Notes: generated by a model not told the origin, from the sequence alone. DNA of 64,000 bases from Diadema antillarum (GCF_040938485.1 NW_027271055.1:1364001-1428000), one strand, 5' to 3'. Shown: positions 1 to 64,000, counted from the stretch's first letter. Numbers and translations: made by a program.

Positions 1-104
1 TACAGTGTATATGTAGTGAATACTGATAAGGAGGTTTATGATGGGTGATGCCGATTATGTGAATGTTCACTTAAAGAACTATGATTGATGATGGTTAATG
101 TGTT

Positions 105-106
<2 letters not shown>

Positions 107-155
<49 letters not shown>
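107..155. repeat. (TA)n microsatellite
   Basis: Uninterrupted tatata run of about 49 bp. Confidence 0.95.
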
Positions 156-157
<2 letters not shown>

Positions 158-1296
158 CAGAAGGAAAATTCAGACTTCTTGACAGACATTTTTGATGTGT
201 GACCCTGTTACAGGACAATAATCATACATAACACTCGCGGCAACATAATCGAGCAGTTTTAACCTAGATAGGCCCGACAAACAACAACAAAAAACAACAA
301 CAACAACAAGAAAAATGTGTCTGAATTCAATGATAAAAGAGAGAGCATAGCATGTTTCAATGTTCGTTGTGAGTTATGTAATACCAGCACATAATTGATT
401 TCTAGACTCTTTTTCTCAATTTCTTCCGTACCGGTACTATTGCTCACTAGCGATGCCAATGAACTCCGAAGTCTCAAGTCATTTTTGTCTTCTCTCAGCC
501 TTCTATACGTGATTTCTTTCCAGGCATTTATTATCAAATACACGTGTGTGTTTTGTCGTGTAAGATTGTCTCGAACATTCGAGAAGGAAAATAAGAATAT
601 GCTTAGGTGGGAAAGAGAGTTAGCACAGGATGTTTTTACGCCGACTGAACAATATCGCAGAGCGATAATCATTCTTATATGGTGAGATTTTTGGGTCGCT
701 ATTCTTCAGCGGATTCTGTCGCATGAATGCAGAATTCTTCATGCAAACTTAGAGTAAGGACCAGTGTGAACGATCAGCTTCCTACATCACAATCCCATAT
801 AATAAAATTCTGCTGGGGCATTCAACAACATTATGTTCTAGAAGACAAACAATACAAGTATAGACTGAAGTTAACGCGGTCTATACTTCGAAAAGATATA
901 ATGTTCTGTCGTTACTTACATCGTGCGCAATTACTTCAAAGCCACCCCTGGATATTATTAAATCCTTCACGCCCACGAGTAAGGTTATAATGTACAAACG
1001 AAATGACATTTTGAGACATGTAGGTCATGAAGGGATTAAGTATGATCAAGCTGCGTACAGCCTCTTGCGATCCTCAAGATTCCACCACGGTTAGCTTACT
1101 CACTATCCAAGGACACCAACGAAAAGGCGCCCATTATACAAGCGTGCACCCTTAACGCGAAAAACGCCACCTATGCAATATGCATACTGTCGTGCAAAGC
1201 TTCGCTAGACCGGCAAATTGATAGAGCGAGGGAGAGAGAGAGAGGGAGAGAGTGACAGACAGACAGACAAACAGACAGGGAGAGAAAAGACAAGGT

Positions 1297-1306
1297 GTGC
1301 GTGTGT

Positions 1307-1365
<59 letters not shown>
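1297..1365. repeat. (GT)n microsatellite
   Basis: About 34 GT units; source of the spurious HTHT/VCVC ORFs in the track. Confidence 0.95.
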
Positions 1366-1368
<3 letters not shown>

Positions 1369-1854
1369 AGAGACAGAATTGTAAGAACAAAGGTAGCTAT
1401 TCGCGATAGGAAGAGAGGTAGGGGGGGGGGGAGAAAAAAACTTCCTAATTTCATTTCAGAATTGAATAAATACCTCTCCGTGACGTCTTTTTGTTTGTTT
1501 TTTGTGTTTTTCAAGTAGTACGCTTGAGAAGTGTTAGCATGGCAACACGCAGATAAAGTACTTTCGTGTTTCTCGGCGCAAATCAATGACGTTACACAGC
1601 CCAGGTTATTTTTCTACAAACATGTCAAATAAATTCTTAATAAAGTAGAAAAGTATCTGGTAGATTATTGTTTTACAATGTAATGATGAGGAAGTTTTTG
1701 TTTTCCTTACTTTCCTCCTTTCTTTAGATCATACTAAACTTTTATGGGCATGAGACTCATGTTATAGGAGGACAACATTTTGAGTATCCGACTTCATTAC
1801 AAAATCGTACTGTTTAAGAATTTTCGTCAATGGAAATTGTCTTGTGTTCTAATA

Positions 1855-2252
1855 TCCCTGCTGGAAAGAACATATAATGTCCCACACAATATGTGAACAC
1901 AGTGTGAACTTGATTGTCATTGTGAACACAGTGTGAACTTGATTGTCATTGTGAACACAGTGTGAACTTGATTGTCAGTGTGAACACAGTGTGAACTTAA
2001 TTGTCATTGTGAACACAGTGTGAACTTGATTGTCATTGTGAACACAGTGTGAACTTGATTGTCATTGTGAACACAGTGTGAAATGTCTTCACACTGTTAG
2101 ATTCGAGCGTTTTAATAATGTGAACACAATGTGAGTCGTCAATTCACAGTGTAAAACAAAGCATTACTATGTGAACACTATGTGAAAACCATTCTACAGC
2201 GTGATTTCACATAGTCGACTTTATGAACACACTGTGATCTTTCCAATAGGAA
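1855..2252. mobile_element. Putative MITE with imperfect TIRs and TA flanks, containing a 29-bp minisatellite
   Basis: Left end TA|TCCCTGCTGGAAAGAACA; right end reverse complement TA|TTCCTATTGGAAAGATCA. The interior is rich in TGTGAACAC motifs. Confidence 0.5.
1892..2082. repeat. 29-bp tandem repeat, about 6.5 copies
   Basis: Unit tgtgaacacagtgtgaacttgattgtcat starts at 1892, 1921, 1950, 1979, 2008, 2037 and (partial) 2066. Confidence 0.95.
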
Positions 2253-4221
2253 TACTATTAAGTTCCTTGAATGATTCGAACCGAGAGAGGCATTTACAGC
2301 TACGTATGTGTGTCTTTGTTATTATATGGCATACTAGCATTCAACGATAATAATGCTGTTCAAGAGCTTTGTGTGACACACCCACAAGAAAGCACAACTC
2401 CATTAACATCAATTTCGTCCGTTCGACATTTACAGGACACTTTAAGACCATCATTCAAAAATGGTATGCTACCATGGAAACAAAGGAAGAAGATTTTGTG
2501 CTGCGATTTTCTCGCTTCTCTTCATTTGAAAGAAACGCTTCAACATTGTCGGTACAGTGAAAACACTATCAATGTCATTTTTCTTTGATGTGATTTTTCT
2601 TGTCGTACTCAATCTTCAACACACACATACACGCTCACACACACACACACACACACACAGTATATGACTTCTGACTAGTTTTCACTGCTACAGCATGATT
2701 TTGCTTCAGCTTTCTGATCTTTCCCTGAGATTAATATTCTTGTACTTGTCATTTAATGTCCCACTCTCTTGTCGCATAACGACTAGATATTCACATAGAC
2801 ATTATCTTGATACTTTTCAGAGCAAATAGACAAACTAATAAATTCAGCCGTATGCAGGCACTATATTTAATAACCATAAGTTTGAATAATATGATTGCAA
2901 TTTTACAAAAAAATACTATAGGCACCATTCTGATATCAGATAAAATTTTTGTTCGGCACAGCTATACATTTACGCACTATAATAATAGATGCACTCTTAC
3001 AGGCTCAATAGATGCACTATTACAGGCTCAATCTCCAGGCGTAAATAAGTAAATAAAAATGTAAATGTTCTAATACTGACTTTGGTTATCGTACTGATGT
3101 CTGGCTGCGCAAGTCTATCAATCTTACCCTGTTAATATGCTACTGAAGCGCATTTGACAGCGAAGACGCTCCGTTTGATTTTTTTTTTAATAAGCAAAAA
3201 TCATTACTTTAAATACTTTGCTAGTACTTTGTAAAATTTGCTATATTTTTCTTTACATTCAATATCATTGCACATGGTAATTTGGATATTTAATAATCTT
3301 TAACAATATCCATTAAAGGTGAATTTCGTTTGAAAAGGGATTAAAACTATTAAAAAAAACTGACTATACCGTGACACAATAGTTTTCCTTCTGTAAGTTG
3401 GAGATTATACGTTCTTATTGGAAGGTTATAAGTTACACTCTTTGGCGCTTCTAATCACGTTCGTGACATCCTCGCCAGTTATAATCGACTAAGATGATAT
3501 AATTATACAACTCGTGAGACAAAGAAGTTTTCATACATTTGCATATTTTACAAAGTCAAGACACTTTCCGATTCCCATCAGGGAGCAACATCTTTGCATT
3601 ATTGATCCCCTGTGGGGGAAATTTGAACATTGCTCAGATGTCTTTACCACGCTAAATTTTCGCGTCTTGTAATAAATGTTGAGGATAAAATTTGAATAAT
3701 TATGTCGTCTTTGTAAACAAAGGCTTCAATACGTTATCTGGTGAAGGGTTGATACACCGTCTGCTGCCGGTATAGTCCATGCGAAAAAGGGGGCGTGGAT
3801 GATTTGCCTGCATCATATTCTATTTCGCAATGATGCCATGTGATAATCTTACCTAACTTCTCTACAATTATTAACGGTTAATATTGATAGCCGCTAAGTT
3901 TTCACAGCTTAATGTAAATTTGTTGCATGGAATTTGTCCAAAATTCTACCCAGCTGCACTAAATAAGTCCAATACTTCGTTGTCAACTGCGATAAGATAA
4001 AACAGGATGCCATATAATATTGACATGCCCTTCTGTTATGACTAATACACATTCAACATAGGCTTTGCAGTTATACATACCGGAGGGCCGTTGCATAAAT
4101 TGGCAACATCTAATTAAAAATCGCGCATTGCAGTTACATCAATGTGTTTCAAAATGTCCACAATTTCTAACATATTTAACGATGTCCAGTAATTAATGAT
4201 AACAGTGTAATTGTCCATATC

Positions 4222-4448
4222 ACATCAGCGGTGGCTCGGTGACTCGGTGGCCTGGGACCACTAGATGTTGATGTTGGGCCACTAAATTTCCAAAGAAAAA
4301 AATCTTTTGGTTGCCCAATGGGCAATCAAGATTCAAAATGGATTGTGCCCGTATCTTCGGGCCCCTACATTTCTTTTTTTGGGTGTCCAAAATGTTAGAT
4401 TTTATGGTTTCAGTGGCCACCAGAGTTAAAAGTTAGTGTCGAGCCCTG
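4222..4448. mobile_element. MITE fragment, CAGGGCTCGACA family (left end eroded)
   Basis: Right end aaaagttagtgtcgagccctg and internal gggccac motifs match the intact copy at 22228-22391. Confidence 0.6.
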
Positions 4449-4796
4449 GAAAGTAATAATTTCTCAGAAAAAAGAAAAGTCTTTGATACGAGGCAAGATA
4501 AAGGGGAGGTGAGCATGGTTCTGGAATAAAAAATCGCTTTGACGTTTTGTAGGAATTAGATGACACGTTCCACATACACTACATTGCAAACCTTTTATGC
4601 TGCAGTACTGAATGATAAATTGCACTAGAAGTCACACAACAAACTTATGAGGTTAATCTTTGGTTCGTTAACTCCTTTGAGATGAATATCCATCTGAGGC
4701 ATTTTATCACTATTTCGGTACAAATTAGTTTGAGTATTGCATTTACTTTCCCGCTTTCAAAAGTGATTGAGGAAAAAGATTCGCTGACTTTTCTTC

Positions 4797-6623
4797 CTAT
4801 TTGAGTAAGAAGGGCGAAGGATTCACCCCATGTAAACTCTCCATGATCTTCTTAAAATCGGGGCTACATGGCACTGTGAGTGTCACCTCCGCCTGCTTAT
4901 AACTCGATACTTTGAGAATTGATTTATACGGCTTCTTGATGTCCATCGCGTCCTTTCCCTCAGTAACTGTTTGATGATTCTTCGCGACAGTCTCAGGTTG
5001 CTTAGCAACACCATCCTCCTCTTTACTGATTGTCTTGGAGTTGGTAATGCTTGGTAGTGTCATGACGGGTTTAGCTGTAAACTGAGGTACGGGACGTTTC
5101 TCCACTGAGAATGATTTGTCGGTCGTGGTACCTTTGGCAAGCTTCCGAACTGGTGAAAGTTGGATGGGAATTCCTGGAGCACTGTTTACCCTTTCCAGAA
5201 CATGCTGCCGTCGAAGCTTGGTGTGAAAGGCATTCTGGTACGGTCGGTTACCGGGGCTTGACGCTTTGACGAACATGGCAAACTCTTCGTCGATGTTCAG
5301 AATGCAAACAGGTCCGAAAGATACATGCTTGCAGTCACTTTTCTCCCCACTCTGATTAGAATCATCATTCTTATCATTACTTTGAGTGTCATTTGTTGCA
5401 TTAGACGACTTCGACTGTTGTATATCAACATTGGGTTTCCCCTTCTTCACATTAGGTAGAGGGCGCTTTGAATTGTACCCGGTGGCAGATAACCCAAATT
5501 GAAAATTCCTTTTGTCAGACATTCGTGGAAGATGCCGTCTCCGGAGCTCCATCTCTTTCTTCGTCTCTGATCGAAGCTTCCTTTCCCTTACCTTGACTAT
5601 GAGTGAAGACCTTGCTGTTGATATCCCAGATCCTTCTAACCCGTCTCCTCCTTTCGATTGACCATTCGCACCTCCCGATATTTGCATAGATGCGATCTCG
5701 CTCACGTCTGCCGTTTCTCGCAGGGTGTCCAACTGCGCAATTTCTCTCGACAGCCTGATCCGTTGTCTGTCCAAAGTGCGCCTGTCCATGACCTTGGCGT
5801 AGTGCTCGCCTTGTTGAACCACCTGTCTCAGCGGTGGCCGCTTGGACCCCGCCCTGGTCCCATTTCCTAGGCGGTATTCAGGATACTTGTCAGTCTTGAT
5901 GGGTGCGACGTTCTTGTACGCAATGTTTAGATTCATTTTCTGTGAATCCCGCCTCATCATTGTTTCAATGGTTCTATCCCTCCTCTCTCGTAAAACTTTC
6001 TTTGCCGTTCTGTCCGGGTTATTTTTGGATATCAACATGACGTTCCTTCGAGTTGGGCTCATCTCACTCCGTCTTGCTTCTCGCCCGCTAAACCTGGCGG
6101 GCGGAGTGCTACTGCCTCCTTTTGCTTTGGGTGTCGTTTGAGAGAACGATTCGTTTGGCGTACTCGCACTCTCCCTTGCTAAATCGTCAGTCGTTTGATA
6201 GTCTTTGGAAGTCTCTTTTTGTTCCCTTTCTTTCAGTGAATTTTGCGAAGCATTTTGCAATGTTTCTCCGTCTATAGCATTGCCTTTCTCTTCCTGCTGA
6301 TTTGGATCATCTGCCTCCCCTGTTTCCTTCCCACTGTCTGAACTAGGCGTGTTACCAAACAATAATTGATGATCTTCGTTTCCATTCCCGCTTCCCTGGT
6401 TCATGTCTCCCGACTCATCCCCGTCTTTCCCCCGACCCTGGTCATCAATCGAGTGACTCCCATTCGATGGCGGCCCCTCATTTTTCACACCCTCCATAGT
6501 GCGACAGGCGTGACAGCGTCTGGCTGGAGCGCGAGCGACTACCTTTATGTTCGCGTACTTGTCATACAGCTTCCGAATGATGCTGGAGCGATGGAGCGTG
6601 TTGCTAGGCGCTGACAAGCGCAT
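4797..6623 (-). CDS. Uncharacterised 608-aa protein, largely low-complexity and probably disordered; apparently single exon
   Basis: 1.8-kb stop-free frame with higher GC than its flanks. Acidic/Ser-rich N-terminal half, Arg/Lys-rich middle. No splice acceptor at the start. The true start could be the later MEGVK methionine. No family recognised. Confidence 0.6.
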   Translation of the reverse strand: MRLSAPSNTLHRSSIIRKLYDKYANIKVVARAPARRCHACRTMEGVKNEGPPSNGSHSIDDQGRGKDGDESGDMNQGSGNGNEDHQLLFGNTPSSDSGKETGEADDPNQQEEKGNAIDGETLQNASQNSLKEREQKETSKDYQTTDDLARESASTPNESFSQTTPKAKGGSSTPPARFSGREARRSEMSPTRRNVMLISKNNPDRTAKKVLRERRDRTIETMMRRDSQKMNLNIAYKNVAPIKTDKYPEYRLGNGTRAGSKRPPLRQVVQQGEHYAKVMDRRTLDRQRIRLSREIAQLDTLRETADVSEIASMQISGGANGQSKGGDGLEGSGISTARSSLIVKVRERKLRSETKKEMELRRRHLPRMSDKRNFQFGLSATGYNSKRPLPNVKKGKPNVDIQQSKSSNATNDTQSNDKNDDSNQSGEKSDCKHVSFGPVCILNIDEEFAMFVKASSPGNRPYQNAFHTKLRRQHVLERVNSAPGIPIQLSPVRKLAKGTTTDKSFSVEKRPVPQFTAKPVMTLPSITNSKTISKEEDGVAKQPETVAKNHQTVTEGKDAMDIKKPYKSILKVSSYKQAEVTLTVPCSPDFKKIMESLHGVNPSPFLLK

Positions 6624-6847
6624 CTTCTATCTTCGCCTTGTCAGACAGTGATTACCACCCAGAAGGTATCGCGATATATATACTCATACATTGTGCAATA
6701 TATTATACGATCTGCGGAAAGGCGGGCTCCTCGAAGCGAACACACAAACCGTCGCAAAGCGCCGTACGCTTCTCTCGCCATCACCGAGTTATTAACGGAT
6801 AAATGCATATTGACAGACAGGGATTCAACGAAGCTTTTTACCTCCCA

Positions 6848-7040
6848 CTTTTCCCCTTCTCTCCCTCTCTCCTCCTCCTCCTCTCTCTCCCCCTCTCTCT
6901 CTCCCTCTCTTTCTCGCTCAGTATATCCCATCTACTTTCTCTTTCTATCTCGTTTTCCCCCTTTTCTCTCTCTCTCTATACTGTTTTTCTTTCTCTCACC
7001 CTTTCCTTCTCTTTAATCTCTTCGTCATTTCTTTCTTTTC
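6848..7040. repeat. CT/GA-rich low-complexity tract upstream of the 608-aa ORF
   Basis: Polypyrimidine (ctctct, cctcct) tract 220-420 bp upstream of the ORF start on the minus strand. Confidence 0.85.
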
Positions 7041-10000
7041 TCACCGTCGCCTCGCTCGTCGGCTAGGTTTCTCATACCAATTAGTGTTCATAAGAATGAA
7101 AACAAAAGAGGAACATACGCCTTTCTTTAGCAAGTAGAAGGAACAGCCACGCTTTGAACAGTATAGGAGCACGTAGCGTCCAGCGATCGATTGTCGATGA
7201 ATTGTTTCACAGTAAAGAGTCCGTTAAACGAAACTGCGATCAGTCACGATTCATAAACACTGGATTATAGACGCTCCATGAAAAACAAAAACACCACTTT
7301 TTAAGGCTTATACTCAGATGCACACCAATGCATTTCTTCATTATTCCCCTTCTTTCCTCAACCTGCACATTTTTTTTTTTTGGTTCTTGTACTTCCCCCA
7401 AATTTACTATCATTATTTTGATGCTTGCTAAGGAAAAGGCGTATGCCCCCTTTGTATTTTCATTAACACTTATTGGTATGAGACGCCTATAGCCGTCGTG
7501 CAAGGCGTTGGTGAGAAAAATGATGAAGACATTAAGTAGCATGTGGAGGTCTATGAGTAGAGAGAGAGAGAGCAAGCGTGAAAAGCTGTGTGACTTTTTG
7601 GGGGTTTTATTGCATTGCACTGTGTTGTACACAAGCAGATTATATTTAATGATGCCCCATTCTGATGGACAGTCGGCGGACTTTGAGAATTAACGAGTCC
7701 ATGAGACCGGTTCATTACCCCAATAAACCTCATATTAATTCCGGCAAATCAAATAACAACGCATATCTCTAATGGGTAGAGTTCGTCCCCGAAATACGTT
7801 TCACCGAAAACATCCCCATTCACAGACAAGGAGCGAAGCGTAATAAATCATTTGCTATATAGGTAATCCCGTTACTCTCTTCGGCATCAAGAATTGCACA
7901 TTGTACAGAAATACAGGAAAATGAGATGCCCTCACTTAATAACATATTTTTAGTATTGATGAATAATCATTGGTATTTGTATTATCATTTTGATATCATC
8001 ATTTGATATCATCATGTTAATCTTGTTAGTAACGTTGTTGGCATCATTATTATCATGAAAAAGAAAATAAAGTGAACAAAAAAAGTTGTGCTGAACACAA
8101 TTAATAATAATCTATCGATTTTTATCTTCATCATTCACTAATAAATGTATTTGTCAAAGGAAAGGGTTTCCTTGCTTGTCAGGGTGAACAATATTTTATT
8201 GCATAAGCAAAAGAATATCCTGTTTCAGTACAAAAGGAGCATTATAGACATGTGAATTACACTAATAACCACTTACGACGGCACTAATTCACCAGTAAAG
8301 CAGGCATCGTGATATTAGCAACGAATCGTTCCACGATAGGTTCATCTCTCAACATAACTGAGTATATTCTATAGTTTGGGAAAATGTTGTGTCCATCACC
8401 GGTGTTTGATTATTCCGGCATTCAACTATCATCTCGAGCACTGCAAAAGAATCAATCTTTCTGCATGTTCATGCATTAATTCGCGTTTTGCTGACACTAA
8501 CTCAGAGTTAAAATGCCCACTCCCTCACATCGCGACGAAGGAAGAATTCCACAGCAGCTCTCCCATCGTCTGTTTGCTTTTCAGATATCGCGTGCCATTC
8601 GTCCTGGATATTAATGTAGACTTTATCACCAACCACGCCGACGCAGATCACATAGGATTCCACACGCTTACACTTTAAAGGAACCTACGCTTCATCGAAG
8701 GCACAGGAATCTTTATTCGCAGGTGGCATTTTACCCGAGAAATTTAGTGTTTGATTCGTTTGAATACATCAGCAAGGGAAACTGTGTTTTATGTTTAACA
8801 CTGTGTATTTGAGACGTAACAGAATAATCCCCAAAATGATAGTAAAATTATTGTACTAATACAACTCAAGATGTAGAATAAGGCGTTCAAAGATTGTGTA
8901 GAAAATAGAAGCAGTTTACGACTGTCACCAAAATTTGATTCGTCTACAAACGAAATGTCTTGTTAATAGATACCAAAATAATATAACATACCAAAACCTC
9001 TCTCGGTGATTTAAGGCATCCAAACCCGAAAGAAATTATTATTGGTAATTCAGGTATACTCTCCCAAATGGACCGTGAAAATCTTACTATTTCATTATTC
9101 TTTTATCAATTTCGATATTTTTGTAATTGATATCTTTATTCTCATTGCATGATACTAATTCATATCAGAATCATTAATAGTACATTATCGTCATCGTTAT
9201 CACTGTCATTATTGCGATGATGATGGAGATGGTGATGGTGATGACAGTATACATTCTTACCGTTGGTATTTCTTTAACGCTTTAGCAGCTGAAGATTCTG
9301 TGCATAATAGCCCATGGTTCACTGGGAAGGTACAACTAATGATGTAAAATAGGTCAATGCGTGTTTGTTTTTGTCTTTATAAGTCATGTATATTTGAAAG
9401 CCTATTAAGACTTTACCAAGAAAATGGTGTGTCAAAAAAACAATTCTGACATACTTTTGTTGACCTTTGACCTCTCCCAAATTACATGTAAAGTATGAAA
9501 TATTCTATAATATGAAAAAAATAATATAACATAAGACTGAGAAAAAACGGACGGGCCGTTTCTGGCGGTTTAGGGAGTAATAGGACGGGCGGTTTCGGGC
9601 GTAATGGGAGAATGGGAGAATGGCCTAATGATCATTAGCATTGCTCATGTTCTCGTTGCTATTGTTCTAATCATTACAAGTTTAGGGAAATTTACTCCGT
9701 TGCCTTCAAGGTATCTTAATTTCCCCATAGGAACATTACTTTGCACAACTGGTTCCCGAATATAATGCCTAAATTCAGCTTGAGTCGTTTGTCTTGTGCG
9801 TTCTGTCTCGATAAATTTAGAAAACATGGGGAAAAAAACAAGGCAGAATGTCAGATTATGATTTGCTCTGGCTTCTAATATCACCACTGTTACCATGGAT
9901 ACTGAAAGCAGGAATTCGCCACAGTACACTTAACTGAGACGAGATATTCTATTGACTGGAAATCGAGGGGAAGAAGGAGAAAACGGTGGAGAAAGAGAGT

Positions 10001-10907
10001 AACCCAGGCGGAAGAAAGAGAGTGGGGACTGGGACAATAGAGAAGCAAACGCTCTGCAGCTCAGGAGCTCTAAACGCGGACGTGTTTCTGACTTGATATT
10101 TGTGCAATTGAGCCTGGCGTGTGATTTCTTTTGTGCAATATACATCGATATGAGCAAACAGCCTACCATAGGCTGTGAAATGCTTGCAGAAATACGAGGA
10201 TTTTAATGTGATCAAACCTTATCGGCATACAGCTTGGAGAATAGAAACATGTGCGTAACGAAGAACGTCGAATCGCATTACACCTCCCTGATTATTATAG
10301 CAAGCGTTTCATTTTTCTCCCCTATAGCAGATATTTAACTCAATTTTGTGTGCTATGTGTCAGTTTGCTTGTTAGTGTGTGTTCAATGTATTGGGCCGAA
10401 TGCATAAAACAAGCAATTGCTTGTAAGCAATTGCTTTAAGCAAAAGCACAAGCTCGTCTAGCAAAAGGGCTAGCTCAAGCAATTGCTTAAATCCATATGC
10501 ATAACCTTTTGCTTATGCTTATACCTTTTGCTTGTCCGGCACAAGCAATTGCTTGCGTTTTCAACAAAAAGGACGTCACGCCTGTGCGAACACAAGAACA
10601 AAGGAGTGTGGCAGCATGTATTTGAAAGGGCATGTGTGTGCGGAAATTTTTTTTTTTAGATTCAGATTTATTCAACACTTTCAGTAAAAAACAAACAAAC
10701 AGGAGAATACAGAAAATTGACAACTAACACCATAATAACAAGAAAAGAATGATCACAATAAGCATCAGTATGAAAATACAATACATGTACATTTGAAAGT
10801 GTTCGGAGACAGACAGAATGAATACATTTCTTTATGAGTTAATACACACATACATACGCGCACACACACATACACACACTGACATATTTTACAAGAAAAA
10901 AAGTTTA

Positions 10908-13894
10908 TCACACCATTTCGGCATACTGATTTAAAACATGCAATCTTAATTTTCTCTTAAACACATTCAGCGATGAACTCTGTCTTATTTCGACCGGAAT
11001 AGCATTCCAAATTTTGGGTCCATTGAAAAATATAGAATTATATGATGGCATAGTTCTGGCATAAGGCAATGTAAATCTATCTTTGATTCTCATATCATAT
11101 CTTCTATTATCACTCATTTGAAAATAGTTCATCAAACATTTTGGAAGCATCTTCCTAAAGCATAAATACATAAAAATTGCACTTTGATAATAATATATAT
11201 CATTAGATTTTAAGATCTTCAGATTAAAAAATATAGGCGATGTATGGGCAAGAAAATCACAGTGATGAATAATACGGACCAGCTTTTTCTGCAATAAAAA
11301 CAATCTCCTGGCATTGGTCACACCTGAGTTTGCCCAAGCTATTGCACAGTAGTTTAGATGAGGTAATACGAGAGTATTATAAAGAAGAAGCAACACCTTT
11401 CTTGACAGAAATCGCAATCTATAAAATATCCCTACATTTTTTGACAATCTATTGCAGACGACACCAGTATGTTTGTTCCAATTAAGTTTGTTATCAATTG
11501 TCACACCAAGGAATTTGATCGAACAAACTTGATCAAAATTCAAATCTTTAACTACAATCTTAATATCGTTGATGTCTATCTGTCTTTTCGTGAATACCAT
11601 ATAATTTGTTTTCTTTGCATTAAGAACAAGTTTATTACAGTCTAACCAATCAAAAAATTTCAAAAATTCTTTATTAAAATCATTTTGAAGTACAACTGGA
11701 TCTCTACCCTTCATGAACATACTGGTGTCGTCCGCAAACATTATCAATTGCAAAGAATCTGAAACATTGCACATATCATTGATATATAACAAAAAAAAGC
11801 AAAGGACCAAGGATAGATCCTTGTGGCACACCACATCTTATTGTCATCATATCAGATTCAATATCACCATACACGACATATTGCTTTCTTCCACTTAAAT
11901 AGCTATCAAACCATTGTAGATTCACTCCTCTTACACCATACAAACTAAGCTTTTGCAATAAAATTGAATGGTTTAATGAATCAAAGGCTTTACTCAAATC
12001 TAAAAAAAGACCAATCATTATTTCTTTATCATCAAAAGCGTCAGCGACCTTGTGTATAAATTCAACAATGGCAGAAGATGTAGAATGTCCAGCTCGAAAG
12101 CCAAATTGCTTATTGCTAAGTATATTGCACTTTTCCAAAAAAAACAGATAAACGATTATACACACATTTTTCTAATATCTTTGAGAAAAGAGGAAGAATA
12201 GATATAGGGCGATAATTACTAACTTCTTCTTTTGACCCTCCCTTATAAATTGGAATGACCTTAGCAATTTTCATTTGATCTGGAACAATGCCCGATGTAA
12301 AAGATAAATTAATAATTGAACTCAATGGATGACATAAAATATGAATAACTTTTTTCAATATCATAACATTAACATTATCAAAACCATTACTCTTATTATT
12401 CTTGAATTTAGAAACAATGTCAATAACTTCTTTCGGGGTACATGGCAAAAAGAAAAGAGTAGATTGGTTTTTGTTGACATACCGCAAAAAATTACCAGTG
12501 CCTCGACATTTTGCGGCTAAACTTGGACCAATATTAATAAAAAAATCATTAAAAATGTTACTTATTGCATGTTCTTCAGTGACAATACTGTTATTGCACT
12601 TGATTGAGGTTGGTAAAGTTTTCTTTGACCCAGAGCCTAGTATCCCATGTATGATATTCCAAGTAATCTTCATATTTCCTGCAGCACCTTCAAATTTCTT
12701 TGCAAAATACAATCTTTTAGCTTCTTTAATTTTCTGTGTCACTTTATTTCTCAATATCTTATACTTATCATACATATCTTTACTATATTTTTTCTTACAT
12801 CTCTTATACAAGCAATATTTCTTATTACATAATTTTCTTAATGATTTATCAAACCATGGCTTATTTCTAAACTTCTTTTTCAGGACTCTCGTAGTTGAAA
12901 AACACAAATCAGAAATATACATAAACTTTTCCAAAAAAGCATCATAAGATACATTTACATCATTATCATAAACATTCCAACGAGAATTCTGCATCTCAGT
13001 AATAAAACGAGCAATATTTTCTTCATTCATAACACGTTTCATCTTAATATCAGGCTTCTCATTTTGGCATAAAGATACATTGGATATTGCAAAAATCGGG
13101 AAATGATCACTAATGTCTGCTACAATGACACCTGAGAAGACATCTTCAAGGTCATTTGTTAGAATGTTATCTATCAAAGTAGCTGAATTACTGGTGATGC
13201 GTGTTGGACTATGGATCAAAGGATAAACACTATTTGTCATACAAATATCAAGAAAGTTATTTACATTCTGAGAAAATGAAACATTAAATAAATTTAAATT
13301 ATAATCCCCTAGAAGATAAAATAATTTCTTTTCTTTATTTACAACTCTCAAAATTTCTTCTAAAACATCATTGAATAATTGCACAGATTGATCAGGTGGA
13401 CGGTATACCACACCAACTATTATATTTCTATCAGTATTCTGTATCTCAACAAATACAGATTCCATGTACAAGGTATTTACATCTAAATCTGGCCTTTGTT
13501 TAAAATTCAGAATATTATTTATGTATAATCCGACTCCTCCTCTTTTTGTTTCTCTTCCTTTTGTAATAAAAACATAATTATCAATATCAAAAAATGAATC
13601 ATTGCTTCTCAGCCACGTTTCAGAAATACATATCACTGAAAATTCCACATTCAACATATTAAGTAAGGTTAACATACCGTCAAAGTTTTTGTTTAAGCAT
13701 CGACAATTGCAATGAAAAATAGAGAACATATTTGATGACACAATATTTTGATTATTGAATTCATTTGGGGTATAAAAGGAATGAGAAGGCTCAATTACAT
13801 GGTCATCGCTGTGAATCGGAGATAAATATTCAGAAATTCTTTCAATATTGCACGAACTTAGTGATTGCTGATATCTTTCTATGTCAGTCATCAT
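10908..13894 (-). pseudogene. LINE ORF2: apurinic-like endonuclease plus reverse transcriptase, two +1 frameshifts
   Basis: Endonuclease motifs HCNCRCL, ISETWL, GDYN, SDHFPIF. RT motifs NYRPISILP, QFGFR, FLDLSKAFD, GVPQGSILGPLLF, YINDM, FADDT, KFLGVTID. Frame breaks fall at T8 runs near 12137-12144 and 11791-11798. Confidence 0.93.
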
Positions 13895-14166
13895 CAAATA
13901 TTTCAATGCACACATGCACACTCACACACACCATATACAAACAAATAAAAAATGTAGGAAATTATAGATACATACAATCAAAACATACAAAAATATAGTT
14001 ATAAACAATAATCAAAATGGCATATTGGACCCTGGAGATAAATTCTTTTTGCTTATATATTAACCTTTTATGTATATTTCATATTAACAAATAGCACAAG
14101 TTAAAAAATAATTTATATATATATATACCTGTAAATTATGAAATGTTGAAGCAGTGCTATGTGCCT

Positions 14167-14915
14167 TTACAGTAGATCAAGGTCTCTTTTCGAGTGGATC
14201 ACCTTTTTCACCATCCCCCAGCTTCTGTGGTCATTGAAACGTAGATCCGACCATCCATCGTCCAGCCATGCTTGATGTTGCTGTCGGGGGCCTTCATCTT
14301 GGAGAACGCCTCCCAGAGCAGAGCTCTCCTCAAGTCTGTCAAGTCCTCAAACATGCTGATGCCTTTGTGCTTCCCTTTGGCGTCCTTGAGCTTCTTCCTA
14401 TTCCTGAAGAGCATCTGCCGGTACCTGTACGAGGACAGCTTCACAATGATCGCTCTTGGCTTCTGTGGAGCGCTGTCAGTTGGGGGCTTCTGGCGTCTGA
14501 TGCGATGGCTCCTGTCGATTGCAGATAGGGGGAGGTCCACACCCATCACTTCCTTGGCGATGCGAAGAATGGTCTCGTCTGTGTTCTCGATGTTGCCCTG
14601 GTCAGCCTCAGGAACTCCAAAAAATCTGACACAGTTGCGCCTTGAGTATTGTTCCTGATCATCAGTTTTGTTTTTCAGTCGGATCACCTCATTTGCATTT
14701 TGTTCCCTCTCCTTCCTCAGTTGGCTGATTTCCTTTTCTAAAGACTGGCATTTGCTTTCCAGGTCAAGTACCCTGCCCTCCTGTTGTTCCAGCCTACTGA
14801 TCACCTCATTCATCTTGGCGTCGACTGCCTCCTTGACAGCTGTTTTGATCACATGGAGTACATCATTGTCCTGTAAAATTTCCTTTATCAGCGCTTTGGT
14901 GTTGCGAGTCGACAT
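14167..14915 (-). pseudogene. LINE ORF1 (coiled coil plus L1-type RRM-like region), one frameshift near the C-terminus
   Basis: MSTRNTKAL...coiled coil...EQYSRRNCVRFFGVPE...IDRSHRI...PRAIIVKL...EDLT...WTMDGRIY. Adding one G to the G5 run at 14215-14219 restores a typical end, MVKKVIHSKRDLDLL* (stop 14167-14169). Confidence 0.85.
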
Positions 14916-16403
14916 AATGGGCAAGAATTCGGCTTGATGAATGAATAGTTCCAGTGCTATGTAGCTGGCAAGGAAGGCGGAAGAAGGCACAGACACAGGA
15001 ACGATGATGTGGGACTGTAAGGCTATCTAGTCGATTCTCAGCAGCTTGTCAGGATAAAAATGACGGTTAAAAGTCTCTAAATGTAGTAGATCCACTCACT
15101 TGGTATAGGTCTTAAAACAATCTCCAGGTATTGTAGAGTCAGATGACGATGATTAAAACATGTAGTTCAGTCGAAAAACGTAAAAAGAGAAGAAAAGGAA
15201 GAGAGAGTCTGAAGAGAGTCTGAAGAGAGTCTGAAGAGCATGCAATAAATAAAATATTTCCTGACATAGCAGAAGAGCTACGAAATGACACTCATAAATG
15301 CACACACAGACCCACACACACAACTATTATACACACATTCATTACTGGCTGATTCCCATCACTGCTTACAGTAGCCCGGATCTTCCAGATCGCACGTGCA
15401 GAGACGTCTCCTTGCTCTCCACCGAAGTCAGACGTCTTACCTGTTTTTCATCACATTTTGCGTGCTAACCACTAGACATTCCCGTTGTTGAAATGAAAAA
15501 GTTTCTTACTCTACTTATGAGTAATTTCTTCTAGATTTATACTACTCCTTCACAAGTGCGGTCTTTCTTTCATGAATATGAAAATGATACTTAAAAGGGA
15601 ACGTCCCAGCTAAGCAAAAGCTCAAGTTCATTTTACAGAGCTTGGAAACTCGTAAGCAATTGCTAGTAAGAACTAGCAAAGGGTATGTTTTATGCATACG
15701 TTTTTAAGCACATGCTTGGCCTCTAAGCAATTGCTTGCGGGCAGCAAGCAATTGCTTGTGCTTGCTAGCAAAAGCTTCTGCTCGCAAGCGATCGCTTGCT
15801 TTTATGCATACGGATTCGAGTAAGAGGCTAGCACATGCAATTGCTAGCGTTTATGTACTCGGCCCACTATGTGTACATGTGCATGTTTTTGTTGTTTACT
15901 TTCCAAACTCTCACTGCTCTACTATCCCGTGAGTTTAGTCAATTTGTAGACCCTTGTTGTTAACAGTCGTTCCATAGTAGTTACGCTAATGAGGCTACCC
16001 TGGATGCAATGAACAAAATATGTTTTTGTTATAGGATCGTCGCCATCATTAGTCGAGTTCTCTGCAACACGTAACCACGAATACCCTAGTATGACGTGTA
16101 CATTATTTTTTTCATACAGATGGTTAATCATCAGTGTTAACGAATGGTGACAACAACCAATGACATCATCCGCTGAACAAGGGCATGGGAAGGGGGAGGC
16201 GGAGGGCTGCTGTCTGCTGTGAGCTTGGCTAACCAAACTCAGAAATGATAGTGGCTGCAGGAAAGTAACAACATAACATCAAAATCTTTTAAATGGTACA
16301 AATCTATCCAGAATACAAGATTTCCTAAGGAAGTCGTCAATCGATCCTCCTCCCACTCTCTAGCTCCAGATCTCTCGACAAATTACAAGAAGAGAATCAA
16401 TGT

Positions 16404-16442
16404 CAGTATCAATCAATCAATCATTCATTCATTCATTCATTC

Positions 16443-16484
<42 letters not shown>

Positions 16485-16495
16485 CCAATCAATCA
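16404..16495. repeat. (ATCA)n/(ATTC)n compound tetranucleotide repeat
   Basis: Directly visible aatcaatc/attcattc array. Confidence 0.9.
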
Positions 16496-18487
16496 TCTAA
16501 TCAGTCAACTAAGTGATGAATTCATAAAAAGATACTTCTATCTATTAATTTAAAATTCCCGTTATCCCTTAATTTGATACAAAATATATTTCACTAGTTA
16601 AATTTCCACCTTTTTCTCTGGTGCATTGTATACAATGCGAGGATGACACCCAGGGCCTATACTATAGACCTGTAAATTCTGAGGAAAATGGATAAAGACA
16701 AATTAATCATAAAAAAATAACACTATAACACGTGTTGACTTTACTGAAGATGATACGATGGACACGTTCTTCCTCTCTTTGCGAATGAGTCAAATGTTAA
16801 CAAATTTAAAAGACATCCATTGATAGCTAAATAAATGGACAAAAAAAATGTGATTCGCAGAGGGTTAATTGAATGTCGAAGGGCGAGGAATTGACTAGGC
16901 ACTTTAGTATGGGAACTTTTAAATTCTACAGAAAGAAATCATTGTGCACGTAGGCATAGCTTAGGGCTAAAAAAAAGGCGTCAGAGTGGTCTTATGTTTG
17001 TTTTTGATGTGCATGCGAAAGAATTGCCCCGAGAGTAATTTGTAATAATCATACAGAAACAATATACGGGTTATAAAGCGTTGATTTGATTTGATTTTAA
17101 TTTAAGAAGAAGAGGAAAAAATGAAATAATGTCACAGACCTGACTAGGCGTTTGCATGACGACCAGTGTTCTGATGCTGTTTATATCACCAGTTCTCCCT
17201 TTCCTATTGGATGTTTGATAGTCACAAACTTTATCCGTAGAGGGCGTTTGGCATAAAATGCGAGAGCCAGAGTTACAATGTTTTTCTTTTTTCTTTTTTC
17301 CGAGTACCGAATTTGCAAAAAGTTGTGGTCATGATCCACTGTAGGCCTATGGAAAGTCTAACCTGTGTGATTATGAGAAATGGGTGGTGTGTGTGTGGGA
17401 GGGAGATGATTCCTATAAAGTATTTGGAAAATATCCGTATTTCTTATAACATTGTTATACCTCAGAATTCTGCCATGCGGCAATTGAGAAATGTACTTTT
17501 GAATAGTCAGCAAATGTCAACATAGTTAACATCACATCACTAAATTCTCGGATTTGGTTTCCCCCCCCCCCCCCCTGATTTTTTGTGCTTCTATTGGGGG
17601 CATTGTGATGACATGTCACATAGGGCTAAGGGTACCATTCTATCACATTTTGTGTATGAAAATGTTGTTGGAAATGAAATAAATGAAATGAATGAAAAAA
17701 AAATGAAATCACACTGTCATTTTGAGGAGTCTAGATGTATCTTCTACATTCAACAGCCAACGAAAGGGAAGGAATCCTGATGTCATTTCGCTTGAACTTG
17801 ATTTCATGAAGTTTGGGTCTAAGATTATATGAACACCATTCTTACATCTATCGTCGAGGGTTCACGAAGGTTCATCTTCTATGAACAATTGAAAAAAAAA
17901 TGTTTTCGTGATGTCAATACTGAATATTCTGAATACTGTTACAAAGTATTTAGTAAATGTAATGTCACTGAAGTCTTCGTGCACTCCATATATTACTTAC
18001 TATTAGTAAGTAATATTTACTAATGTGGATCTTGCATGTGTCCACTCTCTCTCCCTCTCTCTCTCTCTCTCTCCCTCCCTTTCTCTTTCTCAGTGATTCC
18101 ATTGTATCGTTCAAGCAACATCCTTTGTATACACACACATTCACATACACAGACATACATATTATATCTATACATGTATGTATGCATATACGTATATATA
18201 AATAAATATATGTAAATGATTAAACATATATATATATATATAGCATGCATAAAAAAAAAGGTAATCCAACTTTGGAGGATTACTGTTTCATAATTGTCAG
18301 CTATTGAGAGCACAATGTCAATTATGAGGAGAGAAGAACTCTTCTTCTTTCCGTTGATATCTAATTAAGTTGACAAATGTCATGCATGACTGAGTGCATG
18401 AACTTTGAAGACAACTTAATTACATATTATCCCTTTAAAGTAACTTTGATAGACCTCTCCCATTCTGTTCTAATCTAATTCTGTATA

Positions 18488-18730
18488 CAGGCAACTCTCA
18501 TTATAACAAAGCTTCCGAGGGCAGTTTTCCCTCATTATATAGTACACTCCCATTATAACGAACATGGTCATAACAAAATTCCGGTTAACAACGAAGTGAA
18601 AAGTCAGGCCGCAACACTATCCACTCTGTACATGTGTTTTTATTGTTTATTTGTTTGGTTATAACAAAATATTGATATAACAAAAGAAAACTGCCGGTCC
18701 CGAGGACTTCATTATAACGGGAGTCCACTG
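18488..18730. mobile_element. Tc1/mariner (pogo/Tigger-like) MITE
   Basis: TA|CAGGCAACTCTCATTATAAC ... GTTATAACGGGAGTCCACTG|TA. A right-end fragment of the same family lies at about 22440-22570. Confidence 0.7.
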
Positions 18731-18883
18731 TATCAACATTTTGTCATAGCCGAAAAATAGAGCATAATATGAAAGATCTTATAGGTTGTATAACTATAAA
18801 CAACATTTTTGGGACCTGTATTTTCACTTTTTTTAAAAATAAAAGTTTCATTATAAGTGTATTCGTTATAAAGGGAGTGCATT

Positions 18884-19046
18884 CAGTGGAGGATCCAGAG
18901 GGGGGCGCAACTGGCACACGCCCCCCTTTAATTTTCGTTAAAAACAAAGAAAATAAAAAGAAAAAAGATGAAATGAAACCCGGAAGTGGCACCAGGAGAA
19001 ATATTAGTCACGCCCCCTCTTTACAGAATTCCTGGATCCGCCCCTG
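18884..19046. mobile_element. CAG(G/T)GGCGGATCCAG-family MITE with a 6-bp TSD
   Basis: TIRs cagtggaggatccag and ctggatccgcccctg, flanked by direct repeat TGCATT (18878-18883, 19047-19052). Confidence 0.8.
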
Positions 19047-20956
19047 TGCATTGCATCACAGCCAACATAAACATAATCTAGATTTGCACTCCTTGGTAAA
19101 TTGATGATCAATGAATAAGATTTAGGGCAAACAACACAAAGAATACGACATGTCAGCTGCTTCTTCTAAAAGTATGCACAATCTTTTTATATGACAAAAA
19201 TCCCTTATCCCTTGACAGCTATCATGAACATTACACATTATACAAACTATAGCATCTCCCTCTCTCATCAAGGTTAGTTATCACATGAAATATGCACGAT
19301 ACATCTTTGACCGAAAGATCGGTCTGTATCTGGTCGTCGGGGAAATGTTCCGTGGAGACTGCGTCTGGCTTCACAGATCCCCTCCTTCTCTACGGAGGAG
19401 AGAGATAACGTTAAAAATAAAAGACTCCTCCGGACAGATGGATCTTTCTGTCTAGGTTTTGGAATGTGCTGACTGAATCAGATGGTAGTGACATACGAAG
19501 TGATGCCAACACGGCCATTCATGTTTGTACATTAAAAATTCTTCATCATGGAGTCTTCGTACTCACGCATTAATACAGGGAACCAAAACAAGGACCTAAA
19601 CCCGTGACAATTTTACATTGTTATATCATGGTTTCTCACTATATCAGTGTACAAAAAAAAAAAAAAATATAAAGAGTTTGGACGTGAAAAATCATCTTGA
19701 TATAAGAGGGTTTTGTTATATTCATCCTCTTTCTAACAAGGTTCCACTGTACCGTCAACCTTGCCTCAGTTTAACTCATACAAATTAAAATAAAAGATTA
19801 AGTTGAAGAAAACTTCTCCACTGGATGGATATAAATATGTACTAATTCTATTGTGCAAATCAAAATTCACAAAAGTCACAGGATATTCTCCAGTCTCCTT
19901 ATATTCAACGTAGACAAGGTTGACTGAAATTCTTTCCACTGTGAGCCCTTTAACCCGATCAGTTCCACCAGCATCTACACTGATCATGTTGTCTATGGTA
20001 TTTCAAATCTGTGGTTATGTAAGGATACATACTTGAAACTGAGATTGTAATAAACCAAGTTACATTCTTGTTATCTACAATGTGACGTCAAGACCTCAAT
20101 TCAAATCCAGTAAAGCTCACTCATCACATTTGGGAAGTTGAGACAAAGTAACGTGATGATTTTTTTTTTTCTCAGGTTACATCTGATGATATTCTTTGTC
20201 GAAATTCAGAAGTCCACCAACCCACCAGATGTCAAATTGATTTCATGGTCACAACAGAGATAGTCTGGTGTTGACTGCCCTGCTTAACTGATATTTTCAC
20301 TTCCATAAACACAAAAGGCACCGCAAGAAGAATGCTCTGTGCACAATGTGGTTCAACTCTTTGATGTGTCAATTTACACTTGTGATTTTATCTTCATCCA
20401 CATTTACAGAACACACGCAGGACAAAATGCATTTAAAAAAAAAATGAGTTACCAACATTTACATACCATGACGGGATAGGAATAGAACACATCAACCCAC
20501 AGGAGTATTTCTGCAACTTGGTTACCCATACAGGTGTACAATTGATCCAACAGATAACCTACGATGTCTTCTCATTTACGATGTCACTCAACGTGTAACT
20601 CTGAAATCAGAATCTGATGAAATCCAGCCATCACAAATACACAGACAAAGCTTAGATGCACAAAACTAGACCTGTTTGTAATGTTACCAACATATAAAGG
20701 GAAGTTCCACTTTGCTTCTAACTGGACTGCTTGAGCATCCCCAAAAACCATCTCTGTGCTGGTGGCTGCACAGAGAACACTATACGCATTCACTTTGTGT
20801 GTGAAGTCTTTCAAGTAACGCATGTGGGTGATGCATATGCGTTTGGGAGGGGGGGGGGGAGTTATGGCATTTGGTGACATGAAATGCAATTTACATGTGG
20901 AGTCCTGAAAAGCTAAATCTATCACATATGTACAGGGAGAGTTGGTGGAGCAGACA

Positions 20957-21046
20957 TCATCTCTTCTTGAAGCCATACTTCTTCCTCTCGTAAAACAGGT
21001 CAGTCTTAGAGCTCCCTAGGTTGACAATCTTTGGACAGCCATCCCG
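20957..21046 (-). CDS. PHF5A: PHF5A (SF3b14b/Rds3) coding exon 3
   Basis: [29 protein letters not shown] following acceptor ttttgtcctcag; matches the known PHF5A C-terminus. Confidence 0.97.
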
Positions 21047-21051
21047 CTGAG

Positions 21052-21166
21052 GACAAAATGTAAAATTAAAAGACATTGGTCAAAATGTGAAATCAAAAGA
21101 CATTGGTCAAAATGTGAAATCAAAAGACATTGGTCAAAATGTAAAATCAAAAGACATTGGTCAAAA
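21052..21166. repeat. 27-bp tandem repeat, about 4 copies, abutting the PHF5A exon 3 acceptor
   Basis: Unit aaaagacattggtcaaaatgtgaaatc. Confidence 0.9.
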
Positions 21167-21764
21167 AGTTTTGTTCACCTATTCATCTAACCAGAGAAAA
21201 TTAACTTTTCATACTTCATTCAGCTGCAAGAATAGAGTAATGAAAAAGAGAACCAGTTCAAGTCTTTCTTTATAAACATGTGTGCTACATTTTATATACA
21301 AATACTCTCCCCACGTTGTTCTCTTCTTTTTTTTCTGGACATCTGGGAAAAGCAAGAAAATTTCTTCTCTATACAATTTGGTCCGAAATGCACATCAATA
21401 ATATACACAGATAATAGATAACTACCAAAAGCTGGTAGTTTCCAAATCCAAAGTATTTAAAACGTATACGCAAACTTTGCATTAACATGTGAATGCACTG
21501 ATTTCACACTGTATGATTTATGATGTCAAAAGAACAGACCAGGAAGTTTGCACTTCTTCCTGTCTCTCTATATACTTATTTACTATTATGAGAACACAAA
21601 CGTAGAGTTCTGATTTTATCAATCCTATACAAATGACTTAGATGTTGGTCTTTGATTTACATGTGGTACATTCGTTTATACATGCAGGCAGATGTTAGGG
21701 ACATAATTCAATATCTAGTGTGCTGCTTCTTTTGAAGAAAACCAGTGGGGTATGTATAACTCAC

Positions 21765-21955
21765 ATCTTTTTCTTGTATGGTGCATTCTTTGCAGTAGTA
21801 GGCATCTGACACTCCTGGACCCCCACAGATCACACAGCGCCCCTGGTAGGATCCGTAGTTACATTCATCACAGATGCGCACAAGTGTGCATGGTCTGACG
21901 TACGAGTCGCAGATTACACATTTCCCGTCACACTTCTCGCACACCCTGCCAATAG
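21765..21955 (-). CDS. PHF5A: PHF5A coding exon 2 (zinc-knot core)
   Basis: (A)[63 protein letters not shown]; acceptor cag at 21956-21958, donor GTGAGT; 191 nt. Confidence 0.98.
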
Positions 21956-22227
21956 CTGGGATACGGGGAAAAGAAAGCAGAGTTAGTAATGTACATTTCC
22001 TGACCGTACTTCAAACAACTGACAGCACTGGTAAGAATGACTTTGTTTCTAAAATACAAACATGAAAAGCTGTTATGACAAAGGTAATCTGTGAAGATTA
22101 ATACTATTCAAGTTTAACTTAATAAGCAGAGATAACCATTAGGGAAAAAAAAGATTTCTGAAGCAAACTGATGTTCTAAAATTTGATAAATCTACATACA
22201 GTACAATTCCATCATGATGAACATAGC

Positions 22228-22391
22228 CAGGGCTCGACAGTAGTGGTGGCCCGGTAGCCCAGGGCCACCAAAAAGGCACGTCGGGCCACCAAAATTTCAC
22301 AAATGAAGAATTTGATGGCCTTATCGGGCCACCAAAAAGGTCGGATGTTTGCCTTTGGGCCACCAAAAATAAAAGTTAGTGTGGAGCCCTG
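22228..22391. mobile_element. CAGGGCTCGACA-family MITE with a 7-bp direct flank
   Basis: cagggctcgaca ... tgtggagccctg flanked by ACATAGC on both sides (22221-22227, 22392-22398). Confidence 0.8.
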
Positions 22392-25262
22392 ACATAGCTA
22401 TAAAGAAGCTTTGGATTCAAACAAAATAAAATTCATGGCCCAAAATATTTCATCTACATTGTTCATATATATATCTTTATATAATTTATTTGTTTGGATA
22501 TAATGAAATTTTGATATAATGAAAGAAAACTGCCAGTACCGAGTATTCGTTTTAGTGGGAGTCGCCTGTATATGAAAATTCAACTAATGAATTTCAAGTA
22601 GCCACCGCTCCTGCAGAATTCATCCTGCTGTAGAGCTCTTTACAGATCATGGATGGTAATAATGTTATATCTTGAACAATCTTAAGTACAAGTACACAGT
22701 TCTCAAACAATCAAATGTTTACGTACAGCTGATCTCTGAGTTTTTTATTAGATCACATATTTATTACTGGTGCACCTTTAGGACACTAAATTTCAATTTT
22801 GATACAGTGTATGTAAATTAATTTTCAAAGAAATATGCTGAAGAACTTTGAGAGCTCAAAACCAAATTGTAAAATATAATGCACTACTGTACACAGGCGT
22901 TGCTGTTATACAGCTGTACAGTGAGGTGACCATGCTACTTCCAGTAGACCCTATGGCAATCCAGCTTTGACCTCAAAGTAACACTTTTAAAAAATTGAAT
23001 ATTTTGGGTGACAGAAAATCTTTTATATTATCACATGTTTGTCATCATAATGCTACTTTCACCATAAAGTAATCAAATTATTGCAATAATTACCGAGTGC
23101 ATGCAGAAATAACGAACACTAGTTTGAGACTTGCTCGTTACTTATTGCATGCATAGGTGTGTAAGCCTGACGGAGGCACATGTTCTGCTGAAATTAGCCA
23201 GCAAATGTGATGAATTTAAGGTACAATGTCAGCTGGATTCTGTAAAGCTTTTGAGCCCCATTGCTGTAAACTCAAACTGCGATTACACAAAACTTCACAG
23301 TCAAACAAAAATGTCGCCCACAACTTTGCATTTGATCAGAATCAAATGTACAGTTCCATTTGACTCATCAAAGATGTTTGATATTCTTATTTGCATAAGA
23401 AATCAAACATCCTTGCAGCAAAAGACTTTCGTTTAAAATACAAACTTCACATTATTTGACGGATTTGTGTTTGATTTTTTGAGTAGCATTTCAAAACAGA
23501 GTTCCTAGCAACCGAGTCCAGGAGGTGATTTTTGCCTGGCAGTGTTTGATATGTAGATGCCAGCTTTCCATCACAGTAGCTGCCTAATTCCAGAAGATGA
23601 TCGGGGAGTAGTGAGCGAGCAGCAAGTCGAAAACTATGCAATTTCTGTATGCATTCGTCAATATCTTATTACGGGAGTATTTTCATTGATAGCCAAAGTT
23701 GGTTCACAATGCAATGGCTTTGTACCTTCGAGAAGATGACACATGTAAGAATACATTTCTGTGCCATTAGTTCTACACTGTATCAATATAAAGTGTAAAC
23801 TGAAGTAAAGGCCATAAAAATTAACAGTGCCTGGTCCCTAAACTCCTGGCTGGATTGGCAATGTTGCTTTCCACTCAAGCTAGACTCTTCTTATTCCAGA
23901 CAACACCTACACCATTATCTTGAATTGGATCTTACCTAGAATTCTTCAGCTACATTCAATCTTGAGTCATACATTATTACATAGTCATCCTACTAACATT
24001 ACAACTCTATTTCTATTCGCCTTATGACCCATCCTGGTATCAGCGTGATCGGTAACGTGCCCAAGTATGGTACACTTAAGGGGTTTCATGCTATAGTTCC
24101 AAAATAGATGAAGTCTTGAGTGTGTCTTTTGGAACATTGTGTGTCAATATAATGACATTCTGAATGCACATTTAAGATATAAAAATTATAAAAGAAATTT
24201 TGGAAAAAAGTTGGGTTTTTATGATACCTTCTTTGGTGCCGTGTTTGGTACAGGGCGTCCTTGATTGGTACACACACATGATTTGTATGTGCTGTACTGC
24301 AACTTCAATCATTTGCACGCTAGTACGCTTCAACATTATCACCCATAAGAATCATGTAGCTGTACCAATCATGGCACAGCACTGTCTGGAGGCAAGGATG
24401 ACGGTATTTGTGTAAATATCTCTATGAGCTCATTAGTCATTTGTAATCTGGCTGCTGTTGTCATTGATTGAACATCACAACCAGCTTCACTTGCATAAAA
24501 GATGACTATTCACTATTCAGTCAACAGTGTGCAACAACTGGTAAATAGAAGTCCAAAATGAGGGCCGCATCTTAACTCACCTGCTAATTTCCAGCTTGAA
24601 ATCTAGTTTGGAAAGAGGTCATGAAGATCAAAAACTTTTTGTGAAGCTTTACTGGTCTTTGCTCGTTGCTGCCCTGTTTACTGTGAATTTTAAGGTGACA
24701 GGCTGCTTCTTTCAGAGATGATGTACATGTATACGAGGCTATATGAATTATTTATCAGCTTCACTGTGTCAAGAATGCTAGGCTGTACCAATTATGGGCT
24801 CGTAACTTTCTAAATCTGTTTTACTCACCCACAACTGTCTTTGAGTTTGACCCATATCCGTCTTTTTTATTGTTAGACTACACTACAGTCATGATCATTA
24901 CACAGATTTGCATATATGTTGTTCTTTCATCCACTAATACCTCTTATTCGCAATCAATGTTACATTAACATGACTAAAGACGACCCTTTAGGACAACGCG
25001 CCAATATCAAATTAACAGTTAGACAATTAAATTCAGACAAAACCTAGACACTTGATCGGACTACGTCTATAGCATGATCCCACATAACTGCGACAGCCCC
25101 AACAGCCTTGCGGCGCTGTCTCCGGGGCTAGATCCCACACAAAGTAAAGTTACTGGGACTACAGAAGCAAGCGATTACATCTGTGTCTCAGAAATTTTCA
25201 CAAAACCTTACCGATGTCCTCTTTCTCATCTACATAATAGAAATATAAAATAGCCTACGTAC

Positions 25263-25314
25263 CAACACCAGGTTGCTTGCGACAAAAAATCAGATCTGGA
25301 TGATGCTTTGCCAT
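25263..25314 (-). CDS. PHF5A: PHF5A coding exon 1
   Basis: ATG at 25314 gives MAKHHPDLIFCRKQPGV plus G, then donor GTACGT; 52 nt. The three exons total 333 nt, i.e. 110 aa plus stop. Confidence 0.97.
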
Positions 25315-27340
25315 GATTTACCGTCAGAAACACGGTCCACACATCAGTCAATACAAAAATCGCTCGTTGCACGTTTTATGTTTTTGAGCAAACAACGCGG
25401 TTATGATGCGTATTACCGTAGAGGGTGCCCTCTTCTTCTTCTTCTTCTTTCAATAAAGTACAGGCCACCTTGTGGTGTATCAGCGTACTGGTGTGGTGCT
25501 AGGTGCAGCCATGCATGTACAGTGCATTTCAAAACGTTTGCTCATGAAGACACATATGTACAGTGCTAGTTAAAATGTGCTGCTAAAAACTGCTCCTGCC
25601 ATCTAGCGGAGCTGGAGATGTTTCACCTCTTCCTTGAACATTAAAGGAGAAGAAAGTTGAAAGTTGAAAGTTTGTTTTACTCAACAACCCATGCATAATC
25701 TGGGTAACGGAGTTCAATGTAAAAACATATATTAATTCAATAGTAAAGAGCTGCAAATAACATGCATACAACACAACTATAATAAAGAGAATAAGAGGAA
25801 ATATGATTGATGGAAAGGATACAAATGTACAGAAATATACAATAACATACACGATACGGTATGGTGGAAAAAAAAACCTATAAAGCAACAAAAAAAAGGA
25901 AATATGACGAGAGAGAGAGAGAAGGAGAGAGAGAAAGGAGAGAGGGAGAGAGAGAGGGAGAGAGAAGAGAAATAGAGGGGAGAATGGGAAGACAAACAAA
26001 TTACACATTAATTGTAAAAAAGGCACAGCAGTATCTAAGAAAAAGAACAAAAATATACTAGTAATCTAAACGTGTGTCATTACAGGCCTATAACTACAAG
26101 ACGAAGCTAGGGGATGGAGGGAGGGGTATAGCCCTTAGGTCAGATTATTTCTTTTTGACAAACTGTTATAAGCCAGTGCAATCCTTGCATCTGATTGGCT
26201 GAGAGAAAATTTGTCGGGCAAAACGCTTCATGAAATATTCCTCAGGCTTGACGTTTCACCGTCCTGTCTACCCATGGACCTGGTCTACCGTACTCTATTC
26301 AATTCAATTCAATTCAATAGTTTATTTATTTCCATCATCACAAAGAAAAGAAAAGAAAAAGTTGACATAATCCAAAGAGATACATTTTTTTTCATTTCTC
26401 TTACACTCGTCTGATAAAGGATTTTTTCAATACAATATAAAGTGTATTATATTATACACGACTCTATTCTCACAACAACCAGACAACCGTTAGACTAACT
26501 GTACGTAGGCCTACTTTGCCTTTTCCTTCTGTCCTCTAAGCTCACCTTATATAACTTTAACTGCCAGTGTGTGCCACATACTGTAAAATGTAGAGTATTA
26601 CATTGCTTATCATTCTATCATGCTCCCAGGTGGGGCCCTTCAAAAATAGAATTTATTGTCATTTTACTTTTTTTAAAAAAACAGCAAAAGCAGTCCAGCT
26701 GCAGCAAGTCGACACATATGAGATGAGACATAAATGACCTGTATCTCTATGTGCGTTTTTTTGTTTTGTTTTGTTTTGTTTTGTTTTGCTCTGTTTCTAT
26801 TTTGTTTTCATTTTGTATTCATTTTCACTCTTTTTTGGGGGCGGGGGAGGCGTGGAAGGGTTTGGGAGGGGCACGTGGAGGAGGGTTGATGTGCGATGCT
26901 TTGTGAGCGCGGTTTGAATGAATAGAATAATAACTATATCAGACAAACATATAGGACGATGTTTCATTAAAAATAGACAAGGGCCTATGTAAAAATAGAG
27001 AAGGTTAAGCCAGTTCCCATGTTTTCATAAATCAGTGACACTAATCGCAAACACATAACTCAGACTGCCAGATACATCAGAAAGTGCAAAGACACTAACG
27101 CAGAAAAATTTGATTTGACTGTATAGGCCCTAGTCGTTTTCGTGCTGTACAATGTCGGACCTTTTTGTAATAAGTTTTCTCCCCTTCCAAAAGTCAGCAT
27201 CGTCATGGCTTACATGAGCATTTAGGAAAAATATAAAATATATTAATTTGCATATAAAAATCAATAATCAATTAAAAATGAATTGATTTCGAATGTTCAA
27301 GTAGACAGTCCTGTCGATTGAATCATATATGAGTACAAAT

Positions 27341-27514
27341 CAGGGCACCATTTCAGGAAAGATGTTACAGGTTAGCAACTTCTTGTTGGAATGGCAACTT
27401 CCCATAGGTACAGCCAATCAGGAAGCTGGATTTTTGTCGTTACCATGTTACCATGACAATTGCCGTTCCAGCAAGAGTTGCTATCATATCAACTTCTTAT
27501 GAAATGGGGCCCTG
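27341..27514. mobile_element. Harbinger-type MITE, same family as 29317-29479
   Basis: CAGGGCACCATTTCA ... TGAAATGGGGCCCTG; the internal gcaacttc/ctcttgctggaatggc...ccaatcag segment is shared with the 29.3-kb copy. Confidence 0.7.
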
Positions 27515-28078
27515 GCGGCTGTTGCGCGCTACTGTACAGCGTGTGTATCAAAAAAAGGAAGAAGAAAAAAAAAGACGGTAATTCAATTTTAGAGGCCACT
27601 ACTGTTTCATATCGTCAGCCATGGAGACCGCAATAATTTGTTGATTGTGAGGAAAAGAATAGCTTTTCTTCTTTCAGTTGGTATATAATTGTACTGACAA
27701 ATGTCATTATAATATTGGCCTGGGCGGGGGTGTGGGGGGGGGGGGGGGGGGCAGGGAGATTCCTCCCGCCCCATAGCATAACCAAGAAAGCCAAGTCTAT
27801 CAGGGTATAAGAATATTTTCCTATCTGTATACTTTGTTCCTTTCCATATGCACAACCATAAGCAACACATACTATAGTAAAGTGAATCAGCACGAACAAT
27901 GACAAGAATCGAACCATGTTTGACATGATTATTAGATGAATATGTATATATAATTATACTATTATATACACATACATATTATGGTAATTCATTACTTTGA
28001 TTATTTGATCCTTTTACTTATTGTCGTGTCGGGTTTGTTGTTGTTGTAACATAGTATACATGACAAAGCAGCTTTATC

Positions 28079-28251
28079 NNNNNNNNNNNNNNNNNNNNNN
28101 NNNNNNNNNNNNNNNNNNNNNNNNNNNNNNNNNNNNNNNNNNNNNNNNNNNNNNNNNNNNNNNNNNNNNNNNNNNNNNNNNNNNNNNNNNNNNNNNNNNN
28201 NNNNNNNNNNNNNNNNNNNNNNNNNNNNNNNNNNNNNNNNNNNNNNNNNNN
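28079..28251. other. Assembly gap (173 N)
   Basis: Run of N. Confidence 1.
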
Positions 28252-28510
28252 ACCAGCAAAAAGTCGCACATCCTGATTTACTCGAGCACTGAAGATAAGT
28301 TAAACGGAGCAAGCTAGTCAGTCTTGAGTTTTTCATATTTTCTGAAAAAGCAATTACTCTTCCACACATTTCAAAGTTTTATATCATACAACGGTATAAA
28401 GGGATATCGCGTTTTCAGCACTTTTTCTGGCACACTTTTTTTTTGGTAGAATTCAATATATCATAATTAGGTATGTCTTGAGTCCCCTTTCAATTTTTTA
28501 GTTTTGTGAT
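28252..28510. mobile_element. Left-end fragment of the TA-flanked MITE family seen complete at 61639-62332
   Basis: aaaagtcgcacatcctgattt...tttttcatattttctgaaa aligns with 61670-61770; the terminus is lost in the gap. Confidence 0.65.
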
Positions 28511-28538
28511 GCAGAGTAACATAATATATATTACATCT

Positions 28539-28576
<38 letters not shown>

Positions 28577-29316
28577 CTACATATATGATACACACACATA
28601 CATACACACATTAATACCCTTTCTCACACACTTGACTCTCAATTGAAATAATCTCGAATAAATGCATTTAAAAGGGATTATAATATGAAATATATTAATA
28701 TTCCTCGTGCGTACAAAAAATGAATCTTCCCTTCACTATATTCCTTGATTTGATATATTATTCGATTTCATGTATCAAATGAAGCAAGTCAAAGTCATAA
28801 ACGAGGGTCATGCATATTGATTGTCTCCATATAAACTTTCATTTCATGCTTTATTTACTACATCATCATATCAGACACACATAGCCATTTATAGCAAGTA
28901 ATAGGGCTATGCAAAGCAATATGGAGAGGTTTCTGTCCAACTTTGGCAAGAAGAAAAGGCTATAGTATTGTTCAAAGAGAAAATTTATAGGCCTTTTGGT
29001 GAACTATAACCAAAGCTAACTTATAGCACAATAAGATCACTTCTTTCATCCTGCAGAAATCTGTACACATAGTGTGAAGTCATGTGAAAAGTACAATTGT
29101 AATCACATTTCTTACGTCGAAATGGGCTTACAATAGTCAAACACTGCCACTAATTCAGGGTGCTGCCTATATTATGCAAATCACCATTCTTCTTCTTCTG
29201 GTTAAGTCTGCCTCCTTCAATAAACTGAAGATTCTTGCAGACTGATAGAGCTGGTCACTGAATGATAAGCAAAGAATTAAACTTTCGAAAAATATCCCTG
29301 GAAGAAAGAAGTGACC

Positions 29317-29479
29317 CAGGGCCCCGTTTCATAAAAGGTGTTAGGATAGCAACTCTTGCTGGAATGGCGAATTCCCATAGCAACAGTCAATCAGAAAGCT
29401 GGGTTCTTGTCGTTACTATGGCAATTGCCATTCCAGCAATATTTGCCATCATATCAACTTTTTATGAAACGGGGCACTG
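29317..29479. mobile_element. Harbinger-type MITE
   Basis: CAGGGCCCCGTTTCATAAAA ... TTTTATGAAACGGGGCACTG inverted termini. Confidence 0.75.
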
Positions 29480-29759
29480 GATGAGTTGGTTGGCAATCTC
29501 TACCGCTCGCGACTTGCTTCTTTCCCGACTTGTTTTGGCCACGCGTAACAGAATATAACTGTTTGTGCACTGGTCTGCTGCATGAGATGCAGCCCAGACC
29601 GGATTCAACTTTGCTACCAAGACATCCCACAATGCATCTTGAAACTGGGCTGGCTATAGAAAGCATTTGTGTATTGGCAGTATGCCTACTTCAAACTGGG
29701 TTACCATGATAATCACGTATAATGAACAATTAATGTTTTCTACATGAGTGTGTTCTGCC

Positions 29760-32294
29760 CTGAAACGGACATTTTCATGTAAACGAATGTGAAACAATAC
29801 CTACAGTAGTGATACAGCAATATTTTTTTTTCTTTTGTGCAATCATCAGAATAAATTTTTTTAATTCTATTCAATGCTAAAATCAGAGCAAGTGATCATA
29901 TGCGATGCAAACTTTTGGTCCAATATGAATAAAACTTCTCCTGTTTTGTTCATCTAATTTTGTCCTATATCTTAAATCTAACTTGAGTAAAGTGTGGAAT
30001 TGCCATTAAACTATGTCTTAAAAGGATACCTGCAGCTGAGAATAAAATCAAATTTTACTGGTTTCCCTATTGCTAAAAACGCCACAGGACATCAAGTAGA
30101 TGAATTATCATTCATTCATGTTACTGAACATGAGAGATCGTCCAAAACATGATTACAAAACAAATGATTCAAAGCTTTTACATTTCAGAAAGCTTATCTT
30201 CACAACTATGAAAAAGTACACTGAAGATTTACTGGGTCTTCTTTGAAAAAAAAAAAATCAGCCAACCCAAATATTTTGGTATGCACAAGTCTATTCTGCT
30301 GAATTTCCTAGAATTCACATCTCAAAGATAATAGATGAAAATGTTAATGTTTCTACATTATGACTTTAAGCCAACATAATATGTGCACATTTTGCTGTTA
30401 CAAAATAATATAAATTTTCAAATTCACATAATTAATGTTCAACTGCGATGTTCACTACACTTGGAATGTAAAATCTACAGCTCCTTATTTCAGTTTGACG
30501 GAGCATTGCCATGGCAATGAATGTGATGTTCATTTTATCAAAATTCCTTAAAATTCTTGTTTCTCTTCTCAGACATACATGAGCACAGCATTGTAAAGTA
30601 AGACACCAATACTTTCAACATTCATTAAAATGCACACATATTGAAATTGTCCGGATGTTTTTCAAATTATCTCTGAATTAAGACAAGATATGAAAAGATA
30701 TTGAAGAAGTATGTGGACATCAATGAAGCTTTTAACATTTATCAATATCGGTGATTAAAATTCAGAAAATGACTTCTTTTCGACTTCTTTTTGGCTGGTG
30801 TAACAATCATTACAAAAGAAGAGATCATGTCTTCTAGAAAGGTATTTAACACAAAACTTGGAACATAGAGGTTGATTATAAAACATCACATATATGAAAA
30901 AAAAATGGTTATTGTTCGTCTAAATTCCTGCGTCAAAGTATTCATAATTTTCCTCATTTATACATTTTTATTCATTCATAACATCTTTTAACAGGGACAT
31001 TCTTTCCAGTTCTGCTGATATCCAGCAGACCTGCTTTTCAAGGAATATTAAGCCCTTTATAAAGTGCACATAGGTTTTAAGAGTAAAATCAAAACAAAAC
31101 AAACACATAACTTTTTTCCTTTTTTCTTTTCATAAGAAAAGGGTTCTCATTTGGCAAAAAAAAAAAAAAGAGAACTGCTTGGATAACCACTTTTCGATGT
31201 GTAATGACACAAAAGACGGCAAGGTTTATCCACTCAGGCACCATGCATATTCCAGCGGTGTACGTGAGACGAGTAAGTTTGCAGTAGCTGTGACATCTGT
31301 GTTCCTCACTCAGTTTGTTCCCTTTAGGTGTCATAATACACAATTTCTGCTTTCAGGTGAGAAGCCTTCCATGAGTGCATGTTCATCAGTTGCTTACATT
31401 GTCAAAACTAGACACAATCCTGACATCCTAAATTTTGTTACTGCATAAGAATTTGATATCTGTACTGCATGGAAAGTGTTATTTATGTCCATAGGTATCT
31501 AAACTCTTTATTAAATGAAAGATTTTTCTTTTAGTACACAAAATAATTCAGGGCTCTAGAGATTACAGATTAAACAAGCATATGAGTACAAGTATATCTA
31601 GTTTAAGTGCATTGAAACAAAGGACATGAAATGATATTTCACTCTAGCCTTGGTTGCGCCCTTAAAATCTACCGAATCCTCTCATTCATTTTCAATGAAA
31701 GACCTGAATATTAAATTACTAATTAAGTGTTTGGTGTTAAAATAATGTGTACAATACGATAGACACTTTGCATGAATTGTACTTGTATTTGTGCCAAAAT
31801 TTGTTCTTGTGGAGAGTTCTGAAGAACTTTCTTTTTTAATGAAGTGGATGATGATTTGTAAGAATTCCTTTTCTGATGCAAAGAATTGTAAAGGTCTTTA
31901 TCAAAATCTGACTGGCGACCAAAGGTCGAATTGCACAGATGTACATAATCATACAAAAGTATGCATGGACATAACAGGAGTGATATTTCATGTATATGAA
32001 TTGAAACATGGCAATCAACAAGTTCAAGATTGCATGCAAATAATACAAATATAAGTTTTAAAAACATGATTTTAAAAGGAATGGAAGGAAATAATGAGAA
32101 AGACTTAAAAGTCCCTGAGAGACTGGCTGGTGGTATATCGCACCACCAACAGTGAGGTGCCGTAGAGATTGGTGTGTTGCACTGTACAATATTTCCGTTC
32201 TCTGTTTCTATCGAAAGGAGTCAAAGAGATGGGATGTACACCCTCTCCATAATTAGAATTATTATGCAAAAAAATGGGGGGGGGGGGTAACACA
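29760..32294 (-). other. Putative long 3' UTR / downstream region of RLR paralog A, duplicated at about 57335-60051
   Basis: Collinear sequence similarity with the region below the paralog B stop; minus-strand AATAAA near 30967 is matched near 58542. Confidence 0.7.
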
Positions 32295-32750
32295 CTACGA
32301 GATATTCTCTTCTAGGTGGGCAACCTCTTCAAGTGATGCCTCCTTGAAGGTGAAAGGCAGGGAACTCCACTTTTGGTAGTGTTTGGACTTGGCGTCATTG
32401 TCTATTACAAGGAAATACTTCACCGAGATGGCAAGGATGTAAGCTTCTCTGAATTTCAGAACTATACCCCACTTGATGTGACAATCCTTGCATGCTAGTT
32501 CGTGCTCACTCTTCCTCACGCTCGCCCATTCCCTCTTCTCGGGCGAGTGGCGGTCAGTGGAAAGTCTGACCACTTTCTTCTCGAGAAAATCAGGGGCAAT
32601 AATGACGTGGTGACCTCCCGGTATCACCCTGATGTCACTTGACCGACAGACAAGAACCCGACACTTCTGGCACCGGAACTCATGGTTCAATTCAACATGT
32701 TCATGGGCCAATGATTTTCGTCCCAAGTGCCTTCCTTGGATGGCTATTAT
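32295..32750 (-). CDS. RLR paralog A last exon: C-terminal regulatory (RNA-binding, Zn) domain
   Basis: CQKC...GGHHVI...CKDC...KWG...KWSSLPF, the RIG-I/MDA5/LGP2 CTD signature; acceptor ctttctgtcag; TAG at 32295. Confidence 0.93.
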   Translation of the reverse strand: MIAIQGRHLGRKSLAHEHVELNHEFRCQKCRVLVCRSSDIRVIPGGHHVIIAPDFLEKKVVRLSTDRHSPEKREWASVRKSEHELACKDCHIKWGIVLKFREAYILAISVKYFLVIDNDAKSKHYQKWSSLPFTFKEASLEEVAHLEENIS

Positions 32751-33993
32751 CTGACAGAAAGAGATGAGACATTTACCTTTAGTACTCACTAGTCAACTTT
32801 TCTATACCATAACAACTCCATTGTCTGTATGTCTCACAGGGATCATTAAGTCTCACAAAATAATCACTCTTCATTTCTCATCTACTCACATACACATCCT
32901 GCTTATAAACGGACGAAAATTCTGCCATGAAATTGTTTATGATCCTATACATCATAAATTGCCGGACATATAACACCAGTACTCAGCATCAGTGTTGTGT
33001 GTAAATTTTGTGAGGATGGTACTTGGAATATGACAATGACCAGGCGAATTTTAATGTACATGGTACAATGGCCCAAAACTTTGTCTAATCAACCCCATAT
33101 AGTCCTTGATGTGTTTGTTCCTCGTGCTCTGTGCTATAGTCTTTCTACAAGCCTTTTACCATATTTTACAAACACCTTGCAATTACATCAATTCAAAATG
33201 ATCATTTTTCTATGTTCAAGATTGAAGATTCAAATTTATTTTCACTTCCATCAAATAAACAAAGAAAGTATATACAATGCATATGCACAGGATATTTGTA
33301 ATAATTGCAGAATGTGATTTAACAACGTACACATGAAAATGAGTAGCAGATGAAAAAAAACCGCAATTATATCATTGTTAATATATGCATAAAGCGTATA
33401 ATGCAGGTTAACTAAGGATGGGGATGGAAGTGGAGGGTCCCACTAAGAAGCAGAGCTTGTACGATATGGGACCCTCAGAAAATACACAAGACAGCAATAC
33501 AAAACAAAATAAAACGAACTGATGTCAGCTGACATGAAATCAAAATAATTGGGAAGGGAAAAAAGAAAGAAAAAAGAAAAAAAGGAAAAGAAAGGGAAAA
33601 AAACTACTAGCAAAAAAAAAAATCAAACAATCTTGACAACCTATTAGAGAATGACCCCATTAAAAAAAAAAATGTAATTTTGAACCAAAAGAATTGACAT
33701 TTTTACCAAGGATGAATCCTCAAGCCATGATACTTCCAAAATACCATGTTAACCCTCTGTATGCCATATCAATTTCTCGTCCATTGGTTTGTATGTGGAT
33801 TTGTGCATATTTGACTCATTGACACACAAAGGACTGAAGAAGAGATTCACTTACTGGCTAGGTGACTCTGTAGTACTAGTAATCATAAAACAGCCAACTA
33901 ACTGTAGGCATGCCATAACTGCACTGCAAAAATTAAACTAAAATATACCTGATGTACGTGAAGTCTTTGGAGACAGCAACAAATTCTTTTTAC

Positions 33994-34148
33994 CTTCTGC
34001 TTGAGCATCTCCTCCGGGAGTTCACTGAGTTCCTCCGTAGCTTCCCTCATCACTTTCTCCTGCTGTTTACCAAGTTGGTCCTTCTTCTCCAAGCCTCTCT
34101 CTTGGTGAACTACCAGCTCAAATCGGCCTCCCGGGGCCCGGGTGCGTC
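33994..34148 (-). CDS. RLR paralog A exon: end of motif VI plus pincer
   Basis: (G)RTRAPGGRFELVV...EEMLKQK; phase 1 to 0; canonical AG/GT. Confidence 0.92.
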
Positions 34149-34948
34149 CTGGGGACATTGATGACAATGGTGGTGATAATGATGATGTTAATGATAAAAA
34201 TGATCATGTTTCTAGGTGCTCTACAACCCACACAAATGTAAGCATATAAATATAAGGGTGCAAAATTATGTATCGGGATCTCAGAGGATGTTGTGTTTCC
34301 AGCCTTTGTTTACAAAAACCTAGAAAGAACTTCTTGAAAACGCTGATCAGATTGTCACCAAACTTGGCGGGTATCATCGTTAGGGTGATAGAGTATGTAT
34401 CTATGCAAATGGACACCATTCCTCACTTGGGGGCCCCCAGGGGCACAACGCCGTGGGTGGGGGGGGGGGGGGAGAGGGGTGATTCTCACAGAAGATGATA
34501 CCAACAAAGTAAAATGTATGACCACCACACTGTGTGGGTATGTGGACCTCAGCTGTTGAAGGGGAAAACAAATATATGAACTAGGTCAGCTAGCTGCTGA
34601 ATCACGGACGAGAAAGCTCTTAAAAGATTTCTGATGAACAGACCCCAGAAATGTTGTAAGGAAATGACTTTTTTAAAACTCTTTTTACTAAAGTGACCAA
34701 AATGTGGGGAGGAATTCCCTTTAATCCAGAGTCAGACTCCACATTTCTGAGGTTTGGTGCTATATCTTTGCATTATCATTTTTACTATTCATTCTTACAG
34801 TCTCAAGTGGAATAAAATGTTCACTCGCTTTCGAGCCCTTTGTTACTTATAATGATTATTCATCTTGGTTGCAGAATTTTCAATAGCCTCTTAATTGCTG
34901 ACTTTGTAACCAAATCTTAAAATTGCAATGCATTTTCAAAGACTAAAA

Positions 34949-34985
<37 letters not shown>

Positions 34986-35197
34986 ATCAAATTGGCAACA
35001 TTTTGAAAATGTTCTCTCTAATTTTGTGCAGATGTAATGACTTTAACAAGCTCCATCTATTTTTTTTCCAATATAAGACACACAGTGAAATTGAAAGGTG
35101 CCAATTCAATGTTGACAATTTTTCCCGGGCAAAGCAAAAATTCCCCCGGGTAAATCCCCCCAGGACTCGACGGGTTAACTTTGATCTCTGTTCATAC

Positions 35198-35362
35198 CTC
35201 TGGCCTGAAGGCATCCTTCACCATCACTGATGTAGTTGTAGCGGAACACAAAGTTGCAGGCTGGCACGTCGATGCCTTGCTCCACAAATGTTGCAATGAG
35301 CAGCTTGTGTTCCCCGTCGCGGAACTTGTTAAGGATATCCCTTTGGTGCCGCAAACTCATTC
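35198..35362 (-). CDS. RLR paralog A exon: Hel2 motifs V-VI
   Basis: (G)MSLRHQRDILNKFRDGEHKLLIATFVEQGIDVPACNFVFRYNYISDGEGCLQAR; phase 1 to 1. Confidence 0.92.
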
Positions 35363-35766
35363 CTGTTGGAAATGGGACAGTGTGAGGATTTCTGTAACTT
35401 CTCAGTTCCCCCTCTAAGAGATAAAGATCAAATTCACAGCGGATGTGAAGCTCACAGTCAATAACTGGTGCGCCCCTGCAGCTTCTCATGCAGTTGACTA
35501 TATGCCACAAAGATTCCATGAATATTACGTCACGATATGGCACATTTTTCTCAATCGGCATTTTGTCTTCAACGTAACGACGTTTGTTTGATCACATGAT
35601 GCTATGTATAGACCAATCACAGAACAGGTATAAGAACAGAATAATAAGAACAAGAACAGAACAAGAACATAATACAAACTGCATGATTAAAAAGCAGACA
35701 AACTATCAATTTTGCTAGCTCACTCCTAATCACACTGGCACATGGATACAACTATCATTTCCCCAC

Positions 35767-36006
35767 CTGGGTTTCTGGAGCCAACCAATTCCTCGGCATT
35801 GAATTCCTGCAACCCTGGAGTGTCCATGATCCACGACTTGAGTGCCTTGGTGGAGGCAATGGTCTGAGTGAAGAGGATCCCACGGAAGTTGGCCAGGCCT
35901 CCCTGGAGGGAGTGACAAGCTCCTTCTATGAGCTCCTGAAGCTTTACCAGACCAGGGTTCTTGCTGTATGGACTCTTGCTGAGTTCCTCAAGCTTCACTT
36001 CTCTCT
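35767..36006 (-). CDS. RLR paralog A exon: Hel2 motif IV
   Basis: EREVKLEELSKSPYSKNPGLVKLQELI...RGILFTQTIASTKALKSWI...LVGSRNP; 240 nt, phase 1 to 1. Confidence 0.9.
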
Positions 36007-36802
36007 CTGTAAGAAAGGCAACAGAGAAAATTTATATGACACCTTTAGCGTCAGGGGATTACTTTCTTCACTGAATGTCCACAAGGAAAGACACAACAGA
36101 GATTGATAAAGAAAGTTCTTTACATTTCTGATGTTCATTTTGATATCAACTTTCAAAAGGCATGGTGGACTACATGACATTGTGACCTAATAAGGCATGC
36201 ATGCTGAATAAAAGTATGTGTCGTCATGTTTGAACAAGACATTCTCGAATGTCTTGTCTCGAGCCATTCACGAATCTCACAATCATACGTTATATTAAAC
36301 TTCCATCACCCAACATGCTAGAATAATTCATAACACAAGGACATGTCCAGTATAAGTCAGTATGTAATTTGAGAAAATCAATGTACAATAATGATGGATA
36401 AAATTAAATAATTATGTTTTGTGAAACCAATATAATGCGACCATGTATAATGATATGGCACATATAATGTCACCTTCGAATGCCTCTATGACAGTGATTA
36501 AAGCTTTGAAAAACAAAACAAAACAAAAACAAACAACACATTCCATTCCACGTATTTCACTGATCATGAAATACGTTTCAGTATTGACTTGCCATTAATT
36601 TGATGCCTTTCACTATTGTCTTGATAATATTCCCATTAGATGTGACTAAAAATCCATTCACATCAAGCTACATGAAACAAAGCAAATCAAAATATCATTA
36701 AATCTATTCCTAACTAATTCAAAACAATGCAGTCTCCTTTCATCCACTTTAATTCAACTGAAATGATACTATACCCTACGAAGACATTATAGAAAAGCTG
36801 AC

Positions 36803-36944
36803 CCCTAAATAGGCTGATTAGCTCGAGGTCTGCACTGGTCCGATCGGACCCCTTTTCCTCCTCTTTCTTGATGAAATTCTGAAGGTAGAGTAGGGCATCT
36901 TTCGTCCGCGCTGTTTCATGAATAGAAAGAGCAGTGCTGTACTC
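36803..36944 (-). CDS. RLR paralog A exon: Hel2i, second part
   Basis: EYSTALSIHETARTKDALLYLQNF...LISLFR resembles RIG-I KYNDALII...DALDYL; phase 0 to 1. Confidence 0.9.
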
Positions 36945-37352
36945 CTGCCAGTGAAAATATACCAATTGCAAATTCATATCAATGTACATACGAAAACGGC
37001 AGATTCTGGCCAAAGATTTATCATTCAAAAGTTGGTTCTTCATTGGTGAAATGACCGACTGGTAGGTGGTGTCATGGGTGTGAGGCATACTTTGCATGAT
37101 AGTCCTAAATGGATTTTTTTTTTTTCATGGGGTGACTTCAATTTGATCAGCATTAGATGAAATTCTCCACAAATTTGGGTACGAGGCAAACACGCTGTTT
37201 TGTTTAAAAATTCTCAGATATAATGAATTTTAAAAATAAATGGTAGGCCCATTATGGGGTTGTTTAGTCACCGATGTTAAAATATTACTTGATATGTGGA
37301 AGCATAAAGAAGTACTTTAGATTTCAGAACGATCAATGGGACATAGGCCTAC

Positions 37353-37522
37353 CTTGAGATACTCTGTGTAAGTTTTTAGTTTGCGGTGGCGCAGTCTGCA
37401 GTCTTGTTGCTCTGAGATCCGTACGTTCAGCCTGCACAGCTTGTGGTTAAATTTCTCACAGGAGTGGGAGGTACTCAGCAGTTCGGAGAGTGCGCTCCGT
37501 GTGCTGCTGAAGAGTTCACACC
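37353..37522 (-). CDS. RLR paralog A exon: Hel2i, first part
   Basis: (G)CELFSSTRSALSELL...KLKTYTEYLK; phase 1 to 0, in frame with both neighbours. Confidence 0.85.
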
Positions 37523-37551
37523 CTGAAGTCAGAATTGTACAAACAAGACAG

Positions 37552-37719
37552 GGGCCCTGTTTCATAAAGCTGTTCGTAAAGTTACGAACAACTTACGAGC
37601 GACTGGTGATCAGTTCTGATGTGCTATACCTATCAGAATTTCCATAATTCAGCACAAGAACTGATCACCAGTCGCTCGTAAGCTGTTCGTAAGTTTACGA
37701 ACAGCTTTATGAAACACCC
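37552..37719. mobile_element. Palindromic Harbinger-type MITE with CAG target duplication
   Basis: Near-perfect inverted arms of about 65 bp (gtttcataaagctgttcgtaaa...gcgactggtgatcagttct); CAG flanks at 37549-37551 and 37720-37722. CWG TSDs are known for some Harbingers. Confidence 0.8.
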
Positions 37720-38233
37720 CAGGGGTCCAGTGCTCACAATGAGCACAGCAAGTTCGCCTTCCACGCGTTCTTGAAGACTATTTTACCTAAGAATAAAGCA
37801 AACTTGGGGGAGCAAATTAGGGCCCAATTTTACATTTTCATCTTGTTCTTGAAAAGGCATGGTCACATTTTCACCAAACCAGGCAGGTATTATCACTAGA
37901 GTGTGATAGAACATTATACTTGTGTAAGTGGGCACGTTTCCCCACTTGGAGCGTAATACATTCTATGTGGATTTTCTTCTATTTTCTGGTAGTAATTACT
38001 GATTTCTTTCTATATTTTCGCAAGACTTCGAATGATTGCTTCATGCACATGAGTTAACACCCATATAGATCCTTGTCATTTGATGGGTTATTTGCTATTG
38101 ATCATTCGTCTCATCTCCATGGTCTCATTTTATCGTTGGGTCATCATTCATGCAGCGAGGCTCCATTTACCGTGCAATCTTTGATCCATACGATTTGATC
38201 CACTGCACGCACGCCGAGAGCCCGGCACACTAC

Positions 38234-38402
38234 CAGGGGCGGATCCAGGAATTTTGTAAAGAGGGTGCACCTATACAAAATGAGGGGGGGGGGGGGGTGC
38301 ACGCACCCCTCCCCGTTGTTTCTTTTTATTTCTTTTATTTTAACAAAAAGAAAAGATAAGGGGGGGGGGCGCCCAGTGCGCTGCACCCTGGATCCGCCAC
38401 TG
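38234..38402. mobile_element. CAGGGGCGGATCCAG-family MITE with a 6-bp TSD
   Basis: TIRs plus direct repeat CACTAC (38228-38233, 38403-38408). Confidence 0.82.
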
Positions 38403-38719
38403 CACTACGCTTGTAAAACGCTGGTGTTTGCAGTGTGTATGCGACAGTGAGCTAGTGTAAAGCGCTCAGTGAGCATTCTCTCAATCTCAGATCTTACACA
38501 ATCTCTATTCTTTCTAAATTCAGAAAACATCAAATGACAAGGATCTATTTTAGGTGACATAAAACAAATGATACATTTTTTTTTCATTCGTGCAATGGAT
38601 GGAATATTTAATTCGGTGAAAGGTGGATCATTTAATCTTTCACCTCATGAAATATTCTAACTGTCCATTGCACTCTTAAACATTCATTATTTGTATACCA
38701 GAGAATGTGTTTAACTAAC

Positions 38720-38827
38720 CCGGAATCTTGTTAATCAAAATAATGATTTTAATCATGATATCTTGGATCTCTTCCCCGAAGGCATCTTTTTCTCGTCCTC
38801 TGACAGTGTGACAATCTGGATGGAATA
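38720..38827 (-). CDS. RLR paralog A exon: Hel1-Hel2i junction
   Basis: (V)FHPDCHTVRGREKDAFGEEIQDIMIKIIILINKIP; 108 nt, phase 1 to 1; resembles RIG-I SRISDKFKYIIAQLM. Confidence 0.8.
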
Positions 38828-39383
38828 CTGAAGAAAGAACAAAAAGAATCACTTACATGCATGATATAGACTTCAAAGCAAGGCTTCTTCGTTAAGATAC
38901 CTACATAATCAAGTGTGCTGTTTTGTGTCAGTAATATATTAAGTCCATAAGGAACCACTTCTTCTTCTTCTTCTTCTTGATTTTTTTTTTTTAGAAATGG
39001 GAAATAAGTGAAGATTCGTGAGCAAACAAGTCAGAGATTTATAAGAGACCATGATATCACCTCTTCTTCTAATTTGCTTGGTAGACAATTATGGGAATAC
39101 AAGTATAATTTTTGAATTCCGTAACGCTTTTTTGTTTGTTTGTTTGTTTGCTTGCTTGCTATATTTCATTCATTACAGTCAACTCAAACATGGAGCAAAT
39201 TTATGAATTGTATTTACTGCATCTCCCCCCTCACAGACACCATAGAGCCTACAACATGCAGCCTCTTACTTCAGGCAAACATGCATTCATCAAGCAGTGA
39301 GAGTTGAGTGAGTGTAGGATAACACCACAAACTGAATGCTGAGGCTAAATTACACGAGTTTCTGCTTTATGTCACTTGCTCAC

Positions 39384-39546
39384 CATCTTTCGGTTTGTTC
39401 TCAACATCAGCCAGGCTCTTCCTGTGTCTCTTCACTGTGGACACTCTGACTGCATCCAAGTTGGCGCAAATGTTGATCATGTACCTCAATGCCTCATTCT
39501 TCTTGAGTGCATGTCCCAATCCAAACGAAGCTGTCATTCCCAAGAT
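39384..39546 (-). CDS. RLR paralog A exon: motif III
   Basis: ILGMTASFG...MINICANLDAVRVSTV...NKPKD; donor GTGAGC; phase 0 to 1. Confidence 0.92.
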
Positions 39547-40163
39547 CTTTACAAAGGAGTCATCATCGTCGGTTGAGAATGATAAGGGCGTTAAGTGACC
39601 ACAAAACCCATAGTGTTCGAGAAGACTTAAAGCCCTTCTCATTCTCAGCAGACGTCATCATCATCATGAATCAATTGGGTCATTTTACCACTAGACACCA
39701 AATTCAATTCTATTCAGTTTAGTTAATTTTCATATTTCTCATAATGGGATGTATACATTGTAAATAATGTAAGCACAAATCATCATACTTTGTTAATTGC
39801 CCCCCCCCCCAAAAAAAAAAAGAAGAAAGAAGTATATAAACATACACATGGTGTAGTCGTATATATGGTTAAGGTTGTACATAATGATTACATCAGAGAA
39901 AGGGGACGGGGTGTTGCGGCACAAATTGTCGCCCCTGCACAAATTGTCGCCTGGCGACAATTTGTGCTGCTTGTGCAGTTCCCATAAGATTTTGACCTCG
40001 ATGGCGACATTTTGTGCTGGCAAAATGAAACGTAGCTGCACAAATTGTCGTCGGCCATGCACTATGAATTGCGTGTTTGGGGTGGTTGCTCCGGTGTTAT
40101 GTTATATTCTAGGTGTGTATTATGTGACTTGTGTATGCGTTTGCGCATAGCTGTGTGTGTGTG

Positions 40164-42125
40164 CATGGGCGTCACCAGGGGGGGGGGGGGGGGTGCGTTG
40201 GGTGCGAACGCACCCCCCTTCAGACCCTAAAAAAAATAAAAAATAAAAAAATAAAAACCTTCAGTCTGCGAGCGACCTCAACGCCGGACACTAAATGATT
40301 ATTATTTTTTATCTATCTTTTTTTTTGAAATTTTGCATCGGGAACAAAAACAAAAAAAAAGAAAAAATCGTGGGCAAAAGTAATTCGAACCCCTGGTTCT
40401 GGCAGCACTGATTTTATACATAATTATCTACTAGTACAAGTGTATTCTATACAGTGTTGACTGATTTGATTATACATAGATTTTGGACATCCTTCTCATA
40501 CTTGGTCACTTCGATGCCACCTCGCTGGTCATACCTCCCCCAGTCATGAACATAAACCGACACCCTTGACTACCAGTGGCGGATCCAGGGGGAGGGGCGC
40601 ACCGGGCGTCCCCCGCCCCCTCTTAATTTCCAAAGCGAAAAAGTATATCTACAAACGGCAGTTTTTGGACTGTAAAGTGTCAAAATTTTCACGCTCGCTC
40701 GCTGGCATTTAGTCGTAATGCCATTCTCCTGAAGTTGCTGCCAGTAATTGCCGGCAGTTCCACCCGGTGCGTCCCCCCCCCCCCTTACTGCAAAAAATAT
40801 AGCTACAAACGGCAGTTTTGGGACTGTAGAATGTCACAATTTTCAAGCTCGCTCGCTCCGCTCGCTCGCATTTAAATTCTCCTAATATTGCTGCCAGTAT
40901 TTGCCAGCAGTTGCACCCGGTGCGCCCCCTCAATTTCGAAAGCAAAAAAAGATATAGCATCAAACGGCAGTTTTGGGACTGTAAAATGTCAAAATTTTCA
41001 AGCTCGCTCGCATTTAATCTTAATGCAATTCCCCTGATGTTACTGCCAGTAATTGTCTGCAGTTGCGCCCGGTGCGCCCCCCCCCCCCTTAATTTCCAAA
41101 GCGAAAAAATATAGCTACAAACGGCAGTTTTTCTACTGTAAAATGTCAAAATTTTCAAGCTCGCTCTCTTCGCTCGCTCGCATTGAATCGTTATGCAATT
41201 CACCTGATGTTGCTGCCAGTAATTGCCAGCAGTTGCGCCCGGTGGCATGCGCTCCACCCCCACCCCCTTTAATTTCCAAGGCGAAAAAATATGGCTAAGA
41301 ACGGCAGTTTTTGGACTGTAAAATGTAAAATTTTCAAGCTCGCTCGCATCGTTTTGCAATTTACCTGATGTTGCTGCCAGTAATTGCCAGCAGTTCCGCC
41401 CGGTGTGCCCCCCTCCCTTAATTTCCAAAGCGAAAAAATATGGCTAAGAACGGCAGTTTTTGGACTGTAAAATGTAAAATTTTCAAGCTCGCTCTCTTCG
41501 CTCGCTCGCATCTAATCGTTATGCAATTCACCTGATGTTGCTGCCAGTATTGCCAGCAGTTCCGCCCGGTGCGCCCCCTCCCTTGATTTCCAAAGGCAGT
41601 TTTTGGACTGTAAAATGTAAAATTTTCAAGCTCGCTCGCATTTAATCGTTATGCAAATCACCTGATGTTGCTGCCAGTAATTGCCAGCAGTTCCGCCCGG
41701 TGTGCCCCCTCCCTTTATTTCCAAAGCGAAAAAATATAGCAACAAACGGCAGGTTTTTTTTTTTACTGTAAAATGTCAAAATATTCAAGCTCGCTCGCTC
41801 CGCTCGCTCGCATTTAATTGTTACGCCTTTCTCCTGATGTTGCTGCCAGTAATTGCCGGCAGTTGCGCCCGGTGCGCCCTCCCCCCTTTATTTCCAAAGC
41901 GAAAAAAAAATATAGCTCCAAATGGTAGTTTTTTTTACTGTAAAAGATGAAATCCTAGCTACGCCGGTGCCCTTTCCCCGCTTGGTTTCCCGCCACAACA
42001 GTAAAAGTCTAGGGATTGAGAGCTTCCTACATTCCAAATGTCTGTCAAAAAAAAAAAAAAAAAAAAAATCTCGTTTCATTAGGGTCAAAACGCACCCCCC
42101 TTGAAAAAAAGCTGGTGACGCCCCT

Positions 42126-42126
<1 letters not shown>
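40164..42126. mobile_element. About 2-kb composite non-autonomous DNA element in an RLR intron
   Basis: TIRs CATGGGCGTCACCAG and CTGGTGACGCCCCTG, inserted in a (GT)n tract. An inner element starts cagtggcggatccagg at 40574 and an end aatcctagctacgccggtg lies at about 41969. Confidence 0.7.
40590..41945. repeat. Tandem array of about 9 units of 145-180 bp
   Basis: Recurrent a(a/g)acggcagttt / ctgtaaaatgtcaaaattttcaagctcgctc / gatgttgctgccagtaattgcc / gcgcccggtgcgcccc, anchored near 40653, 40807, 40962, 41119, 41299, 41448, 41591 (short), 41743 and 41921. Confidence 0.92.
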
Positions 42127-42171
<45 letters not shown>

Positions 42172-43158
42172 GAGTATAATAATATAATATGTGGAAACTG
42201 TGTGCATGTGTGGTGGTTGTGTAGTGGTAGTGGCTTGTTTGTCTGTGTGTATACGTGTGCTTAAAGCTGGCTGTCGCGACCAGGGTTGCCAAATGGACAC
42301 TAGTATTCATGGCTAAACTCTGTACACTTCATAGCCAAATTATTACGTGGTTTTTTTTTTCTCACGGCCAAATTTTTATCCATCTACAATTCAATTCAAT
42401 TCAATTCAAAATTATTTTATTTCCATATAAAGTAATACAAAGTAATATACAATAGAAGTAGGTTCACTACTATGCCGAATACGATAAGTTGACGAATATA
42501 CTATGTATCCTTGAAAATTGATGCTTATGTCTCAATTCAATATTGCATAAAACGCTATACTACGTGAATTTAGTTACAGTACATGTAACTGAAACCCTTT
42601 ATCATACGCGTCCATTACACATACCTGTATTTTTCAAGGTTTAGATTTTGATGTTTATTAAATTATCTGTTCATTTTTAACGTTTTTCTTTCTTTTTTAT
42701 ACTTCGTTAGTCAGAGTGTACGTGGTATTTGAAACACTTTCTCATACCTACCAATTTGATAACAATTTATCATGGTTTATTGTGTTAGCTTGATGTTCTA
42801 TGAGGGCTACATAATGTAATTTCTTTTTTTCTTCATTTTTCAGACCACCAAATTTCTTTGTCTGGCCACCAAAATATGAAATGTGATGATCTAAACGGGC
42901 CACTATAGAAAAAAAAAGTCGACTACCGAGCCTTGCATAAAATATAGTTAGAATAAAATGTGCGCACACACACCGACGCACACAAACACAATATGTATAG
43001 ACATGTGCACCTGTAGTCTTCCTACAAGGATATGTGAACTATTCCTGTGCTGACATAGGATGTCCCTAACATAAGACGTAAGGTAGCATTACCATGGCAA
43101 CCAATGAATATCTTACACAGAAAGTTACATCTCACACCTCCAAATATTCGAAACTCAC

Positions 43159-43254
43159 TTGAGGAAGGGACTTGTTAAAGTTTTCTCCATTTTCTTGCAA
43201 GGTCGACTTCAACTCAAAGTACTTCTTCATCACCTTGTTGTATTGGCTATCCTT
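43159..43254 (-). CDS. RLR paralog A exon: motif IIa
   Basis: KDSQYNKVMKKYFELK...SLPQ; acceptor ttgttttgcag, donor GTGAGT; 96 nt, phase 0 to 0. Confidence 0.9.
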
Positions 43255-44075
43255 CTGCAAAACAAACAAGACCACAACGCCTTACATAATGAGGAGCTCG
43301 CGAAGATTTTAGTAATACAAATCTCGTTCGGTTACATGCCCAGAGTGTACGTGCAGGCACAACACATATTGAGCGATTTTCAGCGCGCTGCGGTCTGGCT
43401 GAAAAAGACGTACAGTAGGTAAAGAGGTTGGGAAGTGATGCTAAAAACTCAAATCTATTGTGGCACTGTAGCTTTATATATATATATATATATATATATA
43501 CATAGTATAATTGGGAGGAGGGGTGTAACACATAAAAACATTGTACGCTAAAATTGCAGAGCTTTGTGGATGTATGGTTGTATAATGACTTAGAAATTGA
43601 AATAAGACATCACCTTTAAGTTGACTGCAACAGATATAAAAACAAACAAAGAAAAAGAAGTATCATTTAAATCAAAAAATCTAAAACAAATCAAAAAGTA
43701 ATCAAAGTCCTAAATCTACTTGTTTTCACACACACACACACACACACATATTACATGTACAAAATATCAACTGCAATCACTATGCAAATTATAGGAAGTG
43801 ACGATGTGTCATTCCCTTCCAAGTTCCAGCTTTCCAATTGGCCCGATCAACAATCTCTACTGAATCTCTTGGTTTGAAAATAATTCAATATAAATAGAGG
43901 ATTCTGGTCCCATTCTGGTGGGATTAAAAGCCCTCAGTTCATGACAATTTGATAACCAGCAAAGAAGACAGGCCAACGAATGTGTGCTGATCAACACAAA
44001 AACTCATTTAGGAATGATGTCAACATGAACACTAGACAATGCTGCTTCCCCAGCTGCCCATCATAAACACCCTAC

Positions 44076-44309
44076 CTTGGTTTCATGACACTCGTCAAAG
44101 ATGATGAGGTCAATGTCCTTTAAGAAGACTTGACCTTTGACGAGCGCGTCCACCAAAATTTGGGCTGTCAGCACCACCACACTGTTTTCCTCCAAGAGAA
44201 CCTCCAGGGGAAGCCGAGTGGAGGCGGAGAGTCCGTGATCACCACAGACGTAGGCAACCTTGTCTATATACTTCTTGAAGAGAGTACTTTTCTGATGCAC
44301 AAGAGGTAC
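44076..44309 (-). CDS. RLR paralog A exon: motifs Ia-II (DECH box)
   Basis: VPLVHQK...VVVLTAQILVDAL...DLIIFDECHETK; 234 nt, phase 0 to 0. Confidence 0.95.
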
Positions 44310-44349
44310 CTTCAGAATCAATTAATAAAGTTTCTCACTAATGATTAAG

Positions 44350-44905
44350 GCACAAAATTAAATCACTTCATCTGGACTTACTGTTTAATTTCGAGAACGT
44401 TTTCACGTCCGATTTGGGATGCTTCGTCAGCTCGTCTGACTCGTCTGCCTCGTATGAGGCCTCCATCCATTTCAAGCTTAATCGCTTATGATGGTGGTCT
44501 CCTGCATTCAATTATCTCTGTTGTTTACTGAAAAATACTGTATATTTTATTCTATGTTTCTGTGTATCTACATTGCTCAATGCAATCACCTATGTGAATC
44601 TATTTATGTACTGTTATCGATTTATTTCACTGCACTTGTTATTCTTTGTCTTTGTACTTTTTGAAGTTTGCATTCAAATTGCATCTGATTGAATGCAGAA
44701 ATAAAAGCAAACAAACAAACAAACTCCCGATGGCGGGAAAGCGCCGTTGCCGATCGGCGTAGACACTCGGTCGATGTCGTTGAGGAATTCTCCGGATGAC
44801 AGAGTTGTTCACCCAGGAGAGGTTGTGTCGCAGTCCCCTACCCTTATCAAGATGGGGTTCTCGGAGTTGACTGACGTTAGACGGCTTCCCGGACCCCCTC
44901 TCAAA
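44350..44905 (-). mobile_element. Penelope-like element 3' fragment (GIY-YIG C-terminus plus pLTR), interrupted by a LINE-type 3' tail
   Basis: Minus strand reads ERGVREA... and matches 45750-46010 in inverted orientation. The insert at about 44455-44725 ends AATAAA plus (CAAA)n. Confidence 0.65.
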
Positions 44906-45429
44906 TCGGCACCCAGGCCCCTTTTCTAGCTTACATTTTTGTCAAGGGAAGTTGTGTTTGAAGGTCTCCAGGTGGGAGAAGACGGCCGAATCAATGCCCA
45001 GTGTACCTAGTATTCGATGTGAACCGCTTATAAAGAGGCTGCTTGGTTTCACAAAGGTATTTCTGTTGCAATCCTCCTCTTGACATTAAATGGCGTAGAC
45101 GACTTTCTTTTCTTTCTTTTTTCTTCTTCTTTGGCACCTTATTCTTCAGGGTGCAAGTTTCTGCTATGGTGGTTTTTTTTTTTTTTTTTTCAGCCGGTTT
45201 GAAGTAAAAGAGAACGCGCTACCTGAAGGCATCCGTTTGATTTTCTCCGAAAGCCCGCTGACATAAGGCACCGATCGAGACACCTATGCCCCGGCGTTGC
45301 TCTGCTGGACATGTTTCATTGTCACGATGCTGACGTTTTCGTGGGTGAATAGCTGATGAATGTGAATAGATGTGCTTATATAACCTTCAAGATTTTTATA
45401 CACGTATGATCATTCACCTAGACATAAAC

Positions 45430-45720
45430 ATGCATTCCTATATAATTATCATTAATTTGATGCGTATTTACACGCGCGTACATGTTATAGTATGCACATC
45501 ACATGTTACACAATGTTGACTCATACAGATTAATATTTCTTTTAATGTTATTTTTGACAATGATATTGATATTGTATTGCTGTATATCTCTTGTATGTCT
45601 AACATGTATGTTATAGGTGTGTTTTGTATATGTATGTACTGATGTATGTATGCATGTAAACAAAACAAATTTCCAGAAACGGACAGTAAAATCGAATTGA
45701 ATTGAACTGATTTGAATTAT
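45430..45720 (+). mobile_element. Probable CR1/L2-type 3' UTR remnant
   Basis: AT-rich segment ending in gaattgaattgaactga repeats typical of CR1/L2 tails. Confidence 0.45.
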
Positions 45721-45749
45721 CCTATAGATAAAGAGCCTCTGTTGGTTAA

Positions 45750-46010
45750 AGAGGGGTCCGGGAAGCCTTCTACGTCAACTCGGAGAACCCCATCCTTGAT
45801 AAGGGTAGGGGTCTGCGACACAACCTCTCCCGGGTGTACAGCTCTGCCATCCGGAGAATTCCTCCACGACTGACTCCGGACAATAACACCGACAGTTCGT
45901 CTGAGCTGATCGACAACGACTTTTACCGTCCAGGATCGGACGTCCCGTTCGCGGAACTAAAACAGTATAAAGTCCAGACACCGGATGAAGTGATTTCATT
46001 TACCTGGATG
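45750..46010 (+). mobile_element. Penelope-like element 3' fragment
   Basis: RGVREAFYVNSENPILDKGRGLRHNLSRVYSSAIRRIPPRL resembles the end of Penelope/Poseidon GIY-YIG ORFs (ERGVKEAI...PSLNRGGGLRHNLS..Y). Confidence 0.7.
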
Positions 46011-47016
46011 AATCAAAACTAAATTACTCACTTATGCACTGGAAAATGAGACAACTGATTAAGATATATGGGTAAATTTCACGAAATATAATATTATGAT
46101 GATTTTTTGTCAATCGGAGTAATTGATTTTCACTTTTCATGAAACAGCAAAAGGGCATGCAAATATTGAGATGACTCACATGTTTTCATTAAAAATAAAT
46201 CAACTAAACACACAAATTCCCCATACCTAGATATTCGTTAATTCGAAAATGAAATAAACTCGCTGTATCTCGGGGTAGGTTCATGCGAAGTCGCTGTAAG
46301 TCGCTGTACTAGTTCTAAACTCGCGCGTATCTCATGGACAACTCAGCCTGACTCGCAACACCTTCTAGTGCTCGTACTCTTGTGACTCTTGGAAGGTGGT
46401 GAATTATTACGAGTTACATAGAGTTCATCTCGAGCTAGTGACGAGTGATGCGAGTGTATTACGAGTACCACGAGGTGTAACAAGTTGCTATTTTTTAACG
46501 TGCTAAAGAATTGACACAGTTGTACCGAGTTACGCCGAGCCGTGTCGAGTTGTCGCGAGTTACATGAAGAGTTTTACCCGAGTTATCACGAGTGCCTCCT
46601 TTATTAGGCAACTCGTCCCAACTCGCCATGACTCGCCACTACAATTCTGCTAGGCAGAAAGAAATTTTCACGCGAGTTCACTCGAGTGAAATCTCGCTCT
46701 AGCTCGCCTTCACTCAAGACTATAACTCGGCTAAGTGGGAGCTAAATGAGCACTTTGATTCTGTGAGAGTTTTTTTCAAGAATTTACAACACTATGATCA
46801 CTATCAATATCTCTCATATCAGAAAGTGAACATATATACAATGACATGATAAATCATCAGAGTTACTTGCACACATGAAACTGTTATATTTTGCTTAATC
46901 TTCACCTCACACTGGTCCACTGAACGTAGGTTATACCTAATACTAGCAATACCAATATCCAATAGTGAAAAAAAAAACCAACAACAACAAAGTGAGTCTG
47001 TTGCTAAGCAACCAAC

Positions 47017-47210
47017 CTGATTCACCACAAAGACGATCTTCCCTTCTCCTTTGGTCTTCCTGAGGACCTCTAGAGCCACGGCCACAGAAACGTACGTCTT
47101 GCCTGACCCAGTGGGGGCAACAATGACAGCGTTCTGGCCACTGATGGCGGGCTCCGCTAACTCCCTTTGGTAGTCTCCCAACGTCAGAGTCTCCTTCTGT
47201 ACTGCTCCGG
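47017..47210 (-). CDS. RLR paralog A exon: Q motif plus Walker A; 5' part lost in the gap
   Basis: GAVQKETLTLGDYQRELAEPAISGQNAVIVAPTGSGKTYVSV...GKIVFVVNQ; the donor joins in frame to VPLVHQ. Confidence 0.95.
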
Positions 47211-47415
47211 NNNNNNNNNNNNNNNNNNNNNNNNNNNNNNNNNNNNNNNNNNNNNNNNNNNNNNNNNNNNNNNNNNNNNNNNNNNNNNNNNNNNNNNNNN
47301 NNNNNNNNNNNNNNNNNNNNNNNNNNNNNNNNNNNNNNNNNNNNNNNNNNNNNNNNNNNNNNNNNNNNNNNNNNNNNNNNNNNNNNNNNNNNNNNNNNNN
47401 NNNNNNNNNNNNNNN
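47211..47415. other. Assembly gap (205 N) covering the acceptor of the Walker A exon
   Basis: Run of N. Confidence 1.
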
Positions 47416-48747
47416 TAACTATGGATCCAGCCTTAGGGAAACATTGTATGCTCATAATTGTTTTATTAATGAGACATACGACCATAATTTGTGTCTCCTT
47501 AACGTTTTAAACTACATTACATTGTATATCCCATTCAATCGCATACTTTACTGCTGACATTGCTTATCTACAAAATTTCTCCTAAAGCTGGATGGATTCA
47601 GAATTATATGTATAGGGCCTATATTATATATTTTCCGGCGGAGACCAACTCTTTAACTCAACAGCATCCCCCCCCCCCCCAAAAAAAAGGAGGAACAGTA
47701 CGACGAACAAAAATAAGCCAGTTCGGTGTTCCAATTTGAGCATGAGCAGAAAAAGGTCATTTGTACTAGGAGACAGGTTTGTTTTTAAATTCACCGAGAT
47801 GAGCATCTGTGATGTAATGATTATTCATGTAATCCTTCGTAACGGTGCCTGCCAGTACATCCACCTGACAGCAAGCCTGGTATTTGGCAACGTTGGTAGA
47901 AAAAAAAATGTTCATGCATTCATAACAGCACACTGAAATAGATGCTTCCCATATCGTTGATATGTAGACGAACCATTCTCTTCACTTGATCTCCGCAGGT
48001 TCATTCTTTGTTTGAATACGAGTTCCATAAATTGCTATGTTAGGCAAGCTGATTCATTATGTCCCTTTGAATCGAGTGAAGTGCCTAACCAGCTGAGAAA
48101 AATGAAAGGTCATTTGTACCCACTTGTGCACATGAGCTATCTCCGGACTGGCTTATTACAAAACTACACAGTTTTCTCTTTTCTCATATATCTCTCATAC
48201 TATATAGATTTTGATACATATAATAATGATGATGATAATGATACAAAATTTTATTATTATTTGTTACTAATAGTTATTATTAGCATTACTACTACTAGTA
48301 CTATCATTACTGCAATAAATGCAAAAAAAAAAAGAAGAAGAGAGAAACAGATGAGATTACTTCCTCCAGCAATATGTACATGATAATAAAGATTACACAA
48401 ACTCAGATTAAGGAATCAAGTCAGTCAAAACGTACTGGTAATAGACTTCTTACATAAACGTGTTTTTCTTCTATTTGCATAGCACAGCAAACAAACGTCC
48501 TCTGTAAGGGAAATGCACAAGCTGGTTTCACTTCAAGCAGATGCTGAGACATAATATCCTTGACATTTAACATAAAAAGCTCATCCCATTTATAATCACA
48601 TCACTCTGCAACCAAATAAAATCATGTTGTCATTTTAGTTTCACTGAAGTTAAGCCATAATTATGAGCAGACATCATAAAACATATTTTCTTTTTAATCA
48701 GGAACTTAAATTTCCACAGGATGACATGTCTTTTTGTATGTACTCAC

Positions 48748-48819
48748 CATTATGTTGTAGGGACTGCAGTTGCACTTGATCCATAGCAACAGACAATTCA
48801 TTGGAACTACGAACAGCAC
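48748..48819 (-). CDS. Candidate upstream RLR linker exon (72 nt, phase 1 to 1)
   Basis: Acceptor ttccactttccctgaag, then (G)AVRSSNELSVAMDQVQLQSLQHN(G), then donor GTGAGT. No homology recognised. Confidence 0.35.
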
Positions 48820-50372
48820 CTTCAGGGAAAGTGGAATGCAACAGTTCTTTATTGCAGGTTTCTTTGAGTTGTATTGTAAGCATATAAGTAAGACACTGAT
48901 CAATTAGCCCGTAAAATGTATCTTGCATGAGATATAAGCCCCTTTTGCCTTAACAGTGAATGTTTTTGCCTACTCACACCTCATCAGCGCTATATACCTC
49001 TTTATGTGGTGAAGAGTATTACAAAATGTAAGACTATCATTTTGGATTAATTAATACCTTAGAAAATTGAAGAAAAATATATAGTATAGAAGGATTTCCA
49101 CATTTCTGTGAACAACAACACAAGTGTAAGAAATAAACAAATTAATTTATATGTAAAAAATGTGTTTTTGAGGAAAAAAGTTCTTGTGTATAATCGTTAT
49201 ATCTTCCGTCCATATCCATTTTCATCGCCAGGTATAGTTGTAATGTAGAATTCATCTCAAACGTAGCGCTTTTTTCCTTCCTCTTAGAAAACGAAGAAAG
49301 ACAATATTTTGTTTGGCTTTTCAAGAGCCAATATTTGTGCGTTTGTTTTGCTTTTAGTTTGTTTTGTGTTTTCGTTTTGTTTTTGTGTGGAGCAGGAAAT
49401 AATGTACATGGGCCAACAAGTTTTCAACATGGGCCAGTATAGATTTTGTGCATGGGCAAGCAAATTCTCTGTCATGTTGCAGTGCTTCATCCATCAATAT
49501 CTGGGTGAATTTCGCTATCATCTGTACAGTCATGAAATTAAACGAATGTGGCACCTCTGAATTGCACTGCATATCTTATATTGCAGAAAAATTAGATGGA
49601 GCTGTTTAAATTCTTTATCTCTGCACCAAATCTTCTACTAGATATTGAGCTGTATAATACTAACTATACTTCTGTTCTTGCAATACATAGAACAGTTACA
49701 GGGCATTATTTTGTACAAACTATCAACAAACATAATAGTGCTTTATAGATGCAATGATTCCACTACATCATAAATCAACTGACCACTTCCACCCTCTCAC
49801 TGCCTTTTGTCAGCAGCTGATGTTTTCACAATATTTGATAATGTTTTCTTGATCAAGTCATTAGCTTTATTATGCAGGCCGGATGGAAGGAACTTAAAGT
49901 GGTACGGTTTCTGTGGGGGACCGGGGGTGAAACCGTGAGCGGGGATGCTGTATTATCAACACTGAAATTCAACGATCCGGTAAACACTTTTTGGTATAGA
50001 ATATGTGGAAGATTTGGAATGAAAAAAAAAAATACGAGAGAACAAAATAGACATTCAGGGGCAATGTGAATGACTATAAAGTTAATTATCTAAGTGGTAT
50101 TTTCAACCTCTTGTTATGCGCGTGTATAGAGGATGAACGGATGGGGGTTAGGGTGGAAGTGGGTGTGGGAAGGGGCATTTACATCTGTAGAATCAAAATT
50201 GAACGATGTGGTGTATACTTTTGATGGGATATCTGGAAACTTTTTGATAGAAAAGTAAGAAGCGGGGACAATGTGAATGGCTATAAATATTGGAATTTGT
50301 CACCTCTTGTTCCGCGGGTGCAGCCATCATTGAAAGTGTATGAAAATAAATTAGGTTGAGGGTGTGCGTGGG

Positions 50373-53143
50373 CACTGGCGTAGCCAGGGGGGGGGGGGGC
50401 GATGGGGGCGGTCGCCCCCCCTAAGATTTGGACCGGGGATTTGGGAGGCGGAAAAAAAAATGCGTGTATACTGTATGCATGCACATGAAGCGGGTCTCCT
50501 TTGCAACCTTTCATCAAATAAGGTATTTTTTTTTTAATATTTCACTCAAAGTGTGCACCAGATCGTTGAATTTCAATTCAAAATATGCAAAATTTCTCGT
50601 GCTTGGGAGGGGGTATCTCCCTCCCAAACCCTCCCCCTCTGTGCCTCTTTCCCTAGCTAAGTACACTTTTTAGATTTACAAAAAATTCTGAATAATTCTG
50701 AGTGCACAAGACTTATCATTTATATTCCGAAAACTGAAGGTTCCCTCATGTATAAGGGGAATTTCCCCTTTTAATCGACCCTTTCCTCCCTCAGCCCCCC
50801 CCCCCCATCATTTTTTTTTTTTTGGGGGGGGGGGTGATTTCCCAAATGTTGATTCCATCAATTATGCGTATACGAGATATCTCAATTTCAACCTTAAAAA
50901 GATAAAAGCTCCATCGGAAGGGAAGGGTGGAGATAACACTCGCCCACGCCTTCTCCCTGCTTGCCCCCCCCCCCCCCCTTCACCCCGCCATGCAAAGAAG
51001 TAGACTGTGGCTATACCCAGATCGCTTTATTTCAATTCTAAAAACGCAAAAGCTCCGCGAGAAGTATTGCACCAAAAATTTGCACCAGATCGCTGAATTT
51101 CAGGTCTGAAAACGCAAAATCACCTTCGTGTGGGAGGGGATATGCCCCTATCTACACCCTCGTGTGCATGCTTTTTCTGTTTGATTGCTGAACAGACAGC
51201 GTTCATGATATTCAGTGTAAGAATTAATACAAGAAGACTAGTGTATTTAAATTATACCATTTTATAGGCAATTGTTCAATAATAATCTACACTAAAATAT
51301 ACTGCAACCTTAAACAAGTGGGACTGTTTCAACTCGTTAAAACACGCAAAAACATGCATCAAATTGCACCATTTGCAACATCAAAATGCAAAAAGTTCTC
51401 ACCGTGGGAGGGGGGACACCCCCCTCCCACACCCTCCCCTACCCCCTCGCTCGCTCCGCTCGCTCGGGTTCAGTCGCGTTCATGATATTCAGTGAACAGA
51501 ATTAATACAAGAAGTGTATTTGAATTATACCATTTTATAGGCAAATTGTTCAATAATAATCTACACTAAAATATACTGCTACCATAAACAATTGGGACTG
51601 TTTCACGTCGATAAAACGCGCAAAAACATGCATCAAATTGCACCATTTGCAAAATCAAAATGCAAACAGTTCTTACCGTGGGAGGGGGGACACCCCCCTC
51701 CCACACCCTCCCCTCCCCCCTCGCTCTCTCTGCTCGCTCGGGTTCAGTCGCGTTCATGATATTCAGTGAAAAGAATTAATACAAGAAGTGTATTTGAATT
51801 ATACCATTTTATAGGCAAATTGTTCAATAAAAAATATACTGCTACCTTAAACAAGTGGGACTGTTTCACGTCGATAAAACGCGCAAAAACATGCATCAAA
51901 TTGCATCATTTGCAACATCAAAATGCAAAAAGTTCTTACCGTGGGAGGGGAACACCCCCCTCCAACACCCTCCCCTCCCCCCTCGCTCGCTCCGCTCGCT
52001 CGGGTTCAGTTGCGTTCATGATATTCAGTGAAAAGAATTAATACAAGAAGTGTATCTAAATTATACCATTTTATAGGCAAATTGTTCAATAATAATCTAT
52101 ACTAAAATATACTGCTATGTACCTTAAACAAGTGGGAATGTTTCACGTCGATAAAACGCGCAAAAACATGCATCAAATTGCACCATTTGCAAAATCAAAA
52201 TGCAAAAAGTTCTTACCGTGGAATCCCACATCCTCCCCTCCCCCTCGCTCGCTCCGCTCGCTCGGGTTCAGTCGCGTTCATGATATTCAGTGAACAGAAT
52301 TAATACAAGAAGTGTATTTGAATTATACCATTTTATAGGCAAATTGTTCAATAATAATCTACACTAAAATTTACTGCTACCTTAAACAAGTGGGACTGTT
52401 TCACGTCGATAAAACGCGCAAAAACATGCATCACATTGCACCATTGCAACATCAAAGTGCAAAAAGTTCTTACTGTGGGAGGGGGACACCCCCTTTCCAC
52501 ACCCTCCCCTACCCCCTCGCTCGCTCCGCTCGCTCGGGTTCAGTCGCGTTCATAATATTCAGTGAAAAGAATTAATACAAGAAGTGTATCTAAATTATAC
52601 CATTTTATAGGCAAATTGTGCAATAATAATCTACATCAAAATAAACTGCTACTATAAACAAGTGGGACTGTTTCACGTCGATAAAACGCGCAAAAACATG
52701 CATCAAATTGCACCATTTGCAACATCAAAATGCAAAAAGTTCTTACTGTGGGAGGGGGACACCCCCCTCCCACACCCTCCCCTACCCCTTCGCTCGCCCC
52801 GCTCGCTCGGGTTCAGTCGCGTTCATGATATTTAGTGAAAAGAATTAATACAAGAAGTGTATCTAAATTATACCATTTTATAGGCATGTTTAATAATAAT
52901 CTACATCAAAATAAACTGCTACCATAAACAAGTGAGACTTTTTCACGTCGATAAAACGCGCAAAAACATGCAGCAAATTGCACCATTTACAACATCCAAA
53001 TGCAAAAAGTTCTTACCGTGGGAGGGGGGAAACCCCCCTCCCACACCCTCCCCCCCTCGCTCGCTCCGCTCGCTCGGGCTCGGTCGCTTCGCTCCCTCGC
53101 AGACTAACCGCCCCCCTAAGATGAAATCCTGGCTACGCCGTTG
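50373..53143. mobile_element. 2.77-kb hAT-type non-autonomous element with an 8-bp TSD and an internal satellite
   Basis: TIRs CACTGGCGTAGCCAGG and CCTGGCTACGCCGTTG (14/16 match); TSD TGCGTGGG at 50365-50372 and 53144-53151. Confidence 0.88.
51200..53085. repeat. Tandem array of 7 units of about 262-277 bp
   Basis: Anchor (g)atattcagtg at 51207, 51484, 51758, 52020, 52282, 52554 and 52827; the units are highly similar. Confidence 0.95.
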
Positions 53144-54990
53144 TGCGTGGGGGTATTCCCCCTACCCCGACACCCCACCCCAACACACACACACACGCAC
53201 ACACGACGGAGCTTTTGCATTTGTAGAGCTGAAATTCAACAATCTAATGCACACTTTAGCTGAAATATCTAGAAAATTTTCAATAAAAAAGTAAGGGAAA
53301 AAAAACGTATATCCAGGGATAATGTGCATGGCTAAATCGTGGTATCACCTCTTGTCCTGCTCGTCTGTCTTCACTGATGCGTTCCTAGGTACACAGTCTC
53401 TGAAGGTGGAGGGCTCACCGGCAATGACAAAACAAACACCAGTGCATGGAGTTGTGTCATTGCACTTATTACGATAAAAACACTAGGATAAAGAGATGTG
53501 ACAAAATTAATCAATGTAGTTAATTGACAGTAGCAAAAAAACACAAAATAACTAACTTCTTAAATTGTTGCGTGATATATATATATATTTTTCATTTTGC
53601 TGATCAAATTGCAGTTGAACATTTTATATCTGAGTCCAAAGACAAGGGGGTTTCAGGGGGGGGGGGATTACACGCCAATACGCCAATATCGGAAAGGAGG
53701 GCCTATATTATTGATTTTGTGTTGGGCTGCTATATCAAACACGTCACACAGACAGCAGTATGCAATCAGATTAGCGTCTTATGTCTGTTCATTTTAGGGT
53801 AACGTCACACTGTCTCGTTGATCCCGATCTTGGTTAAAAGCCAATCAACAGCCGAAGCAACATGAACTGTGAACTCACCTCGCTATATGAACAAACAAAT
53901 GGAGTGGTGAAATACGTTGGTTGGTTCCCTTTTCCGTTCAAATTCTTCGTCCACTGGAATAGCAATAAGGTACTTAAACCTGGCAGAAGGATCCAACATG
54001 CAAACATTCAAGAACAAGGTGGCGATTGTCACTCATTCGTTAGTCCAAATCTATCAAAGTAGGCCTACATGTATCTATTTACAACAATACTACAGAATGA
54101 GCTTTCAGCAAGCAGTGTTCTCGCTTAACCTCACTCCTGTACGTTCGCAATTTGCACTTGTCACAACGCGAATACCAATATGTCTGATCAATACTAGGCC
54201 AGCTGGTGTAAGCACGATGCTCTTGGGGAATCCCAGAGTATCGGGGAATACCACTTCATCCTCCTTATCAACAGCGAGTTATGAAAATCAACTCTGTCAT
54301 TAACAACTCGATAATTTTCAATAGCAATGAACTTCCTCATGGCTTAAATTTCACACACAGCAGACACTCCTGATACCATGTACATGTATATGACCAATGC
54401 AGCCCAGAATTTTCTGGAAACATCGCTAAGAAATATTATTACTTCTGATTTGGATCATTTCGCTCCCTCTCTCCCTCTCTATAATATAGCTACAATTAAG
54501 GGGGTCTTGACAAAGCCACTTCTGCCCTCTTTTGTTGAGAGTAAATACAACTGGCCTATATACCCAGCAGAGCCGTGAACCAACAAATTTACACTGTGTT
54601 GGTGTAATTTCTTGTGAGCGCATCTTTCATAGTTGTGTCAATAGGAGTGAATGTCATGGTGTTCAATTAGTCCCACATATAGAACTTCTTCTCATCACTG
54701 ATCTTTTTAATCCTCTTCTTCTTTTCCCTCTTTTTCCACGCACCCTTGATTTCAGGCATGCTTTAGTAGGTCTATCGAATACACAAAAGTTTCTTGATTT
54801 GTGTGCACGTGTGTTTAGGTATTTGTAGAGAAGGATAATTTCGATCAACTGTGATTACTCCGTTGGATAAGATTTGGGACATATCACTGGATCTTTAGCT
54901 GAAAGTTTCACTCATTGGGTAATTTGAAAGATCTGTAAAGCTTTCTGTCCCTTGGGAAAGGCTTCAATGAGACTCTCCTTAAAGGACCTA

Positions 54991-55235
54991 CTCTCTAAAA
55001 AAAAAATCGAGTGAAAATATTCACTCTTAAAGGAGTGAATACAAAAAAGAGTGAATTTAAAGTGAAATTGAAGTGAATTTTGAGTGAAAATGTTCATTTT
55101 CACTCATTTTGGAGTGATGAGGTCACTCTAAAACGAGTGAAAATGAACATTCACTCCAATTTCACTCTAAATTCACTCTTTTTTTGTATTCACTCCTTTA
55201 AGAGTGAATATTTTCACTCGATCTTTTTTAGAGAG
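54991..55235. mobile_element. 245-bp foldback (palindromic) MITE
   Basis: Left arm ctctctaaaaa...atcgagtgaaaatattcactcttaaaggagtgaatacaaaaaagagtgaattt is the reverse complement of the right arm over about 90 bp. Confidence 0.8.
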
Positions 55236-55748
55236 ATAGTCGGTGAACATGCATATTGACTTGTGTTGATTCAAGATACCGGTACTCTCTTATGACGCAA
55301 AACGATATTTTACTGTAACATGTTTTATATATTTTCATTATATTTTTTTCTTCTATCTTTACTTGGATACGCCCATAAAAAAATTCCAAATGTAGATTCT
55401 GCCAGTGACCTCATCTGTCAATCTTTTCTAGCATAATGTAAGAGCACTTGTCTAACCGCTTTCAGAAAGTAGGGGGAATAATTGCTACCCTTAACATATG
55501 TCAGTATCAAGTTGATGGAATGTGTAATTTTCATAAAAAATGAATTTTTGTGGAAATCCCTCTATATTTTCTTTATATTGTTGTCCACTCATACGTCATA
55601 ACCTCTAGTAGTCTCCTCATCAAAAACTTTATAATTCATAACTTTTTCATCGATTTTCCGATTTTCCTCAAACTTTCACTGATGTCTTCTACTAATGTTG
55701 CTACTTTCACTCAATCCACATTGCTCTTTGGGTTTGAGTGCCCTTTAA

Positions 55749-56375
55749 AGAGGAAATCCAGTCCAAATATGAGTTAGTCTGATAAAAAAGAGCAAAATTT
55801 TAGGAGTTCAACGGTAAAAATTTGACTGAAATTGGATGAAAAATAAGGAAGTTATGAAATTTTGAAGTTCTGATAAGTTCTCCTAAACAGTTCTTGTACA
55901 GTGGGTATGAATATGTAAATGAGTTAGCTAACCATGTCATACCCTCACAATTTTCCATTGATAGTGTACAAAAAAATAATGACGAAAATTCAATGTTTCT
56001 GACATTGAAGTCTAAAACATGACGTTATTTCTGATTGAATAACTTCAGAACAGTGATCAGTTGGAATAGATGTATGAGGATTTGAGCCTCGGGCATCATT
56101 TCTATAATTGCATTTGAATGAAAAACTGGAAATTTCAACATTTTATGTACAAAATATGTGGCAAGTTGTGAGGGGATGACATGCTAACTTCATCATTTGC
56201 ATTATTGACTGTTCAAGAACTGTTCCCCCCCCCCAAAAAAAAAAAAAATAGTGAAACTTCAAAATGTCATAACTTGCTTATTTTTCATCCAATTTCGATC
56301 AAATTTATACCGTTGAACTCGTAATATTTTACTCTTTCTTATTGGACTAACTTATATTTTGACTGGAGTTCCCCT
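55749..56375. mobile_element. Kolobok-type non-autonomous element with TTAA flanks
   Basis: TTAA|AGAGGAAATCCAGTC ... GACTGGAGTTCCCCT|TTAA. A TTAA TSD with RR...YY termini is the Kolobok pattern. Confidence 0.75.
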
Positions 56376-57334
56376 TTAAGTACTACTACTTAACAAAAGA
56401 CACAATGCACCTTCCCCTAGACAGAGCGTTATATAACCTGCATGTATCCATGTTACTAATATGACTATCAAAAGACATTGCAGGGATGGAGTAATTGTCA
56501 ACCCTTTACTCAACCAGCCACGAGCTCTACCCCCTCCCCCCCCCCCCCCCACACACACACACAAATCTGCATCTCTCTCTCATTTGGAACAAACTTGAAT
56601 AAGTATATATCATTTAAAAAGAATTCACTATATCCCTATAGGTACATTTGCACATCTTTATTTCGTATGTCAAAAGAGCAAGTCAAATTCGTTAATGAAT
56701 GTATATTTGAGGGGTCGGTGCAATATAGTGCTAACCCACACAATAGTCATTTTGAGATAATTGCTGTTGAAGGTTTGGAAAGTCCATACATTGTACATTG
56801 ACAAAACATGAATGCATGCAATTTTTACCATCTTATTGGTTGAATTCAAATATGATATTTTTCACGGAGGTTAGAGTGAAGGATAAGGATTATGAAAATG
56901 CCTGTAACTCAATTTTGACAAAAGTGTGGGTTAGCACTATTATTGCACCGACCCCCTCATTTGTCTCCATGCAAACCTTCCATACACGAGTCATACTCAT
57001 AGCCATCTTAGCAAGACGCAGCTACGCAAAACAATCTGGAGAGACATCTGTAAAATTCACTTCAACGTTGGCACAGAATACTACGGCAGCATTTAAAGAG
57101 AAGCTTGATAGTCCTTGGTACAGTCCACAAAACAAAGCTAACTTGAAGTGAAATGCGTTCACTTCCATATCCAGCAAAGATATTAAGTAAACTCAGCTGG
57201 GTGGATGAAGTCCTGTTAGAGTAATCACGGTTATGTCTAATCAGATGGGTTAATCAGATACCGGTCAGATTTTATTGGATAAAAATGATCAAATGGACAA
57301 TTAATGTTTCTTAAGTGAGTATGTTCTACCTTTA

Positions 57335-60051
57335 AAAGAACATTTTCATGAAACCACAAGGTAAATAATACCCAGTGAAACATTGACATTTTTTGTGTGC
57401 ACAATCGACAGAATACATTTTCTTATTCTACGCAACGCCAAATACAGGGGACTAATAATTTGCGACGCAAATTTTTGGTCAATCATGAATGAAACTTCTC
57501 CTGTTTTGTTTGCCTGCTTTTGATCTTAAAGGCCAAGTTGGGCTTGATGTGGAATTGCCATTTTATGTTTCAAAAAGAAAACCTGCAGCTTAGAGTGAAA
57601 TCAAATTTCACTGGTTTCCTTATTGCTAAAAACACCACAGGACATCAAGCAGAATATGACTCATCATTCTTTCATGTTACTGAACATGAGAGATCATACA
57701 AAATATGACTACAAAACAAAATAAATGATTCAAAGCTTTTTGCATTTCAGAAAGCCTATCTTCACAACTATAAAAAAAAAACACACTGAAGATTTACTGG
57801 GTCTCCTTCGAAAAAAAAAAAAAAATCAGCCAACCCAAATATGTTGGTATGTACAAGTCTATTCTGCTGAATTTCCTAGAATTCACATCACAGAGATAAT
57901 AGATGAAATGTTTCTACATTATGACTTTAAGCCAACGTATGAGCACATTTTGCTGTTACAAAATGATACCAATTTTCAAATTCACATAATTAATGTTCAA
58001 CTGCGATGTTCACTACACTTGGAATGTAAAATATACAGCTTCTTATTTCAGTTTGACTGAACATTGCCGTGACAATGAATGTGATGTCGATTTTATCAAA
58101 ATTCCTCAAAATTCTTGTTTCTCTTCTCAGACATACATGAGCACAGCATTGCAAAGTAAGACACCAATACTTTCAACATTCATTAAAATGCACACATATT
58201 GAAATTGTTCAGATCTTTTTCAAATTATCAATGAATGAAGACAAGAGATGAAAAGACATTGAGGAGTAGATTATGTGGACATCAATAGATCCTTAAATTT
58301 GATTAATCGATATGGTACAATGATTAAAATTCAGAAAATGATTTCCTTGGGAGAGGCTAATTATTGTACTTTTTTATTGGTATGTTCACAAAAGAGAAGA
58401 CCATGTCTTCTAAAAAGGTAAGTTACACAAAACTTGGAACATATGGTTGATTATAAAACATCACATAGATTATATAAATGATTTCATTGTCATAACTCCT
58501 GTGTCAAAGCACTTTTAAGTTTACTTATCTATTCATTTTCATTTATTCACAACATCTTTTAACAGGGACATTCTGTTCAGTTTGGCTGATACCCAGCAGA
58601 CCTCTTTCAAGTATTTGAAGCTCTTTATACAGTGTAAATAGACTTTTAGAGTAAAAATATATATATATACAGTATTTGACGAATTACCCTTTGTAGCTAC
58701 AGTCACAAATGATGCAAATTATTGTAAGTAGGAAATCATTGTACTCATAGTTTGTGTATTCATCATGTAATGATGGAAAAAAGAATGAAAATTGGTGCTT
58801 TTCTTTTCTTAAACACAGATTTCAATCTGGCAAAAAAAAAAGAAGAAACTTCTCTTGGGTCTTCCTTTCATTACAAAATGACTTGCTCGTAAAACCATTT
58901 TTCAATGTGTAACAACACCAAAGACTGCAAGGTTTATCCACTCAGACAACATAATATTATGTTAGCATATGCTAGCATATATGAGAAGAGTTTAGCTTGC
59001 AGAAGCTGTAACATCAGTGTTCCACTTCCAAATTGTTTCAAGCAAAGATGCCAGGTATACTTTCAGCATTCAGGTCATACACCTTTCAAGATTGTTCACT
59101 AGCTGCTTACACTTTCAAACCTACACAAATTTGACATTCTAAGTTTTGTAACTGCACAGGAATATAACATCTTGATTACATGGAAAGTATATCTGAGTGC
59201 ATAGGTTCCTGAAATCTTGATTAGACGAAAAGTTACTATTGAGTACACAAAGTAATTCAGCTTTCTTGACATTGCAGACTTAAAAAACTCATTCACTTGG
59301 AAGTAGAAGTATATTCAGGTCAAGTAAACTAATTTGTGAAACAAATGTACAAGAAAAGATATTTGATTAAAGTCCTGGTTGCATCCTTAAGATCTACAAA
59401 ATTCATTCATTATCAATGAAATATGAGGAATATCAGATTACTAATTTTGTATGTGTTGTTTTGATCATGGAACAAGACAACAGACATTTTACAGGAATTG
59501 TACTTGTACAAAAGTTGCACTTAGGAGTGGTAAGAAATCATCGACAGACACACTGCCTGAAAAAGTAGATGATGATCTGTAAGATTTTTGCTGTTGTTCT
59601 GTTTTGTTTTGTTTTGTTTTGTTTTTTGTTTGCTTGTTTTGTTTTTTGTTTTGTTTTTTGCTGATGGGAAAAGAAGGAAAGAATGAGAAAGACTTAAGAG
59701 TACTAGAGAGACTGGCTGGTGGTATATTGCACCATCAGTACGGTGCTGTGGAGATTGATGTGTTGTACCACGACAGGGGCGGATCCGGGAATTCCGTGAT
59801 GAGGGGGCGCCTTTACAAAATTAAGGGGGGGGGGGGGACACACCCCTCTCCCAATTTTGTTCTTTTTATTTCTTTAGTTTCAACACACAATAAAGGGGGA
59901 CGGGGGCACGCATCCGGTACGCTCTCCCTGGATCCGCCACTGTACGACGATATGTTTATCTCCATTCTCTGCTATACAAATTGCGAAGGAATCAAAGAGA
60001 TAGAATGTACATCTTCTCCAAATGATATGCAAGAGAATGGGGGTAACCCAC
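57335..60051 (-). other. Putative 3' UTR / downstream region of RLR paralog B
   Basis: Collinear with 29760-32294. Confidence 0.7.
59774..59942. mobile_element. CAGGGGCGGATCC-family MITE in the 3' UTR of paralog B, absent from paralog A
   Basis: TIRs caggggcggatcc and ggatccgccactg; the flanks align with paralog A at about 32160-32200 without the insert. The TSD is not exact. Confidence 0.75.
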
Positions 60052-60525
60052 TTAGTAGATATATTCTTCTGGGCGGGCAACATCTTCAAGTGATGCCTCC
60101 TCGAAGGTGAAGGGCAGTAAACTCCACTTCCGGTAGGGCTTGGACTTGCTGTTATTGCGTGTCACGAGGAAATACTTCACCGAGATGGCGAGGATGAAAT
60201 CTTCTCGGAACTTCAGAACACTGCCCCACTTGATGTGACAATCTTTGCACGCTAGCTTCCGCTCGCTCTTCTTCATTCTTGCCCATTTCCTTGTTTCGGG
60301 TGATTGGCGGTCACTGCAAGGTCTGACCACTTTCTTGGCCAGGAATTCAGGGGCGATGACGACGTGATGACCACCAGGTATCACCCTGATGTCGCTTGAC
60401 CGACAGACAAGAACCCAACACTTCTGGCAGCGGAACTCATGGTTCATAAGATCCACAGATTTCTTGCCCGAAGGTAGCCGGTAGAAGCGAGATTGCATCT
60501 GTCGTCTTCTTTGGATGGTTGTGAT
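60052..60525 (-). CDS. RLR paralog B last exon: CTD
   Basis: ITTIQRRRQ...NHEFRCQKC...GGHHVV...CKDCHIKWG...KWSLLPF; acceptor ctctttcag; TAA at 60052. Confidence 0.93.
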   Translation of the reverse strand: MTTIQRRRQMQSRFYRLPSGKKSVDLMNHEFRCQKCWVLVCRSSDIRVIPGGHHVVIAPEFLAKKVVRPCSDRQSPETRKWARMKKSERKLACKDCHIKWGSVLKFREDFILAISVKYFLVTRNNSKSKPYRKWSLLPFTFEEASLEDVARPEEYIY

Positions 60526-60930
60526 CTGAAAGAGATGAGACAGTTATAACCTCCTTTGCTAATAGTCAATTCTTCCATACTATAACAACTCCCTATATTC
60601 TTACATGTGACACAGGGATCAGTGTTGTCAGATGATTTTTTTTCCTTGCTTGTCTTAGGTTACATCCCTTTTGGTTATTATCAGCTATACACTATACTAG
60701 ATGAAAAAGATCAAGAACACTCTCCCCATAGATACATAATACAAAAAAAAAGAAATTACACAAGGAATAAAATGAACAATTAAGTACATACAATTGTAAG
60801 AAATTCAATTGGATACAGCAATTATTATTAATCAAAATACTACAAAAAATATCTTGACTAGAAATTAGCTCATTTGTAGCTTTATTTAGGGACTTAGACC
60901 TTAAAATCTGATGCATAAAAAGTATGATGT

Positions 60931-62615
60931 AACTATAGAAATGTTGCTACGGCGACTGGTGTATGCCTCCGCAATAATGCATGGTTCTCCTAATAGGTCT
61001 ATAGTACAATGTCTTGACAATGTGTGATGACAGTTTCACACAAGTGGCAAAATATTAAAATGATAGGTTTGCCACAAATGTGCTGAATGTTCACTTTCCT
61101 AGAACTAGGTTCAATTGGATGAATGATGAAAACGTCAGAGTGCAGGTATTTGGGGGAACTGATGATTTTTACTTGACTTTTGACCCTTTTATAAGTTTAT
61201 GCATTGAGTAATTTTCAAGGTATTGAGAAAAAGTATAATTTCAGTATCAAATGGTAAAATAGTATCATCTAAACCTGGCCTTTGACCTTTGACCTCACAG
61301 TTCCAAAGAGAATCACTGTTAGGTAGAACATGCATAAATATGTAAGTTTCATGATAATACCTTGAGTTACTTTTGAGATATGGAGGAAGAAGTGCAATTT
61401 AGCACTTTCACTTGACCTTTGACCTTTTGACCTTTGACCTTTTGGCAAGAAACTTCCCATAGAATATATATTGGGTTATACATGCATACATCAAGTTAAA
61501 AAAAAATCCTTCAGGCATTGCATAAATATAAGGAAATTAGTGATATTTTGAGGAGTTGACCTTGACCTTTGACCCCCTGACCTTTGACCCATGACCCCCA
61601 ACTTCCCTAGATAATCACTGCCCATCAGTACATGCATATATGTGACAGTGCACCTCAAAACGAACATAAAGTCGCACACACTGATTTTGCGTGAGGACTG
61701 AAAATAAGTGAAATGGGTCAACCTAGCCGAACTTGACTTTTTCATATTTTCTGAAAGAGCGGGTCTTCTTTTACATTATGCTAAAATTTGGGATCATAAA
61801 ACGGGCAGGAAAGTGTGTTTTTTAGCAGCTTATCTCGAACATTTTTGATAGAATAGTGTAATTAGGTGTGTCTTTAGAATCCCTTTTTCATTTTTGAAAA
61901 ACCTTGTCCACACTCTTCACTTTTAACTCTAATAACTTTTGAAAGGATTGTGCTACTGCTTTGAAAGTTGGCACTAATTATGGACAGAATGTGTTAATGA
62001 GGCATGCTTAATTTCAGTTTAATCTAATAATCCCTTCATTGTTGTTACTCTGATGGTTTACTTCCTGTTTTTTGTCCCATTCATCGCACAGCCAGCACGG
62101 TTTGGTAAAGATTAAGCGCTTGAATAGACACTGTACTTCAGAGCCTCTTTTCTCAGTTCACACTTTTCCTGAGTTTGTGCTTTCTTTTCAATATTTAGAT
62201 AGGTTAGGAGAGTCCATTTGATTTGAGTTATACATCATTTTAAAGCTTAAAATCTGCTCTTTCAGAATATGGTCTTAACTAAAAATTCATGTCTGGCGAC
62301 TTTTTGTTTGTTTTGAGGTGCAGGGTCACATATACTAAGTTCCATGAAGATACCTTGAACCATTTGCGAGAAACATGAAATTTCAACCTTTTTTCACAAA
62401 ATAACCTGTGACCTTTGACCTTTGACCCCGTAAACCCTAAAATCTAAACAAAATATTATCCCCCCAGGTTATACCCTCATACCAAGTTTGATGTAAAACC
62501 ACCACACGGTTCTTGAGATATCGACAAAAACAAAACGGGACGGACGGACGTACGGACGGACGGACGACCCGAAAACATAATGCCTCCAGCCACTTCGTTG
62601 GTGGAGGCATAAAAA
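60931..62615 (+). mobile_element. Helentron-associated / pearl / DINE-1-like non-autonomous element
   Basis: 5' AACTATAGAAATG with subterminal ATGCCTCC (60963-60970); internal tgacctttgacc modules; (GACG)n at 62538-62567; 3' hairpin ATGCCTCCAgCCA-cttcgt-TGGTGGAGGCAT followed by A5. Confidence 0.75.
61639..62332. mobile_element. 694-bp TA-flanked MITE nested in the Helentron-like element
   Basis: TIR TATGTGACAGTGCACCTCAAAACGAACATAAAGTCGC against reverse complement TATGTGACCCTGCACCTCAAAACAAACAAAAAGTCGC; TA flanks. Confidence 0.82.
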
Positions 62616-63457
62616 TTAGCATAATTACCAGAATTTAGAGAAAACAATTATGTTCTGGTGAATGGTTCATGATTGATTCTTTGAGATTTCACTGTGATGG
62701 TGTAATGGATGGCCAAGACCGAGGGGGAGACCAAAGCGCCCCCCCCCCCCCATACCATTTCAAAAATAATAACCTGGGCTATAGGGTTATGGAGGTTGGG
62801 GGGGGGGGGGTATACACTGAAGGCATACCACATCTACAATAGGAGATTCAGGCTTTTACCAAATTACTGCCTGCTTGCATTTTGGCCAAGAAAAGTGAAA
62901 GAGTCCATCTCATGGAGAATAGGGATTCCGGATACAATTTATCACCAATCTTCATTCCAGTGATCAAGAAAAAAGCAGAAAGTGGTGAAAAAAACGGTGT
63001 ATCCACTTTGGCTTGAAATAGCCCACACGATCGAGAGGACAAAAGCTCGCCAGCAAATTACCAATGGTTGGTAGAAGTCTGAATCTCTTATTCATAAGTG
63101 GCCTTAATTTTTTTTAAACAAAAGAAACATAAGAAAAAAAAATGAAAGGGGGCAAGGGCACCCCCCCCCCCCCTTTAATTTTCGAAGAAACTATCTTTGT
63201 CAGCTGTTTGGAGTGGCAGCAGAAAATTTTTTTTCTTGCCTGTCAGCCGATGAATCCCGGAAGTCAAGGAACGAAAAAATTGGGCATTGAAGCATGTTTT
63301 TTTTTGTTGCTTGTCAACTGATAAAACCTGGAAGTGGCACTAGAAATAGTTTCGGAAATCCTGGATCCGCCCCTATTATTGTATGATCTCTTAAACTGAT
63401 GAAAGTTTTCTGCATCATACTACAACTGTGACGGACAGACGTCACCTTACCACTCAC

Positions 63458-63612
63458 CTTCTCGCTGAGCATCTCCTCCGGGAGTTCACTGAGTTCCTCC
63501 GTAGCTTCCCTCATCACTTTCTCCTGCTGCTTACCAAGTTGGTCTTTCTTCTCCAGACCTCTCTCTTGGTGGACCACCAGCTCAAATCGGCCTCCCGGGG
63601 CCCGGGTGCGTC
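63458..63612 (-). CDS. RLR paralog B exon: end of motif VI plus pincer
   Basis: (G)RTRAPGGRFELVV...EEMLSEK; 155 nt with the same phases as paralog A; donor GTGAGT. The gene continues beyond the window. Confidence 0.92.
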
Positions 63613-64000
63613 CTGGAGACATGACATTTGATGATAATGGTGGTGATAATAGTGTCTCAAAGATAAATATTACGGATATGACCCGTTATATAATGTTTCA
63701 AGGAACTTTACGATTCAGACAAAAGTATACATACCAACATAAAGGTGCAAAAAGATCTTATAAGGGTCGCTCAAAGTTTAACCAAAACAAATATATTTCT
63801 CAGCTTTTATTTGGAGCAATCTTAACCTAGAATGGAGGCATCTTTGATTAATTAACCCATTCCTTCCGCAATTCTCTGAGTGCCTTTACTGCCCCCAGAC
63901 GAGATTCTTTTCGCCCATCGACAGAGAGGCACACAGGTTGGTATAAATCCAGCTGTGTGAAGGCAGTCAAGCAGTTCATTGTGTCCCCCTTTCTACGGTC

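What the first reader, a model, noticed from the sequence alone, without database searches (positions are those of the whole stretch)
32295..63612. Tandem RLR paralogs with near-identical pincer but diverged RNA-sensing CTD, including an E/K swap at the RIG-I K861 position
Seen (hand counts): the pincer exons differ at 9/155 nt and 2/52 aa. The CTDs differ at 31/130 aa with about 23 synonymous changes, and paralog B has a 6-aa longer linker. Changes cluster in the loop before the second CxxC: A REWASVRKSEHELAC versus B RKWARMKKSERKLAC, so B is more basic. Anchored on the third Zn cysteine, the residue at C-3 is E in A and K in B. Established: human RIG-I K861 (C864-3) binds 5'-triphosphate RNA, and MDA5 has an acidic residue there. 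Both paralogs have S at the K888-equivalent. Inference: ligand-specificity divergence in an invertebrate antiviral sensor cluster, possibly with gene conversion homogenising helicase exons. Overall dN/dS looks below 1, so selection would be site-specific.
Basis: partly seen in the sequence, partly recalled or inferred. Interest (0 to 1): 0.7.

Follow-up and report, generated by a model that had tools for sequence, protein, structure and literature searches.

The report
Tandem sea-urchin RNA-sensor gene pair
Two neighbouring copies of an antiviral RNA-sensor (RIG-I-like receptor) gene in the sea urchin Diadema antillarum are real, old duplicates that still exchange short stretches by gene conversion while their RNA-binding tails have diverged. 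The highlighted E/K difference is a recent change in one species with untested effect, so this is an ordinary, well-documented case of immune-gene family evolution.

Summary
The window is Diadema antillarum scaffold JBFRCO010000167.1. It holds gene A (XP_071489889.1, 710 aa, 12 exons, minus strand, 32298-48004) and the last two exons of gene B (XP_071489890.1, 973 aa, 16 exons).

- **Counts reproduced:** pincer exons differ at 9/155 nt and 2/51 aa; CTD cores at 31/130 aa; B's linker is 6 aa longer; C-3 is E in A and K in B.
- **True paralogs:** both copies sit in tandem in D. setosum too, and both are under purifying selection (omega 0.14-0.25).
- **Gene conversion is supported** at the pincer exon, at A exon 2 with its intron, and at the 240-nt exon in D. 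setosum. The CTD exon escapes it.
- **E/K does not define the paralogs.** D. setosum B and a third lineage carry E, so K arose recently in D. antillarum B, beside a second loop E>K and a +7 charge gain.
- **No RIG-I pocket.** H847 and K888 equivalents are Ser in both copies.
- **Not tested:** expression and RNA binding. No omega above 1 was found.
- **The N stretch** lies in A's intron 1 and does not touch the compared exons.

This is a new member of a known kind.

The parts
32295..32750 (-). Gene A (XP_071489889.1) last exon: linker plus CTD (RIG-I_C-RD) plus stop codon
   Evidence: Pfam PF11648 E=1.4e-25. Exact mapping of P0151. Zinc cysteines at 32670-32672, 32661-32663, 32490-32492 and 32481-32483.
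32490..32546 (-). A capping loop SPEKREWASVRKSEHELAC. The C-3 Glu codon GAA is at 32499-32501.
   Evidence: Alignment to chicken LGP2 RDW...CRIVC and human MDA5 GEIIC.
33994..34148 (-). A pincer exon (end of motif VI plus bridging helices), 155 nt
35198..44309 (-). A helicase exons: 35198-35362, 35767-36006, 36803-36944, 37353-37522, 38720-38815, 39384-39546, 43159-43254, 44076-44309
   Evidence: Exact mapping of the 710-aa NCBI model. Pfam DEAD, RIG-I_C (Hel2i) and Helicase_C.
47017..47201 (-). A exon 2 (motif I, GSGKT). The acceptor lies 9 nt from the N stretch.
46885..47150 (-). Recent A/B gene-conversion tract: the 3' part of exon 2 plus about 130 nt of the following intron
   Evidence: 95.4% identity to B over 324 nt. 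A and B of D. antillarum share a 47-nt intron segment that D. setosum B lacks.
47211..47415 (.). N stretch (assembly gap or masked) inside intron 1 of gene A. Not read and not filled.
47974..48004 (-). A exon 1 of the NCBI model (MNLRRSSEEN)
48605..49077 (-). Relic of B's intron 3 and exon 4 (linker repeat) upstream of A. It marks the 5' edge of the duplicated unit. No relic of B exons 1-3 was found.
   Evidence: tblastn 47% over 47 aa. blastn 71-78%.
29721..32294 (-). 3' flank of A, duplicated with the gene (matches 57292-60051 downstream of B)
   Evidence: blastn 70-84% identity.
57292..60051 (-). 3' flank of B, the counterpart of A's 3' flank
60052..60525 (-). Gene B (XP_071489890.1) last exon: linker plus CTD plus stop codon
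   Evidence: Pfam PF11648 E=1.4e-22. Exact mapping of P0152 on L003. AlphaFold model pLDDT 86.7, with Z 17 to the RIG-I CTD.
60247..60303 (-). B capping loop SPETRKWARMKKSERKLAC. Derived Lys codons: AAG at 60256-60258 (C-3) and AAA at 60286-60288.
63458..63612 (-). B pincer exon, 155 nt. The rest of B (14 exons) lies beyond the window end, up to window-equivalent 85281.

Best explanation
**What it is.** An ancestral Diadema RLR gene consisted of a probable N-terminal death-fold domain, an S-rich linker, a DExD/H helicase with a Hel2i insertion, a pincer and a zinc CTD. It was partly duplicated in tandem. The copied unit ran from intron 3 to about 2.7 kb past the stop codon.

**The two copies.** The downstream copy A therefore has the helicase and CTD but no N-terminal domain, an LGP2-like architecture. 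The upstream copy B keeps the full architecture. The duplication predates the D. antillarum / D. setosum split by several-fold in synonymous divergence.

**How they evolve.** Both copies are kept by purifying selection. Short gene-conversion tracts of about 150-300 nt repeatedly homogenise parts of the helicase and the pincer. The CTD exon has not been converted and carries 71 paralog-fixed nucleotide differences.

**The E/K difference.** It is a G>A change, one of two E>K changes in B's RNA-end 'capping loop'. Both arose on the D. antillarum lineage, together with other charge-raising changes.

**Inferred, not shown.** Both proteins probably bind dsRNA through the CTD loop, which has a conserved Trp equivalent to chicken LGP2 W602 / RIG-I F853. 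B in D. antillarum probably binds the phosphate backbone or 5' end somewhat more strongly. Neither copy is a RIG-I-type 5'ppp reader.
For: **Identity and architecture**
- Protein ids, species and scaffolds.
- Pfam domains.
- Tandem arrangement in D. setosum: OZ188193.1, A at 39.61 Mb and B at 39.64 Mb.
- Edge of the duplicated unit.

**Selection**
- Ortholog omega is 0.22 for A and 0.14 for B. Paralog omega is 0.25-0.34.

**Gene conversion**
- Synonymous divergence is heterogeneous among the 11 exons (chi-square p=0.0006).
- The pincer has 3 paralog-fixed sites against 10 lineage singletons; the CTD has 71 against 28 (Fisher p=0.001).
- In the 240-nt exon, positions 101-224 of D. setosum A equal D. 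setosum B, with species-pattern sites.
- The A exon-2 tract continues into the intron and shares a 47-nt segment within D. antillarum only.

**Polarity of the E/K change**
- Codons are GAA (A, both species), GAG (B of D. setosum) and AAG (B of D. antillarum).
- Contigs of run X2 also read E at 60258 and 60288.
- B' on the second D. antillarum scaffold has K.

**Charge**
- Net charge of the CTD exon is +17 in D. antillarum B, +10 in D. setosum B and in X2, and +5 / +2 in A.

**Fold and positional map**
-.
Against: - No RNA evidence for either gene was obtained. Only two weak run holders were found, and neither is shown to be RNA of this species.
- The loop alignment outside C-3 is uncertain. 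The Diadema loop is 4-6 residues longer than in vertebrate RLRs, and model pLDDT there is 72-77.
- The conversion tract beside the N stretch could partly be an assembly artefact, because gaps often form at near-identical repeats.
- The B locus is twice as diverged between the two species as the A locus (82% against 90% non-coding identity). Strict orthology of B is therefore supported by synteny but not proven.
- The death-fold call for B's N-terminus is below the Pfam threshold, and the single-sequence model is poor.
Confidence: 0.72

Rival explanations
1. A and B have diverged adaptively in RNA-ligand specificity. The K861-equivalent residue acts as a switch: E gives MDA5-like stem binding, and K gives RIG-I/LGP2-like end or phosphate binding.
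For: - The C-3 equivalence is solid. K is the family consensus there (95 of 152 cluster representatives), and E marks the MDA5-like sequences.
- Differences cluster in the capping loop (p=0.02).
- A paralog-fixed I/S difference sits at the RIG-I I875 equivalent, a residue that controls 5'-monophosphate exclusion in RIG-I (PMC10681732).
- Positive selection and charge changes on CTD surfaces are reported for tandem scallop RLRs (PMC8998645).
Against: - E/K is not fixed between the paralogs. B of D. setosum and of lineage X2 have E.
- Omega is 0.06-0.49 in every 30-codon window, and about 0.28 on the D. antillarum B branch (10 synonymous, 10 nonsynonymous).
- The H847 and K888 equivalents are Ser in both copies, so no RIG-I-type pocket exists.
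- Both copies keep the capping-loop Trp, so both look like end binders.
Confidence: 0.15
2. The charge gain in D. antillarum B reflects recent directional selection in that species alone, for example from a lineage-specific RNA virus. It covers two loop E>K changes plus Q>R, G>R, Q>K and L>R.
For: - Six of 10 nonsynonymous changes on that branch raise the charge. One lowers it, and that one is polymorphic.
- K is present on both D. antillarum scaffolds.
- The B gene body evolves about twice as fast as A between the species.
Against: - The sign test gives only p=0.03 (6 against 0) or p=0.125 (6 against 1).
- Branch omega is about 0.28.
- The linker changes cannot be polarised with an outgroup, because A's linker cannot be aligned.
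- The sample is only two haplotypes of one individual or assembly.
Confidence: 0.2
3. Artefact. A and B are uncollapsed haplotypes or a mis-assembly, or one copy is a dead pseudogene.
For: - An N stretch interrupts gene A's first intron.
- A second D. antillarum scaffold of similar size carries near-identical copies A' and B', so haplotig redundancy does exist in this assembly.
- A lacks the N-terminal domain and has a 1-aa deletion plus S>F in motif V.
Against: - A and B are 12 kb apart on one scaffold.
- They are 76% identical in CTD protein (31/130 aa differ; 83% at the nucleotide level) and 70-84% identical in flanking DNA.
- They have 12 and 16 exons, and they occur in the same order in D. 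setosum.
- Both reading frames are intact, with ortholog omega of 0.14-0.22.
- The redundancy is A/B against A'/B', not A against B.
Confidence: 0.03

Closest known systems
Vertebrate LGP2 (DHX58), e.g. chicken LGP2, PDB 5JB2
   Same: - Best sequence match for both CTDs (E=8e-16 and 1.4e-13).
- CxxC spacing of the second zinc pair.
- The capping-loop Trp aligns with chicken LGP2 W602 in an R-[DE]-W context.
- Ser at the RIG-I K888 equivalent.
- Basic residue at C-3 in chicken LGP2 (R), as in D. antillarum B (K).
- Gene A shares the domain architecture: helicase plus CTD with no signalling domain.
   Different: - The Diadema loop is 4 residues longer and has one aromatic residue instead of three (F595, F599, W602; PMC4885022).
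- B carries an N-terminal domain.
- The full-length protein is about equally distant from RIG-I, MDA5 and LGP2, so no orthology can be claimed.
Vertebrate MDA5 (IFIH1), PDB 3GA3 / 4GL2
   Same: - Glu at C-3 (GEIIC), as in A, in D. setosum B and in lineage X2.
- CTD match E=3e-14, Foldseek top hit, TM 0.80.
   Different: - The MDA5 capping loop lacks bulky hydrophobic residues and MDA5 binds dsRNA stems (PMC4885022). The Diadema loops keep a Trp.
- MDA5 has Lys at the K888 equivalent; Diadema has Ser.
- MDA5 has tandem CARDs; no CARD was detected here.
Vertebrate RIG-I (DDX58), PDB 3LRN / 3NCU
   Same: - Same CTD fold: Z 16.8-17.2, rmsd 2.0 A over 118 residues.
- The H830 equivalent His is kept, an aromatic residue sits at the F853 equivalent, and Lys at the K858 equivalent (MAFFT).
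- K861 equivalent is Lys in D. antillarum B only.
   Different: - The 5'ppp tetrad H847/K858/K861/K888 (PMC10681732) reads S/K/E/S in A and S/K/K/S in B.
- The second zinc pair is CxxC, not CxxxxC.
- No CARDs.
- The I875 equivalent is Ile in A but Ser in B.
Tandemly expanded invertebrate RLRs with non-CARD N-termini (bivalves; S. purpuratus expansion), PMC8998645
   Same: - Local tandem duplication.
- Death-domain-type N-termini.
- Copies that differ in N-terminal domains.
- CTD (RIG-I_C-RD) surface-charge divergence between duplicates.
   Different: - That work reports omega above 1 on some scallop branches; none was found here.
- Exon-scale gene conversion that spares the CTD exon, and the polarity of the C-3 change, are shown here for Diadema. 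I found no description of them in the papers I read.

Membership tests
[quoted passage not shown] | DExD/H helicase core with motifs I, II, III and VI | tested here: met
   A and B have TGSGKT, DECH, TAS/SAS and QARGRTR. Pfam DEAD, ResIII and Helicase_C hits.
[quoted passage not shown] | Hel2i insertion domain (Pfam PF18119 RIG-I_C) | tested here: met
   E=5.8e-27 for A and 7.2e-31 for B.
[quoted passage not shown] | C-terminal RNA-binding domain (PF11648) with four zinc cysteines | tested here: met
   E=1.4e-25 and 1.4e-22. The four Cys are invariant in a 73-sequence alignment. Fold match Z 17.
[quoted passage not shown] | Pincer helices between Hel2 and the CTD | tested here: met
   The 155-nt exon follows motif VI. 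Full-length alignment to RIG-I, MDA5 and LGP2 chains runs through this region.
RIG-I subfamily (5'ppp blunt-end sensor) | Basic 5'ppp cleft H847, K858, K861, K888 | tested here: not met
   Equivalents are S, K, E, S in A and S, K, K, S in D. antillarum B. The loop alignment for 847 and 858 is uncertain; positions 861 and 888 are secure.
RIG-I subfamily (5'ppp blunt-end sensor) | Tandem N-terminal CARDs | tested here: not met
   No CARD hit in P0151 or P0152. B's N-terminus gives only a sub-threshold Death hit.
MDA5 subfamily (dsRNA stem binder) | Capping loop without bulky hydrophobic residues; acidic residue at C-3 | tested here: inconclusive
   Glu at C-3 in A and in D. setosum B, but a conserved Trp sits in the loop.
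LGP2-like (non-signalling RLR) | Helicase plus CTD with no N-terminal signalling domain | tested here: met
   This holds for A only. The NCBI models have 710 and 714 aa with 10-13 aa before the helicase. No homologue of B exons 1-3 lies between 48 and 57 kb. The N stretch at 47211-47415 was not inspected.
Death-domain RLRs of invertebrates | N-terminal Death domain (PF00531) | tested here: inconclusive
   B residues 31-96 score E=0.002 and 18.6 bits, below the cut-off of 22.6. The single-sequence model shows six helices, but pLDDT is 49.
Gene conversion between tandem paralogs | Tracts where within-species paralogs are closer than orthologs, or where paralog-fixed sites are locally depleted, extending into introns | tested here: met

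The most novel reading that the evidence does not exclude
Diadema has independently rebuilt the vertebrate division of labour between a signalling RLR and LGP2. A 5'-truncated tandem copy (A) has no N-terminal domain and an altered motif V, and it regulates or competes with the full-length sensor (B). Gene conversion keeps the helicase and pincer parts alike, while the CTD exon is shielded so that the two copies keep different RNA-end preferences: Ile versus Ser at the RIG-I I875 equivalent, and different loop charge. The recent double E>K in D. antillarum B would then be an adaptive retuning of that preference.
Probability: 0.15. Interest if true: 0.6.

Novelty: new member of a known kind. 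Interest (0 to 1): 0.35.

Why it matters
RLR families are expanded in sea urchins, amphioxus and molluscs, but how the copies divide their work is mostly unknown.

This locus gives a clean, small test case:
- Two adjacent copies, one with an N-terminal domain and one without.
- Mapped gene-conversion tracts and an unconverted RNA-binding exon.
- A dated pair of charge-reversing changes at a position whose role in RIG-I is established by structure and mutation.

D. antillarum is also a species of conservation concern after mass die-offs, so its immune repertoire has practical interest.

The result is still incremental. Both genes are already annotated, the phenomenon is of a known kind, and no functional or selective signal beyond purifying selection was found.

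Tried and rejected
1. **Haplotype or assembly explanation for A versus B.** Rejected.
2. **Pseudogene explanation.** Rejected on intact reading frames and ortholog omega of 0.14-0.22.
3. **Expression test.** Laying them showed:
   - X2 is genomic DNA of a related lineage at about 96% identity.
   - X1 gave only 70-125-nt pieces at 91-95% identity. One stops exactly at the pincer exon border, which suggests a spliced RLR transcript of some family member, not proof for B.
   - This test is inconclusive.
4. **Sliding-window and branch dN/dS.** No window or branch exceeds 0.5. codeml and GENECONV are not installed. I used site-pattern counts and Fisher tests instead.
5. **Death-domain test of B's N-terminus.** Pfam is sub-threshold and the single-sequence AlphaFold model is poor. 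I did not fold-search it.
6. **Subtype assignment by structure.** The CTD model matches RIG-I, MDA5 and LGP2 about equally (Z 15.3-17.2), so the fold does not discriminate.
7. **Earlier findings by place.** Nothing found.
8. **Joined exon models.** I sent no self-joined exon model to any search tool. Searches used single exons by reference or NCBI models returned by the tools, and codon counts were made exon by exon.
9. **P0124.** This cluster representative looks like human RIG-I. I used it only as a numbering ruler inside an alignment and looked up no contig for it.
10. **The second D. antillarum scaffold.** I did not fetch its DNA, to avoid reading the counterpart of the N stretch.

Full report
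**1. What is in the window**

The window has 38% G+C and two N runs, at 28079-28251 and 47211-47415. ORFs on the minus strand between 32.3 and 47.2 kb carry RLR domains: RIG-I_C-RD, Helicase_C, RIG-I_C (Hel2i) and DEAD. A second RIG-I_C-RD ORF lies at 60.05-60.5 kb.

A HMMER scan of 1.84 billion cluster representatives with A's CTD exon found one close relative, P0001. Word search and cluster look-ups then gave the annotated proteins:
- Gene A is XP_071489889.1 (P0151, 710 aa, 'RIG-I-like').
- Gene B is XP_071489890.1 (P0152, 973 aa, 'DHX58-like').
- Both lie on Diadema antillarum scaffold JBFRCO010000167.1. Window coordinate equals record coordinate minus 1,364,000.

Exact mapping gives 12 exons for A (32298-48004) and 16 for B. 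Only B's last two exons are in the window, and B extends to window-equivalent 85281.

**2. The N stretch**

In the NCBI model it lies in A's intron 1. Exon 1 is 47974-48004 and exon 2 is 47017-47201, so the N edge is 9 nt upstream of the exon-2 acceptor. Exon 2's frame remains open up to the N edge, and a model from another scaffold (P0155) starts that exon at least 6 nt earlier. The exon's 5' border is therefore not secure.

Order and strand on both sides fit one gene. A relic of B's linker exon (48605-49077) lies upstream, at a distance similar to the matching intron of B. The whole 710-aa model maps on window letters alone.

All counts in the finding come from exons at least 13 kb from the N stretch. 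I did not read or fill the N positions. L002, fetched for coordinates, spans them with the same total length and without an N run, and I did not inspect its letters there.

**3. The observation**

All hand counts hold:
- Pincer: 9/155 nt and 2/51 codons.
- CTD core: 31/130 aa and 65/390 nt.
- Linker: 6 aa longer in B.
- C-3: GAA (E) in A and AAG (K) in B.
- Nei-Gojobori for the CTD: dS 0.49, dN 0.124, omega 0.25. For the pincer: dS 0.21, dN 0.025, omega 0.12.
- The synonymous count is 30, not about 23.

**4. Paralogs, not haplotypes**

The duplicated block is A 29721-34265 against B 57292-63752. Non-coding identity is 70-84% and the introns have different lengths.

D. setosum (OZ188193.1) has the same two genes in the same order, P0156 (A) and P0001 (B). 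The region between the genes aligns to the window at 88-95%.

A second D. antillarum scaffold (1,834,047 bp) carries A' (P0155) and B' (P0153 plus P0154). These are probably the other haplotype. B' is 99.5% identical to B and also has K at C-3. A' is 95.9% identical to A.

**5. How the pair arose**

A's upstream region matches only B's intron 3 and exon 4. B exons 1-3 have no counterpart between 48 and 57 kb. A is therefore a 5'-truncated duplicate with an LGP2-like architecture.

B's first 100 residues give a sub-threshold Death-domain hit (E=0.002). A low-confidence model shows six helices.

**6. Selection and conversion, from exon-by-exon codon counts**

Ortholog and paralog rates:

| Comparison | dS | omega |
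|---|---|---|
| A, D. antillarum vs D. setosum | 0.12 | 0.22 |
| B, D. antillarum vs D. setosum | 0.23 | 0.14 |
| A vs B (four pairings) | 0.36-0.47 | 0.25-0.34 |

Synonymous difference between A and B of D. antillarum (pS), exon by exon in gene order:

| Exon | 185 | 234 | 96 | 163 | 96b | 170 | 142 | 240 | 165 | pincer | CTD |
|---|---|---|---|---|---|---|---|---|---|---|---|
| pS | 0.11 | 0.38 | 0.49 | 0.31 | 0.59 | 0.39 | 0.47 | 0.23 | 0.25 | 0.18 | 0.40 |

This heterogeneity is significant (p=0.0006).

Site patterns in the four-gene alignments:
- The CTD has 71 paralog-fixed sites against 28 lineage singletons.
- The pincer has 3 against 10 (p=0.001). The pincer's terminal-branch rate equals the CTD's, so the pincer was homogenised shortly before the species split rather than being more constrained.
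- In the 240-nt exon, positions 101-224 of D. setosum A are B-type. They include states specific to D. setosum B, which indicates a B>A conversion in that species.
- A's exon 2 and about 130 nt of the next intron are 95% identical to B in D. antillarum, and share a 47-nt intron segment that D. setosum B lacks. This is a recent conversion in D. antillarum. One caveat is that the tract abuts the N stretch.

Protein divergence is not special to the CTD. The 170-nt Hel2i exon (pN 0.18) and the first 96-nt exon (0.19-0.28) exceed the CTD (0.13), and the 142-nt exon (0.12) about equals it.

**7. The E/K site**

HMMER alignments to solved structures put A's HELAC and B's RKLAC opposite chicken LGP2 CRIVC and human MDA5 GEIIC. 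A 73-sequence MAFFT alignment puts them opposite RIG-I AKIFC.

An AlphaFold model of B's CTD has pLDDT 86.7, with 72-77 in the loop. It places C-3 on the strand that ends at the third zinc cysteine. It superposes on RIG-I CTD 3LRN with Z 16.8 and rmsd 2.0 A, on MDA5 with Z 16.3 and on LGP2 with Z 15.8. The K861 equivalence therefore stands.

Residues at C-3 among 152 family representatives: K in 95, E in 13 (including the MDA5-like sequences) and R in 8.

Within the Diadema clade, E is ancestral. A of both species, A', and B of D. setosum all have E. Only B and B' of D. antillarum have K. Contigs of run X2, a related lineage about 96% identical to B, carry T>C at 60258 and 60288, which reads E at both loop sites.

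On the D. antillarum B branch, the CTD exon has 10 synonymous and 10 nonsynonymous changes, so omega is about 0.28. Six of the nonsynonymous changes raise the charge. Net charge of the exon is +17, against +10 in D. setosum B and in X2, and +5 / +2 in A.

**8. Pocket comparison**

Using RIG-I numbering (PMC10681732 for the roles of H847, K858, K861, K888, F853 and I875):

| RIG-I residue | Diadema equivalent |
|---|---|
| H847 | S in all four genes |
| F853 | W in all |
| K858 | K in all (alignment uncertain) |
| K861 | E, E, K, E (A ant., A set., B ant., B set.) |
| K888 | S in all |
| I875 | I in A, S in B (paralog-fixed) |
| H830 | H in all |

The loop's R-[EK]-W aligns with chicken LGP2 R600-D601-W602, the end-capping residues (PMC4885022). 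Both CTDs therefore look like end-capping domains of an LGP2-like kind, not RIG-I-type 5'ppp readers.

Full-length B is about equally distant from RIG-I (332 bits), chicken MDA5 (320 bits) and chicken LGP2 (311 bits).

**9. Expression**

Expression was not established.

**10. Verdict**

The E/K 'swap' is a recent substitution in D. antillarum B, and ligand divergence remains a hypothesis.

Tandem RLR expansion with N-terminal domain variation and CTD surface change is already described in other invertebrates (PMC8998645), so this is a new member of a known kind.

Noticed in passing
window 35198-35362 (-), gene A motif V: A has LIATF-VEQGID where B and 28 of 33 family helicases have the 13-residue LIATSVxxxGID form. 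This is a 1-aa deletion plus S>F, present in A, A' and D. setosum A only. D. setosum A also has G>E in motif VI (QARERTR). A may be ATPase-impaired yet is still under purifying selection.
   Followed up: partly
window 32463-32465 (A) and 60220-60222 (B): The RIG-I I875 equivalent is Ile in A and Ser in B, fixed in both species. In RIG-I this residue excludes 5'-monophosphate RNA. It is a more stable A/B pocket difference than E/K.
   Followed up: partly
L003 2001-3233 (B exons 1-2, beyond the window): B's N-terminus (about 100 aa) gives a sub-threshold Pfam Death hit and a six-helix low-confidence model. An S-rich linker with two 72-nt repeat exons follows.
   Followed up: partly
L001/L003 versus L004/window: Between D. 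antillarum and D. setosum the B gene body is 82% identical in DNA (dS 0.23). The adjacent A locus is 90% identical (dS 0.12) and the stretch between the genes is 88-95% identical. The cause is unexplained: faster evolution, old haplotypes, or exchange with other paralogs.
   Followed up: partly
second D. antillarum scaffold (1,834,047 bp; proteins P0153, P0154, P0155): It holds near-identical copies of both genes. B' is split into two NCBI models. A' differs from A at about 3-4% of residues, and at 10 or more of those sites A' agrees with D. setosum A. The window's A allele therefore carries many derived residues. DNA was not fetched.
   Followed up: partly
window 10908-14996 (-): Long ORFs of 262, 601, 129 and 308 aa that read like a non-LTR retrotransposon (endonuclease and reverse-transcriptase-like text). 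I judged this by eye only.
   Followed up: no
window 4797-6623 (-): A 608-aa open reading frame, rich in S, K and E. It has no assignment.
   Followed up: no
window about 22295-25314 (-): A called gene with a PHF5 Pfam hit lies downstream of gene A (from the L002 gene table). It runs over the end of that locus.
   Followed up: no
window 60910-62600: B's last intron holds a very high-copy repeat. Contig depth sums reach 10^5-10^6 in run X2, with many internal joints.
   Followed up: no
window 63458-63614, run X1: Short contigs of a run guessed to be RNA match the pincer exon at 91-95% identity. One ends exactly at the exon's 3' border, as a spliced transcript of some RLR family member would.
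   Followed up: partly
P0002 / P0004 (search hits): A further RLR (919 aa) has a helicase 50-70% identical to A and B, but a CTD only 36% identical, and it also carries E at C-3 (NKEIRC). Its species was not looked up.
   Followed up: no
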